A DNA stretch of 64,000 nucleotides from an uncultured Holophagales bacterium. Lineage in GTDB: Bacteria > Acidobacteriota > Thermoanaerobaculia > Multivoradales > UBA5704. Shown here one piece after another: positions 1-64,000 of this stretch (within the stretch, counting starts at the first letter, position 1; each line of letters begins with the position of its first letter). The notes beneath the pieces were generated by a model. It searched no databases. It was given only the letters and a program-made list of their open reading frames with translations, and had not been told where the DNA came from. The DNA is taken from the NCBI GenBank assembly GCA_963842525.1, contig CAWJGT010000009.1, forward strand, positions 1,056,001-1,120,000, given 5' to 3'. A program made the translations under genes and the position numbers.

Positions 1-2
1 CG

Positions 3-173
3 GCGCTCCTCATGTTCCAATCCAAAGAGCTTTCTGCGGGGGCCGCCGCCGAGCTTGCCGAAGTCGATCGCTTCACCTTTGCCCAGGAATGCCAGAAACA
101 TGGCATCCCGGTGGTGGACTATCCAGTTGAGGATCTCCGATCTGAGCTTGAGTCGTTCCGGAATGCCTCCTGA
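3..173 (+). CDS. UPF0175-family antitoxin, 5' end outside the window
   Basis: Frame from nt 3 reads ALLMFQSKELSAGAAAELAEVDRFTFAQECQKHGIPVVDYPVEDLRSELESFRNAS*. TGATG overlap with the downstream PIN gene. Confidence 0.75.
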   Translation, partial: ALLMFQSKELSAGAAAELAEVDRFTFAQECQKHGIPVVDYPVEDLRSELESFRNAS

Positions 174-650
174 TGCTGGTCATCGCGGATACCTCAGCGC
201 TCGTGGCACTCGCCGCGTGCAACGGCTTGCCGCTTTTGGATGCCCTGTTTGACGCCGTGCGCATCCCTCCAGCGGTGCTTCGGGAGTGCGCAGTGTCAGG
301 CAAGCCCGAGGCGGAGCGACTCGAAGGCTACCTTCGCCCCAGAGTAGTGAATGTAGATCTCACCGAATTCGTGATTGCAGTCACCGGCTTGGGTCAGGGC
401 GAGCTCGAGGCGATGGCGCTCTACAAACGCCTGCATGCAGATCGCTTGCTGGTAGACGATTTCCGGGCTCGAAAGATAGCACGGCTGAACGGAATTGAGG
501 TGATCGGAAGCCTGGGTGTCCTGCTCCTGGCCAAGCAAGAGGGACTCATTGCGAGGATTCGTCCCGCTTTGGATGAGATCCAAGCCGCCGGCAGCCACCT
601 GAGCGAAGCTCTCGTTGCTGAGACCTTACGCATTGCCGGGGGAGGAGTAG
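173..650 (+). CDS. DUF3368-type PIN-domain toxin
   Basis: MLVIADTSALV, GQGELEAM, LLVDDFRARKIA, IGSLGVLLLAK. The ORF track runs to 832, but removing one G from the G5 run at 638-642 gives the family-typical end IAGEE* at 650. Confidence 0.8.
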
Positions 651-838
651 ATCGGAACTGCTTGAGGGAGATGGCTCACCGTCCTCGCAGCCTGTGTGAA
701 CGCACCAGCTTGGACCTCCCGTGGCAAGATGCTCGCCGAGCTTATCCGCGAGCTGCGGCCCTGAAACTTTTCCGGGATTCCCACATATACAGGGGGGAAC
801 GGTGGACGGGTACGACAGGAGGCGGATCCTGAAAAGAA

Positions 839-3800
839 ATGGACACGACCCTGGCTCGATCCTGCAGCTCGCGTTTCGACCTCTCCCGGCGCAGGCTCGA
901 AGGAGCTGCGCTCGCCTTCATCCTGGCCTGCGGCCTGCTGACCGCGGCCCGGCCTGCCTACGCTCAACCCGCTGAAACCCGCCCGGCCTCCGTCCAGGGA
1001 GGCTACGTCCGCGCCGCCACGATCGGCGAGGTCCTTTCGCGCTGGCGGCCGGAGGTCCACCTCTATGTCCTCGGTGACGTAGACCTGGAGGAGGACGCGC
1101 TCCAGGCGCTCGCCGCCTGGCTCGACGGCCGTCATTGGACGGTCCTGCTCGTCCAGGACGCTACGGGCCAGACCTATACCGACGTCGAGGGACAGGTCCG
1201 CGAAGGCGTGGACGCCATCGAGTACGGCACCGGCCAGGGGATCCCGAAACGGCCCGGCTTTGCGGAGCAGGTCCACCCGCGCACGCAGGAGCCGGACGGG
1301 GCCATCTTCTCGATCGTGCTCGCCCAGCGCGTGTTCTTCTACACCGGGTCCGCGGCACAGGACAGCCGCTCGCTCGGCGATGACCACTTCCAGGGCAATC
1401 TCGACCAGTGGGCGATCCAGGCGATGCGGTCGAGCGGCGACATCGTCATGGCGGTCCGGGACACGGTCACCAACATCGACACCCAGGTCGACCTGGCCAT
1501 CGACCGGGCGGCCCAGGAGGCCGTGCAGGCTCGCGAGACCGCCGGCCAGGCTCTCACAAAAGGTGAGAGAGACCTCGCGGACCTCGAACGGCGGGAGCGG
1601 TCTGGCGTGGCCCGCGAGGAGCTGCTGGCGGCCCGCCAGAAGCTGGCCCGGGCGCGCGAGCTCTATGACCGGGGGACTCCCGGCTATGACCAGCCGCTTT
1701 CGGAAGCCCGGGAGGGCTTGTTCGTCGCAGAGCTGGCGATCTCGAGGGCCGACGGCAGGGCCGCCTTCGGGCGCGCCCTGAAGATCTTCTTCCTCACCTT
1801 TCTCGTCTCGGCGCTCCTGGGCACCGGGTTCGTCCTGAACCGCCGGCGCCGCGGGGTCCGGCGGGAAGCCGAGCGGCTCCTGGCCGCCTGGCGCACCGCT
1901 CTCGATGCGAAGCTCGGAGCCCTCCTCGACGAGCTGGAGCGGCGCGTAGCCCGGTTCGTCGGCCCCGCGAGCGGCGAGGGGCGGCGCCCGTGGGCGGGCG
2001 AGACCCTGCGCTGGGCCGAGCAGATCCGCGCCGACGTGGGCTCGCTCTACATCCTCTGGACCAGCGCCAACGGTGTCCTCCAGCAGGCCGAGGCCCTGAT
2101 CCGTGCCTCCGGCCTCGGTGCCGTCTACAACTTCTTCCTGCCCGGCAAGTACCGGCGGGGGATCGCGCTCCTCAAGGACGAGCCGGTCCCCTTCGATCCC
2201 GCCGGCGGCCTGCCGAAGCTGTTCGGCGGCGAGCACACCTGGCGCGACGACCTCCTGGGGGACCTCGCGGGCTACGAGCCGTTCCACAAGTCGTTCCAGG
2301 ACCTCGTCGGCGAGCTCGACCTGCGTGCGAAACGGGCAACCGAGGCGCTCGCCCTCGTCGAGGCCAGCTCGCTCCAGGGCCCCTCCTTATTGGAGGAAAC
2401 CGGCGCAAGGATCTCGGAGACCGCAGCCCTCCGCGAGGAGATCGAGCGCGCCGGCTCCGCCGAGGGCCTTTTCCTCGTGCCGGCAGTTTGCGCCATGGCC
2501 TTGCCAGCGGCGTCCGATGCCCTGGCCCGGACGCGTGCTCTGTTCCCGACCGACCCGGTCGGAGCCCTGCGGGTGGACGGTGCGAGGGCCCGGCGGATTG
2601 CGATGGAGTCCTGGCAGCTCGCCGGGCTCGTGGCTGCGGCGCGACACGGGGTGCTGCCGGCCGTCGAGGCCGGGGCTGTAGCGCTGCGCGACGTCTCGAT
2701 CGCCACCGCCTGGATCGAGGCCGAGCGGATCCAGCTCTCCGGCCATGCGGACCTCCTGGCGGAGCAGGCCGCCGAAGAGCCGGTTTCCGCGGGCATCGAG
2801 GAGCTTGCCGTGAGCCTTGCCGATCTCGGCCTGCGGGTCGAGCGCGCCGTCACCCTGTCGAGGGTCCTGGAGGAGGAGGCGCGGCCGGAGGCCCAACGGG
2901 TTGCCGGGCTCGTCCAGGCGGCCCGCGCCGATCTCGGCGAGCTTCTGAGCCTGCCGCCGGACCGCATCCTGCGGGAAGAGGGCTCCGATCCCTCTGAGCG
3001 CCTGGAGGGCTCAGCCGGGCAGGCCGGAACGGCCCAGGCAGCGCTCGGCCGGGGCGAGTTGGACGCGGCTCAAGCGGCCCTTGCGGAGGCCGCCCGCCTC
3101 ACGGCCGAGGCGGCTGCCATCGTCGAGGCCACGCGGCAGGCGTTCGCTACGCAGGAGGAGACCGTCGAGGAGCGGCGCGCCGAGACTCTCCGCATCGAAG
3201 CGCTCCGCCCCGGGCACGAGAAGGTCCTCGCGGGCATCCGGCAGACCTACGCGCCGAGCGTGCTGTCCCTGCGCGCGGGCGATCCCGCTCATCCGGACGC
3301 CAACGGCACCCTCGGCGACAACCTGGAAGAGACCCGCGCCCACGTCGGCCTCGCCCATGAAAAGCTCGATCGGGCGGTTGCCTCGTTTCGCGGCGGCAAG
3401 CTGCTCGCCGCGGCCCAGCTCCTGCGGGAGGTGAAGCGGCACCAGCAGCTCGCCGTCCACCGCCTGGAAGAGGTCGCCGAGAGGGAGGCCCGCCTCGCGA
3501 GGACCGTCGAGAGCAACCTGGACCTCCTGCAGACCCTGGAGGCCCGGGTGCGGGAGGACCAGACCGCCGTGGCCGGCGATCCGCGGGCCATGCAACCGAC
3601 CCTGACCGCCTTCGAGCAGGGCAGGCTCCAGCTCCAGGAGGCGCGCCGCCTGGTCGAGGCCGCGCCGGGCGATCCTCTCCAGGCCGAGGACGCCCTCCTT
3701 GCCGCCCGGGCAACCCTCGACCAGGTCCACGACCAGATGGCCCCAGGCGACCGCCTCCTCTTCGCAGACGCGCAGAGGAGCGTCGAGGCGGCAAACCGGC

Positions 3801-4468
3801 AGCTCGCCGCCGCCGGAGAGCTGGCCCGGCGTGCCGCCGCGGACAACATTCCGGACAGCCCCGGGATCGTCCAGGGGACCCAGAGCCTGAGAGACCTCTC
3901 GGCCGCCCAGGAGCAGGCTCGGGTCGCCCTGGGTATTCCGCACGGAGACTGGACCGCGCTCGACACCGAGGCCGACCGGATCGCGGGAGAGGGCGCCCGC
4001 TGGGCCGCCACACTGACCGGAGAGCTCGCCGCCGCCGAAAAAGCTGTCACCGCGCTCTCCGCCGCCTCCCAGTGGGTGCGCACAGCCAGCTCCTGGAGGG
4101 GCTCCTACGGGATCACCATCCCGGGGAGCCCGGGGTCGGGCACCCTCTCCCGGGCGAGGTCGCTGCTTGAGCAGGGCCGGTACGACGACGCTGGGAAAGA
4201 AGCCATCGTGGCCTATCAGGAAGCGTCGCAGGCCATCGAGGCTGCCAGGGCCGAAGTGGAGCGCCTCCGCGAAGAGGAGCGCCGCGAGGAGGAGGAACGC
4301 CGCCGCCGTTGGGACTCCATCCACAGCGATGATTCCTCGCCGAGCAGCTTCTCCAGCTCGAGCCACAGCTCCGGATCCAGCAGCTCCAGTTGGGGCAGCA
4401 GCAGCTCTGGGTCGAGCCGCTCGAGTTGGAGAAGCAGCAGCTCAGGCAGCGGCAAGTCGGGCTGGTAG
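839..4468 (+). CDS. Large membrane-anchored protein: TPM-like N-domain, one TM segment, long helical/coiled-coil region, Ser/Gly-rich tail
   Basis: 1209-aa ORF with signal-like N-terminus, TM (IFFLTFLVSALLGTGFVL), Ala/Glu/Arg-rich helices and C-terminal SSSSGSGKSGW. Confidence 0.7.
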   Translation: MDTTLARSCSSRFDLSRRRLEGAALAFILACGLLTAARPAYAQPAETRPASVQGGYVRAATIGEVLSRWRPEVHLYVLGDVDLEEDALQALAAWLDGRHWTVLLVQDATGQTYTDVEGQVREGVDAIEYGTGQGIPKRPGFAEQVHPRTQEPDGAIFSIVLAQRVFFYTGSAAQDSRSLGDDHFQGNLDQWAIQAMRSSGDIVMAVRDTVTNIDTQVDLAIDRAAQEAVQARETAGQALTKGERDLADLERRERSGVAREELLAARQKLARARELYDRGTPGYDQPLSEAREGLFVAELAISRADGRAAFGRALKIFFLTFLVSALLGTGFVLNRRRRGVRREAERLLAAWRTALDAKLGALLDELERRVARFVGPASGEGRRPWAGETLRWAEQIRADVGSLYILWTSANGVLQQAEALIRASGLGAVYNFFLPGKYRRGIALLKDEPVPFDPAGGLPKLFGGEHTWRDDLLGDLAGYEPFHKSFQDLVGELDLRAKRATEALALVEASSLQGPSLLEETGARISETAALREEIERAGSAEGLFLVPAVCAMALPAASDALARTRALFPTDPVGALRVDGARARRIAMESWQLAGLVAAARHGVLPAVEAGAVALRDVSIATAWIEAERIQLSGHADLLAEQAAEEPVSAGIEELAVSLADLGLRVERAVTLSRVLEEEARPEAQRVAGLVQAARADLGELLSLPPDRILREEGSDPSERLEGSAGQAGTAQAALGRGELDAAQAALAEAARLTAEAAAIVEATRQAFATQEETVEERRAETLRIEALRPGHEKVLAGIRQTYAPSVLSLRAGDPAHPDANGTLGDNLEETRAHVGLAHEKLDRAVASFRGGKLLAAAQLLREVKRHQQLAVHRLEEVAEREARLARTVESNLDLLQTLEARVREDQTAVAGDPRAMQPTLTAFEQGRLQLQEARRLVEAAPGDPLQAEDALLAARATLDQVHDQMAPGDRLLFADAQRSVEAANRQLAAAGELARRAAADNIPDSPGIVQGTQSLRDLSAAQEQARVALGIPHGDWTALDTEADRIAGEGARWAATLTGELAAAEKAVTALSAASQWVRTASSWRGSYGITIPGSPGSGTLSRARSLLEQGRYDDAGKEAIVAYQEASQAIEAARAEVERLREEERREEEERRRRWDSIHSDDSSPSSFSSSSHSSGSSSSSWGSSSSGSSRSSWRSSSSGSGKSGW

Positions 4469-4502
4469 GGAAGCTAAAGACCTTTACTATGCTGTGGACG
4501 TC

Positions 4503-5213
4503 ATGGCAGCCCTCTGGTCCCAGAAGGTCGAGTCCGCGGGCTTCGCGATCGTGCCCGGCGTCTTCGGCGAAGAGGAACTGGCCGGGTTGGGGGAGGCCCT
4601 TGCGGATCTGGAGGACGGGGGCTCGCGGGGTCTGCGGGGTGGGCGGGGTGGTGTGCGCAATCTCCTGCGGTCGGCTGCGATCCGGGAGCTGACGGAAGAG
4701 GGCGCGCTCCTCGGTCTGGCGCGGACGGTGCTGGGGACCGGTGCGTGGCCGGTCAAGGCGACCCTCTTTGCCAAGTCCCCCACGGCCAACTGGAAGGTGC
4801 CTTGGCACCAGGACGTCACGATCGCGGTCTGCAGCCGGTGTGACGCCGCGGGCTTCGGCTCGTGGACCGAGAAGGACGGGGTCCCGCACGTCCAGGCTCC
4901 CGCCGAGGTCCTGGAGGGGATGCTGGCCCTCCGTCTCCATCTCGATCCATGTCCTGCGGAAAATGGTGCGTTGCGCGTGCTGCCCGGCAGTCACCGCCTG
5001 GGCCGTATCCGGCAGGAGGACCGGGAGGCTCTGCTGTCCCAAAGCGAGCCCGTGATCTGTGAGGCCCGCGCCGGCGACGTCCTGGTGATGCGGCCTCTTC
5101 TTCTCCACGCCTCCTCACCCAGCCGGACGGGCGCGGACCGTCGGGTCCTGCACGTCGAGTACGCCGCAGCCGACCTCCCCGGCGGTCTGAAGTGGCAGGG
5201 CTACACCCGCTGA
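4503..5213 (+). CDS. Phytanoyl-CoA dioxygenase (PhyH) family Fe(II)/2OG enzyme
   Basis: WHQD (HxD), ENGALRVLPGSH, LLHAS, RRVLH motifs. Confidence 0.88.
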   Translation: MAALWSQKVESAGFAIVPGVFGEEELAGLGEALADLEDGGSRGLRGGRGGVRNLLRSAAIRELTEEGALLGLARTVLGTGAWPVKATLFAKSPTANWKVPWHQDVTIAVCSRCDAAGFGSWTEKDGVPHVQAPAEVLEGMLALRLHLDPCPAENGALRVLPGSHRLGRIRQEDREALLSQSEPVICEARAGDVLVMRPLLLHASSPSRTGADRRVLHVEYAAADLPGGLKWQGYTR

Positions 5214-5269
5214 GGCGGTCAGACGCAGGAGAGGGGAGCCCCCACCCAGGAGCTTCCTGATCATGCATT

Positions 5270-5326
5270 TCTCCCCTCTCCCGGGGGAAGGGAGTGCGGA
5301 TGGGAGAGGGGTCGGGGGTGAGGGGC
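5270..5326. repeat. REP-like palindromic element (CCCTCTCCC...GGGAGAGGGG...GGGGTGAGG)
   Basis: Single copy, closely similar to the copies at 54002-54059 and 55229-55286. Confidence 0.8.
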
Positions 5327-5400
5327 CAGGGCGACGCCCCCAGCAGAGTTTTCCAAACACCCTCTGAAAGGCTCGCTCTGGATCGGAGGACTCCGCTGGG

Positions 5401-5570
5401 AGCACCGTCTTCCGGCCCCAGGTGAGGGCCCTCGATCTCGTCTGGATGCTCCAGGCGGAGGAGGACGGCGGCACCGGGGCGAGGGCATTTTGGAGCACGA
5501 GTCTCTCGACGCCGGCCGGCCAGAGGGCTACGGTCTACCGGAAGGCTGGCGGCGACGATTCGCCTGCATC
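5401..5570 (+). pseudogene. Internally deleted remnant paralogous to CDS 53393-53845
   Basis: QVRALDLVWMLQAE...GQRATVYRKAG versus QIRALELVWMLQAE...GQKPTVYRKTG. Confidence 0.7.
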
Positions 5571-5679
5571 GTCCAGAATCCCGATTCCGTCTCGCCGCGA
5601 TTCGGCTGTCCTGCGAGAGCTTTCGACCCGAGAGCCTTCACATCGGAAGCCGGCTGTAGAGTTCAAGTGAATGTCTCCC

Positions 5680-5835
5680 GCTCATAGGGACTTGCATCAG
5701 CGACATTCGAGCACATTCCTGCGCATTTGATAGCCCCTGATGTGACATTGGACCTGAGCTCCGCCTCATTGGGACCGGCCGGCGCCCCTTTCGTCATGAG
5801 CTCCCAATGATTCGTACCTCCGGGCGAAAGATTCC
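5680..5835. repeat. Degenerate 21-bp-period array
   Basis: ATT/ATA/TTT triplet at 5684, 5705, 5726, 5747, 5768, 5789, 5810 and 5831. Confidence 0.5.
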
Positions 5836-6075
5836 GATGCCCAGGCGTCGTGCACGGACCTGTCTCCGTATGTTTGGTCTTGCAGCCTGAAAAACTATTC
5901 AGCCCGGCGGAAAAATCAGTTTTGGCAGATGAATGGCCGCGACTCAGAAGCCGATGTTGCCGAGCACGAGACGAATGATGCGGAAGCCCGGTCGAATCGG
6001 CGAGAGCGCGCCGCGATACGCCGGCAAGGATGACGGCGCTCCCAGCGGAGTCCTTCGTGGGGCGGAGAAACCGCC

Positions 6076-6534
6076 TCACCGGCTCCGCAGCCTGCGGGTG
6101 AGCACCCGGTCCAGGGCGGCGGCGAAGGCTTGCCGGTCCTTGGGGCCGTAGGGCCGCGGCCCGCTGGTCTCCACGCCTGCTCCCCGCAGCCCGTCCATGA
6201 AGTCGCGCACGGCGAGGCGCTCTCCGACGTTCTCCTCCGTGTACTCCTCGCCGCGCGGGTCGAGCACCGTGACCCCCTTCTCGACCAGATTGGCGGCGAG
6301 CGGGATGTCGGCCGTCACGGCCACGTCGCCCGGCTCGGCCTGATCCGCGATGTAGCGGTCGGCCACGTCGGGACCGCCCTCCACCCGCACGGCGGCGACG
6401 AAGGGATGGTCCAAGGGGGTCGAAAGCCGCTGGTTGGCGACGAGAATGGTCTCGATCCGGAGCCGCCGCGCGGCCCGGAAGACGATCTCCTTGACGTCGC
6501 GCGGAGCGGCATCCGCATCGATCCAGAGCTTCAC
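6076..6534 (-). CDS. yaiI: YaiI/YqxD (DUF188) family protein
   Basis: [40 protein letters not shown] overlap with the S9 peptidase stop. Confidence 0.88.
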
Positions 6535-8477
6535 GATGCCGGTTTCACCGCCGGCGTGCCCTTCAGGTACTTGTCCAGGAACGCCAGCGTTGCCTCGTAG
6601 GCCTTCTTCTGGCTCTCCTTGCGGGCGAAGCCGTGCCCCTCGTTCTCGAAGACGAGATATTCCACCGGCACGCCCTTCTTCTTGACCGCCTCGACGATCG
6701 AGTCCGACTCCTGCTTCAGGACCCGCGGATCGTTCGCGCCCTGGAGGACGAGGAGCGGCCTCTCGATCTTGTCGGCGTGGAAGAGAGGAGAGATCCGGGC
6801 CAGGTAGTCGGCGTCCTTGACCGGGTCCCCGATCTCCTGGACGAGCGCGTCGCGGATCGCTCCCCACCACTGCGGGATGCTCTCCATCGTCCGCTTCCAG
6901 TTCGAGATCCCGTACATGTCCACCCCGGCCGCGAACTCCTTCGGCCGGAAGGTGAGTGCGGCGAGCACCATGTAGCCGCCGTAGCTGCCGCCGTAGATGC
7001 CAATCCGGTCGGCGTCGATCCAGCCGGTCGCGGCCAGCATCCGCTTGCTCGCGACACAGTCGTCCAGGTCCGCGTTGCCGTGCTTGCGGTCATCCAGCCC
7101 GTAGAAGGTCTTGCCATAGCCGGAGCTGCCCCGGTTGTTGATGTCGAAGACGGCGTAGCCATGGTTGACCAGGTACTGGATGAGGCCGTTGTAGCCGATC
7201 GTGGCCTGGCCGCCGGGGCCGCCGTGCACCTTCACGAGGGCCGGCACCCTGGCCTTCGCCGAGGACCCGTGCGGCTGGTAGAGGATGCCGGGGATCTCCA
7301 GGCCGTCGTAGGACTTGAAGCGCACCACCTTGCCGGCCACCAGGTCCGCCGGATCGATGGCGGGGCTGAGGCTCTGCGTGAGCTGCCGGTCCTTGCCGCT
7401 CTTCAGGTCGCGGACAAACAGGTTGGCCGGCGTGCTGCCTGTCTCGACGTAGTAGGCCAGCCACCGGCCGTCCGGCGAGAACGTGAGGTCGTCGAGGCTG
7501 GCGTCCGGGACCTCCGGCAGGGGCACGGGGCGCATCCCCGCCGTCTCGAAGGCGCGCACCTCGGTGCGTGCGTCGTTGTTGATTTCGACCAGGAAGTGCT
7601 TGCCGTCCCGGGAGAAGCGGGCCGCCTCCACGTCCCAGTCGGGTTGCAGCACCGTCGTGCGCTGGCCCGAGGCCAGGTCGTAGCGCACCAGGTACTTGAA
7701 CTGCGAGCCCTGATCGGTCGTGTAGTAGAGGCTCGCGCCGTCCGGGCTGAAGGTCTGGGGCACACTGTTCACCTGGGAGGCCGGCGGATCGTCCGGTGTG
7801 AGGAGGCTGGTCTTTCCGGTCGTGCGGTCGTGCAGATACACGTCCGCGTCGGACGTGCCCTGCGACTTGTTGAGCGCGACATAGCGCCGGTCCGGCGAGA
7901 CGCCGCCGGGCAGGAAGCCGCCTTCGTTGGTGTAGAGAAGCTTGCGCTCGTAGCCGTCGAGCGTCATCTCGTAGACGTCGAAGGCGCTCGGGTCGCGCTC
8001 GTTGGTCGAGAAGAAGAACGAGCGCTGGTCGGGCGCCCAGCCGCCGAATTCGGCCTTGAGCTTCTCGCCCGGCGTGAGGTCGCGGACCTTGCCGTCCGGC
8101 GACTGGGCATAGAGGTGCGTCTGCTCGTTGCCCCCCTGGTCGCTCGAATAGAGGAAGCGCTCGTCCTTGGGGAAGTAGCCGAGCGCCTGGATGGCGTTGA
8201 CCTTGGAGTCGGTCAGTTGGACCGGCGGGCCGCCGTCGACCGGGACCGCGAAGGCGTTGTACACCCCGGATTTGTCGCTGCTCACCAGGATCTTGCGGCC
8301 GTCCGGCGAGAAGGAAGAGCCGTTATAGATCGTGGTGGCGAGGAGCTGCTCGATCGTGTACTGGCGCACCTGGCGCTGCGCCGGCTGGGCTGCGGCGCTC
8401 TGGCCCGCGGCGCCGCTGCCGGCGAGCAGGGCGGCCGTCAGAAGGCCGAGAGAGAGGATGCGGGAGGTTCGGGTCAT
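6531..8477 (-). CDS. Secreted S9 family (prolyl oligopeptidase-like) peptidase
   Basis: Signal peptide [13 protein letters not shown], beta-propeller SPDG repeats, HGGP, GGSYGG nucleophile, NDPRV, EGHG. Confidence 0.93.
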
Positions 8478-8645
8478 GGTATGTCTCCTGGGTTTGCGCT
8501 TCGCAGGGGATTCTCGCATGGGAAGGTGCCGGCGCCCATCCGGAGAGGACCTCCTCCCCCGCGCGCCGGCGCCGGCGGAGTACGCGCTTTGCGCACGTCG
8601 AAGGAGTCGTGCACACACCAGCACAACGCCCGCTGCGGTTGATCC

Positions 8646-9791
8646 TTACCGCGGCTCCGTGTACCCCGTCAGCTCCACATACCCCAGGCCGTCCACCGGC
8701 CGGCCCGCCCGGGTGCCCTCGACCTCGACCGCGCCCTCCCAGTAGCGGAACGACACGTCGAGCTCCTGGTCCGCCAGCAGGGGAGTCACCGTGAGGTCGA
8801 GGTCCTGCGAAGGGACCCGCAGCCGCCACCTTGCAGGATAGCGGGCCTGGCTGCGTGGGCTCTCCCAGCGGTCCGTGGCCTCGATGGCGAAGTCGTCCAG
8901 CCCGAGCCGGCGGGTGGCGCCGGAAGGCCCGATCACCGTGCCGCTGCTCGCCGGATCGGCGCTGCCGTCGCGGCGGCGGAGGCGGTAGAGCATGAGCTCC
9001 GAGCCGTCCGCGAGCTGGAGGGAGAACCAATCCCAGCCCACTTGGTCCGGACCGAGCGCGCTGGTGCTCCATTCGCGGTCCATCCAGGCCGAGCCGGAGA
9101 CCGCGAGCCGCTCCTCGCCGACGCGCACTGTACCGGCGGCGGGCATGCGGGTCAGCGAGTAGTAATAGGACGCGTTGCCCGGCTCGGCGCTCTTGCGGCT
9201 CAGCCCGCGGTCGCCCTGAAGCACCGGAGGCTTTCCCTGCCGCAACAGGAGATCGATCCCCACCTCACCCTGGGCCGCGCGGAGCCGCAGCGGAAACACC
9301 GGGCCGCCGTCTGCCGCAGCCGACCAGTCCTGGAGCCAGACCCGGAACGGCAGGGCCTGCGCACCGGCGAGGCCGACCGCACCGCGGCTCCACCGCTCAA
9401 AAGAGTGGAACCGTCCGCCGGCCACATCGGTCACCGTGAAATGGGCGAGCCATGCCTGGCGCGCCGCCCACGCCGATTCCCGCGGCGGCATGGCCGGAGC
9501 GAGCGCCGAACGGAAGAACGTGAGCTGGAACCCGAATTGCCGCCCGTCCCGGCTCGCGAGATTGCCCGTGAAATACCACCACTCGGTGCGGAAGTCAGGA
9601 TGCGGCCCATGATCGGCGGGGAAGGCGAAATCCCGCGGCGCGAGAGCCTTGGCATAGCCGCGGTCGTCAGCCGCCCGGAGCGCTCCGGCCACCGACAGAG
9701 AGGCCTCCGGGGCGGCAGGCTCCTTGTCACGGCAATGCAGGAGAGGCCCGACGGCGAGCAGGAGAGCGATCCCAAGGAGCCGTCCATTCAT
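8646..9791 (-). CDS. AttH/CrtC-like lipocalin-domain lipoprotein
   Basis: FPADHGPHPDFRTEWWYFTGNL, WMDREWS, GWDWFSLQL, YWEG, GYVELTGY. Confidence 0.88.
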   Translation of the reverse strand: MNGRLLGIALLLAVGPLLHCRDKEPAAPEASLSVAGALRAADDRGYAKALAPRDFAFPADHGPHPDFRTEWWYFTGNLASRDGRQFGFQLTFFRSALAPAMPPRESAWAARQAWLAHFTVTDVAGGRFHSFERWSRGAVGLAGAQALPFRVWLQDWSAAADGGPVFPLRLRAAQGEVGIDLLLRQGKPPVLQGDRGLSRKSAEPGNASYYYSLTRMPAAGTVRVGEERLAVSGSAWMDREWSTSALGPDQVGWDWFSLQLADGSELMLYRLRRRDGSADPASSGTVIGPSGATRRLGLDDFAIEATDRWESPRSQARYPARWRLRVPSQDLDLTVTPLLADQELDVSFRYWEGAVEVEGTRAGRPVDGLGYVELTGYTEPR

Positions 9792-9836
9792 CCGGCCGGG
9801 ATCATATGCGAGCTCCGGAGCTCTCTTTTCAGAGTA

Positions 9837-10997
9837 TCAGCTCAGGATCTGCCCGCCCCACAGGCGCGCCAGGAACTCCCGCCAGGGAAGGACCTCGATA
9901 CCTTCGACGAGACGAGGGGCGCTTTCGTTGCAGACGAGGATGGCGTGGCGCGGGTGGTTGTCCTCGACGAAAGCATGGAGGGAACGGAAATCCGAAGGGT
10001 CGAGCCGCGAGGTCCCCTTGACTTCCACCGCGACCTCGGCGTCCCCGAGCACGAAGTCCACTTCGAGGCCGCTCTTCGTCCGCCAGAAGTGGACTCCGTA
10101 GCCGAGCTCCCGGTAGGCCCTGTGAGCCTGGATCTCCATGAGGATGAAGTGCTCGAGCGCCCGGCCGAAGAGCTCACCCCTTGTCTCCACGATGCGCCGG
10201 CGCGTCAGGGCTCCTGCCACACCTACGTCGAACAGGTAGAACTTTGGGGTTTTTCCGATGACCTGCCGCTCCTGGCGCCGCTTCCATGGCTCAATGAAAG
10301 TGCCGAGAAGCGTGTCGACGAGGATCTGGTAGTACTCCTTCACGGTTTTCGCATCGACGCCGCAGTCCCGCGCGATGTTGGCGTAGTTCGTGAGATCGCC
10401 GTGGGAGTAGCCCATGGCCTCGAAGAAACGTGAGAAGGCGGCCATGTTGCGGGTGAGCCCCTCGTCGAAGACTTCCTCTTTCAAGTAGTCCACGACGTAG
10501 GCTTCGAGAGAGCGCCTGTACTCCGGGCTCAGGTAGTGCGCCGGGACGAGGCCTCGGTTGAGCGCTTGCAGGAGATCGAGATCTCCGATCTCGATCGATA
10601 CGAGCGGGTGCATCTCGTAGCGCCAGGCCCGCCCACCCAGGAGGTTGACGCCGCCCCTCTTGAGCTTGCGAGCGCTCGACCCGCACAGGATGAAGCTCAG
10701 CCCCCGGTTCTCGATGAGCCAGTGAACCTCGTCGAGCAGTTGGGGGACCTTCTGGACCTCGTCCAGGATCACCGGAGAGCGCAGCTTCGCGGGAGGGGCC
10801 GCCAGGAGGCGCTCGCGGAGCAGGGCCGGGCGTTTTGTGAGCTCCAGCAGGAGGTCCGTCTGGAGCAGGTCGAAGGTCAGGCTGTCGGAAAACGACGAAT
10901 GGAGATAGGTGCTCTTCCCGGTCTTGCGGGGTCCCCAGAGAAACGCCGACTGGCGGGGCGGCAAGGCGATTCGCAGGGCGCGCTCGATTTGTACCAT
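9837..10997 (-). CDS. AAA_14 + DUF4143 ATPase
   Basis: GPRKTGKS, LDEVQK, GSSARKL, PKFYLFDVG, EVDFVL..VEVK. Confidence 0.9.
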   Translation of the reverse strand: MVQIERALRIALPPRQSAFLWGPRKTGKSTYLHSSFSDSLTFDLLQTDLLLELTKRPALLRERLLAAPPAKLRSPVILDEVQKVPQLLDEVHWLIENRGLSFILCGSSARKLKRGGVNLLGGRAWRYEMHPLVSIEIGDLDLLQALNRGLVPAHYLSPEYRRSLEAYVVDYLKEEVFDEGLTRNMAAFSRFFEAMGYSHGDLTNYANIARDCGVDAKTVKEYYQILVDTLLGTFIEPWKRRQERQVIGKTPKFYLFDVGVAGALTRRRIVETRGELFGRALEHFILMEIQAHRAYRELGYGVHFWRTKSGLEVDFVLGDAEVAVEVKGTSRLDPSDFRSLHAFVEDNHPRHAILVCNESAPRLVEGIEVLPWREFLARLWGGQILS

Positions 10998-11153
10998 TCG
11001 GGAGTGAGCTCCCATTTTGGTCTGACCAAACGGGAGCATACTCCGCGAATAGCTGTGGCCGCAAGGAAGGACGGTCCGGTAGCGGCACGCCGAGCAAGAG
11101 GGCGATCCAGATCCGGAATCGCCCCCCTTTTGCCTCTCTACGTTACCGGAATG

Positions 11154-11456
11154 TCAGGGGCACTCTCCCCCGGGACAGCACAGGAACTGGTTGCAGAGGC
11201 AGCGGTTGGAGGGGGTGCAGAAGCAGGCGGGCTGGTAGGGGCATGGACAATCTGCGACCGTGGAGCATGGTGTGCCGGCCAGAAAGATGGCCGACTCGAG
11301 GGCCTGAAGATCTTCGTAGGCCTGAGAATCAGCGCCATCGAGGACCTGCTTGCACTCCTTGGCCGTGAGGTCTGCCCACGGCTCTGCCGCCGTCGCCTGA
11401 CCCGCGAAGCTGAACAGCAAGACCAATGCGAACACAACCAAGAGTCTCGTTCTCAT
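11154..11456 (-). CDS. Small secreted Cys-rich peptide precursor
   Basis: Strong RBS AAGGAGG, Sec signal ending ATA-A, acidic spacer, then a C-terminal ~40 aa with 10 Cys. Confidence 0.8.
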   Translation of the reverse strand: MRTRLLVVFALVLLFSFAGQATAAEPWADLTAKECKQVLDGADSQAYEDLQALESAIFLAGTPCSTVADCPCPYQPACFCTPSNRCLCNQFLCCPGGECP

Positions 11457-11659
11457 TTCCTATCCTCCTTCCGTTGGTGGACAGCGCCTGCGGAGGAAAC
11501 CGTTCCGCCGCCCGCGCAGGCAGCCACTCTTCATGGTGCTCTGCGCCGCCGCAACGGGACGGACCCCCATCTGATGGGGGAGAAGGCCGGCCTGAGCCGG
11601 TTGCAGTAGAATCCAGCAGTAGCGGTCCCACAGTCGTCGACTTGAATCGAGGAGGTCTC

Positions 11660-12853
11660 ATGAAGTGGCTCGTCCTCACAGCGCTCGCTCTCCTCGCAGG
11701 GAATCCCTCAGCACTTGGTACGGCTGATGTGGTGAAGGAGGCCCACCTGGGCTCGCTGCAGGAAGGCGAGTTGCAGAAGCTCCTCGATCAGTTGCGGAAA
11801 GACGCCGGAGCCCCTGGAGCCATCCTTGGCATAGCTTCGGGGGACGGTCATCTCAAGGTTGTGGCGAGCGGCCAAGCCGACCGCGAGGCCGGCAGGCCGA
11901 TGGCCCCCGACACGCCCTATTTTCTCGGCAGCATCACCAAGACCTACACCGCCGTGGTCATCCTGCGTCTTGCAGAAGAAGGACGCCTCTCTCTCGACGA
12001 TCCCATAGCGCGTTTCCTACCCGCGTTCCCGGAGGGATCGAAGATCACCATTCGCCACCTCCTCACGCACACCAGCGGCCTGAAAGACTTCTATTCGCAT
12101 TTCTACTACCGGCCTGACCGCGAAGAGATGATCAGGCTGGTCACGAAGCGGTGGACGGAGGAGGAGCTTCTCGAGCTGTCTGGCCGTTTTGGCCGCTGGT
12201 TCGATCCCGGTACGGATTGGGATTACAGCAACACGGGCTACTACCTCCTCGGCGTCATCATCGAGCGCGCCAGCGGCCTGGCGTTGACTGAGGCGTACCG
12301 GCGCTACATCTACGAGCCTCTCGGCCTCCGCCGGACCTGGCTCGCCCAGCATGAAGAGGCGCGCGGGCCTTTGCCTGTAGGCTACATGGGGCCCGTGGAG
12401 GGCTGGAAACATTCCGAGATGTTTGGCGAGCTCGGATCCACAGCTGTGTTGGACCAGTCTTCGGTGGAGCTGAGCGCGGGCGGCCTGGCGGCCCCGGCGG
12501 AGGAGAGCCTTCAATTCCTCCGCGGGCTTTTTACAGGGAAGCTCCTGGCCCCCGCGTCGCTGGAAGCCATGCAGGGGTTTCGTGCCACGCCCTCTCTCGG
12601 CCTGTTCAGCAAGAGCGCGGCGCCTCCCAGCAAATTTGAAGGCTACGGCATGGGCTTCGTGAAGATCGAGCGTGCGGGCGTCACGCTCCTGGGGCATGGA
12701 GGGTTGTTCACCGGCCATGCGGCGGGGGTGTGGCACATCCCCGAACGCGGCATCACGTTCGCTCTGTACTTCAATCGTGGTCTCATCGATCAACGGCCAG
12801 CGCTGGATCAGGTGATCCACGTCGTGACGCGCCCGATTAAAGTGCCGGATTAA
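11660..12853 (+). CDS. Serine hydrolase, beta-lactamase class C / D-Ala peptidase-like
   Basis: GGAGG RBS, signal peptide, SITK (SxxK), YSN, HGG. The last codons and stop come from the repeat array at 12835. Confidence 0.9.
   Translation: MKWLVLTALALLAGNPSALGTADVVKEAHLGSLQEGELQKLLDQLRKDAGAPGAILGIASGDGHLKVVASGQADREAGRPMAPDTPYFLGSITKTYTAVVILRLAEEGRLSLDDPIARFLPAFPEGSKITIRHLLTHTSGLKDFYSHFYYRPDREEMIRLVTKRWTEEELLELSGRFGRWFDPGTDWDYSNTGYYLLGVIIERASGLALTEAYRRYIYEPLGLRRTWLAQHEEARGPLPVGYMGPVEGWKHSEMFGELGSTAVLDQSSVELSAGGLAAPAEESLQFLRGLFTGKLLAPASLEAMQGFRATPSLGLFSKSAAPPSKFEGYGMGFVKIERAGVTLLGHGGLFTGHAAGVWHIPERGITFALYFNRGLIDQRPALDQVIHVVTRPIKVPD
12795..12832 (+). repeat. 38-bp direct repeat, left copy
   Basis: GGCCAGCGCTGGATCAGGTGATCCACGTCGTGACGCGC, 37/38 identical to 25275-25312. 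Confidence 0.95.
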
Positions 12854-12903
12854 AGTGCCACCCAATTCGGATTAAAGTGCCGGATTAAAGTGCCACCCAA
12901 TTC
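12835..12903 (+). repeat. REP-like motif array: 4 x GATTAAAGTGCC arranged as a 35-bp unit x2
   Basis: Copies at 12835, 12848, 12870 and 12883; ACCCAATTC follows the 2nd and 4th. Confidence 0.92.
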
Positions 12904-12979
12904 AATCCCGCACCTCGGCGATTTCGATGAGGTGCAGCCTGGATCGATCGAACGACCGCGCGCAGAAGGGGGATCGAAC

Positions 12980-13288
12980 ATGGCACAGGTAGCCTTGGGA
13001 TTGCTCGTCCGTCTGGAAGCGAAGCCCGGCAAGGAAGAAGAGGTCGAGAATTTCCTGCGAGGCGGGCTGGCGATCGTCGACGAGGAGCCGGCGACGATCG
13101 CATGGTTTGCGATCCGCCTCGGCCCGACGACGTTCGGCATCTTCGACGCCTTCCCGGATGAAGCCGGCCGGCAGGCCCACCTCACGGGCCGGGTCGCGGC
13201 AGCGCTGATGGCGAAGGCGCCGGACCTGTTCGCCCAGCCGCCTGCCATCGAAAAGGTCGACGTCCTGGCGGCCAAGCTGCCGGGGTGA
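12980..13288 (+). CDS. Antibiotic biosynthesis monooxygenase (ABM) family protein
   Basis: LLVRLEAKPGKEEEV, FGIFDAFPDEAGRQAHL, IEKVDVLAAKL. Confidence 0.88.
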   Translation: MAQVALGLLVRLEAKPGKEEEVENFLRGGLAIVDEEPATIAWFAIRLGPTTFGIFDAFPDEAGRQAHLTGRVAAALMAKAPDLFAQPPAIEKVDVLAAKLPG

Positions 13289-13875
13289 CCGAGAACGAAG
13301 GACGGGCGCCGCAGGGCGGCTCTCAGGTCCGAAGCAGAGGCGAGAAGGCCGCCGCCGAGAACGGCGCCGCCCTGCCGCTCGTGCAGGAGGATGCGCAGGC
13401 CGGGTGAGGGCGTGACTTCCCTGGCCAGGCGGTGTTCCGCAGAGATGGCCCAGTCCATGACCACCCAACCCGCCGGGTCCACCGCTGGCGGCCCTCGACA
13501 TCTTCAGGAGATCGTCGTCTAGAACTCCTGGATCGCTCTGGCTACCAGCTTGAGGAGGGTTCGACCTCCGGCGCTCGTCAGGAGGGAGAGCCGCGGATAG
13601 CGATATTGACAGGGTGGGATCACATGCTCGCCAGACTGGCAAGCGGGGACCTGAGGCTCGGCAGCGAGCCGATCGTAGACCTGCCAGTCAGACTGGCTCT
13701 GCGCAGCGAAGGCGGAAGCCCATCCTTCCCGGGAGGGCGGCATCAGTTTGGCTCGGAACGGAACGGACGAAGCGTTCGGCGCGGGACAGGTCCCGGAAAT
13801 AAGGTCCTGGCGCGCGGGGTGCTGCTGGGGTTCGGGGAGGGGCAGCGGGATTAGGCACAATGCTGAAATTCTTTT

Positions 13876-14295
13876 GAGGTACCTCGGAACCGTTCGGAGG
13901 TACCGGAAAAAACTTCCGAGGTACCTCAGAAGTTTTCTGAGGTGCCCCAAAAACTTTTCGAGGTACCTCGGAACCGTTCGGAGGTACCGGAAAAAACTTC
14001 TGAGGTACCTCAGAAGCTTTCCGAGGTACTCCAGAAACTTTTCGAGGTACCTCGGAACCGTTCGGAGGTACCGGAAAAAAGTTCTGAGGTACCTCAGAAG
14101 TTTTCCGAGGTACTCCAGAAATTTTTTGAGGTACCTCGGAACCGTTCGGAAGTACCGGAGAAAACTTCTGAAGCCCGCCAGATCTCTTCAGAAGCGCTCC
14201 AGAATTCCTCGGAAGCTCCGGAGAACGGACCGGAAGTCCCGGAGAATCGTCAGGAAGCCCTCTCAAATCGTCCTCAAGCACGCCAGAAGCCTCGC
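13876..14295. repeat. 21-bp tandem array with 84-bp higher-order period
   Basis: 13 units start GAGGT (13876, 13897 ... 14128) in ABCD order, then ~7 degenerate GAAG-start units. Contains the palindrome GAGGTACCTC. Confidence 0.95.
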
Positions 14296-14308
14296 CTGCC
14301 CTCTCCTG

Positions 14309-14850
14309 TCAACTGGGCTGCGCCTGCCCGAAGCGGAGAGAAGGATCTGTCCGCGCCTCCTGAAGATACCTCGCATACTCCCGGACCGACCGGACCGTGA
14401 GCTGCTCCTGTCGCGCGGCCTCCTGGAAGAGCATCAGCGCGGCGACCGCTTCGCGATGGACGTCCTGCGCCTGGAAGATGGGGAAGATCTCCTCCGCCAG
14501 CCGCTTTACGTCCGCCACGCGCCCTTCCCGGACATAGAGGAGCGCGAGGTCCTCGATCGACACCATGGCCGCGTCATACCCGATGCCCTGGGCAAGGAAC
14601 CCGTCGCGCACCTGGAGGAAGATACGTTCGGCCTCCTCGCTCCGTCCGAGCCCGGCGGCGATCTTGCCCTGGAGCCACGAGAGCCGGAGCTGTGTCCACG
14701 CCTCGGGGAACTCCCGGTAGAGGCCCTCGTCCAGGACGAGCATCTCCGCCGCCTCGCGGTACTGGCGGTCCTCCGTCAGATACCGGGCCAGATTGTTGTA
14801 CCGCGCACAAAGGTAGAGCCGCGAGTCGTCCTCGGTCCGGATCGCCTGGG
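14309..14850 (-). pseudogene. C-terminal fragment of a TPR-like helical protein
   Basis: [58 protein letters not shown]. No 5' part; it abuts the intI remnant. Confidence 0.65.
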
Positions 14851-15267
14851 ATGGCGCATCGGTGGCCTTTCTGGAGCACCCACCGCTCGCCTTCCGCCAT
14901 GGGAGGGAGGGGGGCGGTCCGCGTCCGCCACCTGCCCGTGGTGCTCACGCGGGAGGAGGTCAGGAGGATTCTCTCGTACATGACCGGCGGCGACCATCTC
15001 TTCATCTCTCTCCTGTACGGCACAGGTATGAGGCTGGCCGAGTGCCAGCGTCTGCGGGTCAAGGATCTCGACTTCGCCCAGCACCAGATCACGATCCGCG
15101 ATGGGAAGGGTGCAAAGGACCGGGTCACGATGTTGCCCGAGACCCTCGCGCCCGCCCTTGTTGGGCGACAATTAGAACTGCGGGGTGACGACAACTAGAA
15201 TTGCGGGTTTCCAGCCCTCGTAAACGCCTGTCCCGTAGGCTCTTGGCCCTCATGAATTGGGGGGCTG

Positions 15268-16744
15268 ATGTTGACGGATAGGCAGGTAAGGAGATTGAGG
15301 ATGGAACTTGGCAAGGGAGAGTCGTTGTCGAGCGCAGCTCTGCGCTCCGGGATGAGTGAGAACACGGCTCGGCGGTATCGCGAGGGTGGGCTTCCGGGCC
15401 AGCGCAGGGTGGTGCGGCAGTATCGGACCCGGCCGGACCCGTTTGCCGGGGTGTGGCCTGAGATCGAAGGGATGCTCGAGCAGGCGCCCGGCCTGGAGGC
15501 GGTGACGATCTTCGAGGCTCCTGAGGGGGCGGCCGGAGCTGAGCTTTTCGGATGGTCAGCTGCGTACGTTGCAGCGGCGGATCCGTCGTTGGCGGGCGTC
15601 GCAGGGTCCCGAGCGGGAGGTGATGTTCGCGCAGGAGCACCGCCCGGGGGAGTACGCCCAGAGTGATTTCACGAGTATGACGGAACTGGGCATCTGCTTC
15701 GGAGGCGAGCCGTTCGACCACCTGGTGTTCCATTTTGTGTTGCCGTACTCGAACTGGGAGACGGGCGGGATCTGCTTTTCGGAGAGTTTTGAGGCTCTGA
15801 TCAGTGGCTTCCAGGCCGCGGTCTGGGAGCTGGGCAAGGTGCCGAAGCTGCACCGGACGGACAACCTTTCGGCGGCCACCCACGAGTTGGGCGAGGGGGG
15901 CCGGACGTTCAACGAGCGCTACCTGGGTGCGCTCGCGCACTACCAGGTCCAGCCCGACTGCAACACCCCTGGGCGTGGCCACGAAAACGGCGATGTGGAG
16001 CAGGCGCACCACCGCTTCAAGCGGGCGGTCCAGCAAGCGCTTCTGCTGCGGGGAAGCCGGGAGTTTTCGAGCCGCGCCGCGTACGAGGTGTTCTTGGGGG
16101 AGATCTTTTTGGGGCGCAACCGGGGCCGTGCCGACAAGCTGCGCGAGGAGCTGGAGCAGATGAGGGATCTGCCGCTGTCGCGCCTGGACGATTTCCGGCG
16201 GGAGCGGGTCCGGGTCAGCGTGTTTTCCACCCTGCGGGTGTCCAACAACGTCTACTCGGTGGCCTCGCGGCTGATCGGCGAATGGGTGGACATTCGGCTG
16301 TATGCGGAGCGGATCGAGGTGCACTTCGCCGGCGAACGGGTGGCCGAGATGGATCGCCTTCGGGGCCGCGGCCACGCCGCCATCGACTATCGCCATCTGA
16401 TCTGGTCGTTAATCCGCAAACCGGGAGCGTTCGCGCGCTACCGGTACCGGGAGGCGCTGTTTCCGAGCCTGGTTTTCCGGCAGACCTACGATGCGCTGGA
16501 GGGGCGGCACGGGGCGCGTGCGGACGTGGAGTACGTGCGGATCCTGCACCTGGCGGCGAGCACGGGAGAGAGCGCGGTGGAGGGTGTGCTGGCGGCCCTG
16601 TTGGAGAGCGGCGAGCTGCGGGACTTCGCTCAGGTGCAGACGGCCCTTCGGCCGGTGCGCCTGGAGCCGCCGGTGTGCCGGATCGATCCTCCGGACCTTC
16701 GGGTCTACGACGAGTGCATCGCCGCGGCAGGAGGTGGCCTGTGA
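15268..16744 (+). CDS. istA: IS21 transposase with a +1 frameshift near 15517 (real or sequencing error)
   Basis: HTH GMSENTARRY, RTRPDPF, AQSDFT, RTDNLS, ENGDVE. Split over ORFs 15268 and 15569. Confidence 0.9.
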
Positions 16745-17517
16745 AGCCGGCCAGCGAGGCGGGATTGCCGCTGCTGCTGAAATCGTTGTGCCTGCCGACC
16801 TTCGCCCGGGAGTACGCGACGGTGGCCGTCCAGGCGGTGCGTGGGGGGCTCACCCACGAGGGGTATCTGCTGGCTCTGGCCGAGCAAGAGGCCAGCGAAC
16901 GGTGCGAGCGCCGGGTGGAGAGACTGCTTCAGGAGTCCAGGCTGCCGCGAGAAAAGAGCCTGGCGGGCTTCGAGGTGGGCCGGCTTCCACCCAAGGCCAG
17001 GGCGGCCCTGGCCGCTCTTCAGGACGGCTCGTTTCTTGACCAAGCCACCAATCTGATCGTGTTTGGCAACCCCGGGACCGGCAAGTCTCACCTGGTCTGC
17101 GGTCTGGGCCAGGAGCTGGTGCGCGGGGGCCGGACGGTGCTGTTTTCCCCGACGTACCAGATCGTCCAGCGGCTCCTGGCCGCGAAGCGGGATCTGCGCC
17201 TGGCGGCCGAGCTGAAGCGGCTGGACCGATTCGAAGCCCTGATCCTGGACGACCTCGGCTACGTCGAGCAAAGCCGCGAGGAGATGGAGGTTCTGTTTAC
17301 CCTGATCGCCGAGCGGTACGAGAGGCGCTCGGTGCTGATCACCAGCAACCTGGTGTTCAGCAAGTGGGAGCAGATTTTCAAGGACCCGATGACGACGGCG
17401 GCCGCGGTGGATCGGATCGTCCACCATTCGGTGATCCTGGAGCTGAGCATCGAGAGCTACCGGGCACAGGCGGCCAAGGAGAGAGCTGCGGGAGCCAAGG
17501 GGGCCCGCGGGGCGTGA
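16741..17517 (+). CDS. istB: IS21 helper ATPase
   Basis: GNPGTGKS, LILDDLGY, ERYERRSVLITSN, AAVDRIVHH. Confidence 0.95.
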   Translation: MKPASEAGLPLLLKSLCLPTFAREYATVAVQAVRGGLTHEGYLLALAEQEASERCERRVERLLQESRLPREKSLAGFEVGRLPPKARAALAALQDGSFLDQATNLIVFGNPGTGKSHLVCGLGQELVRGGRTVLFSPTYQIVQRLLAAKRDLRLAAELKRLDRFEALILDDLGYVEQSREEMEVLFTLIAERYERRSVLITSNLVFSKWEQIFKDPMTTAAAVDRIVHHSVILELSIESYRAQAAKERAAGAKGARGA

Positions 17518-18239
17518 GCTCCAGAGCTTGGATGGGCCATGCTACCGCGCATAATTGCAATCGCTGAAGGATGCCCGCAGCTGCGGGCATCCTTCCCTGC
17601 TAAGTCCCTGCCCCCCGGAAGGAGGTCAAGAGCCGACCAGCCCCCACCCGGCCCCCTGAAAGAAGCTCCCCCCGCCCCCCGTAGGAGTGTTGACACGAAC
17701 TGGAGGAGGATCCCGCAGTTCTAATTGTCGCCGACCCTCAATTCTAGTTGACGCCGGACACGCCCTCGAGGAGCATCTGCGCAGTGTGCGAGAGCAACAT
17801 CGCAAGGATCTCGCCGAAGGCCACGGCCGGGTCCATCTTCCTTATGCGATCGAGAGAAAATACCCACGAGCGGCAGCGGAGTGGGGTTGGCAGTGTCCTG
17901 AACCGTGGGGGGAAGGGGGTCTTGAGCCTTCTCGACAACCTGTAGCTTAGACGACCGGCGGCTGACGCAAGGGACTTCACAGCACTCTCGGCAAGTCGCT
18001 GCCTTGCCGAGACTTGAGCCCTGCCTCTAGGACGGCTTCATGCCCCCCTTCCAGCCGCAGATCGCTCTTTTGCACCTGATCTCGGGCGACCTTCTCTGAC
18101 GCATAAGAACTTCTCGTGTACCTGAAACGCCAAGCGCACGTGGAGTCAGATGCGATCTTCTCGACCGCCTTCGCTTGCCAGGCATGACGTGGTCGCGACC
18201 TCGCGGGCACAGGGGCCACAGAGTGCTTATGTGCGGCCG

Positions 18240-18263
18240 GGGCGGTGTTGACGCACGTTAGGA
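18240..18263 (+). other. Candidate attI core (GTTAGGA at 18257)
   Basis: First GTTRRR-like core between the intI 3' end and the first cassette ORF. Positional inference only. Confidence 0.35.
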
Positions 18264-18302
18264 AGAGGTGTAGAGTCAACTAAGTCGAAGAGGATAAGCA
18301 CC

Positions 18303-18611
18303 TTGCACGCCCGCAACCCTGGGCCCGGCCGTGGAGTCAACCCCCAGGTTGCGTCGCATGGGTGGGAAAAGCTGCAGCGCCTAGTCAAAATGCGAAATGA
18401 TTTAACCCATCCTAAGAGTGTGCATGACACCCTGTTAAGCCCTGAGATGCCCAACGTCATTCGCGATGCAGCAGTCTGGTTCTTGGGGTGCATGCGTGAT
18501 CTTATTGCGACGGCCGACACCCAACTGCTGGAACAGAGCTTCAAGGAGACGGCGAAGATGCCAGAAATGCAGAAGCTACTAGCTGAAAGGGCAGCTCGAA
18601 AGGAGAAGTAG
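18303..18611 (+). pseudogene. Cassette 1: 5'-truncated HEPN-like ORF
   Basis: RNDLTH (Rx4H) motif in a helical context; no convincing start; followed by attC. Confidence 0.55.
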
Positions 18612-18622
18612 TTGAAACCGCC

Positions 18623-18682
18623 GCCGAACCCCGCTGCTCAACCGGATGGCTGCGCCACCGGTTAGCAGCAACAGCGTTCTAC
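18623..18682 (+). other. attC site 1
   Basis: GCCGAAC...GTTCTAC with internal palindrome TGCT(C)AACCGG/CCGGTTAGCA. Confidence 0.88.
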
Positions 18683-18725
18683 GCCAAAGGTACACCGGCA
18701 GCGCGAATGACCGACGAACCATTCC

Positions 18726-19052
18726 ATGAGCCGAACTTTTGAACAGATCGTCAGGTTGGTGGCAAGCCGTGATGTGCGGGTCTCGGTGCATGGCTATGAC
18801 GAACTCGCAGCTGATGGTATTCTCGTCCGCGATGTTGTCGCTGGTGTCCACGAAGGTGAGGTGATTGAAGACTATCCAGACTATCGAAAAGGCCCTTGCG
18901 TTTTGGTGTTGCAAAAGGATCAAGGCGGCACGCCGATTCATGTTGTGTGGGGTATCCCCAGCGGCAAATCATCCCCAGCCGTAGTGGTGACGGCGTATAG
19001 ACCGAAGCGCGAGAAATGGACCGACGACTACAAACGCAGGAGAAGGCAATGA
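18726..19052 (+). CDS. Cassette 2: DUF4258-family toxin
   Basis: SVHGYDEL, IEDYPDY, PIHVVW, VVVTAYRP..W. Confidence 0.85.
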   Translation: MSRTFEQIVRLVASRDVRVSVHGYDELAADGILVRDVVAGVHEGEVIEDYPDYRKGPCVLVLQKDQGGTPIHVVWGIPSGKSSPAVVVTAYRPKREKWTDDYKRRRRQ

Positions 19053-19261
19053 GTACGCGCCACAGGAAGTTCGTTCATGAAGGAGAGTACGCTGCGGAGG
19101 TCGAGGTCGATCTCATCGAGGCAGAGGAGGAGTGGTCCCCATATTTGTCACTTGAGGATGCTGAGAAGCTCGATACTGTCCGCGAAGCCCTTCGCCGCGG
19201 CGATGTCAGAGAAGCAAGCAAGGTGGGGCGCGTATTCCGACTGACTCCGCTGTCGGCATGA
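19049..19261 (+). CDS. Cassette 2: putative antitoxin partner
   Basis: ATGA overlap. KFVHEGEYAAEVEVDL..WSPYLSLEDAEKLD. Confidence 0.75.
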   Translation: MSTRHRKFVHEGEYAAEVEVDLIEAEEEWSPYLSLEDAEKLDTVREALRRGDVREASKVGRVFRLTPLSA

Positions 19262-19273
19262 TGACACGCTGGC

Positions 19274-19332
19274 GTAGAACCCAGGCTTGCAGCGCACAGC
19301 TTCGCCGTCGCTGAAGCCCAGCAGCGTTATGT
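19274..19332 (+). other. attC site 2
   Basis: GTAGAAC (complement of the cassette's own GTTCTAC)...GTTATGT. Confidence 0.9.
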
Positions 19333-19388
19333 GACATGGCAGCGTAGGCGTAGAGGCCTCGCGCATGTGATCCCGGAGCATCCGTAGC

Positions 19389-20018
19389 ATGCCATCACTC
19401 TCGGCTCTCCAACTCCTTCTTGCCGCGCTTACTGGAGCGGCGGGCGCCTTAATCATACGGATTGTCCTAAGACTCTACCTCCGCTCCAGAGAGTCCAAGA
19501 GAGCGCTAGCAGTTTACTATTGTGGTAAGCGATCGCCGACGCCAGGTGGACTCGATCACGGCTGGGGCCAAGAGTCAAAATCAAAAGGCCCCTCTGGCCG
19601 TAATGTATGGTTATACACAGAGGAGCCTACCGACCAAATACACCCTCGTGAGCATACAATATACGGCCCCTATGTAAACGACCTTGGGCGGCCAGGATAC
19701 TACCGAGTAGCCTTCTCAATCTGTGCTAAGAACTTCTTGCAGAACTCAGACAGATCTGTATTGTTACTAGATGTAGTGCAGGCACCCTTTGGAGGCACTA
19801 CAACCTATGTCTTGCATGGGCAGCGACTGATTAGGGAAGACGAACTAGCAAGCGGTAAGGAGCAATACAATACCTATGAAATCGAATTCTATGCACCCGG
19901 AACTGGAGTTTATGAATACCGTGCACGGGTGTTCGGAAGCAATGTGACTCGCGATCAAACGGTTGAGTTTGACACAATCCGTGTTTTCCGCAATACTCCC
20001 CTGTGGGAGGTGTTCTAG
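19389..20018 (+). CDS. Cassette 3: hypothetical protein, N-terminal TM plus beta-rich domain
   Basis: Low-GC ORF filling the attC2-attC3 interval; IYGPYVNDLGRPGYYRVAFSI. Confidence 0.8.
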   Translation: MPSLSALQLLLAALTGAAGALIIRIVLRLYLRSRESKRALAVYYCGKRSPTPGGLDHGWGQESKSKGPSGRNVWLYTEEPTDQIHPREHTIYGPYVNDLGRPGYYRVAFSICAKNFLQNSDRSVLLLDVVQAPFGGTTTYVLHGQRLIREDELASGKEQYNTYEIEFYAPGTGVYEYRARVFGSNVTRDQTVEFDTIRVFRNTPLWEVF

Positions 20019-20030
20019 GGTGGAGAGGGC

Positions 20031-20090
20031 ACATAACCCGGGCGCTGCACAGGACGGCTGACGCCGCCTGTGAGCTTCCACTCGTTGGGC
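20031..20090 (+). other. attC site 3
   Basis: ACATAAC (complement of GTTATGT)...GTTGGGC. Confidence 0.9.
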
Positions 20091-20143
20091 GTCTCTAAGA
20101 AGAGCGATGGCTACTACAGCCCGATCGAATAGGAGGAAAGCCA

Positions 20144-20665
20144 ATGGCGAGACTTGCGGCTATTCCGGCGAGTGCGGCTAGTGCGCTTAGTTCTACGCCA
20201 TTCTGGCGAGGGGAGTTTCGCCCTGAAGCTGTGGGCTTGCCTCCAGTGACATTCAAGCTAAGGCAAGTGTTCGTGTTGATGCCGATGGAAGGCGAAGAGG
20301 CGGAGGAAATCTACCGGACACTGAAGGCCGCCTGTGCGACAGTCGATCTGATAGCAACGAGGGTGGACGAGAGGGTCGGTGCCCGAATCATTATGCAAGA
20401 TATCGACCGAATGATGGGAGAGGCCGAGTTTCTCATATTTGATCTAAGTAAAGAGCGCCCAAATGTCTACTATGAACTCGGCTATGCCCATGGTATTGGC
20501 AACAATGCCGAGAACATCTTATTAATAGCCCGCGAAGGCACGCATATTCACTTTGATGTTGCACCTCTACGGATCCAGTTCTATCGATCGACCGATCACC
20601 TCCAGTCTCTTGTTGCCTCACAGCTAAGCGCAATGAAGCAAATCACACGAGGATTGGTACGATGA
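20144..20665 (+). CDS. Cassette 4: nucleoside 2-deoxyribosyltransferase-like protein
   Basis: AGGAGG RBS; VFVLMPM, AEFLIFDLSKERPNVYYELGYAHG, HFDV. Confidence 0.8.
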   Translation: MARLAAIPASAASALSSTPFWRGEFRPEAVGLPPVTFKLRQVFVLMPMEGEEAEEIYRTLKAACATVDLIATRVDERVGARIIMQDIDRMMGEAEFLIFDLSKERPNVYYELGYAHGIGNNAENILLIAREGTHIHFDVAPLRIQFYRSTDHLQSLVASQLSAMKQITRGLVR

Positions 20666-20724
20666 ATTGCACTGGCCGGCAGTCTGAGCTGCGTCGGCGG
20701 TTCCAGGGCGTACTGCCAATCGGC

Positions 20725-20801
20725 GCCCAACCCCGGCTGTCGAGCGGACGGAAACCGCAAACAGCGCGGTTCCCGCTCGCTCACCTTCTGCGGCGTTGGC
20801 C
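20725..20801 (+). other. attC site 4
   Basis: GCCCAAC (complement of GTTGGGC)...GTTGGCC. Confidence 0.9.
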
Positions 20802-20816
20802 GTCGCAGGAAGCTAA

Positions 20817-21494
20817 ATGGCTGATCTGAAGCTGCATCACATTGGAGAGCCCTTGGTCGCCAGGATGCTTCAGAAGCTTGAGGCGGCCGGGCGGCTCTCG
20901 AACTTGGTCTGCGAGCGTATGCACGTCTCGGTTGAGGATGACATCGTTGCTGGGGGACTTCAAAGGCCGATCGAGTTCTTTCCGGAGAGAGCAACCCTCG
21001 GTGTCTCGGCCAATGGTGAAGAATTGATCTGTGATGGCGCACAGAAGGTTGATGTCCTCTGCGTGAGTAGTGGCCAGCGGGCCATGGCGTTCGAGCTCAA
21101 GCTGGGAGAGGAGCGACTTGGGACCAACGAGTTCGAGAGACGGTTCTTGGGAAAGTGCTCCACTTCCCATGCTGGTTCTCGGCTCAAGGGCTCAATGATC
21201 TCTGTACTTGATCGCAGTTTCTTGAGGACCGACGCGGCGGTTCTCCGGGCATCCGCATCGCCTCCTACTGGTGGGCCTATCAAGAAGTGGGATGTCGTCC
21301 GTCCTTGGTGGCTGGTCATCAGGAACAGTGTTTGGTTCCGATGGAAACAGTCCGGGATACCGGGCTTGACCAATGGGCGTATCCTCGTCATCGAGAAAGT
21401 CGTCCGAGAACTCGGAGGCGAGGAGGTCTTCAATGGTTTGGTCCGTGAGGTTCTATGCGGCAACTTTTTCGAGGCGTGGGAGATAGGTCAGTGA
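20817..21494 (+). CDS. Cassette 5: hypothetical protein, possible PD-(D/E)XK nuclease
   Basis: KVDVLC...AFELKLG pattern. Confidence 0.65.
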   Translation: MADLKLHHIGEPLVARMLQKLEAAGRLSNLVCERMHVSVEDDIVAGGLQRPIEFFPERATLGVSANGEELICDGAQKVDVLCVSSGQRAMAFELKLGEERLGTNEFERRFLGKCSTSHAGSRLKGSMISVLDRSFLRTDAAVLRASASPPTGGPIKKWDVVRPWWLVIRNSVWFRWKQSGIPGLTNGRILVIEKVVRELGGEEVFNGLVREVLCGNFFEAWEIGQ

Positions 21495-21500
21495 ACCGCC

Positions 21501-21562
21501 GGCCAACCAAGCGGCTCCAGCGGACGGCTGACGCCGCGCGCTGAGCCGCCACAGCGTTAGGC
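21501..21562 (+). other. attC site 5
   Basis: GGCCAAC (complement of GTTGGCC)...GTTAGGC. Confidence 0.9.
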
Positions 21563-21579
21563 GTTTTGAGGCAGCACCT

Positions 21580-22278
21580 ATGAATCGAACTGAAAAACTG
21601 AACGAACTGCGAGCCCTCGCGCAGAACAAGCCGACGATCCCAAACGAGGAATTCGGCGCATGGCAAGCGCGGGTGTCGGCGCTCATTGGTTTCGACCGTC
21701 TGCAACAAGACAAGTTCCGCCACTTGGCGAGTTCGGCGACGATTCCCGGTGACGACTTCTTCCCGTCGTGCATGCGCCAGATGGAACAGATCCTCTTCCA
21801 AGCCATAGCGGACTTGGAGGTTGGTCCAGATGTCCCAGCCGAGCCACCTGCCGAATCCGGGAAGCCAATAGACGTATTCATCAGTTATTCGACTACCGAC
21901 AGAGCGATTGCAGAGGAGTTAGCCAATCGTCTCAGAGCACTTCAGCTTACAGTCTTCTTGTCGCACGACACCATCACAACGGGACCCGCATGGCGTTCAC
22001 AAGTCGGTGTCGTCCTTCGTCGCTGCGGCGTAGCAGTGCTGCTCTTGAGCACGCAATCACTCCACAGCGATTGGGTTCGTTACGAGATTGGAGCATTATG
22101 GGCACTTAATAAGCCTGTCGCTCCGGCTCTGCTCGACTGTGATGCATCTCAACTTCCTGAGCTTGTGCGCGATTTCCAATCACGCTCAGTTGCAACCGCC
22201 TCAGATCGCGCCGTCTTTTGCCACGAAGTGGAAAGACTGGTCCGCGATACTCGAACAAATGACAACCGAAACGCCTAA
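21580..22278 (+). CDS. Cassette 6: TIR-domain protein
   Basis: DVFISYSTTD, VFLSHDTI, SDWVRYEIG (catalytic E). The stop lies in GCCTAAC, the R'' of a truncated attC. Confidence 0.9.
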   Translation: MNRTEKLNELRALAQNKPTIPNEEFGAWQARVSALIGFDRLQQDKFRHLASSATIPGDDFFPSCMRQMEQILFQAIADLEVGPDVPAEPPAESGKPIDVFISYSTTDRAIAEELANRLRALQLTVFLSHDTITTGPAWRSQVGVVLRRCGVAVLLLSTQSLHSDWVRYEIGALWALNKPVAPALLDCDASQLPELVRDFQSRSVATASDRAVFCHEVERLVRDTRTNDNRNA

Positions 22279-22280
22279 CC

Positions 22281-22380
22281 GGAAATAAGTGCCAGCCGAA
22301 TCTAGCCTGGCCCAAACCCGAAATGAGTGGCCCAAACCCGAAATGAGTGCGGCCGAAATGAGTGCCCGAAATGAGTGCCA
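22281..22380 (+). repeat. REP-like motif array: GGAAATAAGTGCCAGCCGAATCTAGCC then 4 x CCGAAATGAGTG
   Basis: Read directly. The last copy is split by the IS110 element and resumes at 23918 (CAGCCGAATCTAGCCT). Confidence 0.9.
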
Positions 22381-22399
22381 CCCATTAGAAGGCTCTTGT

Positions 22400-22820
22400 C
22401 AACGACCCACACGTCTCCCACCCGGGAGTGTTCGTTTCAAGAACGGCTCGTTCCGGCAAGATGTGCTCCCGTGTCGGGTTTGCGCGCCCGTAGTCTCGCT
22501 GTGCTTCAGGTGCGGAGATCCGCACCAGCCACCCATCGGGATCAAGGCGGGTCGGAGCCGGTGACGGCTCCGACCCGCCCCTGGCACGGTTTGCGTGCCC
22601 CCAGAAAATCTTCGGTTCCAGGTTCGTGTCCAAGGTTCAGGACAACCAATAAGGCTACCTCCTCCCCCCGAAGGGGGTTCAGAGGTGCCAGCACATTCGG
22701 GCTCACGACCTGGGCGCATCTCCGACAAAAGAGCCAAAAACGGTGGAAGACAGGGGCCAATCAGCCGTAGAGGGTTCTTTCGCCCAGCACCTAATTGCAG
22801 GCTCCCTGTCTTCCACCTGA
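22400..22820 (-). ncRNA. Candidate bridge/seekRNA region
   Basis: Non-coding end of the IS1111-type element. Perfect stems 22546-22579 and 22742-22755/22804-22817; short matches to target and donor junction. Confidence 0.6.
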
Positions 22821-22821
22821 A

Positions 22822-23838
22822 TCAACCAAAAGCTTGCGCCGACCTGAACGGCACCTGGTCGCGCAGGATGTAGAACGCGGCACGAGTCAGCTTGTTCGAG
22901 ATCGTCCGCAGGGCCACCAACTCGTTGGTCCTGGCCCGCTTGCGCTCGTAGAGACGCTTGGCGAGGGGCTCGAACCGAATGGCGAAATGTGAAGCCTCCA
23001 TGAACGCCCAGGACAGGTACGGGTTGCCATTGCGTACGTTGCCGGAACCCTTGACCTTGCCGTTGCTGAGGTGCTGACTGGGTACACAGCGGCAGTAGGA
23101 GGAGAAGTGGCCCGCCTCGGCAAAGCGAGCGATGGAGCCGGTTTCGTACATGATCGTCAGGGCAAGGGTCAGACCGATGCCGGGAATGCTCTCGAGCAGC
23201 TCGAACTCGGGCCTCAGTCTGGCCTGTTTGAGAACAGTTTTCTCGATGCCAGAGATTTGGTCTTTCAGCGTGCGGGCGATCGCCAGGCTGCTGGTGATCG
23301 TCAAGGCGATATGTGGGTCCGTGAATTGCTCCTCGACCTGCTCGGCCGTCATGCGCTTGAGCTCGCTGAGGGGAACTTGCGCTCCGGTGTAGCGCGAGAA
23401 GACGTTTTTGACGCTCAGCAAGCTGGCGGTGCGCTGTCGCACCAGAAAGGCTCGGCGGCGCAGTAGATCTCGCACCGCGCGCTCCTTTTTCGGATAGATG
23501 TGACCGGTGGGCAGAATGTTGAGGTGGAGCAGGCGCGCCAGCCACCGCGCGTCATGGCGGTCATCGACGTACTTCAAGCCCTCGTACTGGCGGACAGCGG
23601 AGGTGTTGACCAAGCGAACCTCGTAGCCGGCCTCCATGAGCCCATCCACCAACCAGTACCAGTTGAAGGTGGACTCCACGGCGGTCGCCTGGATCTGCTC
23701 TCGGAAGGGCTCCAGGGATTCCAGGACCGCCTCCAGACGGTTGGGCACCCGCCTGCTGAGGACCGATTGCAGTTGCTCGTTCATCACCACGAGATAGCTG
23801 TTGGTTGAATGCAAGTCGATTCCACAGTAAAGTCCCAT
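22822..23838 (-). CDS. IS110 DEDD recombinase
   Basis: YCGIDLH, AVESTFNWYW, KYVDDRHDA, SIPGIG, SNGK, GNPYLSWAF. Confidence 0.95.
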   Translation of the reverse strand: MGLYCGIDLHSTNSYLVVMNEQLQSVLSRRVPNRLEAVLESLEPFREQIQATAVESTFNWYWLVDGLMEAGYEVRLVNTSAVRQYEGLKYVDDRHDARWLARLLHLNILPTGHIYPKKERAVRDLLRRRAFLVRQRTASLLSVKNVFSRYTGAQVPLSELKRMTAEQVEEQFTDPHIALTITSSLAIARTLKDQISGIEKTVLKQARLRPEFELLESIPGIGLTLALTIMYETGSIARFAEAGHFSSYCRCVPSQHLSNGKVKGSGNVRNGNPYLSWAFMEASHFAIRFEPLAKRLYERKRARTNELVALRTISNKLTRAAFYILRDQVPFRSAQAFG

Positions 23839-24171
23839 GCGCTCCTCCTTTCAGGGATTGGTCTCCCGACGAGCCTATCGCGGCTCGTCAGAAGGGAGGA
23901 GCCTTCTAGAGGATCATCAGCCGAATCTAGCCTCCTGAAGAGTCAATTGCACTGCCGAGCCGCGCTTCGGTGTGGCTTCGGTGCGCAAACTGGCAGGTGA
24001 AGGGCACCTGAGCACGCCGAGAGGTGGTCGCTCACTCCTTGTGTGGAGCGTTGAAAGCCTGTATCGCGCTTTTTGAGGGTTCCAGGGATAGACCTCTCCC
24101 GATCCCGCGCCAGGAAGTCAGCGGCCGGCCGGAAACTACGAAGGCTGTCAGCGGCCCGAAGTCCCGAGGGC

Positions 24172-25096
24172 CTACCCACTTACCCAGGGCAGGGCCGGCG
24201 GGAAGCTGCCTGCCGGGAAGACAACATCGCGCACTCCCGCCCGGAGCTTCTCCGCGGCGGTCCGGAAGGCGCCCACGAACTCGCCATAGGCTCGATAGAA
24301 CTCGAGACGGACGTTCTTGCTCGCCGCATGGAAGAGCGGAGCAGGAGATTTCTTCGGTTTGGCCGGCCGGTCGTGACGCTTCTGGGCGCAGACTGCTTCG
24401 GGACCCAGGACAGGACGGCCCATGGCCTCGCGGACCTCCGCAGCCCGAGACTCGATGCTGGCCACCAGAGCGGCGATCCGCTCGCGGTACTGTTGAGGAG
24501 TGAGATGCGCCCAGCAGGGGAGCTGCTCGAGCTTGAGGGTGTATTCGGTCGCGAAGTCGAGACGGTGGAAGGACTGGCCTCTCTGGCGGGCGGCGTACTC
24601 GCTCGAGCGGTTGAACCAGTGGCCGACGAGGAGAGCACCATCCAGCAGAGCGGGGACGACGCTGACGCCCGGCCAGTCCCGGAGGGTTTGGACAAGTCCC
24701 TCCTTGACCCCGTGGCTCAAAATGTACGCGAGGCGTTCGATCTGGGCCTGGGGCTCGTCGCTGATCGGGATGGCCTGAAAGCGGCGGGACCAGAACTTTT
24801 CCCGCCAGTCGGCCAGGCGCCCGGCTTCGCGGGCAAGATTTGAGTTGAAGTGATTCATGAATGAGGCGAGTCGGCGCGTGTCGTCGACCTGGAGAAGGAG
24901 GTGATAGTGCCCGGAGGCAAAGGCGAAGGCGATGAGGCGGACGGGGTAGAGCTGCCTGGGCGCGTCCGAGGGCGCCGAGGATGAGGTCATTGAGCTCCGC
25001 AGAGGGAGCGAGCAGGAAGCGGCCGTGGACGGTCCGTGTGGTGACCTCGACAAGTCCGCTCCCCTCGGGTGGCATGAAACGGAGTTTTCGACTCAT
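24172..25096 (-). CDS. RAYT-like Y1 HUH transposase with a +1 frameshift near 24955
   Basis: MSRKLRF..VEVTTRT, GHYHLLL (HUH), FWSRRF, LAYILSHGVKEGLV..DWPGVS. Flanked by inverted GTGCCAGCCGAA copies. Confidence 0.82.
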
Positions 25097-25232
25097 GCCC
25101 CTTAAAAAGACGTAAAACGGGTCGCCGATCTTGCATAACTCGGAAAAGTTCTTGCCGCGGACCGGAATGATGACTGAATGTCAACGGACGGCGGATCTGT
25201 GGAGGTAGTCCAGAGCGGTCCCGAGCGAAGCT

Positions 25233-25274
25233 GTTCGGCTGGCACTTCTGTCTGTTCGGCTGGCACTTCTGTCT
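25233..25274 (-). repeat. REP-like motif array: 2 x 21-bp AGACAGAAGTGCCAGCCGAAC
   Basis: Perfect tandem, inverted relative to the arrays at 12835 and 22281. Confidence 0.92.
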
Positions 25275-25312
25275 GGCCGGCGCTGGATCAGGTGATCCAC
25301 GTCGTGACGCGC
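25275..25312 (+). repeat. 38-bp direct repeat, right copy (probable ancestral 3' end of the hydrolase gene)
   Basis: Continues in the hydrolase frame as VVTRNPASPERRPGR* with stop at 25346-25348. Confidence 0.9.
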
Positions 25313-25323
25313 AACCCAGCATC

Positions 25324-25532
25324 CCCAGAGAGGCGGCCAGGGCGGTAGTCACCAGGGACCAGAAGAGCTCTGCGCCGGGATAGACCGCGAGCAGGCGGAA
25401 AAAGCTCCTGGCGCGCAGACGTTCAAAATTGTTCGACCATCGTGCGCGTTCGTCCGGATTGGACAGCAGCGGCAGCAGTGGCGTCTCCACTCCGATGCGG
25501 AGGATCAGATTGGCCGAAACGATTCCGGGCGC
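25324..25532 (-). repeat. 209-bp duplicate of 26198-26406 (3' part of the large membrane-protein gene)
   Basis: About six mismatches by eye. Confidence 0.93.
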
Positions 25533-25586
25533 TGCACCAAGGTGCCAGCCGCCCCTGAGGCACTTATTTCGTGGCGAGCACTTAGA

Positions 25587-25853
25587 TTAGGGGAAGTATC
25601 TGTAGATATCTCGGCGGTGGAGAATTCTGACCAGCGTTGCTTGGTCGCCTTCGATCATAAGACCCAGGCGGTAATCACCGATACGGATGCGATAGTACGC
25701 TCCGGGACCTTGGAGCTTTCTGAGCTGAGGGATCTCTCCAATCCCATCGGCGCACTCAACCGCCTCGATGACTCGCTTGACACGAGCCCGAGCTTCCGGC
25801 TGCCGGAGCTGCCGCAAGTCCCTGGCGAAGCTCTCGCGAAAGCTGGTTTTCAC
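25587..25853 (-). CDS. relE: RelE/ParE-family toxin
   Basis: SFARDLR, KLQG..YYRIRIGDYRLG, HRRDIYRYFP. Confidence 0.92.
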   Translation of the reverse strand: MKTSFRESFARDLRQLRQPEARARVKRVIEAVECADGIGEIPQLRKLQGPGAYYRIRIGDYRLGLMIEGDQATLVRILHRRDIYRYFP

Positions 25854-26053
25854 TCTTCGAGGATCCGGAAAACCTCGTCTCGCCCCACAGGCAGGCTCTG
25901 CTCGCCTTCACGGATCGCATGGACCATGCCGATGTCCTCCAGAGCCTCTTCCAAGAGATCCAGCACAAGATCCCTGCGCTCTTCGAGTACCTCGATCATG
26001 GCCGTCTCGACCAGATTCTTGATCCTGCTGTCTTCAATGCTCGCGTCCGCCAT
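25850..26053 (-). CDS. Antitoxin partner of RelE
   Basis: Acidic 67 aa, EALEDIGMVHAIREG..VGRDEVF; overlaps the toxin start. Confidence 0.82.
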   Translation of the reverse strand: MADASIEDSRIKNLVETAMIEVLEERRDLVLDLLEEALEDIGMVHAIREGEQSLPVGRDEVFRILEE

Positions 26054-26160
26054 ACTTCCTCCGCTGTTGCGGCTACTCTATGCCACCCCACCCCGCACTT
26101 CCACCCAGGCGGCCGATCACACGGATCATACCGGAGCCTGGGTGTGAAAATTGGAGCAAC

Positions 26161-29100
26161 TTACGGCGCGCGCGGCTTTGCCACGGTCGCAACGGCACCC
26201 AGAGAGGCGGCCAGGGCGGCAATCACCAGGGACCAGAAGAGCTCTGAGCCGGGATAGACCGCGAGCAGGCGGAGAAAGCTCCTGGCGCGCAGACGTTCAA
26301 AGTTGTTCGACCATCGTGCGCGTTCGTCCGGATTGGACAGCAGCGGCAGCAGTGGCGTCTCGACTCCGATGCGGAGGATCAGATTGGCCGAAACGATTCC
26401 GGGCGCCGGAACGGCTCCGCAGGTCCTCGCCACCACCAGCCATGCCAGGGGGGCCACGGCAAAGACGGAGAGACCGAAGACGAGATAGCCCTTGAGGCGC
26501 GACCCCGCACGGACCTGTGCGGCACCGGGAATGCACCGCGCCACAACGACCCGCGCGCGGCCCCACGCCAGAAGGAGGCCGGCGGGCAAGGCGATCACAA
26601 ACATTGCGGCGATGCCCGCGAGGGCCAGGAGCAGCCGGGCTCCGGCGCTGTAGCTCCGGATTGCCTGTGCTTTTTGAATCAGGCGCGCCGGCGTTTGCGT
26701 GGCCGGCTCGACGACGCCCTTCGTGATCCATGCGCGCAACACGTCCGCAGTGGTGAGCTCGTAGCGATCCTCGTAGCTGGCCTGCGCCTGCCTGGCGGCA
26801 ACGACGTCGCCCAGCTCGCGGGGCACTGCGGTGAGATATCCCAGGTAGGATGCAGCCAGGATCGAAAGGGAAAGAGCGAGGTAGAGCGCCATGAAGAGGA
26901 TCAGTAGCGCCAGGCCATGAGATCTGAAGGTTGCCTGGGCCGCTTGTCTCCAGCCCGGCCACCGGAGACGGCGCAGTGCCGGGCGCCGCCGTACCATCCG
27001 GGAGCCGGCCACGGCCAATCGGGCGAAGAGCATCGCTGCGCAGGCCATCACGACATACAGGGAGTAGTCGAGCCAGGCGCTGCGGGTCACCGGATCGAAG
27101 GGGTAACGCCGGGCCTGTCTCAGAAAGGCGCGTTCGTCCCGTGCGCCTGCGCGGTCCCTTCGCCGCTCGAGGTCGTCGACCCAGAGGGCCGCACGGAAGG
27201 CGTCCCCAGGCGCGATCCCCGAGATCTCCCGCAGCCGCCGCCACCAGAGGTGGCGCTTCCCGGGATCGCGAAGCCCGTTATCCAGCCAGGACGTGGCTGC
27301 GTTGATCCGCCGCTCGGCCGCTTGGCTGGCCACGATGGGTCGGGGCAGCCGGCGGCGCTGTTCCAGGGCCTGTGCGAAGGCGCGGTCAGCCCAATCGCGC
27401 TGGCCGTAGATCTCGTGGAACACCGCCATCCACAAGAGCTCGTAGTAGGGAGTCGCCCACGGGCCGCCCTCCCAGATCCTTCGCCACAGTGTTTCGGCTT
27501 CCTGCCGCCGCCCCTCTGCCCACAGTGCCTGGCCGAGAAAGAACAGGTGCCACGGTTGGGTGGGATCGCGGAGCGCCGCCGCGCGCGATGCCTTTTCGAG
27601 CTCGGGGAGATCGAGGGGAAGGTGGTCGTCGATCGGACCGAGGACGTCGAAGGAAGAGCGCGGGCCCGCGAACGCCACGTTGACGAGGTTATCGGCCAGG
27701 AGCGTGCCGTTTTCGATCGCCGCGGCGCGCAAGACCAGGTTGGCCGGCACCCGGCCCGGTGCTGCGCGGCGCAGCCCGGCCAGGCGGACGGTGCCGGCTC
27801 CACGCAGGGTGACCTGGAGGTCTCCGCGCTCAACCGCGAACGCCTCCGGCGCCGCGGGCAGGAGATGGCGTTCCAGCACCCGGCCGGACGCAGGGTCCCA
27901 GGCGAGCAGATATCCCGTCAGCCAGTAATAGCGGGTGTCGTTCCATCCGGAGAGGGAGAGGTAGCTCTCGGCGCCCCAGAGCTTGCCGTCGAACATGCGG
28001 CCGCAGAGGGTCTCCAGCCCGGGAGAGGTCTGCTCCGCAAGACCGTACGCCTCGGCCGCCGCGGCCAGGCGTCCGGCGACCAGGTTGAGGTCGCCGAGAA
28101 GGGCGAACATCTCGCCCGGCGGAGGAACGGGGGTGGACCGCAGCGATTCCAGGCCGGGCAGCCCACTGAAGAGACGCGCCAGGTCGGCGCTCGCCGTCTG
28201 CTCGATGTCGTCGAGGAAGCGCCGCGCCCAGGCCGTTCTCAAAGCCTGTTGATCCGCGACGAGGCCCCGCTCCCAGGAATAGCGCGCCAGCCGCAAGCGG
28301 GCCTGCTCGAGCACCTCCGCGATCGTGTCACCTGCCGAGGTCAGGTGGTCGCAGGTGAGCTTCGCGAGGGCCGAGGGTGGATTTTCCGTAGGCACGCCGG
28401 TGGGAAGCAACGAACGAAAGGGATCCCGCCGGCCGGCCGGCCTGTCGGCCAAGGCCCAAGCCTCGTCGGCCGTCTTGCGGGAAGCCCCGGCGGCGCTGGT
28501 CCAACGGGGATCGAGCCGCTTGACGACCTGGCGAAACGGATAGACCGTCGTGGGATCTTGCTCTATCTGCTTGAAGATCAGGCCCTGCTGAAGGTCGATC
28601 CGGTCCAGGTCGCCGTCGTAGAGCTGGTCGCCTTCGCGGAGGGAAAAATGTTTCTGCGCGCTGCGTACCTCGGCGACAGGACCCCAGGGCGTGATGAACA
28701 GGCCCTCGACTTTGAGATCGTCGATCAGGAGGTCGGAGGAGGTCGGTAGACCGGGGTCGTTCCATAACGGTTGCGGGCGGGCCTGATATGACAGGTCGAG
28801 GAAAGGATCGCGCCTCGTTGCCGCGCCGTAGGATGGACGGAACACCTCCCGGAGCTTCTCGCGAGAGGAGAAGGGGACTTCGATCATTCCGAAACCCGGC
28901 TCCAGAAGGAGCCGGGCTCTATCGCTGCGGACCCGCTTGCGGAGGTCCGAACGCTCCAGCATCCCGGCGACGAGACGCGGCGCGTTTTCGATCGAGAGCC
29001 CCCAGATCCAGGGCGGAAAGCCTTTGCCGCCGAGGAGCTCATCGCCGAGCCTGTGAGCTTCGACCCCGGCCCCTCCGATCGTCAGGCCGCGTCTGAGCCT

Positions 29101-29877
29101 CCGCCCCGCTTCCGGGCTCTCGCGCGCCGCCAGGAGCCAGACCACCGGGCGATACGGGACGCCGGGAATGGCGACGCGCCGCCGGAAGCGCAGCCAGGCG
29201 ACCGTTGGCGCGATGACGTCGATCCCGTCGACCTCACCGTCAGCAAGCTGGTCGCCGTCCCGTAAGAGGACATCGCGGCTTCGCGCCCGCACCCGCGCCA
29301 CGCCGCCAGTCGACGTCGAATAGATTTCTTTGACCGTGATCTCGTCGATGGACAACCCGGCGAGAGACTGCTCGTCCACAACCGGGTGGCCGTCTGTCCC
29401 GAGGTTTTTCTTTGTGCTGAGGCCGCCGGACCGGCGGATCGGGGTGGGGCGTGGTCAGGTGAAGGGAGGGAGGAGCAGCCGGAACAAAGCCTGTGTGACC
29501 GGAGGAGTGGCGAAAAACGGGAGCTTTTCCTCAGGCCAGGGTGCATCCGGCGCCGGCTCCGCCTTGGGAATGAGGATCGTGAGCTCGTAGCCGCGTTCCG
29601 AGCAGGTGATCTGGCGCAGGACCGGCTCGGGAGTGTACGGATTCCGTCCCAGGTCTTCCAGCAGATCCGCAATGCCGTCCCAGTCTTTCGCATGGCCACG
29701 GAGGATGGTGTGGTGCGGAGATTGGTACCGGGCGTCGACCGCGACGCGCTCCGGGAGGGCGCGCGAGACCGGCTCCGCGCTGCCCGCTCCGGCCAGGAGG
29801 CCGGCCGCAGCCACGGCTGCCAAGACTTGCCGCCGGCACCGCCTGTCGCACCCGCCGTCCCACCTGCGGTGTTCCAT
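26161..29877 (-). CDS. Large exported/membrane protein with two PilP-like repeats, TPR-like helices and C-terminal TMs; one in-frame TGA at 29457-29455
   Basis: ORFs 29455..29907 and 26161..29379 share a frame. Signal-like VLAAVAAAGLLAGAGSA; RRDPF motifs; LRDGDQLADG and LREGDQLYDG repeats. Confidence 0.6.
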
Positions 29878-30035
29878 GGCCCGACCCCCTGTGCGAGCCA
29901 GAGGCAAGGCTTATACCAGGGCTCCGGCCATAGGCCGGACGGGAGAAAGAGAGCCGGCGGGCGATCGATCGAGCCACGGATTGTCAGTCCATGACGCCAA
30001 AGATCGTCAGCGCGGGCCCCGGCCCTGGCCGGACC

Positions 30036-30064
30036 TTGCACCCCCGATGCCCCGGCGTTAAGAT
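30036..30064 (+). promoter_or_regulatory. Sigma70-like promoter
   Basis: TTGCAC-17 bp-TAAGAT upstream of the coxS-like gene. Confidence 0.5.
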
Positions 30065-30108
30065 CCCCCGCACACGCCAACGGCTAGACCCTCGAGAGGC
30101 GGAGGTTT

Positions 30109-30585
30109 ATGGCCAACATCACGCTGCAAGTCAATGAGAAGAGCCACGTCGTGGACGTGGAGCCGCGGACGCTGCTCGTCGAGCTTCTGCGCGAGCACCT
30201 GCGACTGACCGGCACCCACGTGGGCTGCGACACCAGCCAGTGCGGCGCCTGCACGGTCTGGGTCGACGGCAAGTCGGTCAAGAGCTGCACCATGCTGGCG
30301 GTGGAAGCCGACGGCGCGACGGTGACGACCATCGAAGGATTGGCGACCAATGGTGGGCTGCACCCCATGCAGGCGGCCTTCCACACCTGCCATGGTCTGC
30401 AATGCGGCTTCTGCACGCCCGGCATGGTGATGAGCGCCGCCGAGCTGGTGCGCCGCAATCCGCAGCCGACCGAGGGCGAGGTGCGGCACTGGCTGGAGGG
30501 CAACCTCTGCCGCTGCACCGGGTACCACAACATCGTCAAGGCCGTGCTGGCGGCGGCTGAAGAGATGCAAGGAGGTGCGCAATGA
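30109..30585 (+). CDS. 2Fe-2S small subunit of a CoxSLM-like Mo-hydroxylase
   Basis: [28 protein letters not shown]. Confidence 0.95.
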
Positions 30586-32957
30586 CGGGCCAGGGGATGG
30601 GTGCCTCCGTCGCGCGCCGCGAGGACCGGCGCTTCCTCCTCGGCAAGGGGCGGTACACCGACGACATCGCGCTCCCCGGGCAGACCTGGGCCGTGTTCGT
30701 CCGCTCTCCCTACGCCCATGCGGCCATCCGGTCGATCGACGCCTCCGCCGCGCTCGCGGCGCCGGGCGTGCTCGCCGTGCTGACGGGCGACGACGTGGCC
30801 GCCGACGGGCTGGGCGGGATTCCCTGCGGCTGGCAGCTCCACAACAAAGACGGCTCGCCCATGGTCGAGCCGCCGCACCCGGCCCTCGCGCAGGGGAAGG
30901 TGCGGCACGCCGGCGATCCGGTCGTGATGGTGATCGCCGAGACCCGGGCGCAGGCGAAGGATGCGGCGCAGCTCGTGGAGGTCGACTACGACCCGCGGCC
31001 GGCGGTCGCCCACCTGACGGCGGCCGTGGCTGACGGCGCGCCGCTCGTGTGGGATGAGGCCCCCGGCAACGTCTGCTTCGACTTTCATCTCGGCGACGCT
31101 GCGGCCACCGAGGCCGAATTCACGGGGGCGGCCCACATCACCGCCATCGACCTGGTCAACAACCGCATCGCCCCCAATGCGATCGAGCCGCGCGCCGCCA
31201 ACGGCCACTACGACTCGGCCGAAGACCGGTACACCCTCTACACCACGTCGCAGAACCCGCACCTGACGCGCCTGCTGCTCGGGGCGTTCAGCCTGAAGGT
31301 GCCGGAGCACCGGCTGCGCGTGGTCGCGCCCGACGTGGGCGGTGGGTTCGGCTCGAAGATCTTCCACTATGCCGAAGAGCTGCTCGTCCTCTGGGCTTCC
31401 AAACGGGTCGGCCGGCCGGTCAAGTGGACCGCCGAGCGGAGCGAGTCCTTCCTGTCCGACGCACACGGCCGGGACCATGTGAGCCACGCCGAGCTCGCCC
31501 TCGACGCCGACGGCAGGTTCCGCGGCCTGCGCGTCCGCACGCTCGCCAACATGGGGGCGTATCTCTCCACGTTCGCGCCGGTCATCCCGACCTATCTCCA
31601 CGCCACGCTCCTCTCCGGACCGTACGTCATCCCGGCGATCTATGCCGAGGTGAAGGCGATCTTCACCAACACCGTCCCGGTGGACGCGGTGCGCGGCGCC
31701 GGCCGCCCCGAGGCCACGTACCTGCTCGAACGCCTGGTGGACAAGGCCGCCCGCGAGCTGAACATCGACCGCGTGGAGATCCGGCGGAAGAACCTGATCC
31801 AGCCGGACCAGTTCCCCTATCAGACGCCGGTGGCCCTGCAGTACGACATCGGCGACTACCCGGCGACGCTCGACCTCGCGCTCCAGGCCATCGACTACCC
31901 GCGGCTCATGGAGCGCAAGGCTGCGTCCGTATCGCGTGGCAAGCTGCGTGGCTTCGGGATTTCGACCTACATCGAGGCGTGCGGCATCGCGCCGTCCGCG
32001 CTCGTGGGCGCACTCGGCGCACGCGCCGGGCTGTACGAGGCGGCGTCGGTGCGGGTTCATCCGACCGGGAGCGTGACCGTGTTCACCGGCTCGCACAGCC
32101 ATGGCCAGGGACACGAGACCACGTTCGCCCAGCTCGTCGTCGAGAGGCTCGGCATTCCTCTCGAAAACGTCGAGGTCGTCCATGGCGATACCGACCGCAT
32201 CCCCTTCGGCATGGGGACCTACGGCTCGCGGTCCGCCGCGGTCGGCGGCTCGGCGATCTACAAGGCGATCGACAAGATCGTCGACAAAGGGAAGAAAGTG
32301 GCGGCCCACCTCCTGGAGGCGAGCGTCGCCGACGTCGAGTTCTCCGACGGCAAGTTCCGCGTCGTCGGCACGGACCGCGAGAAGTCGTTCGGCGACATCG
32401 CGCTCGCCGCTTACGTGCCCCACAACTATCCGATCGAAACGGTCGAGCCGGGGCTCGAAGACTCGGCCTTCTACGATCCCAAGAACTTCACCTTCCCGGC
32501 GGGCTGCCACTGCGTCGAGGTCGAGGTCGATCCCGAGACCGGGGTCGTCGAGGTGACGGACGTCGCGATCGCCGACGACGTCGGAGTGATCATCAACCCG
32601 ATGATCGTCGACGGACAGGCGCACGGCGGCCTGGCGCAGGGCATCGGGCAGGCGCTCCTCGAAGAGGCGGTCTACGACGCGGAGGGGCAGCTCCTGTCGG
32701 GCTCGTTCATGAGCTATTGCATGCCGCGCGCGGCGGACCTGCCGATGTTCAAGGTCGGCAACCACGTGACCGCGTGTACGCACAATCCGGTCGGAATCAA
32801 GGGCGTGGGCGAGGTCGGCGCCATCGGCGTCCCGCCCGCAGTCATCAATGCCGTGCTCGACGCTCTGACCCCGCTCGGCGTCACGGACATCACCATGCCG
32901 GCGACCCCCGAGAAGGTCTGGCGGGCGATCCGCGCGGCGGGGGGAGGTACCGCATGA
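30582..32957 (+). CDS. Mo-binding large subunit, form II CoxL-like (not a proven CODH)
   Basis: VGGGFGSK, active-site loop [22 protein letters not shown]. Confidence 0.92.
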
Positions 32958-33745
32958 AGAGCTTCGAATTCCACCGTCCGCAGTCGGTCGCCGACGCGGT
33001 CCTGCTGCTTCAGGGCAACGACGCGGCCAAGCTCCTCGCCGGAGGGCAAAGCCTGATCCCCGTGATGAAGCTCGACCTGGCGCAGCCCTCGGCCGTCGTG
33101 TCGCTCGGCGCCATCACCGGTCTCCGGAACATCCTCGACGGCGACCCCCTGGTGATCGGCGCTCTCGCCACGCACGACGAGGTGAGCACGTCCCCCGTGG
33201 TGCGGCAGCGCATCCCGAGTCTCGCCAACCTGGCCGGGGGGATCGGCGATGCGCAGGTCCGCAACCGCGGAACCCTGGGCGGCTCGCTCGCCCACGGCGA
33301 TCCGGCCGCCGACTATCCCGCGGCCGTGCTCGGCCTGGGCGCGACGATCGAGACCGACCGCCGCAGCATCGCGGCCGACGACTATTTCACCGGCCTGTTC
33401 ACCACGGCGCTCGAACCGGACGAGATCATCACCGCCGTGCACTTTCCGGTGCCGGAGCGCTCGGGTTATGCCAAGTTCGCCAGCCCGGCGTCGAAGTACG
33501 CGATCGTCGGCGTGATGGTGGCGAAGACCGCGGGCGGCGTGCGCGTCGCGGTCACCGGGGCCGGTCCCAAGGTGTTCCGCGTCCCCGCGTTGGAGGCGGC
33601 GCTCACAGTGCAGTTTTCGCCGGACGCCGTCACCTCCGGGGTCGTTTCGCCCGGGGATCTGCGGTCGGACAACGAGGCAAGCGCGGAGTACCGGGCGCAT
33701 CTCGTGACGGTGATGGCCCGGCGGGCCGTCCAGGCCTGTCAATAA
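32954..33745 (+). CDS. FAD medium subunit, CoxM-like
   Basis: [30 protein letters not shown]. Confidence 0.93.
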
Positions 33746-33746
33746 G

Positions 33747-34663
<917 letters not shown>

Positions 34664-34667
<4 letters not shown>

Positions 34668-35818
34668 CGTCGAAGCTGGCGGAGAACGTCGTCCATTTCA
34701 CCCGCCTTTTGCGCGGCGCCGGTCTCCGTCTTGGGCCGGCGAGCGCTCTGGACGCCCTTGCCGCCGCGTCCGCGGTGGATGTCGTTGTACGTAGCGAGCT
34801 CTATTCGGCACTCCATGCTGTCCTGGTCAAACGGCCGGAAGATTTCGAGGTCTTCGATCAGGCCTTCCGTCTGTTCTGGCGCGAGCCGGGACGCGTTCCC
34901 GATGCGCTGGCGCAGCTCCTGGCGCAGATGCGTATGCCGCAGGCGTCGGCGACCGCGGACATCTCGCGGCGGGTTGCCGAGGCATGGCGCAAGCCGTCGT
35001 CCACTGGACAGGCGCCCGCCGAGCAGGGCGAGGTCGATGCCGCGCTCACCTTCTCGTCCGACGAGGTTCTTCGCACACGCGATTTCGATCAGATGACCGC
35101 CGGGGAGCTGGCCCGCGCCAAGCGGATCGTCGCCCAGATGGCAGTGGTGCAGCGGCCAATCCGCACACGTCGCTTCGCACCCGATCCACACGGCGACCGC
35201 ATCGACCTCGCCCGCACAGTTCGCGAAAGCCGCAAGACCTTCGGCGACCTGGCGCCCCTGCATTTCAGATCACGCATCCTCCTGCCGCCGCCGCTGGTCG
35301 TCCTGTGTGACATCTCGGGCTCGATGGGACGCTATTCGGAGATGCTGCTGCACTTCCTGCACGCCCTGCTCGCCGCCCGCAGCCGCGTCCATGCCTTCCT
35401 TTTTGCCACCCGGCTCACGAAGGTGACTCGGATCCTCCGCCGCCGCGACGTCGACGAAGCGCTCGCGCGCTGCGGCCGCGAGGTCCTGGACTGGTCGGGA
35501 GGAACCCGCCTGCGCACCTGCCTGCACGACTTCAACCGCACCTGGTCACGGCGCGTGCTGGGCCACGGCGCCGTGGTGCTGCTCGTCACCGACGGCCTCG
35601 ACCGCGACCCCGAGCCCGGCCTGGACGCCGAGGCCGACCGCCTCCACCGCTCCTGCCGCAGGCTGATCTGGCTCAACCCTCTCCTGCGCTGGGAGGGATT
35701 CCAGCCCCGAGCCCAGGGAGTGCGCGCCCTCCTGCCCCACGTCGACGAGCACCGTCCCGTCCATAACCTGGACAGCCTCGAAGCGCTGGGCCGGGCCTTG
35801 GGCAAGGCCGAGCCGTAG
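34664..35818 (+). CDS. VWA protein, CoxE-like
   Basis: CDISGSM, DWSGGT, TDGLD, WLNPL. Confidence 0.92.
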
Positions 35819-35861
35819 GGGCTCCCCGGTGAGCGCGGGGCTCACGGGGCTCTCGATAGAG

Positions 35862-35916
35862 TTGACGCCCCGCCCCAATTCAGCTATACTAGAAATACAT
35901 CAATAGTTGACTATAT
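35862..35916 (+). promoter_or_regulatory. Sigma70 promoter plus candidate operator
   Basis: TTGACG-17 bp-TATACT, then the near-palindrome ATAGTTGACTAT at 35903-35914. Confidence 0.65.
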
Positions 35917-36172
35917 AAGGGGGAGGCCCGGGGTGAGCACCGCTGTCTTATCAGCCGCATGCACGGCGACGGGAGCTCCGGCTGGCGTGTTGCGGAGACA
36001 CGGACGGCGGCCGCATCGCCGGCGTAGTCTTGAACGCTCTCAAAACCGCTCAACGCCCCGACCCCCTGGTTCATGAGGCTGAACAAGGTCCCGGGCGACT
36101 CATCGCACGATAAGCAATTGCAGCCAATCAAGAAGGCTCACCAGAACCAGGAACCATGGAGGAGCGACGCAG

Positions 36173-38653
36173 ATGAACCACCAAATCGCGCAGAAATTGA
36201 TGTTGGTTTGCTGCCTCATCCTTCTTCTCGGCTGCCCCAAGAAGGGCGCCGACGGGAAGCCACAGGCCGGAAACGTGGTCGTGGACGAAGCCCGGCTCGC
36301 AGGCCGCGACGCCGCATCGTTCCCCGCCGCGGACGAGGACTACTACCGCGACATGGACGGCGGCGTGCCCCTGACGCCTGCCCAGGTCGTTGGACGCAAC
36401 AACTGGGTCGTGTGGACCGCGGGGAACGACCGTCTGTGGGACGTCCTCACGGACAAGAGCGCTGGGTCCTTCGATCTCCTGAAGACGATCTCCTCCTACA
36501 CCTACCCGAAGGACTCGAAGCTCCCGCAGTACGGCCGCCACAACCGGTGGAAGTGGCAGGGCCTGGTCAACGAGCCCTGTTTCGAGGAGGCCAAGGGGCC
36601 GGACCCGGACCGCTTCGGCCTGTGGCTCGACAAGCGCCGCGCCGACTGTCCTCCTGACCCCTTCGAAAACGAGGCCAAGTACCCGGGCATCAAGCTCGGA
36701 GCGCGGGGCAAGAACCTGCCTGCCGGATCCTATTACGGCTGGGGCACCGGGATCATGGGCCTGCGGCTGTTCCCGAATCCGGCCTTCGACGAAGCGGCAG
36801 CCAAGGCCTGGGATCCGGTGCGCTATTACTCCGACCCCAGCTACTACCTGCGCAAGGGTCTCGTGCGGCCCTACCGGGTCGGCATGTCGTGCGGCTTCTG
36901 CCACGTCGGGCCCAACCCGGTCCATCCGCCCGCCGATCCGGAAAACCCGCAGTGGGCGGACCTGTCCTCGAACGTCGGCGCCCAGTACTTCTGGATCGAC
37001 CGCATCTTCAGTTGGGATGCGGATGAGAGCAGCTTCCCCTACCAGCTCTTCCACACCTCGCGCCCGGGCGCCCTCGACACCTCCCTGGTCTCCACCGACT
37101 ACATCAACAACCCGCGCACGATGAATGCCGTGTACGATCTCGGCGCCCGGCTGGCTCAGGGCAAGCGCTGGGGCAAGGAGACGCTGGCAGGGGGCGAGCT
37201 GGACAACAAACAATTCAACGAGTACTTCCCTGGCGGGCCGCTCTCCGAGTTTTTCCAGCCGCCGAGCACCGTCTTCACGCCGCGCGTGCTCAAAGACGGC
37301 GCCGACTCGGTCGGGGCCCTGGGAGCGCTCAACCGGGTCTACATCAACATCGGGCTGTTCAGCGAGGAGTGGCTGCGGCACTTCAATCCGCTGGCGGGCG
37401 GCAAGCCCATCTCGCCGATCGAGGTCAAGGTGGGGCGCGCGAATTCGAGCTTCTGGCAGGCCAACGAGGCGCAGACCCCCCACGTCGCCGATTTCTTCCT
37501 GGCCACCACGGCGCCGCATCTGCTCCAGGACGCCCCCGGCGGCGCGGCCCATCTCACCAAGGACCAGGCGCAGCTCACTCGCGGCAAGGAGGTCTTCGCG
37601 GCAACTTGCGCGCGCTGCCACTCGTCCAAGCTCCCCGCGTCGGCGGCGGGGCTCGATCCCGGCGGCTGCGCAGGTCCCGGCTATCTCGACTGCTGGAACA
37701 AGTACTGGGCGTCGACCAAGACCGACGATTTCAAGAAGCAGATGCGGGAGATCGTGCTCAAGGACGATTTCCTCAAGGACAACTTCCTGTCGACCGAGGC
37801 GCGCGTCCCCGTGACGCTCCTGGAGACGAACGCCTGCAGCCCGCTTGCCACCAATGCGATTGCCGGCAATATCTGGGACAACTACTCCTCGCAGTCGTAC
37901 AAGAACCTGCCTTCGGTGGGCACGATCACGGTCCATGACCCGTTCACCGGCGAGCCGAAGCAGTTCACCATGCCTGGCGGTGGCCGCGGCTACACGCGGC
38001 CGGCCTCGTTGATCAGCCTGTGGTCGACGGCTCCCTTCCTGCTGAACAACACGGTGGGACTGTTCAACGGGGATCCTTCGGTCAAGGGGCGGATGGCCGC
38101 CTTCCAGGACGGCATCGAGAAGATGCTGTGGCCGGAGAAGCGGGACAAGGATCCGAAGCTCGGCGACAAAATTCCGGGCCCCAGCCTGATCGACCGGACG
38201 ACCGCGTCGAGCTATCTCCGGGTTCCGTCCGGCTACGTTCCCGATTTCCTGCGGAAACAGCGCTTCCTGGCGGAACGGTTGACTCCGGCGATCCTCGGGG
38301 AAGGCGGCATCGAGATCGGGCCAATCCCCAAGGGGACGCCGGTCAACCTGCTGACGAACATCAACGTCCGGCCCGACAACCAGACGACGCGGGAGAGGCT
38401 GGCGCACGACAAGAAGCTCCTGGGGCTCCTGATAGATGTCAAGCGCGACCTCAGGAAATTGCCGGTGGGCGCCACCGATGAGCAGGCGCGCGAAGTCTTT
38501 GCCAACCTGGTGCCCCGTATGCTCGAGCTCAGCAAGTGCCCGGATTTCGTGGTCAACCGCGGCCACTACTTCGGCACCGACCTCTTCAAGGAGGAGCCGG
38601 GTTTGAGCGATGCCGACAAGAGGGCTCTGATCGAGTTCCTGAAGACCTTCTGA
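36173..38653 (+). CDS. Large diheme c-type cytochrome lipoprotein (RoxA/diheme peroxidase-like superfamily by inference)
   Basis: Lipobox LLLGC; CGFCH and CARCH; SLWSTAPFLLNN; DKRALIEFLKTF. Confidence 0.8.
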   Translation: MNHQIAQKLMLVCCLILLLGCPKKGADGKPQAGNVVVDEARLAGRDAASFPAADEDYYRDMDGGVPLTPAQVVGRNNWVVWTAGNDRLWDVLTDKSAGSFDLLKTISSYTYPKDSKLPQYGRHNRWKWQGLVNEPCFEEAKGPDPDRFGLWLDKRRADCPPDPFENEAKYPGIKLGARGKNLPAGSYYGWGTGIMGLRLFPNPAFDEAAAKAWDPVRYYSDPSYYLRKGLVRPYRVGMSCGFCHVGPNPVHPPADPENPQWADLSSNVGAQYFWIDRIFSWDADESSFPYQLFHTSRPGALDTSLVSTDYINNPRTMNAVYDLGARLAQGKRWGKETLAGGELDNKQFNEYFPGGPLSEFFQPPSTVFTPRVLKDGADSVGALGALNRVYINIGLFSEEWLRHFNPLAGGKPISPIEVKVGRANSSFWQANEAQTPHVADFFLATTAPHLLQDAPGGAAHLTKDQAQLTRGKEVFAATCARCHSSKLPASAAGLDPGGCAGPGYLDCWNKYWASTKTDDFKKQMREIVLKDDFLKDNFLSTEARVPVTLLETNACSPLATNAIAGNIWDNYSSQSYKNLPSVGTITVHDPFTGEPKQFTMPGGGRGYTRPASLISLWSTAPFLLNNTVGLFNGDPSVKGRMAAFQDGIEKMLWPEKRDKDPKLGDKIPGPSLIDRTTASSYLRVPSGYVPDFLRKQRFLAERLTPAILGEGGIEIGPIPKGTPVNLLTNINVRPDNQTTRERLAHDKKLLGLLIDVKRDLRKLPVGATDEQAREVFANLVPRMLELSKCPDFVVNRGHYFGTDLFKEEPGLSDADKRALIEFLKTF

Positions 38654-38685
38654 CGCCGCCGGGGTTTGCAAGGGAAAGGAGAGGG

Positions 38686-40560
38686 ATGAGCTCTCAGACC
38701 CAACAGCAGGCGGAGGTCAGCTTGGAAGAGGAGTATGAGTACATCGTCGTGGGCTCGGGGGCCGGGGGCGGGCCGTTGGCCGCCAACCTGGCCCTCGCCG
38801 GCCACACGGTGCTGGTGCTGGAGGCCGGAGGCTCTCCAGACACCTACAACTACCAGGTGCCGGCGTTCCATCCCAACGCCTCGGAGGAGCCGGGGATGTC
38901 CTGGGGCTTCTTCGTGCGCCACTATGCCGATGACGAGCAGCAGAAGAAGGATTGGAAATACGTGCCGGAGCGCGGGATCTACTACCCGCGCGCCGGCACG
39001 CTGGGCGGTTGCACCGCGCACAACGCGATGATCCTCGTCTACCCCCACAACAGCGACTGGGATCGAATCGCCGAGCTGACCGGCGACAAGTCCTGGAACG
39101 CCAAAGCCATGCGCCGCTACTACCAGCGCCTGGAGGAGTGCCGCTACCGCGGCATCCTGCGCTTCCTCTACCGGCTCCTGCGCTGGAATCCCAGCCGTCA
39201 CGGCTTCGGCGGCTGGCTGGCCAGCGAGACGGCGGCGATCAAGCTGCTGCTCGACGACCAGGGTTTGCTCTGGCTTGTCCGCTGGTCAGCCTTCAAGAAC
39301 CTCTTCAGGCAGGGCCTCAAGCAGGCCCTGAAGCAGCTCGCCTTCTCCGTCATCACCTGGTTTGACCCCAATAGCTGGTGGTCGGTGGTGCGCCGCTCGG
39401 AAGGATTCCGCATGGCTCCGCTGTCGCGCGACATGGGACGCCGAACGGGCAGCCGGGAGCGGCTCAACGCCGTGAAGAGCGACCCCAAATTCAGAGACAA
39501 CCTCACGATCCGGCTAGGAGCCCTCGCCACGCGCGTGCTGTTCGACGACGGCCAGCGCGCCGTCGGCGTGGAATACATCGAAGGCGCCCACCTCTACAAG
39601 GCCGACGTCCTGAACCAGCCCGGGGAGACTGGCACTGTGCGGCAGGCGCGGGCCAGCCGCGAGGTGATCCTGGCCGGCGGCGCCTTCAACACGCCGCAGC
39701 TCTTGCAGCTCTCCGGCATCGGCCCTGCCGACCTCCTGCAGCGCCACGGTATCCCGGTGCGGGTCGACCTGCCGGGAGTTGGGGCCAATCTCCAGGACCG
39801 CTACGAGATCACGGTCGTCCTGCGCATGGACAAGCCGTTCTCCTCGTTCAAGGACGCGACCATGATGCCGCCCGGGCCGGGCGAGGAGCCCGATCCGCAG
39901 TTCAAACAGTGGCGCGCCAGCGGCGAGGGCGCCTATACCACCAACGGTACGGTGATGTCGTTCATCAAGCGCTCGCGGCCGGAGCTGCTCGATCCGGACC
40001 TTTTCCTCTTCGGGCTGGTGACCGATTTCCGCGGCTACTACCCGGGCTACTCGAAGAGGATCCAGGAGGCGCGCCGCTACTTTACCTGGGCGGTGCTCAA
40101 GGGGAGCACCCACAACAGGGGCAAGGTCGAGATCCGCTCGGCCGACCCGCGCGACGTGCCGAGCATCGACTTCAACTACTTCGGCGGCGATGGGTGGAAA
40201 GAGGACCTCGACGCGGTGGTGCACGCCGTCGAGTTCATCCTCGGCATTACCAAGGGTTACGGCCGGCGGATCGATGAAGAGGAGGCGCCGGGCAAACAGA
40301 AGCACAGCCGCGAAGACCTCGAGGAGTACGTTCGCAACCAGGCCTGGGGGCACCACGCCTCCTGCACCTGCAAGATCGGGGTGGACGGCGATCGGATGGC
40401 GGTCCTCGACTCGTCTTTCAGGGTGCGCGGCACCGAGGGCCTGCGAGTCGTCGACGCGTCGGTCTTCCCGCACATCCCGGGCCTGTTCATCGTGTCCGCG
40501 ATCTACATGATTGCCGAGAAGGCGGCCGACGTCATCCTGGCAGACGCCAGGCGCGGTTAG
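38686..40560 (+). CDS. GMC-family flavin oxidoreductase
   Basis: GSGAGGG, RAGTLGGCTAHNAM, TPQLLQLSGIG, HHASCTC, LRVVDASVFP. Confidence 0.93.
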   Translation: MSSQTQQQAEVSLEEEYEYIVVGSGAGGGPLAANLALAGHTVLVLEAGGSPDTYNYQVPAFHPNASEEPGMSWGFFVRHYADDEQQKKDWKYVPERGIYYPRAGTLGGCTAHNAMILVYPHNSDWDRIAELTGDKSWNAKAMRRYYQRLEECRYRGILRFLYRLLRWNPSRHGFGGWLASETAAIKLLLDDQGLLWLVRWSAFKNLFRQGLKQALKQLAFSVITWFDPNSWWSVVRRSEGFRMAPLSRDMGRRTGSRERLNAVKSDPKFRDNLTIRLGALATRVLFDDGQRAVGVEYIEGAHLYKADVLNQPGETGTVRQARASREVILAGGAFNTPQLLQLSGIGPADLLQRHGIPVRVDLPGVGANLQDRYEITVVLRMDKPFSSFKDATMMPPGPGEEPDPQFKQWRASGEGAYTTNGTVMSFIKRSRPELLDPDLFLFGLVTDFRGYYPGYSKRIQEARRYFTWAVLKGSTHNRGKVEIRSADPRDVPSIDFNYFGGDGWKEDLDAVVHAVEFILGITKGYGRRIDEEEAPGKQKHSREDLEEYVRNQAWGHHASCTCKIGVDGDRMAVLDSSFRVRGTEGLRVVDASVFPHIPGLFIVSAIYMIAEKAADVILADARRG

Positions 40561-40566
40561 CTTGAA

Positions 40567-40594
40567 TTGGAGCAACGAGCATTTATGGTAGAAT
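40567..40594 (+). promoter_or_regulatory. Extended -10 promoter candidate
   Basis: TGGTAGAAT in an AT-rich intergenic patch. Confidence 0.45.
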
Positions 40595-40660
40595 TACTAA
40601 CAAGCCCTACTTCGACTCCGCGCGACGAAGCGCCGCGAGCTACCGACGAGGAGTAGCCTT

Positions 40661-42418
40661 ATGCGCAAAGCCGGATTTGTATTGATCCTCTTCTTGGCGG
40701 TGCTGGGGACTGCGATAGGACAGCAGATCCCGAAACCGCCACCCGAGGACAATCCAAACGCCCATGCTCTGGCCGACCAGCTCTATCCGTCCGCCAAGGT
40801 CTGCGGCGAGTGTCACCCCAGGCAGTACGAGCAGTGGAGCAACTCCTCCCACGCCTATGCCAGCCTGTCCCCGATGTTCAACAAGTTCGAGCAGAAGATC
40901 AATGACCTGGCGTCAGGCACCATCAACTCCTTCTGCGTCCGCTGTCACGCCAGCGTCGGCACGGCCCTGGGCGAGAGGCGCGACATTGCCTGGTGGGATC
41001 GCAGCGCGGCCTCCCGCGAAGGCATCACCTGCGTCACCTGCCACCGCGTCGGGAACGGCTACGGCAAGACGAACGCCGCGCGGCGGATCACGCCGGGCGG
41101 CATCCACGAGGCCGTGTTCGGCCCCTTCGATACCCAAGGCGGCATCAAGGCGATCAGCGAAGCGACAGACCTCCAGCTCCTCGTGAGCCACGACCAGCCC
41201 GACAGGCCGGACGAGTCGGACGGGACCAAATGGATCAGGATTCACCAGGCGGCGGTGCAATCGGAGTTCATCACGAAATCAGAGTTCTGCGCCACCTGCC
41301 ACCAGGTCCAGGTCCATCCCGGCATCAAGCTCGAAACCGTCTGGGAAGAGTACCGGTCGTCTCCCGCCGCCAAGGAGGGCATCACCTGCCAGCAGTGCCA
41401 CATGAGCACCAACCCGGGGCTGCCCAGCGGTTTTGCAACAGGGTGGGCCGCCATGATCAACGGCAAGACCGTCCGCGAAGACCGGCCGCTGACCGACCAC
41501 ACCTTCGTCGGCCCGGGCTACCCCATCAGCCATCCCGGCCTCTTCCCGTTCCGCATGGAAGAGTCTCCCTTCACGCCGCAGCAGTGGTTGAAGTTCAACT
41601 ACCGGGACAAGTGGGGGAGCGCAGACTTCGAGAGCAAGGTCGCCGCCTCGTACACCTTCCCGCCCGAGTGGCAGAACCCCGCCGACCGCAAGAAGGCCTG
41701 GGGCATCGTCGAGGAGAATCTCGTGAGGTGGGAGGATCGGCGGAAGCAGCGCGAGAAGCTCCTCGAGACCGCCTCGGACCTCGACGGTCCGTTTTTCAAG
41801 GGGCGCCCCGAGGTCGGTAAGACCTTCTCGTTCGAATACAAGATCACCAATCGCAACAAGGGTCACAACCTCCCGTCCGGCTCTCTGGGGGCCCAGCCCG
41901 AATTGTGGCTCAACGTTGCTCTCATCGATCCTGACGGGAAGAGGATCTGGGAATCGGGCTACGTCGACAGCGACGGTGACGTCGCCGATTTTCAGTCCGC
42001 GGACGTCCAGAACGGTCTGATCGAGCACGACGACCAGCTCGTCAGCATGCAGGCCAAGTTCATCACCACGAACCTGAAGGGAACGGACCGGGAGATGTAT
42101 CTGCCGATCAACCTGGATTTCGACCAGCTTCCCTTCATCCGCCCCGGCGGCACACCGGTCTCGCTGCTCAATCATCCCCCCTTCGCGCGCATGGAGAAGC
42201 GCAGCATCCCGCCTCTGGGCAGCCGGCTCGCGAAGTACAAGGTCCCGGGGAAGCTGCTGACAAAGGCCGGCACCTACCAGCTCGCCGTGCGCCTGCGCGC
42301 CCGGACCGAGCCGATCTACTTCATGAAGTTCGTCGGCGCCACGAACGACATGATCCGGTCCGAAAATTAATGGGCTGACGACATTCATCCCTACGCCGTC
42401 GAATTCGAGGTCCGCTGA
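40661..42418 (+). CDS. Exported pentaheme c-type cytochrome; in-frame TAA at 42368-42370 before the last 15 codons
   Basis: Signal peptide; CGECH, CVRCH, CVTCH, CATCH, CQQCH. Frame continues WADDIHPYAVEFEVR* up to the next RBS. Confidence 0.85.
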
Positions 42419-42430
42419 GGAGGGGCAAAC

Positions 42431-44008
42431 ATGAACGGAAAAGCGTGGACTGCGAACCCTTTGCTCCTCGGCCTGCTCCTGCTTGCCCTGGGCGTCCCGT
42501 GCGCCTTCGCCGCCGCTGATGAACCCCAAGCCGCAGCCGCCGGCGAGCAAGAGGGGCCCGAGATGTCACCCGAGGCCACGATGCTCGGCGACCTCGAAAC
42601 TCTCGGGGAGCCTTCCGAGGGCTGGTTCAAAGAAGACACAAAAAAGTACGACGGACCCTACGACGCCGAGGCCCAACTGGACATTACTACCAAGAGCAGG
42701 AAAACCGGCAAGCACATGAACAAGACGGCGAATCCACCCATCGAGCTGGGCCGCCGCCTCTACGACCGTGGAGCCTATGAGCCCCGTCCCACCTGGCTCG
42801 GCGCGAAAAACCCGATCAACTCCCACTTCATGGCTTATGGCGACCTTCGTGTCGGCGCCGCCTATTACGACAACGGCGTTGCTGCCGCCGACGGCAAGAC
42901 CGAGCAGTCGGTCGTCGCCGTCCGTCTCAACCTCGACATGGATTTGGCGCTCACCGCCACCGAGCGCATCCACGCCTTCGTGCGCCCGCTCGACAGGAAC
43001 GGCGCGTTTACGCGCTACCAGATCAGCGGCGGCGCCGAAGACGACGAGTTCGTCGACGAGCTCGACTTCGCTCTCGATACTCTCTTCTTCGAAGGCGACC
43101 TCGGTGCCATGACCCAGGGATGGACCGGCAGGACCAACTCGATCGACCTGCCGATCGCCCTCGGCCGCGTTCCCCTGTTCACCCAGAACGGCATCTGGCT
43201 CGACGATGCCTTCAATGGCCTGGCCGCCGGCATCACGGCCAAGAACAGCCCGGCGCTCGACATCAGCAACATGGACCTCACCTTCTTCGCCGGCTTCAAA
43301 CAGGTGACGACCGCCGCCGTTCCCGACAGCAACGACGACGCCAAAGTCTTCGGCCTCGCCGGATTCGCCGACGCCTTCAAAGGTTACGTGGAGCTCGGCT
43401 ATGGCTACATCGATGCCGGCGACAGCGACCTGAGCTACCACAACCTCACCGCCGCGTTTACCAAGCGGTACGGTGGCCGGGTGGCCAATAGCGTCCGGCT
43501 GATCGGCAACATCGGTCAGAGTGCGACGACCAAAACGGCCGACGGGGTGCTGGTCCTGGTGGAGAACTCGCTCATCCCGCGGCGTCCCTGGAATGCCATT
43601 CCCAGTCCCGTGAACGTCGTTCCCTACTTCAACCTTTTCGCCGGCTTCGACACCCCACAGCCGCTGGCGCGGGCCGCCGATTCCGGCGGCGTGCTGAAGA
43701 ACACCGGCATCAACTTCGAATCCGACGGCCTGACGGCCTACCCGACGCTCGACGCCAGCGGGCACGAGTCCTACGGCGGGGCAGTAGGACTGGAGTACCT
43801 GTTCAGCCTCGACCGTCAGATCGTCATCGAAGGGGCGGTGGTCGAGCGCATGAGCGACAGCGTCCTGGGGTCCCAGTACTCCCTCGGAGCCCGCTATCAG
43901 CACAAGATCTCCAACGCCTGGATCGTGCGCCTCGATGCCATGCATGGCTGGCGGCAGGGGCTGAAGGACGTCTACGGGGCGCGAGTGGAAATCCGTCGCA
44001 AACTATGA
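42431..44008 (+). CDS. Putative outer-membrane beta-barrel (porin-like) protein
   Basis: Signal peptide; many amphipathic strands (VRLNLDMDL, YVELGYGY, AVGLEYLF, YSLGARYQH, YGARVEIRRKL). Confidence 0.7.
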   Translation: MNGKAWTANPLLLGLLLLALGVPCAFAAADEPQAAAAGEQEGPEMSPEATMLGDLETLGEPSEGWFKEDTKKYDGPYDAEAQLDITTKSRKTGKHMNKTANPPIELGRRLYDRGAYEPRPTWLGAKNPINSHFMAYGDLRVGAAYYDNGVAAADGKTEQSVVAVRLNLDMDLALTATERIHAFVRPLDRNGAFTRYQISGGAEDDEFVDELDFALDTLFFEGDLGAMTQGWTGRTNSIDLPIALGRVPLFTQNGIWLDDAFNGLAAGITAKNSPALDISNMDLTFFAGFKQVTTAAVPDSNDDAKVFGLAGFADAFKGYVELGYGYIDAGDSDLSYHNLTAAFTKRYGGRVANSVRLIGNIGQSATTKTADGVLVLVENSLIPRRPWNAIPSPVNVVPYFNLFAGFDTPQPLARAADSGGVLKNTGINFESDGLTAYPTLDASGHESYGGAVGLEYLFSLDRQIVIEGAVVERMSDSVLGSQYSLGARYQHKISNAWIVRLDAMHGWRQGLKDVYGARVEIRRKL

Positions 44009-44041
44009 TGCCGCTTCGAAAGTGACCCAAGGAGGTTCTCG

Positions 44042-44503
44042 ATGCCTGTGTTCCAGCTTAACGTAAACGGCAGGCAGCACACGGTCAACGTTGACGGCAA
44101 CATGCCCCTGCTCTGGGTCCTGCGCGACATCCTGGGGCTCACGGGGACCAAGTTCGGCTGCGGCGTTGCGCAGTGCGGCGCTTGCACCGTCCACCTCAAC
44201 GGCCGGGCCGTGCGCTCCTGCGCCGTCGACGTTGGCGTGGCCTGCCTCTCCGAGATCACCACGATCGAGGGCCTGTCGCCCGACGGCAGCCACCCGTGCC
44301 AAAAGGCGTGGGTCGAGCTCGGCGTGCCGCAGTGCGGTTTCTGCCAGCCGGGCCAGATCATGACCGCCGCGGCGCTCATCGCGCACAATCAGAACCCCAC
44401 CGACGAAGACATCGACAACGCGATGCGCGGCAACATCTGCCGCTGCGGCACCTATCCACGGATCCGGGAAGCGATCCACAAGGCCGCCGGGAGCACGTCA
44501 TGA
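44042..44503 (+). CDS. 2Fe-2S subunit, IorA-like
   Basis: [33 protein letters not shown]. Confidence 0.93.
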
Positions 44504-47124
44504 GCACGACCTACAGAGTCACCCGCCGCGATTTTCTTCGTGCTGCCGGCGTGGGAACCGGAGCGCTGGTGTTCGGCTCCTACCTCACACCATCGCTCCA
44601 GGCCCAGGGCCTCATTCACAACCTGATCAACGGGTTCCCGGTGGAGGACGTCCCGGTGGTCATCCTCAAGGTGAACGGCGACGTCGTCATCATCACCCAC
44701 CGATCGGAGATGGGGCAGGGCATCCGCTCCAGCCTCGCGGCGGTACTGGTCGATGAGATGGAAGCCGACTGGAACCGGGTCACGCTGCGCCAGGCGGACG
44801 CCGACGCTTACAAGTATGCGGTCGCCTTCCCGGCCGAGGTAGCGGACACCGTCACGCTCCCATGGCCCTACCAAGACATTCCCAAAACGAGAAAACCGAA
44901 GGTGCAGTACCTCGTCGCCCCCGAGGGATCCCAGTTCACCGACAGCTCGCGGAGCATGACCGCGTACTTCCAGGTGATGCGGCTCTTCGGCGCCGGCATC
45001 AAGCTGGCGATGATTCGCTCGGCGGCGAAGAAATGGGGGGTCAAGGAAGAGGAGTGCCGCGCGGAGAAGCACCGGGTATACGGCCCCAACGGCAGCTCCG
45101 TCGACTACCGCCGGCTGCTGCTGCGCGCCAAGAAAGAGAAACCGACGTATGGAGACATCAACAAGGCGCTCAAGAAGCCCGGGGACTGGCGTTACATCGG
45201 CAAAGGGAAAGAGCCGATGCCGTTCTACGACGCAGTCGACATGGTGCGCGGCAAGACGGAATTCGGCGCCGACGTCGATATCCCCGGCATGCTGACGGCC
45301 ATGATCGAGCGCTGCCCGGTCGCCAACGGGGCGCTCCTCACCTACGACCCCGCCCCGGCGCTTGCCGTGGAGGGCGTCCGCTACGTCGTGCCGATCTTCC
45401 CTCCGGGAGTCCGGGGGGGTGGCGTGGGCAGAGGCTTCACACCGCACGCCGGTGTCGCCGTGGTGGCGGCGAACACCTGGGCGGCGTTGCAGGGCCGCAG
45501 GGCGCTCAGACCGACCATCACATGGGATCTCGGTCCCCACGCGGCCTACGACTCGGACGCGTATCGCAAGGAGCTCGAAGGGTCGACCGCAAAGGCGGGG
45601 AAGGTTGTGCGCAAATTGAAGGACGTCGACGATGCCTTCGCGCAGGCCGCCGGCGCCGTGGAAGCCAGCTACTACGTTCCGCACCTGGCCCAGGCCCCGA
45701 TGGAGCCGCCCGTGGCCGTAGCCGTTTTCCAGAACGGACGCATGGAGGTCTGGGCACCCACGCAGAATCCCGACGGCGCGCAGCAGGTGGCCGGACAGGT
45801 CGCGCTCGACCTCTCTGATGACCAGATGACTGAGGAGGAGTTCAAAGACAAGGCGCGGGCAGCCGCGACGGTGCACGTGACGATGCTGGGCGGCGGCTTC
45901 GGGCGCAAGTCGAAGCCTGACTACATCGGGGAAGCGGCCATTCTCGCCAAGCACAATCCCGGCGTGCCGATCCGAGTGCAGTGGACGCGCGAGGACGACA
46001 TCAAATTCAGCTACTACAACGCGGCCAGCAGTCAATACCTGAAGGCGTCGCTCGGCGCGGACAACCTTCCCACCGCACTGCTGCAGCGCAGCGCGCTCAC
46101 CTCGTTCTTCGGGACGCTCGTTCCGAACTATTCGACGCCGGGGTTGACCGAGCCCCAACTCGAGGCATATGCGAAAGCACGCCTCGCGTTATTCGGCGGC
46201 GGCGAATACCCGTATGCCTCGGGCATCGAGCGCGCGCAGGGGCTGGAGGACATGCCGTACGACGTGCCGAACATCCGCCTCGAGAACTGCCGGGCCGAGA
46301 ACCACATCCGCGTCGGCTGGATGCGGTCGGTGGCCAACATCTACCACGCCTTCGCCATCAATTCCTTCGCCGACGAGCTGGCGATCGCCGCCGGACGCGA
46401 TCCCAAGGACTATCTTCTCGAGCTGATTGGGAAGGAGGATCGCATCCTCGACGAGGAAACGCTGAGCGCCCAGTCGGTCGAGCGCTTCCGCAACAACGAG
46501 CTTCCCCTGAAGATGATCGAGGTGCCGGTCGAGGGTGGGCAAGTGAACCAGGTGGTTCCCGGCTACCCGCCTCAAACGTCACGGCTGCGCGCAGTGATCA
46601 ACCAGGTGGCGGAGGAGTCGGGCTGGAAGGACAAGGCCGCACAGTACAAGGACATGAAGGGCCGCGGCCTCGGCTTCGCCGCCCACCGCAGCTTCCTCAG
46701 CTACGTGGCCGTCGTGATCGACGTCTCGCTCAACGACGAGAACGAGCTGACCATCCATGACGTCTACGGCACGATCCACTGCGGGCTGGCCGTCAACCGC
46801 GACCGCGTCCTGGCCCAGATGGAGGGGGGGATCGTCTACGGCCTGAGCTACGCCCTTCTCGGCGAGATCACGGTGAAGAACGGAGCGGTCGTAGAGAACA
46901 ACTTCGATGACTACCCCGTGCTGCGCATCAACCAGACGCCCAGGATCCACGTCAGCATCGTGGACAGCGACGACCCGCCGACCGGCGTCGGCGAGCCGCC
47001 GACACCCGCGGTGGCGCCGGCCCTGGCCAACGCGATCGTCGCCGCGGGCGGACCGCGCATCCGCGAAATCCCATTTTGCTGGCGGAAGGGGGATCCGCTT
47101 GGGACGAAAGTCGTGGTTCTTTGA
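44500..47124 (+). CDS. Tat-exported molybdopterin subunit, IorB (isoquinoline 1-oxidoreductase beta)-like
   Basis: TRRDFL Tat motif; [31 protein letters not shown]. Confidence 0.92.
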
Positions 47125-47142
47125 GCCTTGCGAGGAGGTCAC

Positions 47143-48207
47143 ATGACCGAAGAGGCCCTCGGTATTCAGGGTTTCACCGCCGAGGATCAGCGCGTCGTCT
47201 CCAGCTCGCGCTTCAGCGTCGTGCGCGACGCCATCTTTGCAAACCCATATCAGAAAGTATGGGGAGCGCAAGGCAATGCGCCCTTCGAGCGTTTCCCGGT
47301 CACGTTCATGCCGTTGATCAAAGGCATGCTGCCCGGTGGCGGGAGGTGGCAGTTCCTCGCGGCGGCCAAGCGCATCCTCGCCTCCGATTCCGATCTTCGC
47401 TGGGGTCCGGACGGCAAGGGTTACCGCCGCCTCCTCCATGCCAACGGAATCTGCATGACGGGCCTGTGGGAGGTCACAGAGGACACGCTGTACACCGGCT
47501 ATTTCCGCAAGGGGAGCCGCGGCCTGATCATCGTCCGCTATTCCACCTGCTGCACCGAAACTCGCCGCGGCAACACGCGGTCGCTGTCGATGATCGGCCG
47601 CATCTATCCGACCACCGACCCGGACCATCCCGAGCCTCTGCCGACCGCGAGCTTCATCACCCAGGAAGACATCGGCGGCGAGGACACGCCGAACATCAAC
47701 GATGCGAAGCTGCGCAACGCGCCGAACACCACCGCCACCCGCCGTGGCAGCGGCATGCCGATCCTCCTCCTGACCGGGCTCGTGCTCAACATCGCCGAGA
47801 AAAAGCCGACCATCCGGCAGGTCTACCAGATCGCCGAGCTCGGGAAACCGCCCGTCGAGCCGACGCGCGCCCCCGAGTTCATGCAGCTCACCGTTGCCCT
47901 GGGCCAGCCCGTCATCCCCGGCAACGACCTCGACTTCCGCGATGAGATCATGGCCCACATCTACGACCCCGGCGACCCTACACCGAAACGCAAGCTCGTC
48001 TTCGACGTCGAGACCTCCGACACCGGCACCACCCACGGCCTCCCGATCAGAGAACGCCGCAACATCACCAATTGGAAGAAGATCGGAACCATCACCTTCG
48101 ACGCCGCGGTAGTCTCGTTCAACGGAGACCACGTGTTTCATGTGAACCATCCGGCGTGGCGGGAGGATCGGAACGACCCGCGGACGGTGGTGAGGTCGAA
48201 GGTTTGA
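47143..48207 (+). CDS. Catalase-like superfamily heme protein
   Basis: RRLLHANGICMTG, IVRYS, FHVNHP; AGGAGG RBS. Confidence 0.65.
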   Translation: MTEEALGIQGFTAEDQRVVSSSRFSVVRDAIFANPYQKVWGAQGNAPFERFPVTFMPLIKGMLPGGGRWQFLAAAKRILASDSDLRWGPDGKGYRRLLHANGICMTGLWEVTEDTLYTGYFRKGSRGLIIVRYSTCCTETRRGNTRSLSMIGRIYPTTDPDHPEPLPTASFITQEDIGGEDTPNINDAKLRNAPNTTATRRGSGMPILLLTGLVLNIAEKKPTIRQVYQIAELGKPPVEPTRAPEFMQLTVALGQPVIPGNDLDFRDEIMAHIYDPGDPTPKRKLVFDVETSDTGTTHGLPIRERRNITNWKKIGTITFDAAVVSFNGDHVFHVNHPAWREDRNDPRTVVRSKV

Positions 48208-48249
48208 TAACAGGCGGATCGGACCGTCAATGTACTCTGCGGATCTCTT

Positions 48250-48340
48250 CCACGCCGGGAGGGCGAGAAAACCGTCGTAGCCCGTGTCGATAGCAGCCTC
48301 GACAAATAAGGCCTGCCCGGCCGGGCCGATCACCTGGATC
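48250..48340 (-). pseudogene. Fragment of a clan AA aspartic protease
   Basis: IQVIGPAGQALFVEAAIDTGYDGFLALP (DTG motif). Confidence 0.55.
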
Positions 48341-48716
48341 TGCGGCGGAGGCCCAGGTGCTTGCCGAGCAGGGTCGCCTGGCCGCTCGCATCGATCAGGA
48401 AACGGGCGGAGACGTCGCCTTCGTCCGTGGCCATCTCGACCCGCCCATCCTCCGGCCATGAGCCTCGATTCAAACCTCTACGACGCCCTCGCCATCGGCG
48501 GCGGCCCGGCTGGCTCGACTGCCGCTCTGGTGATGGCCCGCGCCGGGCTGCGGGTGCGGCTCCTGGGGCGCACACGGTTCCCACGCTTCCACATCGGCGA
48601 ATCGCTGCTGCCGCGCAACTTCGCGCTCTTCCGCTCCCCACGATGAACTCGGCCCCCTTCTTGTCCACTTTGGGAACGTCCGCGAGCGCATCCAGGAGAC
48701 CGAGCTCGCGGGGCAT
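48335..48716. pseudogene. Scrambled flavin-dependent halogenase-like gene fragments on both strands
   Basis: Plus strand: YDALAIGGGPAGS..FPRFHIGESLLP. Minus strand: ELGLLDAL..KKGAEF and ARFLIDASGQ. Confidence 0.7.
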
Positions 48717-48781
48717 TCTAACTTGCCGATCGGCTCTTGAAACTGCACCGAGCCGAGCGTATCGTTGGCTCCAGGGCCGGC

Positions 48782-49873
48782 ATGAACCACTGGAAAGAGA
48801 CCGCCGAAATCCTCTCGCGGCTCGCCGAGCTGACGGCGGCAGGGCGGCGGGCCGCGCTCGCGACCGTCGTGCGCATCGTCGGCTCGGGCTACCGCCGGCC
48901 CGGCGCCAAGTTCCTCATCGAAGAGACTGGTGCCACCCTGGGCAGCGTCAGCGGCGGCTGTCTGGAGGCCGATGTGCGCGAGGTGGCCAAGGCCGTCCTG
49001 GAGACGGGGACGCCGAGCCTGCGGCACTACAGCACCGGTGCCGACGAGGATGTCGTCTGGGGCCTCGGGCTGGGCTGCAACGGGCTGGTCGACGTCTTCA
49101 TCCAGCCGGCCACCGAGGGGCCGTTGGCCGATCTGGCCGCATCTCTCCGCGAGCTACTGGCCGGCGATGCACCCTTCGCTCTCCTGACCGTGGTGGACGG
49201 AGAGGGTCTGGGAGCCACGCTAGTGCTGGGCTCGGAGGGGACGGTCCACTGCTCGCTGGGGTCGGCGGAGCTCGACCGGCTCGCGGCGGAGCAGGCGCAC
49301 TCCCTGTTGCCGGGCGGCCGTTCGATTGTGCACAAGGTGGACGGCCGCGGGGTCTTCATCGAGGTACTGCCGCCGCCGCCCCATCTGGTCGTCTGCGGCG
49401 CCGGGGATGACGCCCGGCCGCTCGTGGCCTACGCGGCGGACGCCGGTTTCCGCGTCACCGTCGTGGACCACCGCCCGGCGCTGCTGGAGCCGGCCTGGTT
49501 CCCGCAGGCCGCGCAACGGCTGCTGGCGCGGCCTGAAGATCCGGGAATCGTCCTGCCTCCCGCAGAGCGGTCGCTCGCCGTGGTGAAGACCCACTCGCTG
49601 GCCCACGACCGCGAATGGGCGCGACGGTTGCTCGCGGCGGGCCTGCCCTATATCGGTATGCTGGGACCGCGGGACCGGACGGAGACCATCCTGCGCGAGA
49701 TCGGAGCGGGCCCCGCGGAAACCGAGCGGGTCTTCGGCCCGGTGGGCCTGGACCTCGGCGCCGACGGTCCGCGGCAGGTGGCGCTCTCGATCGTCGCCGA
49801 GCTCCTCGCCTTCATCGCCCAGCGCGAGCCGCGCCACCTCAGCGAGCGCAAGGAGGCCATTCATGCCACCTGA
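48782..49873 (+). CDS. XdhC/CoxI-family Moco insertion chaperone
   Basis: GSGYRRPGAK, SVSGGCLE, GLGCNG, GAGDDA, YIGMLGPR, PVGLDLG. Confidence 0.93.
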   Translation: MNHWKETAEILSRLAELTAAGRRAALATVVRIVGSGYRRPGAKFLIEETGATLGSVSGGCLEADVREVAKAVLETGTPSLRHYSTGADEDVVWGLGLGCNGLVDVFIQPATEGPLADLAASLRELLAGDAPFALLTVVDGEGLGATLVLGSEGTVHCSLGSAELDRLAAEQAHSLLPGGRSIVHKVDGRGVFIEVLPPPPHLVVCGAGDDARPLVAYAADAGFRVTVVDHRPALLEPAWFPQAAQRLLARPEDPGIVLPPAERSLAVVKTHSLAHDREWARRLLAAGLPYIGMLGPRDRTETILREIGAGPAETERVFGPVGLDLGADGPRQVALSIVAELLAFIAQREPRHLSERKEAIHAT

Positions 49874-50109
49874 GCTGTCGCAGGCCGGCGGAGCTTCACG
49901 GAAGTGCGGGAGGACCGGTAGGATCTCGCCCCACGCAGGATTCCGCTGGGAGCGCCGGCATCCCTGCCGGCCGGCAATCTGACTCAGTAGAACTACGCAG
50001 CAAGCCATTGCTGAATAACAGCGAGCGGACGGGTTGAAACCCCGGCAGGCAGAGGGTATCTTCCTCACTGCTGAGGACCCTTCACCTCAGCGAACAAGGG
50101 AGGCTATCC

Positions 50110-50712
50110 ATGCCGCATGACCGCTCCGGAGCCGTTGCCGGAATCCTTCTCGCCGCCGGCACCTCAAGCCGCATGGGAAGCAACAAGATGCTTTTCGAGC
50201 TGAACGGCGAGAGCGTCCTGCGCGGGGCGGCGCGGCGGGCGCTGGCCGGCGGCGTCTCGCCTCTCCTGGTCGTGCTCGGCCATGAGCCGGACAAGGCCAA
50301 CCGGGAGCTCGACGGCCTGCCTTGCCAGTGGGTGCTCAATCCGCTCTATGCACAAGGGATCAACTCATCGCTCAAAAGCGGCGTGATGGCGGTGCCGGCC
50401 GAGGCGCAGGCGGCCCTGGTCATGCTGGCCGATATGCCCTTCGTGACCGCGGAGATGCTCGCCGGGCTGATCGCGCGCTACCGGTCGAGCGAAGCGCCGC
50501 TCGTCATCTCGGACTACGAAGGGGTCAACGCGCCTCCCATGCTGTACGACCGGAGCCTCTTCGGCGAGCTGCTGGCGATGACGGGAGAAGGCTGCGGCCG
50601 GCAGGTGGTGAAGCGGCATCGGGACGAGGCCGAGGTTCTGCCGTGGCCTGCGGCGGCCCTCGCCGATCTCGACGTGCCGGAGGATTACGAGCGGATGGTG
50701 CGCCAGTCTTGA
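50110..50712 (+). CDS. mocA: Molybdenum cofactor cytidylyltransferase-like NTP transferase
   Basis: LLAAGTSSRMGSNK, LADMP, DLDVPEDY; Mo-hydroxylase context. Confidence 0.8.
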   Translation: MPHDRSGAVAGILLAAGTSSRMGSNKMLFELNGESVLRGAARRALAGGVSPLLVVLGHEPDKANRELDGLPCQWVLNPLYAQGINSSLKSGVMAVPAEAQAALVMLADMPFVTAEMLAGLIARYRSSEAPLVISDYEGVNAPPMLYDRSLFGELLAMTGEGCGRQVVKRHRDEAEVLPWPAAALADLDVPEDYERMVRQS

Positions 50713-51113
50713 ACCTGGAGCTCTTCGAAGGGCTCGAAGTGGGCGCGATTCGAGGTCACCAAGACCAGGTTGTTGACCTTGGCGATTGCAGCAATCTGTC
50801 CATCAATGAAAGCAGGTGTCTTTCCCAGCGCAGTCAGCCTGGCTCTTTCAGCAGCATGCCACTCTGCAGCCGCCTGATCGTACGGAAGGATGGGAATGCT
50901 GGCGCGGACGGTGCGAAAGAGATAGCTCTCGATGGCTTGGCGTTTTCGCGAAGGCGGCAGCCGCTCGCAACCGAATAAGAGCTCGTGCCAGGCCGGTGCA
51001 GCGGTCGCCATTTCTCCTCGATGCTCGCGCAATCCTGACAGTACTCCGAAGTGAGGAGCCGGGCGAACGGGCTCCGACAGCACGTTCGTATCCAGGAGGA
51101 AGCGGATCGTCAC
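50685..51113 (-). CDS. vapC: VapC PIN toxin
   Basis: FLLDTNVLSE, DGQIAAIA, LVTSN..HF. Confidence 0.92.
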   Translation of the reverse strand: MTIRFLLDTNVLSEPVRPAPHFGVLSGLREHRGEMATAAPAWHELLFGCERLPPSRKRQAIESYLFRTVRASIPILPYDQAAAEWHAAERARLTALGKTPAFIDGQIAAIAKVNNLVLVTSNRAHFEPFEELQVQDWRTIRS

Positions 51114-51391
51114 CAGGAGAACTCCCGGCCGGGAGATGAATCTCGGACATCGCCGAAGATCTCATCGGGATCGATCCCGAGCTCGGCGAAGTCGAACTCT
51201 CGCCGGACCTCCTCGTAGGCCTCCCAAAAGTCGCGCCGGCCTTCAGCCAGCCGCTCGTAGTCCTCGATCCCGATGAGCACCGCGACCGGCTTGCCCCGCC
51301 GGGTCAGCTCTACGCGAGTCCCCCCCTCCGCCTCATGGACCACACCTGGCAGGTTGTCTCTGGCTTCGGCGATCGAGTACTTCTTGGTCAT
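51110..51391 (-). CDS. Phd/YefM antitoxin
   Basis: SIAEARDNL, LTRRGKPVAVL. Confidence 0.92.
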   Translation of the reverse strand: MTKKYSIAEARDNLPGVVHEAEGGTRVELTRRGKPVAVLIGIEDYERLAEGRRDFWEAYEEVRREFDFAELGIDPDEIFGDVRDSSPGREFSW

Positions 51392-51588
51392 GTCTACCTC
51401 CGGATAGCCATCTCGCTGTACATCTTAGCTCCGGATGGGAGTTGGAGCAAGAGGAGGGCACGTCACCGTCCGCGGCGCGATCACGGCTACGCCAGAATCT
51501 CCTGTTCCTGCATGTGGGTAAGATGCACGAGGGTGCCGGCGGTATCGTGGATTTCGGCGTCCTTCTCCTCTTCGAGTAGAATCGATCC

Positions 51589-51807
51589 ATGGCGACGCGA
51601 GAGGATCTGGCGGCCGAACGCTTCAGGACTACGTTGGATCTCTTCGAGCTCGGGGAAGCGATGCTGCGGCAGAAGCTGCGGAGGAAGTTCCCGCAGGCGA
51701 GCGAGGCTGAGATCGACATTCAGGTCCAAGCATGGCTCGAGCGGCGTCCCGGCGCGGAGCACGGAGACGCTGTCGGACGCCCGGCTACCTGGCCTCGCCG
51801 TCCATGA
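51589..51807 (+). CDS. Small protein, probable partner of a nucleotidyltransferase
   Basis: 72 aa; ATGA overlap with the following nucleotidyltransferase fragment. Confidence 0.6.
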   Translation: MATREDLAAERFRTTLDLFELGEAMLRQKLRRKFPQASEAEIDIQVQAWLERRPGAEHGDAVGRPATWPRRP

Positions 51808-51970
51808 ATCCCATCGAAACCGCGCTCCGCCGGATTGCAGAAGACCTCCGAGGCACCGGGAGGTCGTGGGCCCTGATCGGGGGGCTGGCAGTTAGCGCGC
51901 GTGCGGAGCCCCGAACCACACGCGACGTGGGCTACAAAGTCATAGCTGTCCTGGAGCAAGAGGCCACAGG
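51804..51970 (+). pseudogene. Truncated nucleotidyltransferase (DUF6036/AbiEii-like)
   Basis: WALIGGLAVSARAEPRTTRDV, then loss of similarity. Confidence 0.65.
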
Positions 51971-52189
51971 CAAATCGCGATCAGGAAGAAAGAACCGCGG
52001 CGCCGTCACGGTCAATGTGAAGAGGCTACGCCACAGCCTGCTGTTCCCGCATGCGGGCGAGGCGCACGAGGGTACCGTAGGCAGCATTACGAACGTTGGA
52101 ATCCTCGTCGTTGCGCAGGACGTGAAGGAGCTTGTCGTAAACCCGTTCATGAAAGAAGACGGGTTCGAGCTTCCCGAGTACAAGGGCGG

Positions 52190-52892
52190 CTACAACGCCG
52201 CTTGTCTCACTCCTTCATCATCATCTCCTAGTCGTTCCAACGTCGACTTGCGGACCTCCGCCATAGTCTCCACCAGATCGTGCAGAGCGATGAGGGCAGC
52301 ACCACGGACGTAAGATTCCCGACTCGACAACAGGTTCAGCCAGAATTCAGCCCATCTCTTCCCTCGCCTGCTTTCCGAAAACGAAGCGCATCCTTGAAGA
52401 AGATCATTTGACTCGAGCGTCTCCTGAGAGATGAATACCGCCTGGAGAGTTTCGGGAGACGCAGGGCCGCCTTCTGCCAGCCCTTGACAAGGTACTTGCC
52501 GGATCCACCAATCAGTGGCTCTCACTTGATCCACAGATAATTGATAAATGTCCGGAATCTCGGCATAGCCGGCCATGCGGAATTCGTGAGCCAGAGTAGT
52601 GAGATCCGGTACATGATCCGGCCGGGGGTCGAGAAGCTGGGCGAGCTCGAAGGCGGCCCTCTTCGCGGGTGAAGAAGGCTTCGAGCAGAGAGCCGTAGTG
52701 CTCCCAATCCTCGTCCAGGTTTCTCAGCTCCTGGCCTTCCAGGGCCTCGGCAAGGGCTGCGGCGATCGCCGCTTCCAGGGCCTTCTTGGCATCGCTCTGG
52801 CTGAGCCGCTTCCGGACGATCCCGGCCGAAGCCCTGACGAGGCTCGTGACGAGACTGGCAGCGATCTTTTCGGTCAGGCCGGGCAATGGCAT
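52190..52892 (-). pseudogene. Debris of a NACHT/HEAT-type large protein
   Basis: Helical N-terminal fragment with a frameshift near 52655, and a HEAT-like LGDDDEGVRQAAL. Confidence 0.4.
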
Positions 52893-53135
52893 CAGTTGTA
52901 CGTAAACTATCACGGGCCGGTATCGGACCACTGCGATCTGGCTCGAACCCACCCCGCCCGGTTACGGGCTCACCAAGTCCGGAATCGGCGCCGGCCGCTC
53001 CGAGCTTCGCGCCTCTTCCCGCTGCGGCGTGGAACACTCGCGCTGAATTCGGCGGCTCTCTGCTTGGAAGCTCTATCGCACCTGCGGAGAATAGCTATAC
53101 TGCCGCTTCCTCGGAGGCTACAACCATCGTGGCGT

Positions 53136-53303
53136 GCATCACTGCTGCCATGGTCCGCATCACTCCTGGTGTGATGCGCGATAGTCTGTGCTTGGCCCGA
53201 GTTACTCCGAGGATGGTCCACATCACTCCGAGGGTGGTCCGCATCACTCCTGCCATGGTCCGCATTACTCCTTTTGTGCTTGGACACACTCCGAGCGTGG
53301 CCG
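53136..53303. repeat. 21-bp tandem array (GCATCACTCC.....TGGTCC consensus), ~8 units
   Basis: Units at 53136, 53157, 53178, 53199, 53220, 53241, 53262 and 53283. Confidence 0.85.
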
Positions 53304-53392
53304 GAGTATCTCGGGCCCCGGCAGGGGTAATGTGGCCCGGACGCGGCTTGATGCAGACCACAACAGGAGTGATGCACGCCAGGATGGAGCTG

Positions 53393-53845
53393 TCATCCGG
53401 GCTCAGGTGTGTGCTGCGCGCCGGTCTTGCGGTAGACCGTGGGTTTCTGGCCCTCCCCCACAGACTCGACGCCGGCGCTTCCTTTCTGGACCAGCTCCTG
53501 GAGAATCCGGTAGAGGGAACCGCGGTCCGGCTCATAGCCGAGGGCGCTGCAGACGTCGCGGCGCGTGAACGTCTCGGGGAGACGGGGCAGCGCCGCGCGG
53601 ACGTCGACCTCCAGGTCTGCGATGGTCCGGCGCCGGGGCTTGCTCGGAGGCGGCGCTGCCTCCTGTTTCGCCGCGGGCTTCGGGGAGACGAGGGACCCCA
53701 GCCCTCCGCCGATTTCGGCCTGGAGCATCCACACCAGCTCCAGGGCCCGGATCTGGGCCTTGTAGGCGGTTTCGAGCAGTTGGATTCCGGCGCGGAGCTG
53801 CTCCTCAAGCCGTTGTTTGTGCTGTTCGTATTGATTGTGTGTCAT
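53393..53845 (-). CDS. Hypothetical protein: N-terminal coiled coil plus possible winged helix
   Basis: YEQHKQRLEEQLRAGIQLL; FTRRDVCSALG..DRGSLYRILQELVQKG. Paralog remnant at 5401. Confidence 0.7.
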   Translation of the reverse strand: MTHNQYEQHKQRLEEQLRAGIQLLETAYKAQIRALELVWMLQAEIGGGLGSLVSPKPAAKQEAAPPPSKPRRRTIADLEVDVRAALPRLPETFTRRDVCSALGYEPDRGSLYRILQELVQKGSAGVESVGEGQKPTVYRKTGAQHTPEPG

Positions 53846-53906
53846 GGTGTGCACAATCACAGCACAATTCGGAGAGGCTGGCAAGAGCGTGGTGGCGTGG
53901 GCGGAA

Positions 53907-54059
53907 CCTCACCCCCTGTCCCCCCTCTCCCATCTCCCACCCTTCCATCCCCGGGAGAGGGGGGACGTTGTTGATGCCTTTGTAGCGAGCTCCCGAATGC
54001 GTCCCCCCTCTCCCGGCGGGGGGTGGAGGGGAGATGGGAGAGGGGGGCAGGGGGTGAGG
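53907..54059. repeat. Inverted pair of REP-like elements (BIME-like)
   Basis: CCTCACCCCCTGTCCCCCCTCTCCCATCTCCC ... GGGAGATGGGAGAGGGGGGCAGGGGGTGAGG. Confidence 0.85.
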
Positions 54060-54180
54060 TTTTTTCCCGGCCGTCACGGACTTTGATGGAGCCCTGATGA
54101 TAGCCTGCCGTGGCCTTCCGCCGTGAGGCCGAAGGGAGTACGATGTGCCTCTCTTGTAGCGGAAAGGGAATCCCCAATCC

Positions 54181-55134
54181 ATGCGCACCGAGCTCCTCCA
54201 GATGGCTGCGGACCTGGCAGGCCGGGAAGAGCCGTTTGTGCTGGCGGTGGTGGTGCGCCGCCGGCCCGCCAGCTCGTCACAGCCCGGCAACATGGCGCTC
54301 ATCACGGCCGCGGGCGCCTTTCATGGCTGGCTCGGCGGGAGCTGTACGCAGCCGACCGTAGTCCGGGAGGCCCGGCGCGCGCTCGCCGACGGCCAGCCCC
54401 GGCTCCTCGTGCTGACCCCCGATCCGGAGTCCGAACGGCGGCCCGGCGTGGATGTCTTCCCCATGACCTGCCAGAGCGGAGGGAGCGTGGAGATCTACCT
54501 GGAGCCGATGCTGCCGGCGCCGCGCCTCGTCGTGTTCGGCGCCTCGCCCACCGCCCACGCCCTGGCGACGCTCGGCCAGGCGATGGGCTATTCGATCGCC
54601 GCGGTCGAGGACGACCTGGAGGCGCTCGCACGGAGCGCAGCGGGCTCGGGCTCGTCCTGCTTCATCGTGGTGGCAACCATGGGGGAGCAGGACGAGGAGG
54701 CGATCCGCGCAGCCCTGGCGCAGAAGCCCGCCTATCTCGGCGTGGTGGCGAGCGCCCGGCGTTTTGCGCAGATGCGGGAGACGCTCCTGGCGCAGGGCGT
54801 GGCGGCGGCGGACCTCGACCACATCCACAGCCCGGCCGGAATCGCGATCGGCGCCCGCACCCCGGAGGAGATCGCGCTGTCCATCCTCGCGCAGATCATC
54901 GAGCAGCGCCGGACCGGTGCAGAGGAGAAGCCGTCCGCGGTCCAGGAGGCAGAGCCGGAGGCCCCACCCCCGCCATCGCAGGCGATCGACCCGATCTGCG
55001 GCATGACGGTCGAGATCGCCACGGCCCGCCACACGGCCGGGCACGCGGGCCGCATGTACTACTTCTGCTGTGGCGGCTGCCGCCAGCGGTTCCTCGCCGA
55101 GCCGGAGCGCTATTTGAAGGAAGGGGCCGCGTGA
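54181..55134 (+). CDS. XdhC/CoxF-family chaperone with C-terminal YHS domain
   Basis: GWLGGSC, MTCQSGG, PAGIAIGARTPEEIALS; DPICGM..YYFCCGGC. Confidence 0.88.
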   Translation: MRTELLQMAADLAGREEPFVLAVVVRRRPASSSQPGNMALITAAGAFHGWLGGSCTQPTVVREARRALADGQPRLLVLTPDPESERRPGVDVFPMTCQSGGSVEIYLEPMLPAPRLVVFGASPTAHALATLGQAMGYSIAAVEDDLEALARSAAGSGSSCFIVVATMGEQDEEAIRAALAQKPAYLGVVASARRFAQMRETLLAQGVAAADLDHIHSPAGIAIGARTPEEIALSILAQIIEQRRTGAEEKPSAVQEAEPEAPPPPSQAIDPICGMTVEIATARHTAGHAGRMYYFCCGGCRQRFLAEPERYLKEGAA

Positions 55135-55140
55135 ACCGGA

Positions 55141-55286
55141 CCCTCACCCCCGTCCCCTCTCCCACCCGCACTCCCGTCCCCCGGGCGAGGGGCGCCACCA
55201 CCCAAAGGCTTGAAAACAAGAGGACGGTTCCCCCTCTCCCGGGCGGGTGTGAGTGCGGATGGGAGAGGGGGCCAGGGGGTGAGGGG
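55141..55286. repeat. Inverted pair of REP-like elements (BIME-like)
   Basis: CCCTCACCCCCGTCCCCTCTCCCACCCGCACTC ... GAGTGCGGATGGGAGAGGGGGCCAGGGGGTGAGGG. Confidence 0.85.
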
Positions 55287-55288
55287 CC

Positions 55289-56184
<896 letters not shown>

Positions 56185-56188
<4 letters not shown>

Positions 56189-57321
56189 TTCAGAGCGGCC
56201 TCGTCCATCACCTGGCTTCCTTCGCGCGGGCTCTGCGCCAGCGCGGCGTCGGCGTCAGTCTGAGCGACGAGGCGGACGGCTTGGCGGCCCTCACGTTGAT
56301 CGACCTCGGCGATCGCGATGAGGTGCGCCTCGCGCTGCGGGCTGCCCTGAAAATCCGGCCGCGCGACGCCGCGGTCTTCGAGGAGCTTTTCGCCCTGCTG
56401 TGGAGTACGGCCAGGGAGGAAAGGATACCCGACCCTCCCGCGCATTCCCGGCCTCCGGGAGCCGCCAGGATGCGGCAGGGGCCGCCGCGTCCCATGGGCT
56501 TGCCCCAGGCTTCCACGGCCACGGTGGCCTCGCCGGCTGCCGGAGACGAGCCGGGCTATAGCCGCGAAGCGGTCCTGCGCCGGAAGCCGTTCGACGAGCT
56601 GTCGGCGGCCGACCTGCAGGAGATGGAGCGCCTGCTGAGCCGCCTGGCGCTGCGGCTGGCCACCCGGCCCAGCCGGCGGCGCGTGCCGACGCGGGGCCGC
56701 GGCGAGGTCGATCTGCGGCGCAGCTTCCGGCGGGCGATCGCCCACGGCGGCGAATTCCTCTCGCTGGCGCGGCGGACCCGGCCGATCGAGGAGCCGCGCC
56801 TGGTGGTCCTGTGTGATACCAGCGGCTCCATGGATCCCCATACCCGTTTTCTGCTGACCTTCCTGCTGGCACTCCACCGAGTGGCGCGGCGGAGCGAGAT
56901 CTTCGCCTTCAACACCTCCCTGGTGCGGCTCACTCCCTCCCTGAAGACATTGCGCCCCGGGCGGATCGATCTCGCCCTGGAGCGCATGGCCGCCCGCGTG
57001 CCCGACTGGTCGGGAGGCACCCGGATCGGCGAGTGCCTGGCCGAATTCGTCGAGTTTTACCTGGACGAGCTGGTGAACGGGCAGACCAGTGTGCTCATCC
57101 TGAGCGACGGCCTCGACCGCGGCGACCTGCGGCCCCTCGAGGGAGCGATGAGAGCGATCCGGGCGCGGGCCCGGCGGGTGCTGTGGCTCAATCCGCTGGC
57201 CGGCGATGCGCGGTACGAGCCCACGGCCCGGGCCATGGCGGCGGCGCTCCCGTACGTCGACCGTCTCCTTCCGGCACACAACCTGGAGTCGCTGGAGCGG
57301 CTCCTTCCCCTATTGACTTGA
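56185..57321 (+). CDS. coxE: VWA protein
   Basis: CDTSGSM, DWSGGTRIG, SDGLD, WLNPL. Confidence 0.9.
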
Positions 57322-57343
57322 GGGTTGACCCTGAGGCGCGACC

Positions 57344-58078
57344 ATGGGAATGCAGATCGAAAAGAGCTTCGTCCTCAATGCACCCGCTCCCGCGGTCTGG
57401 GAGTTCCTGACCGACCCGTACAGGGTTGGGCGCTGCCTGCCGGGCGCTGCCATCACCGAGAAGCTGGACGACGGCAGCTATGCCGGCACGATCACCGTCA
57501 AGGTCGGACCGGTGACCGCCAACTACCGCGGCAAAATGCGTTTCGAGCGGCTGGACGCCGCGGCGGGGGAGGCGGAGATCGTCGCTTCCGGCCAGGAGAC
57601 GCGCGGCAAGGGCGGCGCCGACATGCGCATGAAAAGCAAGGTGACAGAGCGCGCACCCGGCGAAACCGAAGTGTCCGTGATCTCCGACGTCAACGTGGTG
57701 GGCGTGCTGGCGCAGTTCGGCCGCGGCATGATCCAGGACGTCAGCGATCAGCTTTTCCAGAGGTTCACCGTCGCCATGCGCAAGGAGCTCGAGGTCCCGG
57801 CCGCGCCCGCCGCAGCGGTGGCCGAGGCTCCTCCTGTCGAAAGATCGACGCCGGCCGCCACGGAGGTGCCATCTCCAGGTCGTGTGGAGATGGCCGCCAC
57901 CGCCGCACCCGTTCTACCGCCGGCACCGGTTGCCGGCGAAGCCGCGCTCGACCTCGGCTCATTGGGAGCCGCGGCAGCGGGCCGGGCGGCCGCCCGTACC
58001 CTGCGCCGGCCCGGTTTCTGGATTACAGTCATTGTCCTCGCGCTGTTGATCTACTGGTTCTTGAGGAGCCAATCATGA
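57344..58078 (+). CDS. coxG: SRPBCC protein with C-terminal TM anchor
   Basis: VWEFLTDP..CLPGA, VKVGPV, LAQFGRGMIQDV, C-terminal TM. Confidence 0.9.
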   Translation: MGMQIEKSFVLNAPAPAVWEFLTDPYRVGRCLPGAAITEKLDDGSYAGTITVKVGPVTANYRGKMRFERLDAAAGEAEIVASGQETRGKGGADMRMKSKVTERAPGETEVSVISDVNVVGVLAQFGRGMIQDVSDQLFQRFTVAMRKELEVPAAPAAAVAEAPPVERSTPAATEVPSPGRVEMAATAAPVLPPAPVAGEAALDLGSLGAAAAGRAAARTLRRPGFWITVIVLALLIYWFLRSQS

Positions 58079-58947
58079 TTCCAGCACCGTTCGATTACTA
58101 CGCACCCCAAACGTTGGAGGAGGCCATCAACCTCCTCCAGCAACACCGGGACGACGCCAAAGTCCTCTCCGGTGGGCAGAGCCTCCTGCCGCTACTCAAG
58201 CTGCGCCTCGGCTCCGCCGGCCATCTGATCGACATCGGCCGCATCCCGGGCCTCGAATACATCGAGGAGAACGGCGATCTCCGGATCGGCGGCCGGACCC
58301 GCGAGTCGGCCCTGGAGCAGTCCGAGCTCATCCAGAGCCGCTATCCGTTGCTGGCGGATACCGCGGCGGTGATCGCCGATCCCCTGGTGCGCAATCTCGC
58401 GACGGTCGGCGGCAACCTGGCGCACGGCGATCCGGCCAACGACCATCCGGCCACCATGCTGGCGCTGCGTGCCCAGGTCGTGGCGACCGGGCCCAACGGA
58501 CAACGGACCATCCCGATCGATGACCTTTTCGTCGGCCTGTTCGCCACGGCGCTCGAGCCGGACGAGATCCTGACCGAGATCCGCATCCCACAGCCGCCGC
58601 CTCGCAGCGGTGGCGCTTATGTCAAGCTCGAACGCAAGGTGGGTGATTTCGCCACCGCGGCGACCGCCGTCCAGGTGACGCTGTCCGCAGGCGGCGAGGT
58701 CGAGCAGGTGGGCATCGGCCTGACCAACGCCGGCCCGACGCCCATCCGCGCCGCCGATGCCGAGAGCTTCCTGACCGGCAAAATCCCCACCGACGACGTG
58801 ATCGCCGAGGCGGCGCAGCGTGCGGCGGCGGCGGCATCACCGAATGCCGACCGGCGCGGGGCGGTCGAATACAAGCGGCAGATGGCGCGCGTCCTGACGG
58901 CGCGCGCTCTCAGGCGGGCCATTCAAAGGGCCCGGGGGGAGCAGTAG
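58075..58947 (+). CDS. coxM: CO dehydrogenase FAD subunit
   Basis: MIPAPFDY, GGQSLLPLLKLR, GDPANDHPA, KLERKVGDFA. Confidence 0.93.
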   Translation: MIPAPFDYYAPQTLEEAINLLQQHRDDAKVLSGGQSLLPLLKLRLGSAGHLIDIGRIPGLEYIEENGDLRIGGRTRESALEQSELIQSRYPLLADTAAVIADPLVRNLATVGGNLAHGDPANDHPATMLALRAQVVATGPNGQRTIPIDDLFVGLFATALEPDEILTEIRIPQPPPRSGGAYVKLERKVGDFATAATAVQVTLSAGGEVEQVGIGLTNAGPTPIRAADAESFLTGKIPTDDVIAEAAQRAAAAASPNADRRGAVEYKRQMARVLTARALRRAIQRARGEQ

Positions 58948-58949
58948 CC

Positions 58950-59432
58950 ATGGCGACACACCAGATCCACGTCAAGATCAACGGCGCCGAGCACAAGGCG
59001 GAGGTCGAGTCGCGCCTCCTGCTGGTTCATCTCCTGCGCGAGAACCTGGGGATGACCGGCACCCACATCGGCTGCGACACGACCCATTGCGGCGCCTGCA
59101 CCGTGCTCCTCGACGGCCAGCCGGTCAAGTCGTGCACCGTGCTCGCCGTGCAGGCCGACGGCCGCGACGTGATGACCGTCGAAGGCCTGGAGCAGAACGG
59201 CCAGCTCCATCCCATCCAGGATGGCTTCTGGCAGGAGCACGGCCTCCAGTGCGGCTACTGCACGCCGGGCATGATGATCACCGGCTATGCCTTGTTGGAA
59301 AAGAATTCCGATCCCAGCGAGCTCGAGATCCGCCAGGCCATCTCCGGCAACCTCTGCCGGTGCACCGGCTACACCAACATCGTCAAGTCCGTGCAGCACG
59401 CTGCCGCGAAGCTGCGGCCGGCCGCTGAATAA
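58950..59432 (+). CDS. coxS: CO dehydrogenase 2Fe-2S subunit
   Basis: [28 protein letters not shown]. Confidence 0.94.
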   Translation: MATHQIHVKINGAEHKAEVESRLLLVHLLRENLGMTGTHIGCDTTHCGACTVLLDGQPVKSCTVLAVQADGRDVMTVEGLEQNGQLHPIQDGFWQEHGLQCGYCTPGMMITGYALLEKNSDPSELEIRQAISGNLCRCTGYTNIVKSVQHAAAKLRPAAE

Positions 59433-59444
59433 GGAGGAGGAGCC

Positions 59445-61811
<2,367 letters not shown>

Positions 61812-61820
61812 AGCGTAAGA

Positions 61821-61850
61821 CGAGAGGCGCCGGTGAGCCGGCGCCTCTCG
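61821..61850 (+). terminator. Strong hairpin after coxL
   Basis: CGAGAGGCGCCGG-TGAG-CCGGCGCCTCTCG, perfect 13-bp stem, no U-tract. Confidence 0.55.
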
Positions 61851-62099
61851 ATGAGAGGACCTCGGGAAGGCGAAGCGAGCCGCTCCACCGGATACGGATG
61901 AGACGTACTTCAAGACGTGCAAAAATTCCTGCACCTGCAGGCGAGATGCAGTTGGAGCCGATGATCGGATTCTTCTGTTTGCGAATCGGCTCCCGCTCCA
62001 TGTGCCGGAAGGCTGGCGTCTCCGAGTGGTCAAACGCGTTCCAGCAAGCCGCTTTGAGCGCCTCTCATATTTCAAGCCTCCGGCTTTGCCGGAGGTCTC

Positions 62100-64000
62100 T
62101 CAGACCGAAACGGTGCCGGATTCCTCAAGGTCGAGGACGTGCAGTGCGCCGTTCCGGTCTCCCACGACCACTGTACGCCCGGCGGGAGAAGCGGCGACAG
62201 CCGTGGGGGGAACATCGAAGGTGAAAGTCGTCAAGAGCGCTCCATTCAAACCGCTCCATAGCCGCAAGTCGTGAGCGGTCGAAAGGGAGGCGAACCGGTC
62301 GGCGCTCACAGAGATAAGGCTTTGAAGAGCCTCGTTGGGGCGAGGCTCACCGGTCCAGTGACAGAGCAGGGAGCCCGTTTCGAGATTGAGCACGGCCAGA
62401 TCCCGTGAGGCCAGGCAGACGGCCAGTCGGTCGTTCCCCAAAGACGCTAGTCCGGAGATGTGCTGATCGAGCGAAAATTGGTGCAGGGTTCTCCGCCCGA
62501 GATCCCAGCGAAGAATCTTGCGGTCCTGCTCCGTAACGAGCCACCGGCCCTCTCCTGCCTGTTCGAGAACCTCTCCCACAGGCATCGGGATTTTCCGTAG
62601 CCAACCGTTGTCCGGGTTAAAGATCCAGGCCGAGTCCACCGAGCGAAGGACCAGGCGGTCAGGTTTTACCAGGATCGCGTCTCGGATGTCGACGCCTGGC
62701 TGGACAGAGTACCTGTGCCGCCCGTCCTTCGCGCAAACCTGAACGGCGCCGAGGCCGGCATTCAGTACAAACCGATCGATGTCCAGCACGGCGAGGAGGG
62801 TCTCCCGGCGACGCCGGACTAGCGAAAGGGAACGCAACCGTCCTGTGCGGGTTTCCAGGAGCCACACCATTCCTTGCGCCCAGGAGCAGACGGCGTGATC
62901 GTTGTCGATGAAAGCGATGCTCGATATCCGGCCATCCCGCTTGGCCGGTGTCCGTACCCAGGCGGGCTGGGCCATGTCCCAGACCCTTAAGAGTGAGTCG
63001 GTTGACCCCGAAACGACCAGCCCCCCGACCGCGCTGGCAAGTCCAACCGGTGTGGCGGAGTGCGCGGCGGGAAGGCGGACGAGATCGCCTTGAGGAATGG
63101 TTCTGAGCCGAAGAGACCCTCCGGGAGTGATGCTCGCGAGGCGTTCATCGTCCAACCACGCCAAGCCATAAGCTCTCAGATCGGCAACGGAGGAGTGGAA
63201 AAGCACTATGCCGGACCGCCAGTCCCAGACTTTGAGCTCGCAAGGAATGGATGCTGCTGCCAACCGTCCGTCGCGGGCCGACATCACGGTCCACCATGGC
63301 CCGTCAATGGCAGGGCCCAGCTTCAACTCCTGTACCTTGCGGCCGGTTGCTAGGTCCCAGATGATCACGATTCCATCGGTGAAGCTCGCAGCCACATGAG
63401 GCTCGAGAGCCGCGAGGTCTGAAAGATGGGCAGGGTGCTTCCTGCGGAGGACGTGGAGGATTTCTCCATGATCAGGATCGATAATCAGAATGGCTGCGCC
63501 CCTGGCGGCGACCGCGAGCCGCCCGCCTGCGGCGGCCACGATCCGAAGCCCTCTTCTATGACGTTTGGTACGGCCCTGGAGGAGGGCGAGAAACGCCTTG
63601 AGAGGCGAGAGGCGAGGGATGGGGATCTCGGTCCAGGCGTCAGTCTGGAGGTCCCAGAGGCCTGCCTCTCCATTGGACCGGATGGTCGCCACGCGGTGGT
63701 TATCCCACGGGATCAGGTCGTCGACCGGACCTTCGCGGGAGCGTAGGAATTCCCCGGTCTCCAAGTCCCAAGCCTCCAGGCCAGAATTTGTGGCGGCGAC
63801 GATCTGGCAGCCACCCACGACGACGAATGTGTTCAGTTGGCTGCGGGTCCGGAAGGTCCGCAGGAGGGGGCCGGGCTGCGTGAGGGTAGGACGGAGCGGG
63901 CGTAGCCAGCAGGTGCCGCTCCACTGGCTGATCTGGGTCAGGATAGAGTCGAGCCCGGGAGCGTCTTCCCCGGAGAGACGCCCCAGGAGCTGGCTCGCGA
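62100..64000 (-). CDS. WD40-repeat protein, 5' part outside the window (likely STAND/NACHT-type)
   Basis: Repeated ..WDL.TG motifs, VSGSTDSLLRVWD, VVVGDRNGALHVL. Frame open to the edge (QLLGRL..WLRPLRPTL). Confidence 0.85.
   Translation of the reverse strand, partial: ASQLLGRLSGEDAPGLDSILTQISQWSGTCWLRPLRPTLTQPGPLLRTFRTRSQLNTFVVVGGCQIVAATNSGLEAWDLETGEFLRSREGPVDDLIPWDNHRVATIRSNGEAGLWDLQTDAWTEIPIPRLSPLKAFLALLQGRTKRHRRGLRIVAAAGGRLAVAARGAAILIIDPDHGEILHVLRRKHPAHLSDLAALEPHVAASFTDGIVIIWDLATGRKVQELKLGPAIDGPWWTVMSARDGRLAAASIPCELKVWDWRSGIVLFHSSVADLRAYGLAWLDDERLASITPGGSLRLRTIPQGDLVRLPAAHSATPVGLASAVGGLVVSGSTDSLLRVWDMAQPAWVRTPAKRDGRISSIAFIDNDHAVCSWAQGMVWLLETRTGRLRSLSLVRRRRETLLAVLDIDRFVLNAGLGAVQVCAKDGRHRYSVQPGVDIRDAILVKPDRLVLRSVDSAWIFNPDNGWLRKIPMPVGEVLEQAGEGRWLVTEQDRKILRWDLGRRTLHQFSLDQHISGLASLGNDRLAVCLASRDLAVLNLETGSLLCHWTGEPRPNEALQSLISVSADRFASLSTAHDLRLWSGLNGALLTTFTFDVPPTAVAASPAGRTVVVGDRNGALHVLDLEESGTVSV

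Follow-up and report, generated by a model that had tools for sequence, protein, structure and literature searches.

Known Y1 transposases of the IS200/IS605 type move single strands and leave no target duplications. At gene 3' ends, integrase-borne islands and integrase-less att-flanked derivatives typically carry att blocks that are tens to hundreds of bases long, and the integron integrase IntI does not integrate islands. Members of the IS1111 group target the ends of other mobile elements, as is the case for IS4321 and IS5075, which insert into the terminal repeats of the Tn21 family, and for the IS1111-attC group. Neither carriage of cargo nor duplication is known for RAYTs, and the titles and abstract openings listed by a literature search report neither of the two. 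Target duplications of variable length, from 8 to 514 bp, are given for IS1549 and IS1634 in an excerpt of PMC2266710, which proposes no model for them.

The interval enclosed by the two copies of a 38-nt direct repeat in the window, that is, in the whole 64-kb stretch analyzed here, is read with a probability of about 0.8 as a decayed composite mobile island that has an integron core, a Y1/HUH unit and outward-facing Y1-type caps and is not a single clean element. The island measures about 12.4 kb, contains a decayed integron and three insertion sequences and, as a mosaic, combines at least four mobile units. Its repeats and flanking genes are:
11426..12853, plus strand: left flanking gene, beta-lactamase-fold serine hydrolase (PF00144, E 1.8e-61)
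12795..12832, no strand: left copy of the 38-nt direct repeat (repeat scan and genome count of the core)
25275..25312, no strand: right 38-nt repeat copy, then the ancestral hydrolase tail and stop (25346-25348)
26161..29379, minus strand: right flanking gene, 1072 aa (weak TPR match)

The 38-bp duplication of the original prediction was borne out, as a repeat scan of the sequence matched 12795-12832 with 25275-25312 at 37 of 38 positions and the exact 33-nt core occurs at only two sites in the 9.95-Mb genome, both at this island. The island was inserted into an overlap of about 86 nt between the 3' ends of two convergent genes and interrupts the 3' end of the hydrolase gene, to which it supplies the last 7 codons, stop included. 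The hydrolase frame without the insert has 480 codons and runs to a TAG at 25346; the present gene has 475 codons and runs to a TAA at 12851. In a 75%-identical hydrolase homologue from a metagenome the C-terminus, ...VTRNP..., resembles the continuation of the right copy, VTRNPASPERRPGR followed by a stop, and is unlike the present tail, VTRPIKVPD followed by a stop; frame and homologue both agree with the earlier view that the right copy is the ancestral junction. One contig from metagenome run X1 (depth 2.6) joins 12799 to 25280 and so has the form of an empty site, skipping 12480 bases exactly at the repeat, although a k-mer graph may wrongly cross a 33-nt exact repeat. Two further contigs from this run are identical to the hydrolase gene. 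The hydrolase C-terminus and this contig argue for an insertion rather than an ancestral arrangement. The proposed search for an empty-site relative yielded a metagenome contig with the joint, but synteny with the island locus was found in none of 40 relatives and no close genome, with or without the island, came to light. A metagenome pattern search gave 0 matches, neither a circle nor a donor of the island was found, and the neighboring gene was absent from the three hydrolase homologue loci. As had been claimed, the 64-kb window contains no tRNA.

Motif arrays and the gene unit to which the motif belongs are located as follows:
12835..12903, plus strand: left end array, two exact copies of a 35-nt unit
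22286..22379, plus strand: complete motif copy AAGTGCCAGCCGAATCTAGCCT with stuttered half-sites (repeat scans)
23918..25272, minus strand: Y1/HUH gene unit (PF01797), 85% identical in DNA to the intact unit at C3:734106-735348
25231..25272, minus strand: right end array, two exact copies of CTGTTCGGCTGGCACTTCTGT (2 x AGACAGAAGTGCCAGCCGAAC on the minus strand)

Both end arrays, predicted as four motif copies on the left and two on the opposite strand on the right, lie just inside the 38-mers as described and are unique to this locus within the genome. Each 35-nt unit on the left reads GATTAAAGTGCC-G followed by GATTAAAGTGCC-ACCCAATTC-G, and the array thus holds all four occurrences of the 12-mer GATTAAAGTGCC in the genome, whereas the 17-mer AGAAGTGCCAGCCGAAC occurs seven times, two of them in the right array. 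Genome-wide, AAGTGCC is scarcer than expected (565 on both strands versus about 1100 from base composition), and the six copies at the two edges of the island are therefore not due to chance. AAGTGCC(AGCCGAAC) serves as terminal inverted repeat to a multi-copy unit with a gene for a 307-aa Y1/HUH protein annotated as "RayT". Two ends of this type, N6-8 AAGTGCC A[G/C]CC..., cap the island facing outwards, each 8-9 nt from a 38-mer: the left array is a variant terminal repeat with its outer half stuttered, in which GTGCC begins 9 nt from the repeat, and in the right array GGCAC ends 8 nt from the repeat copy. The two arrays may be the ends of one element or remnants of two. Exact motif 14-mers number 12 in this genome and 0-2 in each of 25 relatives, outer half-site stutters are present at six loci of this genome, and small doublets of inverted half-sites are also found. 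Within 22286..22379, two half-sites of 20 nt are followed by units ending in GAAATGAGTGCC, and the final GTGCC is the left half of a site interrupted by an IS1111-type insertion sequence (IS). An interpretation of the arrays as REP hairpins was rejected, as their REP-like folding was no better than that of shuffled sequences.

The Y1 gene runs on the minus strand from 25096 to about 24172, with a conserved leader and a +1 frameshift near 24955-24962. The upstream terminal repeat of its unit is the right array and the downstream one is split by the IS1111-type IS. The predicted RAYT-like Y1 HUH gene about 140 bp from the right array is therefore present, its start being measured at 135 nt, in frameshifted form. 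The gene family is multi-copy with many fragments, and an intact 307-aa paralogue on another contig has the HYH motif and the Tyr in AYILSHGVKEGL. The intact C3 unit is flanked by inverted AAGTGCCAGCCGAA, two 57%-identical C19 units are bounded by related ends, and at two of three MAG loci from relatives tandem GGTGCCACCC is found upstream of Y1 genes of 82-84% identity. Because the motif forms inverted terminal repeats of intact paralogous units, it is assigned to the Y1 gene. To our knowledge, the transposase family with these end motifs is widespread and unstudied. None of the three autonomous Y1 units examined has a flanking duplication; long duplications are therefore not what this enzyme normally leaves behind. 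Of the RAYT/REP-driven island proposed originally, it holds that the motif forms Y1 unit ends and that two such ends bound the island, but not that the arrays are REP hairpins; a low-copy motif with a multi-copy gene is the opposite of a REP/RAYT system.

The remaining interior comprises:
13871..14171, no strand: array of about 14 palindromic 21-nt units with a GAGGTACC core (repeat scan)
14309..14743, minus strand: 144-aa ORF of a multi-copy family (GC3 0.86; about 15 paralogous DNA matches in the genome)
14869..15159, plus strand: IntI-like tyrosine recombinase remnant, first piece (TIGR02249, PF00589)
15158..17769, plus strand: IS21-family IS, IstA-like and IstB (PF00665, PF22483, PF01695; terminal repeats found)
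17750..17893, plus strand: integrase remnant, second piece (model positions 168-215; catalytic C-terminus missing)
18623..22278, plus strand: integron-type cassette array, six ORFs and five attC-like sites (attC boxes, hairpins, Pfam, PADLOC)
18623-18682: attC-like site 1
18726-19052, plus strand: cassette ORF, DUF4258
19016-19261, plus strand: cassette ORF
19274-19332: attC-like site 2
19389-20018, plus strand: cassette ORF
20031-20090: attC-like site 3
20144-20665, plus strand: cassette ORF, TIR-like
20725-20801: attC-like site 4
20817-21494, plus strand: cassette ORF
21501-21562: attC-like site 5
21580-22278, plus strand: cassette ORF, TIR_2
22380..23917, minus strand: IS1111-type (IS110-family) IS (PF01548, PF02371; transposase 22822-23838)

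The interior of the island, not recognized as such in the original prediction, is an integron: its IntI-like gene is broken, and it has five attC hairpins along with six cassettes, two of them for TIR-domain proteins. The integrase remnant scores 108.8 bits with TIGR02249 versus at most 57 bits on Xer models and covers positions 2-79 of 172 of PF00589; its first piece, which aligns with residues 76-175 of a related integrase of 284 aa, is interrupted by the IS21-family element, of which the genome has three further copies of about 95% identity. The attC-like sites have R'' (..AAC) and R' (GTT..) boxes, their sequence classes are found again at 10 other loci, and their bottom strands fold into hairpins (z -1.9 to -4.8) in which single bases bulge out. 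The transposase of the IS1111-type IS scores 188 bits with NF033542, above the cut-off of 140, and the element, five copies of which were compared with their flanks in the genome, carries inverted repeats in subterminal position, and its transposase gene is followed by 442 nt of non-coding sequence. It sits exactly in the motif, between GTGCC and AGCCGAA, and an uninterrupted paralogous site exists in L012. The palindromic array is also found at three other loci, and, apart from a weak TPR_12 match, the 144-aa ORF fits no family in Pfam, NCBIfam or PADLOC. The Y1 gene had been taken for the only candidate enzyme; this view was not sustained, since the island also has the IS21, the broken IntI-like gene and an intact recombinase gene of the IS110 family, and the claim that there is no intact integrase applies to tyrosine integrases.

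A second insert adjoins the island:
25324..25532, no strand: orphan copy of a 209-nt direct repeat (203/209 identical), starting 11 nt after the 38-mer
25533..26197, minus strand: second insert, 665 bp, RelB-like antitoxin and ParE toxin
25587-25853, minus strand: ParE toxin
25850-26053, minus strand: RelB-like antitoxin
26198-26406: gene-attached copy of the 209-nt repeat, inside the right flanking gene

This insert supplies the last 11 codons of the right flanking gene, and its left end, TGCACCAAGGTGCCAGCCGCCCCTGAGGCACTTATTTCG, consists of two inverted half-motifs, with GTGCC beginning 9 nt from the 209-nt repeat. The genome-wide comparison of motif ends with duplicated flanks, suggested originally, brought to light two further motif-ended inserts sharing the island's anatomy, with repeats of 209 and 248 nt and one of them on another contig. 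Over the six ends, the spacing between GTGCC and the repeat is 9, 8, 8 and 9 nt in four cases and 20 nt in a fifth, and the sixth has no clear motif. All three inserts lie within 60 nt of a stop codon, and of the four repeat edges that the window contains, three are at most 50 nt apart. Direct-repeat pairs with the 7-mer no more than 80 nt inside both copies numbered 3 among 1514, versus about 0.03 expected by simple arithmetic from the 7-mer density in the repeat-pair scan. A scan for repeats of at least 14 nt beside inverted motif pairs found only the present locus, and no repeats shorter than 33 nt were seen at motif-ended inserts. Comparison of the repeat copies gave 12 differences, of which seven are silent; the five in the 248-nt repeat are all silent or conservative, including CTC to TTG (Leu) and TAA to TAG, and in the 209-nt repeat four of six are non-silent. 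The seven silent differences fit two alleles brought together better than duplication in situ followed by decay.

We tentatively favor, at somewhat less than even odds, an origin in which the composite element travelled as a circle that also bore some flanking sequence and entered the chromosome by homologous recombination. A Y1 enzyme supplied in trans, the local copy being frameshifted, would cut out elements at their ends, and primary hops would leave no duplication, as at the three autonomous units. Sometimes the excised circle would carry part of one flank, an upstream pseudo-site replacing the true end. When such a circle met a chromosome with the same gene but without the element, a single Campbell-type crossover within the carried stretch could insert it and would set the element termini directly against two copies of that stretch. 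The copies would be alleles, hence their mostly silent differences, repeat length would be whatever flank the circle happened to carry, and recombination between the copies would restore the empty site. RecA-type recombination has a threshold of about 25-30 nt, and repeats of 38, 209 and 248 nt, all above it, count for this origin. Against it count the shortest repeat, as 38 nt (33 exact) is a poor substrate for homologous recombination, the small basis of the silent bias (12 differences, with four of six non-silent in the 209-nt repeat), the required one-sided read-out into the flank, and the position of inserts near stop codons and the stuttered half-sites, which it does not explain.

A true long target duplication, close to the nick-and-replicate mechanism suggested originally, appears possible but doubtful. 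Here, Y1/HUH in trans would join inverted ends to opposite-strand nicks 38 to about 250 nt apart, repair synthesis would double the stretch between the nicks, and the stutters would be by-products of repeated cutting and rejoining at the terminus and between GTGCC and A. The equal 8-9 nt spacing at four of six ends, the three motif-ended inserts with repeats of differing length, the stutters at six loci with tandem repeats at two of three MAG loci, and the clustering of three repeat edges out of four, which would suit a preferred target, all speak for it, whereas the absence of any duplication at three of three autonomous units, the duplication-free single-strand movement of known Y1 transposases (IS200/IS605), the frameshift in the local gene and the silent-site bias speak against it. 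Moreover, a variable stagger should also give short repeats, and none below 33 nt was seen. Under true target duplication, however, the same silent bias could arise if the gene-attached copy had later undergone conversion by other alleles, and the 8-514 bp given for IS1549 and IS1634 in the excerpt of PMC2266710 offer a precedent. Unrelated events at a hot spot, with the 38-mer as the att identity block of an old, since-decayed tyrosine integrase integration and the motif arrays and Y1 unit arriving later with a preference for such junctions or gene ends, are unlikely. The tyrosine-recombinase remnant within the island, the mosaic of at least four units and the adjacency of two inserts, which resembles tandem accretion at one att site, are in line with such events, and 3'-end att blocks with few silent differences are typical of integrase-borne islands. 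However, the remnant is integron-integrase-like with its own cassette array, is therefore accounted for as IntI and lies 2 kb away from the repeat; the adjacent 38- and 209-nt repeats differ in sequence, with no common att core; and five independent later insertions would be required, each outward-facing and 8-20 nt from a repeat edge. A mis-join producing the duplication or the placement of the island is very improbable: at most 0.28 of the sampled words was present in any run, but one base distinguishes the two repeat copies, their flanks are unique within a contig of 1.98 Mb, an insertion explains the gene frames on both sides, and equivalent anatomy is found on another contig.

Compared with known systems, the locus shares with RAYT/REP (REPIN) a Y1 HUH protein gene (PF01797) flanked by its cognate repeat in inverted orientation, a lineage-specific motif and small inverted half-site doublets, but the gene is multi-copy with fragments, the motif is low-copy, the arrays fold no better than shuffles, and the 307-aa protein scores 47.6 bits with NF047646, below the cut-off of 80. 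Like IS200/IS605-type elements, the Y1 units have a single Y1 gene in multiple and decayed copies and no target duplication at three of three autonomous units, but their ends are terminal inverted repeats whose outer halves are stuttered, not one-strand subterminal hairpins, and the units examined showed no TnpB partner. As for IS1634/IS1549 in the excerpt of PMC2266710, the direct repeats measure tens to hundreds of bases and vary in length by copy; there, the duplications are made by an element-encoded DDE transposase, whereas the present inserts encode none. The scan for RGTGCCA at the IS1634 family covered the locus of the genome's one near-complete gene (one internal TAG) and gave 0 motifs; the other members are two partial copies on C12. 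The present IS matches traits given for the IS1111 group in an excerpt of PMC11187229: its transposase is of the DEDD type, its inverted repeats are subterminal, a long non-coding region follows the gene, and it inserts in a fixed orientation at a single position of a conserved site, leaving no duplication. It differs in its target, the Y1-unit terminal repeat, which also contains an attC-box-like GCCGAAC. The integron differs from chromosomal integrons in its broken integrase, which has the same orientation as the cassettes, in that no attI was identified, and in that the array lies wholly inside a repeat-flanked insertion with the last attC cut off by the motif after its R'' box. It resembles them in having an IntI-like gene, in its five attC-like sites, which form hairpins with bulged bases and AAC/GTT boxes, and in its small cassettes, which all point the same way and include TIR-domain proteins, with a toxin-antitoxin pair just outside the island.

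In the genome under study (9.95 Mb in 34 contigs, here written C1, C3 and so on; 67.7% G+C), the 38-nt sequence at the left border of the island recurs at its right border with a single mismatch at the fifth base, and an exact 33-nt core of it is found at these two sites only, which bears out the duplication (37/38) proposed in the original prediction. Just inside the two copies lie arrays of an AAGTGCC-type end motif (AAGTGCCAGCCGAAC), four motifs on the left and two on the opposite strand on the right, as had also been claimed. The left array consists of two exact copies of a 35-nt unit and contains four GATTAAAGTGCC, which are the only four of the genome, and the right array consists of two exact copies of a 21-nt unit reading AGACAGAAGTGCCAGCCGAAC on the minus strand. 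AAGTGCC is rarer genome-wide than expected from base composition (565 versus about 1100 occurrences). The description of the edge arrays and of the 38-mer is correct, and the pattern is not a product of chance. No tRNA was detected in the 64-kb window (C9:1056001-1120000), again in agreement with the earlier statement. The predicted features thus exist, in a locus of greater complexity than had been seen before.

Features of the locus (window coordinates)
11426-12853, plus strand: hydrolase gene, beta-lactamase fold (PF00144)
12795-12832: left copy of the 38-mer
12835-12903: left motif array
13871-14171: about 14 palindromic 21-nt units
14869-15159 and 17750-17893: two pieces of a tyrosine-recombinase gene
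15158-17769: IS21
18.6-22.3 kb, plus strand: six small ORFs, with five sites of 59-77 nt
22380-23917: IS1111-type IS with DEDD transposase, subterminal inverted repeats and a 442-nt downstream non-coding region
near 24955-24962: +1 frameshift in the window copy of the Y1/HUH ("RayT"-annotated) gene, from comparison with the paralogue on C3
25231-25272, minus strand: right motif array
25275-25312: right copy of the 38-mer
25324-25532 and 26198-26406: 209-nt direct repeat enclosing a 665-bp insert
26161-29379, minus strand: right flanking gene, 1072 aa

The locus is an insertion. At present the hydrolase gene runs for 475 codons and stops within the left array; followed via the right copy of the 38-mer its frame comprises 480 codons with TAG at 25346, and the C-terminus of a 75%-identical homologue from a metagenome contig (...VTRNP...) agrees with this continuation (VTRNPASPERRPGR and stop) and not with the present tail (VTRPIKVPD and stop), both in accordance with the earlier view that the right copy represents the ancestral junction. 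With both inserts removed, the right flanking gene would extend to 1080 codons with a stop at 12785. From these frames, the hydrolase gene and the right flanking gene appear once to have shared a convergent overlap of about 86 nt, in which the 38-mer lay. Such an overlap between the ancestral hydrolase gene and that of a 1080-codon repeat protein (12783-12832 joined conceptually to 25313-25348) is unusually long. The original prediction had proposed that an empty-site relative be sought. Contigs of four public metagenome runs, from soil or urban sources, were compared with 11000-27500; one run (X1) yielded a single contig in which 12799 is joined to 25280 and 12480 bases are skipped, corresponding to the empty-site form, which at a depth of 2.6 gives modest support as a k-mer graph may miscross the 33-nt exact repeat. 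The same run contained two contigs identical to the hydrolase gene. No sequencing run contained more than 0.28 of the sampled words, and island stretches left uncovered in the four metagenome runs are uninformative. No metagenome contig displayed the two-motif empty-site pattern, and three metagenome loci with hydrolase homologues lacked the neighbouring gene. A DNA search across 40 relatives revealed no synteny, and the hydrolase gave just a single match of substance (74% over 735 nt).

The Y1 gene had been regarded as the only candidate enzyme, a statement that does not hold, as IS21, a broken integrase and the IS1111-type IS are also present inside the island. IS21 splits the tyrosine-recombinase gene, of which piece 14869-15159 scored 108.8 bits with the integron integrase model TIGR02249 and at most 57 bits with Xer models. 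The two pieces cover model positions 93-173 and 168-215 of 315 (whole-protein cut-off 265 bits), and both the N-terminus and the catalytic C-terminus are absent. The stretch at 18.6-22.3 kb is an integron cassette array, in which the five sites show ..AAC / GTT.. boxes (read by eye), variable paired arms and single-base bulges, their bottom-strand folds giving z values of -4.84, -1.88, -2.53, -4.32 and -2.25. Two attC sequence classes were seen again at ten other loci, and the cassettes encode two TIR-domain proteins and one DUF4258 protein. A crude genome-wide attC scan produced 929 hits, 659 of them singletons, and was too unspecific to define arrays. The attC of the last cassette is broken off by the motif just past the R'' box (GCCTAAC, 22271-22277). 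Inspection of 17.9-18.6 kb by eye revealed no attI site. As for the motif itself, its classification as an ordinary attC was rejected on account of its reversed half-site order and its lack of a hairpin. Its inner half (GCCGAAC / GTTCGGC) matches the R'' box of the array's first attC (18623-18629) in every base, and the 21-nt units of the right array have their borders at G|TT, the integron crossover position.

A 2.7-kb element occurs three times elsewhere in the genome (C3:356326-359217, C9:1899673-1902559 and C25:537197-539904) with 98-99% identity and encodes a 284-aa tyrosine recombinase that scored 238.9 bits, below cut-off, with the integron-integrase model and above cut-off with NF040815. 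The right ends of all three copies diverge straight after ...ACACGTTG, an attC-like site follows within about 0.6-1.3 kb in two of them, and in the C9 copy a TIR-type ORF starts just beyond the end; the element may be an integron platform that has itself become repeated.

The transposase of the IS1111-type IS matches NF033542 (188 bits, cut-off 140), and TTAGAAGGCTC / GAGCCTTCTAGA are found near the ends of the IS. Comparison with an uninterrupted paralogous site, at the locus of the intact C3 unit (L012), places the insertion exactly at GTGCC|AGCCGAA of the downstream repeat of the Y1 unit. Among five copies in the genome, four have (C)AGCCGAA on the right, and GTGCC lies on the left in all three whose whole left end is in host DNA. 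According to the sections of PMC11187229 drawn on here, elements of the IS1111 group are site-specific and RNA-guided and cause no duplication, and some members home to attC sites or to terminal repeats that belong to other transposons. At C9:241644-243510, an IS1111-type copy lies within the target-like GGTGCCAGCACATTCGG of another copy's downstream non-coding region; this is self-targeting, as expected if the non-coding region encodes the guide. Two IS21 copies (C9:821933-824758 and C3:1636199-1639829) each abut half an IS1111-type element with the same break position (window-equivalent 22908-22912), which suggests IS21 insertion followed by rearrangement between IS21 copies.

The palindromic units at 13871-14171 have the core GAGGTACC and a spacing of two helical turns, and they resemble an array bound by protein, such as an iteron or partition site. 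The array recurs at C9:191635-192132, C3:667140-667707 and L012:93-330, and each of these loci has a cassette, an IS1111-type copy or a Y1 unit nearby. No Rfam family was assigned to the palindromic array at threshold, nor to any part of 11000-27500 at gathering score. Another repeat family of about 300 bp (CGCGCCCACCCAATTCC...GCCCACCCATTTGATGG) is present at 16 genomic sites, often in tandem with a period of 313 bp (for example C9:729208 and 729521, C12:129631 and 129944, C25:198614-199090, C4:37334-37961), and adjoins a solo motif site at C9:41217-41608.

The motif had been assigned to the RAYT-like gene, and this assignment is confirmed by intact paralogous units bounded by the motif in inverted orientation. 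In the intact C3 unit, AAGTGCCAGCCGAA at 1601-1614 of L012 faces TTCGGCTGGCACTT at 2929-2942 and 2967-2980, the AAGTGCC half pointing outward, and a segment made up of the outer half and 5-7 flanking bases is tandemly repeated (GGCACTTCTGCC, GGCACTTCTGCCG, GGCACTTCCGCC). Two 57%-identical units on C19 possess related inverted ends (TTGAGGTGCCAG... and ...CCAGGCACCTATTC) and are stuttered as well. A 17-mer, AGAAGTGCCAGCCGAAC, occurs at five other genomic places, one of them upstream of the Y1 paralogue on C3, which is 90% identical. In Thermoanaerobaculia MAGs, three loci encode proteins 82-84% identical to the Y1 protein; at two of them a GGTGCC-containing tandem unit precedes the gene (GGTGCCACCCTCTTCCGC, and a longer unit ending in GGGGTGCC), and at the third GGTACCACCCC is found once only. 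The Y1 protein has 307 aa, and the intact paralogue contains an HYH motif and a tyrosine in AYILSHGVKEGL (AYILSHG). The window copy matches PF01797 with an E value of 1.1e-5, and the score of the Y1 protein with the NCBI model for REP-associated transposases, NF047646, was 47.6 bits (cut-off 80). At least 3173 homologues (E<=1e-10, among 8000 scored), mostly of 305-307 aa, were detected in public data, named 'REP element-mobilizing transposase RayT' by JGI. Such RayT-annotated Y1 proteins outside classical REP systems are very numerous in soil metagenomes. In the genome, the family comprises one intact 307-aa ORF (C3; L012 1854-2777, minus strand), two further full-length alignments (C19), the window copy with its frameshift, a single partial copy and seven or more fragments. 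The exact 14-mer of the motif occurs 12 times in the genome, and its frequency in 25 relatives does not exceed that of controls. Both the motif arrays and the 38-mer folded no better than shuffled sequences (z from -1.25 to +0.36 in six of seven arrays and -2.35 in the other), and clustering of motif contexts gave a single, uninformative cluster. A leader of 50-60 nt upstream of the Y1 start (window 25092-25160; gene strand ...TTGCATAA...TTTTACGTCTTTTTAAGGGGCATG) is conserved at seven other loci (for example C9:1435845, C1:716416 and C13:36952) at which this Y1 gene was not detected, and may serve as a promoter or leader common to them.

Long direct repeats around motif-bounded inserts were also found elsewhere. 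The 209-nt repeat starts 11 bases to the right of the 38-mer (203/209 identical), and the insert it encloses encodes a RelB-like antitoxin and a ParE toxin and has the left end TGCACCAAGGTGCCAGCCGCCCCTGAGGCACTTATTTCG. On C3, an 895-bp insert with two small ORFs lies between 248-nt repeats with five differences; its left end, ...TCAGGTGCCAGGCACTTATTCTCC..., shows three stutters and its right end, ...GTTCGGCTGCAC-(19 nt)-GGCACTTATTCGG, lies directly against the repeat. Among the six ends of the island and these two inserts, GTGCC is located 9, 8, 8 and 9 nt inward from the repeat edge at four and 20 nt at a fifth, with no clear motif at the sixth. All three inserts lie within 60 nt of a gene's stop codon, and the repeat runs upstream into the gene. 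A diversity-generating retroelement was rejected as the source of the 209-nt repeat, as the differences are not adenine-specific (by eye) and no reverse transcriptase match was obtained.

It had been asked whether motif arrays sit at the edges of duplicated flanks in general. A scan of the genome for direct-repeat pairs of at least 28 nt within 60 kb gave 1514 pairs, among which the 7-mer was not enriched at repeat edges overall (9 pairs versus 13.8 boundaries expected); on the other hand, three of the 1514 pairs carried it inside both edges, where about 0.03 were expected by our own arithmetic. The regular edge spacing and these both-edge pairs indicate that repeat edge and element end are coupled, which counts against motifs having arrived later by chance. 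The third such pair, a 138-nt repeat with eight differences (C7:36201-36338 and 56523-56660), encloses a 20.2-kb insert with GGCACTT within 22 nt inside both edges and is possibly a fourth case of this anatomy. Pairs at C1:311495, C3:1432623, C19:136973, C34:224843, C3:1788614, C1:132481 and C25:55377 were dismissed as they looked like paralogous coding repeats or chance. At two others (C9:836659/870869 and C9:161587/167821), motif or Y1 remnants adjoin both copies in another layout. In the former, a segment comprising the last 78 nt of a gene and a solo motif site downstream is present in two copies separated by 34 kb (C9:836659-836800 and 870869-871010), one copy gene-attached and the other orphan, and unlike in the three main cases repeat plus motif have the same orientation twice.

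How the long flanking repeats arose can be put to the test. None of the three autonomous Y1 units has a flanking repeat, and a scan for repeats of at least 14 nt beside inverted motif pairs returned this locus alone, indicating that long duplication is not a routine product of the element's movement. Divergence between the repeat copies is 2-3% for each of the three repeats, and seven of 12 differences are silent: the only one in the 38-mer is silent in the hydrolase frame, the 209-nt repeat has two silent and four non-silent differences, and the 248-nt repeat has two isolated silent ones, a double CTC->TTG (Leu kept), Ile->Val and TAA->TAG. An orphan drifting after duplication in situ should accumulate mostly non-silent differences and two alleles from working genes mostly silent ones, although few differences are available and gene conversion could obscure the pattern. 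Each of the three repeats has sufficient length for homologous recombination. We tentatively prefer, with a probability of about 0.4, a model in which the repeats are homology blocks: the Y1 enzyme would act in trans to excise elements bounded by motif ends, at those ends, part of one flank would sometimes be included in the excised circle, and the circle would enter a related chromosome by a single homologous crossover within the flank stretch, leaving the termini directly against two allelic copies. Part of the landing site, carried along, would then allow an integrase-less element to pass from one related strain to another.

The main rival, true target duplication by opposite-strand nicks 38-250 nt apart as originally predicted, appears unlikely. 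The variable long repeats and the stutters expected from HUH nick-and-replicate activity were indeed seen, whereas the autonomous units are free of duplications, and we know of no HUH enzyme that integrates by two distant opposite-strand nicks with long duplications. Doubtful to a somewhat greater degree is the broader proposal that this Y1/HUH family of 306-307 aa represents unrecognised transposable elements with true terminal inverted repeats, multi-kb cargo (integron, toxin-antitoxin), two opposite-strand nicks, long variable duplications and stutters. Precedent exists in that IS1549 and IS1634 generate long variable duplications of 8-514 bp, for which the portions of PMC2266710 used here offer no model, but these elements employ a DDE transposase. 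If the repeats were true target duplications, the locus would be a second system, unrelated to IS1634, for studying how they form. An IS1634-family transposase as the driver was rejected: the family is represented in the genome, but the locus of its near-complete gene (considered apart from two partial copies) contains no RGTGCCA. A reading of the 38-mer as an att block left by an old integration through an integrase, with arrays arriving later, is improbable to a similar degree as the transposable-element proposal, since the sole integrase remnant can be attributed to the integron itself and the distances between ends and repeats are too regular. No model considered, the preferred homology-block model included, explains the stuttered half-sites.

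The locus provides a concrete anatomy for one Y1 family, with stuttered terminal inverted repeats, cargo derivatives, long flanking repeats and an RNA-guided IS at the ends. If the Y1 enzyme moves cargo, integrons and cassettes for defence or addiction would have a new means of transport in a phylum that has been poorly studied. Whichever reading applies, the locus is experimentally tractable, as it offers a single intact gene, a site of 15 nt and a read-out that is clear.

Compared with known systems, the island shares with integrase-borne islands and att-flanked derivatives a repeat at a gene's 3' end, whereas those carry a functional integrase and here only a broken IntI-like remnant lies 2 kb from the repeat, with no tRNA. 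Elements of the IS1634 family encode a DDE transposase of that type and have its terminal repeats, whereas such a gene is absent from the three inserts. The Y1 HUH domain with HUH motif and catalytic tyrosine resembles RAYT/REP systems, as does the position of the gene between inverted copies of its own repeat in the C3 and C19 units. In RAYT/REP systems, however, the repeats are extragenic palindromes that fold as hairpins and a single-copy gene serves a large repeat population, whereas here six of seven arrays fold no better than shuffled sequences and a multi-copy gene accompanies a low-copy motif; this is therefore not a classical REP/RAYT system, and the NF047646 score lies below cut-off. 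The features that mark attC sites in integrons (R''/R' boxes, imperfect hairpin, extrahelical bases, variable sequence) are found at five sites. Transposase, subterminal repeats, non-coding region and site-specific insertion without duplication all match the IS1111 group of the IS110 family, as delimited in the sections used of PMC11187229. The locus combines known kinds, namely a Y1 family with terminal inverted repeats, integron cargo and an IS homing to the ends.

What the first reader, a model, noticed from the sequence alone, without database searches (positions are those of the whole stretch)
22281..23933. IS1111-type bridge recombinase inserted exactly into the RAYT-associated motif
Seen: removing 22381-23919 restores GAGTGC-CA-GCCGAATCTAGCCT, matching the intact copy AAGTGCCAGCCGAATCTAGCCT at 22287-22308, so the empty target and core (CA/TG) can be read within the window. 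The predicted circle junction gives TTGACA-17 bp-GATGAT. The 420-bp non-coding end has GTGCCAGC (22685), CTGGCAC (22581) and CAGCCG (22762) matching the target, and CACCCAT (22530) matching the donor junction. Known: IS110/IS1111 elements use bridge/seekRNAs and some target REPs or attC. Inference: a new RNA-guided specificity that parasitises this REP class.
Basis: partly seen in the sequence, partly recalled or inferred. Interest (0 to 1): 0.72.

Follow-up and report, generated by a model that had tools for sequence, protein, structure and literature searches.

The report
RNA-guided IS1111 element in RAYT-like repeat
This is a 1.5-kb insertion sequence of the known IS1111 kind that carries its own guide RNA and has landed in the end motif of a neighbouring tyrosine-transposase repeat unit; it is a new member of a known family, not a new mechanism.

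Summary
Window 22381-23919 is a 1539-bp IS110-family element of the IS1111 type: a 338-aa DEDD transposase on the minus strand, 10-bp subterminal inverted repeats and a 441-nt non-coding end downstream of the gene. Removing it restores a 22-mer that is 21/22 identical to an intact copy 70 bp away. The genome holds four full copies and several fragments. All 6 right-hand junctions read GTGCCA and 4 of 5 left-hand junctions read GCCGAA.

Comparison with 80 relatives shows that the stem-loop just after the stop codon (22742-22817) is the target-binding loop. Its two strands (22787-22795 and 22762-22767) change with the flanks. AUGGGUG (22530-22536) changes with the right end and is a donor guide. 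GTGCCAGC (22685) and CTGGCAC (22581) are conserved scaffold; the latter is a hairpin arm.

The target is the last conserved stretch of a multi-copy RAYT-like Y1-transposase unit, and relatives in three other genomes sit at the same spot. IS110/IS1111 elements that target REPs through bridge RNAs or seekRNAs are already known, so this is a new member of a known kind. A second, target-like loop is the only possibly new feature.

The parts
22381..23919 (-). IS element, 1539 bp. The boundary is ambiguous by the 2-nt core, so 22379-23917 is equally valid.
   Evidence: The genome holds four full copies at 97-100% identity with identical ends.
22822..23838 (-). DEDD transposase (bridge recombinase), 338 aa
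   Evidence: Pfam DEDD_Tnp_IS110 and Transposase_20. NCBIfam transpos_IS110 scores 188 bits against a cut-off of 140; it aligns to the IS621 and ISCro4 transposases.
22386..22395 (.). Subterminal inverted repeat, right-end arm (TAGAAGGCTC). Its partner is at 23899-23908.
   Evidence: pair I10: 10 nt, 100% complementary. The repeat covaries in relatives (T-A becomes C-G in L025 and L026).
23899..23908 (.). Subterminal inverted repeat, left-end arm (GAGCCTTCTA)
   Evidence: pair I10
22742..22817 (-). Target-binding stem-loop (loop 1), seekRNA-like. It has a 14-bp outer stem around a large internal loop.
   Evidence: pair I3. In one search, all 11 consensus pairs have compensatory changes across 38 sequences.
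22787..22795 (-). Right-target guide (RNA AUUAGGUGC). [quoted passage not shown]
   Evidence: Cognate match is 6.9 of 9 against 4.3 when shuffled; 0 of 5000 permutations reach the observed value.
22760..22767 (-). Left-target guide CGGCUG (left target half plus core TG), followed by AU, which equals the first two bases of the left end
   Evidence: Cognate match is 3.89 of 5 against 1.70 when shuffled. The two following bases match in 48 of 55 rows.
22618..22713 (-). Loop 2, a second stem-loop built like loop 1. The strands CGAAUGUGC (22691-22699) and UUGGUUG (22643-22649) lie in it.
   Evidence: One search shows the outer stem covaries. Searches show the strands track loop 1 but add no match to the target beyond loop 1.
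22605..22614 (-). Candidate right-donor guide (RNA CGAAGAUUUU), partly complementary to the left end ATGATCCTC
   Evidence: Cognate match is 5.94 of 9 against 5.19 when shuffled, with 0 of 5000 permutations reaching it. The signal is weak.
22528..22536 (-). Left-donor guide AUGGGUG (right-end tip plus core), followed by GC, which equals the first bases of the right target half
   Evidence: The variable end positions match in 27 of 27 distinct pairs, and the first target base matches in 23 of 27.
22397..22402 (-). -35 hexamer TTGACA of the predicted circle-junction promoter
   Evidence: In one search, TTGACA is present in 32 of 43 distinct relatives and the spacer is 16-18 nt in 43 of 43.
23913..23918 (-). 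-10-like hexamer GATGAT, formed by the core G plus the left-end tip
   Evidence: In one search the hexamer is GATAAT in 20 and GATGAT in 9 of 43 relatives.
23841..23902 (-). 5' UTR hairpin that pairs the ribosome-binding site GGAGGAGC with GCUCCUCC next to the left inverted repeat
   Evidence: pairs I8 and I9. One search shows the same pairing with changed letters in relatives, judged by eye only.
22373..22380 (+). Left half of the split target (GAGTGCCA)
23920..23933 (+). Right half of the split target (GCCGAATCTAGCCT). It is the 3' terminal motif of the Y1 unit.
22287..22308 (+). Intact copy of the target motif
22308..22379 (+). Tandem arrays (20-nt unit x2.1, 13-nt unit x3.2) of the sequence next to the motif
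24172..25096 (-). RAYT-like Y1 (HUH) transposase gene. It is frameshifted in the window: the first 46 aa read in another frame.
   Evidence: An intact 307-aa paralogue was scanned.
25234..25266 (-). Two tandem copies of GTGCCAGCCGAA upstream of the Y1 gene, inverted relative to the downstream copy

Best explanation
Window 22381-23919 is an IS110-family insertion sequence of the IS1111 group. Its DEDD transposase works with an RNA transcribed from the 441-nt non-coding right end.

The first stem-loop after the stop codon (22742-22817) is the target-binding loop. [quoted passage not shown] This aims insertion at (A)GGTGC-CA-GCCGAA.

Further downstream a multi-branch region carries donor guides. 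AUGGGUG reads the right-end tip plus the core. A weaker segment, CGAAGAUUUU, reads the left-end tip. The two bases after the core in each bottom-strand guide match the partner DNA, like the handshake guides of IS621.

Circularisation would join TTGACA at the right end to GATGAT at the left end and form a promoter.

The target is the last conserved stretch of a repeat unit built around a RAYT-like Y1 transposase gene, and it also occurs as scattered solo copies.

Shown here: the anatomy, the shared target, and the covariation between guides and DNA. Inferred: that the RNA is made, binds the protein and guides recombination, by analogy with ISEc11, ISPa11 and IS621.
For: **Family.** Pfam DEDD_Tnp_IS110 and Transposase_20 both match. 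NCBIfam 'IS110 family RNA-guided transposase' scores 188 bits against a cut-off of 140. The protein aligns to the IS621 and ISCro4 transposases at E about 1e-10, with Ser258 opposite their serine of the ...YESG... motif.

**IS1111 features.**
- The subterminal inverted repeats are 10 bp.
- The non-coding end downstream of the gene is 441 nt, against 79 nt upstream.
- The protein is 338 aa.

**Copies.** The genome holds four full copies at 97-100% identity. Three of the four have intact 338-aa frames. Copies 1 and 4 differ at more than 50 nt positions in the gene but only 7 aa.

**Target.**
- All 6 independent right-end junctions read GTGCCA, and 5 of 6 read AGGTGCCA.
- 4 of 5 left-end junctions read GCCGAA.

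**Guides.** Among 84 elements (80 loci plus 4 own copies), cognate guide-flank matches exceed every one of 5000 permutations:

| Guide | Cognate | Shuffled | Distinct pairs |
|---|---|---|---|
| Right-target | 6.9 of 9 | 4.3 | 48 |
| Left-target | 3.89 of 5 | 1.70 | 47 |
| Left-donor | 8.52 of 9 | 7.43 | 27 |
| Right-donor | 5.94 of 9 | 5.19 | 32 |

- For the left-donor guide, the variable end positions match in 27 of 27 pairs.
- Close relatives at 69-83% aa identity with different flanks differ precisely in these strands.

**Structure.**
- The outer stem of loop 1 has 11 of 11 pairs with compensatory changes.
- The rest of the RNA has 18 of 34 pairs with compensatory changes.
- The fold z-score is -7.9.

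**Order of the matches.** The top-strand match lies 5' of the bottom-strand match, as reported for IS1111 seekRNAs (PMC11187229, section 9).

**Junction promoter.** It is conserved in relatives.
Against: - There is no expression evidence. No RNA run holds the stretch, and no Rfam family matches.
- The window's own insertion site has a mismatch to the guide: GAGTGC against the AGGTGC seen at 5 of 6 junctions.
- The right-donor guide signal is small, with systematic mismatches at donor positions 2 and 7.
- Seven loci with 900 nt of downstream DNA did not match my anchor pattern for the donor guide and were left out.
- Permutation tests do not remove shared ancestry among relatives.
- The serine motif reads SN rather than the SG or TG reported for the family (PMC11187229, section 6).
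- Placement of the transposase inside the IS1111 clade on a tree was not tested.
Confidence: 0.87

Rival explanations
1. The target is read by the segments the first reader named: GTGCCAGC at 22685 and CTGGCAC at 22581, in addition to CAGCCG.
For: The RNA-sense strand of 22683-22692 (GCUGGCACCU) is a 10-nt identity to the consensus target. GTGCCAG is a 7-nt match.
Against: - Both segments are kept in relatives whose targets differ. L017, for example, has GGTGCTGGCAC but targets ATAGCC-TG-GCGCTTC.
- 22581-22587 is the 3' arm of a hairpin that forms in 27 of 27 relatives with 27 different sequences.
- Of the eight bases at 22685-22692, three lie in the invariant UGG and three in a covarying inner stem.
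- By k-mer matching alone the hits are within chance.
Confidence: 0.05
2. Loop 2 (22618-22713) is a working second DNA-reading loop, for example for excision or for a relaxed second look at the target, and not a relic of a duplication.
For: - Loop 2 is present, with a covarying outer stem, across relatives down to about 48% aa identity.
- Its two strands resemble the cognate loop 1 strands and the cognate flanks more than shuffled ones. The figures are 5.02 vs 4.28 of 9 and 2.84 vs 1.73 of 5, with 0 of 5000 permutations reaching them.
- Published IS1111 elements give a long RNA of 145-172 nt whose role is unknown (PMC11187229, discussion).
Against: - Where loop 1 mismatches the flank, loop 2 matches in 13 of 49 positions (0.27), against a null of 0.31. 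It therefore adds nothing beyond loop 1.
- In recent target switches (L017, L020, L021, L029) loop 2 kept the old letters.
- For ISEc11 the short one-loop RNA sufficed for movement (PMC11187229, section 10).
Confidence: 0.3
3. Site choice is made by the protein recognising the DNA motif, and the RNA matches are by-products.
For: The subterminal inverted repeats and element ends are conserved, and they could be protein-binding sites.
Against: - Relatives with 69-83% identical proteins use unrelated flanks.
- The only systematic differences between them lie in the two loop strands, which mirror those flanks.
- RNA guidance has been shown experimentally for other members of the family (PMC11187229, PMC11208160).
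Confidence: 0.04
4. The link to the RAYT-like unit is incidental. The IS simply follows a 14-bp word wherever that word lies.
For: Two of the four full copies (own2, own4) and two right-end fragments (at C3:337239 and C9:243189) lie at solo motif copies with no Y1 hit reported next to them.
Against: - Six of the 84 elements end 243-274 bp downstream of a RAYT-like reading frame on the same strand. They are own1, own3, L018, L019, L020 and L043, from four genomes.
- This holds although L020 and L043 have different guides and flanks.
- The motif is the last conserved stretch of the unit.
Confidence: 0.3

Closest known systems
IS1111-group elements with seekRNA (ISEc11, ISPa11, ISKpn4; Siddiquee et al. 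2024, PMC11187229)
   Same: - The transposase is a DEDD enzyme of about 340 aa.
- Subterminal inverted repeats are present.
- The long non-coding region lies downstream of the gene.
- A stem-loop of about 80 nt has a top-strand match 5' of a bottom-strand match, and the two overlap at the insertion point.
- ISPa11 also targets a REP.
   Different: - The guide letters and the target differ.
- The serine motif reads SN, not SG or TG.
- A conserved second loop of the same build follows the first. I could not see the paper's figures or supplements to tell whether those elements have one too.
IS621 bridge RNA (Durrant et al. 2024, PMC11208160; Hiraizumi et al. 2024, PMC11208158)
   Same: - Both strands of target and donor are read by loop strands that include the core.
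- Two-base handshake positions are present.
- A promoter forms at the circle junction.
- IS621 also inserts into REPs.
   Different: - Here the RNA lies at the right end, not the left.
- The order of the strand matches is reversed.
- The right-target guide stops short of the core.
- The donor guides sit in a multi-branch region, as Durrant et al. note for many IS1111 orthologues.
[quoted passage not shown]
   Same: Each is an IS1111-group element that inserts into the end of another mobile unit.
   Different: The unit attacked here is a Y1 (RAYT-like) unit with a short non-palindromic end motif, not a Tn3-family inverted repeat.
ISPpu9 and MITEPpu9 of Pseudomonas putida (PMC12288879; abstract and discussion read)
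   Same: - It targets REPs.
- Parts of the element occur as separate or tandem modules. Here a 315-nt right-end module stands in tandem at C9:243189-243504.
   Different: - ISPpu9 forms no junction promoter, whereas this element has a conserved one.
- No boxes resembling the element ends flank the duplicated module here.

Membership tests
IS110 family (DEDD transposase) | An N-terminal RuvC-like DEDD domain plus the C-terminal Transposase_20 domain | tested here: met
   PF01548 at E 1.5e-14 and PF02371 at E 5.3e-18. NF033542 scores 188 bits against a cut-off of 140.
IS110 family (DEDD transposase) | A catalytic serine in the G--P----S(G) motif | tested here: inconclusive
   In one search, Ser258 aligns with the serine of ...PRRYESG... 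in the IS621 and ISCro4 chains. The next residue is N. A crude pattern count found SN in 23 relatives.
IS1111 group | Subterminal inverted repeats of 7-17 bp | tested here: met
   pair I10: 10 bp, 100% complementary. The arms lie 5 nt (right end) and 9 nt (left end) inside the ends, not counting the core.
IS1111 group | The longer non-coding region lies downstream of the transposase gene | tested here: met
   441 nt downstream against 79 nt upstream.
IS1111 group | In the guide RNA the top-strand match lies 5' of the bottom-strand match | tested here: met
   The criterion comes from PMC11187229, section 9.
IS1111 group | The transposase branches within the IS1111 clade on a tree | not tested
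   No named reference transposases were at hand.
Bridge RNA / seekRNA | The RNA is expressed and bound by the transposase | not testable with these tools
   No RNA run holds the stretch.
Bridge RNA / seekRNA | Loop strands covary with the target and donor DNA | tested here: met
   All four guides exceed 5000 of 5000 permutations. The right-donor guide is weak.
RAYT (REP-associated tyrosine transposase), for the neighbouring gene | A match to the curated RAYT model | tested here: inconclusive
   The intact paralogue scores 47.6 bits against a cut-off of 80 and covers 15-144 of 146 model positions. Pfam Y1_Tnp scores 26.3 against 23. The HUH motif (HYHLLL) and the Tyr (AYILSH) can be seen in the translation.
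RAYT (REP-associated tyrosine transposase), for the neighbouring gene | The gene is flanked by REPs in inverted orientation | tested here: met
   One search shows forward motif copies 190-350 nt upstream and a reverse copy 241-285 nt downstream in the window clade. Searches agree.
RAYT (REP-associated tyrosine transposase), for the neighbouring gene | One gene copy per genome and abundant (>100) palindromic REPs | tested here: not met
   One search finds at least four full-length paralogues plus fragments. One search finds 23 exact motif copies, against 2.3 expected. The motif is not a palindrome.

The most novel reading that the evidence does not exclude
This IS1111 clade uses a three-part RNA, not the published one-loop seekRNA or two-loop bridge RNA.
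- The first part is a fast-switching target loop.
- The second is a conserved loop of the same build that follows the target only loosely.
- The third is a multi-branch donor region whose guides read across the element-flank junctions.

The lineage also follows the ends of RAYT-like Y1 units from genome to genome, re-writing its guide as those ends diverge. That would be a standing parasitism of one mobile family on another.
Probability: 0.3. Interest if true: 0.62.

Novelty: new member of a known kind. Interest (0 to 1): 0.4.

Why it matters
The locus gives a worked natural example of guide re-programming in the IS1111 group. Relatives with 69-83% identical transposases differ in a few loop letters and land in different sites, which helps anyone designing guides for these recombinases.

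It also shows that one mobile family, IS1111, repeatedly occupies the end of another, the RAYT-like Y1 units, in at least four genomes.

For genome annotation it explains the split motif, the non-coding 440 nt and the frameshifted neighbouring gene. It does not reveal a new mechanism.

Tried and rejected
- **Rfam scan** of 21500-25500 at E up to 10 gave only chance-level hits to unrelated families.
- **Sequencing runs:** no RNA holder was listed. Contigs of four DNA-type runs were laid. They are short pieces of related elements. Some break at 22374-22375 and at 23924, so they share the GTGCCA and GCCGA half-sites. None spans the stretch, and no circle or empty-site joint was seen.
- **k-mer matching** of the non-coding end to target and donor cannot separate real from chance matches.
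- **First end-finding patterns** failed for many right ends and picked the internal donor guide in L037 and L068. These were corrected.
- **Rows dropped from the loop 1 analysis:** own3, L022, L027, L048 and L090 were dropped because anchoring on the stop codon failed (frameshifts or misalignment). own4 was left out of the right-target test because its right end abuts the tandem fragment.
- **Loci missing from the donor analysis:** 15 loci lacked my donor-guide anchor. Eight of them have too little downstream DNA. Seven have 900 nt but no match.
- **Loop 2 as an independent reader of the target** was tested and not supported.
- **The 315-nt tandem fragment at C9:243189-243504** cannot be explained as an insertion into a look-alike site inside another copy. 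The bases on either side of that junction do not resemble the target.
- **Hairpin counting:** a tool count of pairs for the hairpin at 22581 was not run, because its 5' arm is misaligned by a gap in alignment A2 and a script assertion failed. I folded each row separately instead.
Full report
**1. What is in the sequence**

Window 22381-23919 is bounded by CA on both sides (22379-22380 and 23918-23919). Removing it joins GAGTGCCA to GCCGAATCTAGCCT. The result differs at one base from the intact AAGTGCCAGCCGAATCTAGCCT at 22287-22308.

The minus strand carries a 338-aa reading frame at 23838-22822.
- It matches Pfam DEDD_Tnp_IS110 and Transposase_20.
- It matches NCBIfam 'IS110 family RNA-guided transposase' at 188 bits, against a cut-off of 140.
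- Among solved structures it aligns to the ISCro4 and IS621 transposases at E about 1e-10, with Ser258 opposite their motif serine.

The element has the marks of the IS1111 group as defined in PMC11187229 (section 6) and PMC11208160 (passages).
- The subterminal inverted repeats are 10 bp, at 22386-22395 and 23899-23908.
- The non-coding leader is 79 nt and the non-coding tail is 441 nt.
- The protein falls in the 330-350 aa range.

I did not place the protein on a tree.

**2. Other copies and their flanks**

The window lies in a 9.95-Mb assembly of 34 contigs. A search of that assembly gave 14 rows:
- four full copies at 100, 97, 97 and 97% identity;
- one 1012-nt left part;
- fragments of 315, 227, 111 and 58 nt;
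- five rows of a 34-nt internal self-match.

Reading the flanks gives six independent right-end junctions. All six have GTGCCA, and five of the six have AGGTGCCA. The window copy is the exception, with GAGTGCCA. Of five left-end junctions, four read GCCGAA and one reads GCCTCT.

Three of the four full copies keep the 338-aa frame, and own3 has a one-base insertion. Copies 1 and 4 differ at more than 50 nucleotide positions in the gene but only 7 residues. This points to selection on the protein.

**3. Which parts of the non-coding end read DNA**

Against the restored 20-mer the longest match is 8 nt, which 65 of 500 dinucleotide shuffles reach.

I therefore fetched relatives. One search confirmed 556 stretches encoding a relative and kept the best 80, at 48-83% aa identity. 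The closest come from Acidobacteriota, Thermoanaerobaculia and Holophagales assemblies. I defined element ends from the conserved left tip and from the right tip together with the inverted repeat.

*Target loop.* In the closest relatives the picture is plain by eye. The stem-loop just after the stop codon keeps its stem, while two strands of its internal loop change with the flanks.

| Element | 5' strand | 3' strand | Flanks (left - core - right) |
|---|---|---|---|
| This element | AUUAGGUGC | CGGCUG | TTCGGC-TG-GCACCTA |
| L015-L017, L024 | GAGAAGCGC | AGCCUG | ATAGCC-TG-GCGCTTC |
| L022 | GAAAGGUGU | CUCUG | GCTC-TG-ACACCTTTC |
| L026 | AGUAGGUGC | CGCGUG | ACGCG-TG-GCACCTACT |

Over all usable rows:
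- The 9 nt before the inner stem match the reverse complement of the right flank at 6.9 positions, against 4.3 when flanks are shuffled (48 distinct pairs).
- The 5 nt before the core match the left flank at 3.89 positions, against 1.70 (47 pairs).
- No permutation out of 5000 reached either value.
- Five rows were dropped for failed anchoring, and own4 was left out of the right-flank test.
- The outer stem has 11 consensus pairs, all with compensatory changes.

The order of the matches, top strand 5' of bottom strand, is the one reported for IS1111 seekRNAs (PMC11187229, section 9). The stem-loop of 76 nt is close to their 82-96 nt.

*Donor guides.* Further downstream, AUGGGUG (22530-22536) follows the right-end tip. 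Where relatives end in AATGGC, AATGTG, AATGAG or AATGGA, the internal word changes in the same way. The match is 27 of 27 distinct pairs at both variable positions.

The base after the core in this word matches the first base of the right flank in 23 of 27 pairs. Likewise, the two bases after the core in the left-target guide (AU, AG or AA) equal the first two bases of the left end in 48 of 55 rows, and in 7 of the 9 rows where that end does not start with AT. These positions behave like the handshake guides described for IS621 (PMC11208158, passages).

A segment just before CUGGGG (22605-22614) is partly complementary to the left-end tip. The cognate match is 5.94 of 9 against 5.19 when shuffled, with 0 of 5000 permutations reaching it. 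It has constant mismatches at positions 2 and 7, so I call it a candidate only.

Fifteen loci lacked my anchor for the donor word. Eight are cut short, and seven have the DNA but no match.

The donor strands sit around two hairpins inside a domain closed by a long-range stem. This agrees with the remark in PMC11208160 that many IS1111 orthologues hold donor-binding bases in a multi-loop.

- CAGCCG (22762) is the left-target guide.
- CACCCAT (22530) is the left-donor guide.
- CTGGCAC (22581) is the 3' arm of a hairpin that forms in 27 of 27 relatives from 27 different sequences.
- GTGCCAGC (22685) lies in a second loop (see section 4) and is kept in relatives with other targets.
- The main right-target guide, at 22787-22795, was not listed.

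**4. A second loop of the same build**

Between the target loop and the donor region lies loop 2 (22618-22713). It has a covarying outer stem, then GAGCC, a variable strand, UGG, an inner hairpin, AGCCA, and a second variable strand ending in UG. This mirrors loop 1.

Its strands resemble the cognate loop 1 strands and the cognate flanks more than shuffled ones. However, where loop 1 mismatches the flank, loop 2 matches in only 13 of 49 positions, against a null of 0.31. In recent target switches it kept the older letters. L020, L021 and L029, for example, still carry ACGGCUG, which is the present element's left guide.

Loop 2 is therefore either a slowly following relic or a loop with a relaxed role. 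In the text I read I found no description of such a loop: the searches, and the sections and passages of PMC11187229, PMC11208160 and PMC13604230. I could not see figures or supplements, so I do not claim it is unpublished. The 145-172-nt 'long seekRNA' of unknown role may correspond to it. That link is an inference.

**5. Promoter across the circle junction**

TTGACA (22397-22402, minus strand) lies 16 nt from the right tip. With the core this gives TTGACA, 17 nt, GATGAT. Among 43 distinct relatives with both ends defined:
- the -35 hexamer is TTGACA in 32;
- the spacer is 16-18 nt in all 43;
- the -10 hexamer is GATAAT in 20 and GATGAT in 9.

Junction promoters are known for this family (PMC12288879 discussion; PMC13604230).

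**6. The target and the RAYT-like unit**

GTGCCAGCCGAA occurs 23 times in the genome, against 2.3 expected. It often appears as (A/G)A(A/G)GTGCCAGCCGAAC and in short tandem arrays.

The gene next to the element (24172-25096, minus strand) is a Y1 HUH transposase.
- Pfam Y1_Tnp is above its threshold.
- The NCBIfam RAYT model is the best hit but stays below its cut-off: 39 bits for the window copy and 47.6 bits for an intact 307-aa paralogue, against 80.
- The window copy is frameshifted after residue 46.
- The genome holds at least four full-length paralogues plus fragments.

In the window clade, forward motif copies lie upstream of the gene and a reverse copy lies 241-285 nt downstream. An alignment of five 3' flanks shows that similarity ends just after the motif. 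The IS therefore sits in the last conserved bases of the unit. It occupies that spot in two of the five units.

The unit fits the RAYT picture in gene type and in its inverted flanking repeats. It does not fit in copy number of the gene, in abundance of the repeat, or in palindromy.

In other genomes, relatives of the IS again lie 243-274 nt downstream of a RAYT-like frame on the same strand. The cases are L018, L019, L020 and L043, plus own1 and own3, which makes 6 of 84 elements from four genomes. L020 and L043 have different guides and flanks. Only 1.5 kb of flank and four query proteins were used, so this is a lower bound. The other two full copies here lie at solo motif copies.

**7. Comparison with what is known, and verdict**

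IS621, ISPpu9, ISPpu10 and ISPa11 insert into REPs (reference lists of PMC2817692 and PMC11208160; PMC12288879). IS4321 and IS5075 insert into the ends of Tn21-family transposons (title seen only). RNA guidance in both groups was shown in 2024.

This element is therefore a new member of a known kind, with its own guide and target. Expression, protein binding and activity are inferred, not shown.

Noticed in passing
G000:C9:241650-243504 (L096): A 315-nt copy of the right end (donor region plus tip, without loop 1) stands in tandem directly after a full copy. The outer flanks form a normal target. The inner junction joins the right tip to TGTGCTGGCACC inside loop 2, and the bases around it do not resemble the target.
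   Followed up: partly
loci (e.g. L021, L043, L062, L089, L090): In 6 of 27 distinct elements the core at the right-end junction reads CG, while the left-end core and the RNA guide read TG. This may be a trace of insertion into sites with a mismatched core.
   Followed up: no
window 24172-25096 (-): The RAYT-like gene beside the IS is frameshifted. Residues 1-46 (MSRKLRFMPPEG...) read in one frame and the rest in another. The paralogue at C3:734353-735276 is intact at 307 aa.
   Followed up: yes
window 22308-22379: Tandem arrays of the bases just outside the unit's end motif (20-nt unit x2.1 and 13-nt unit x3.2) lie between an intact and an IS-occupied copy of the motif. Similar short arrays of motif pieces lie upstream of the Y1 genes, at window 25234-25266 and C3:735428-735480. 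Their origin is unexplained.
   Followed up: partly
window 23841-23902 (-): A hairpin in the 5' UTR pairs the ribosome-binding site GGAGGAGC with a segment next to the left inverted repeat. Relatives show the same pairing with different letters (by eye). This suggests control of transposase translation.
   Followed up: no
window 21580-22278 (+): The gene ending 9 bp before the intact motif copy encodes a 232-aa protein with a TIR_2 domain (E 5e-19) and a weak ThsB_TIR match. The two upstream frames (20144-20665 and 20817-21494) match no Pfam family. This could be a defence locus.
   Followed up: no
window 25587-26053 (-): Two small adjacent frames of 88 aa and 67 aa look like a RelE/ParE-type toxin with its antitoxin. 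This is judged from the translation alone (recalled resemblance, no search run).
   Followed up: no
L056 versus L054: Two copies of one relative in a Methylococcales assembly differ by an insertion of about 70 nt inside the donor region of the non-coding end.
   Followed up: no
transposase residue 258-259: The conserved serine is followed by N here, and by a crude pattern count in 23 relatives. The family is reported to have SG or TG at this position.
   Followed up: partly
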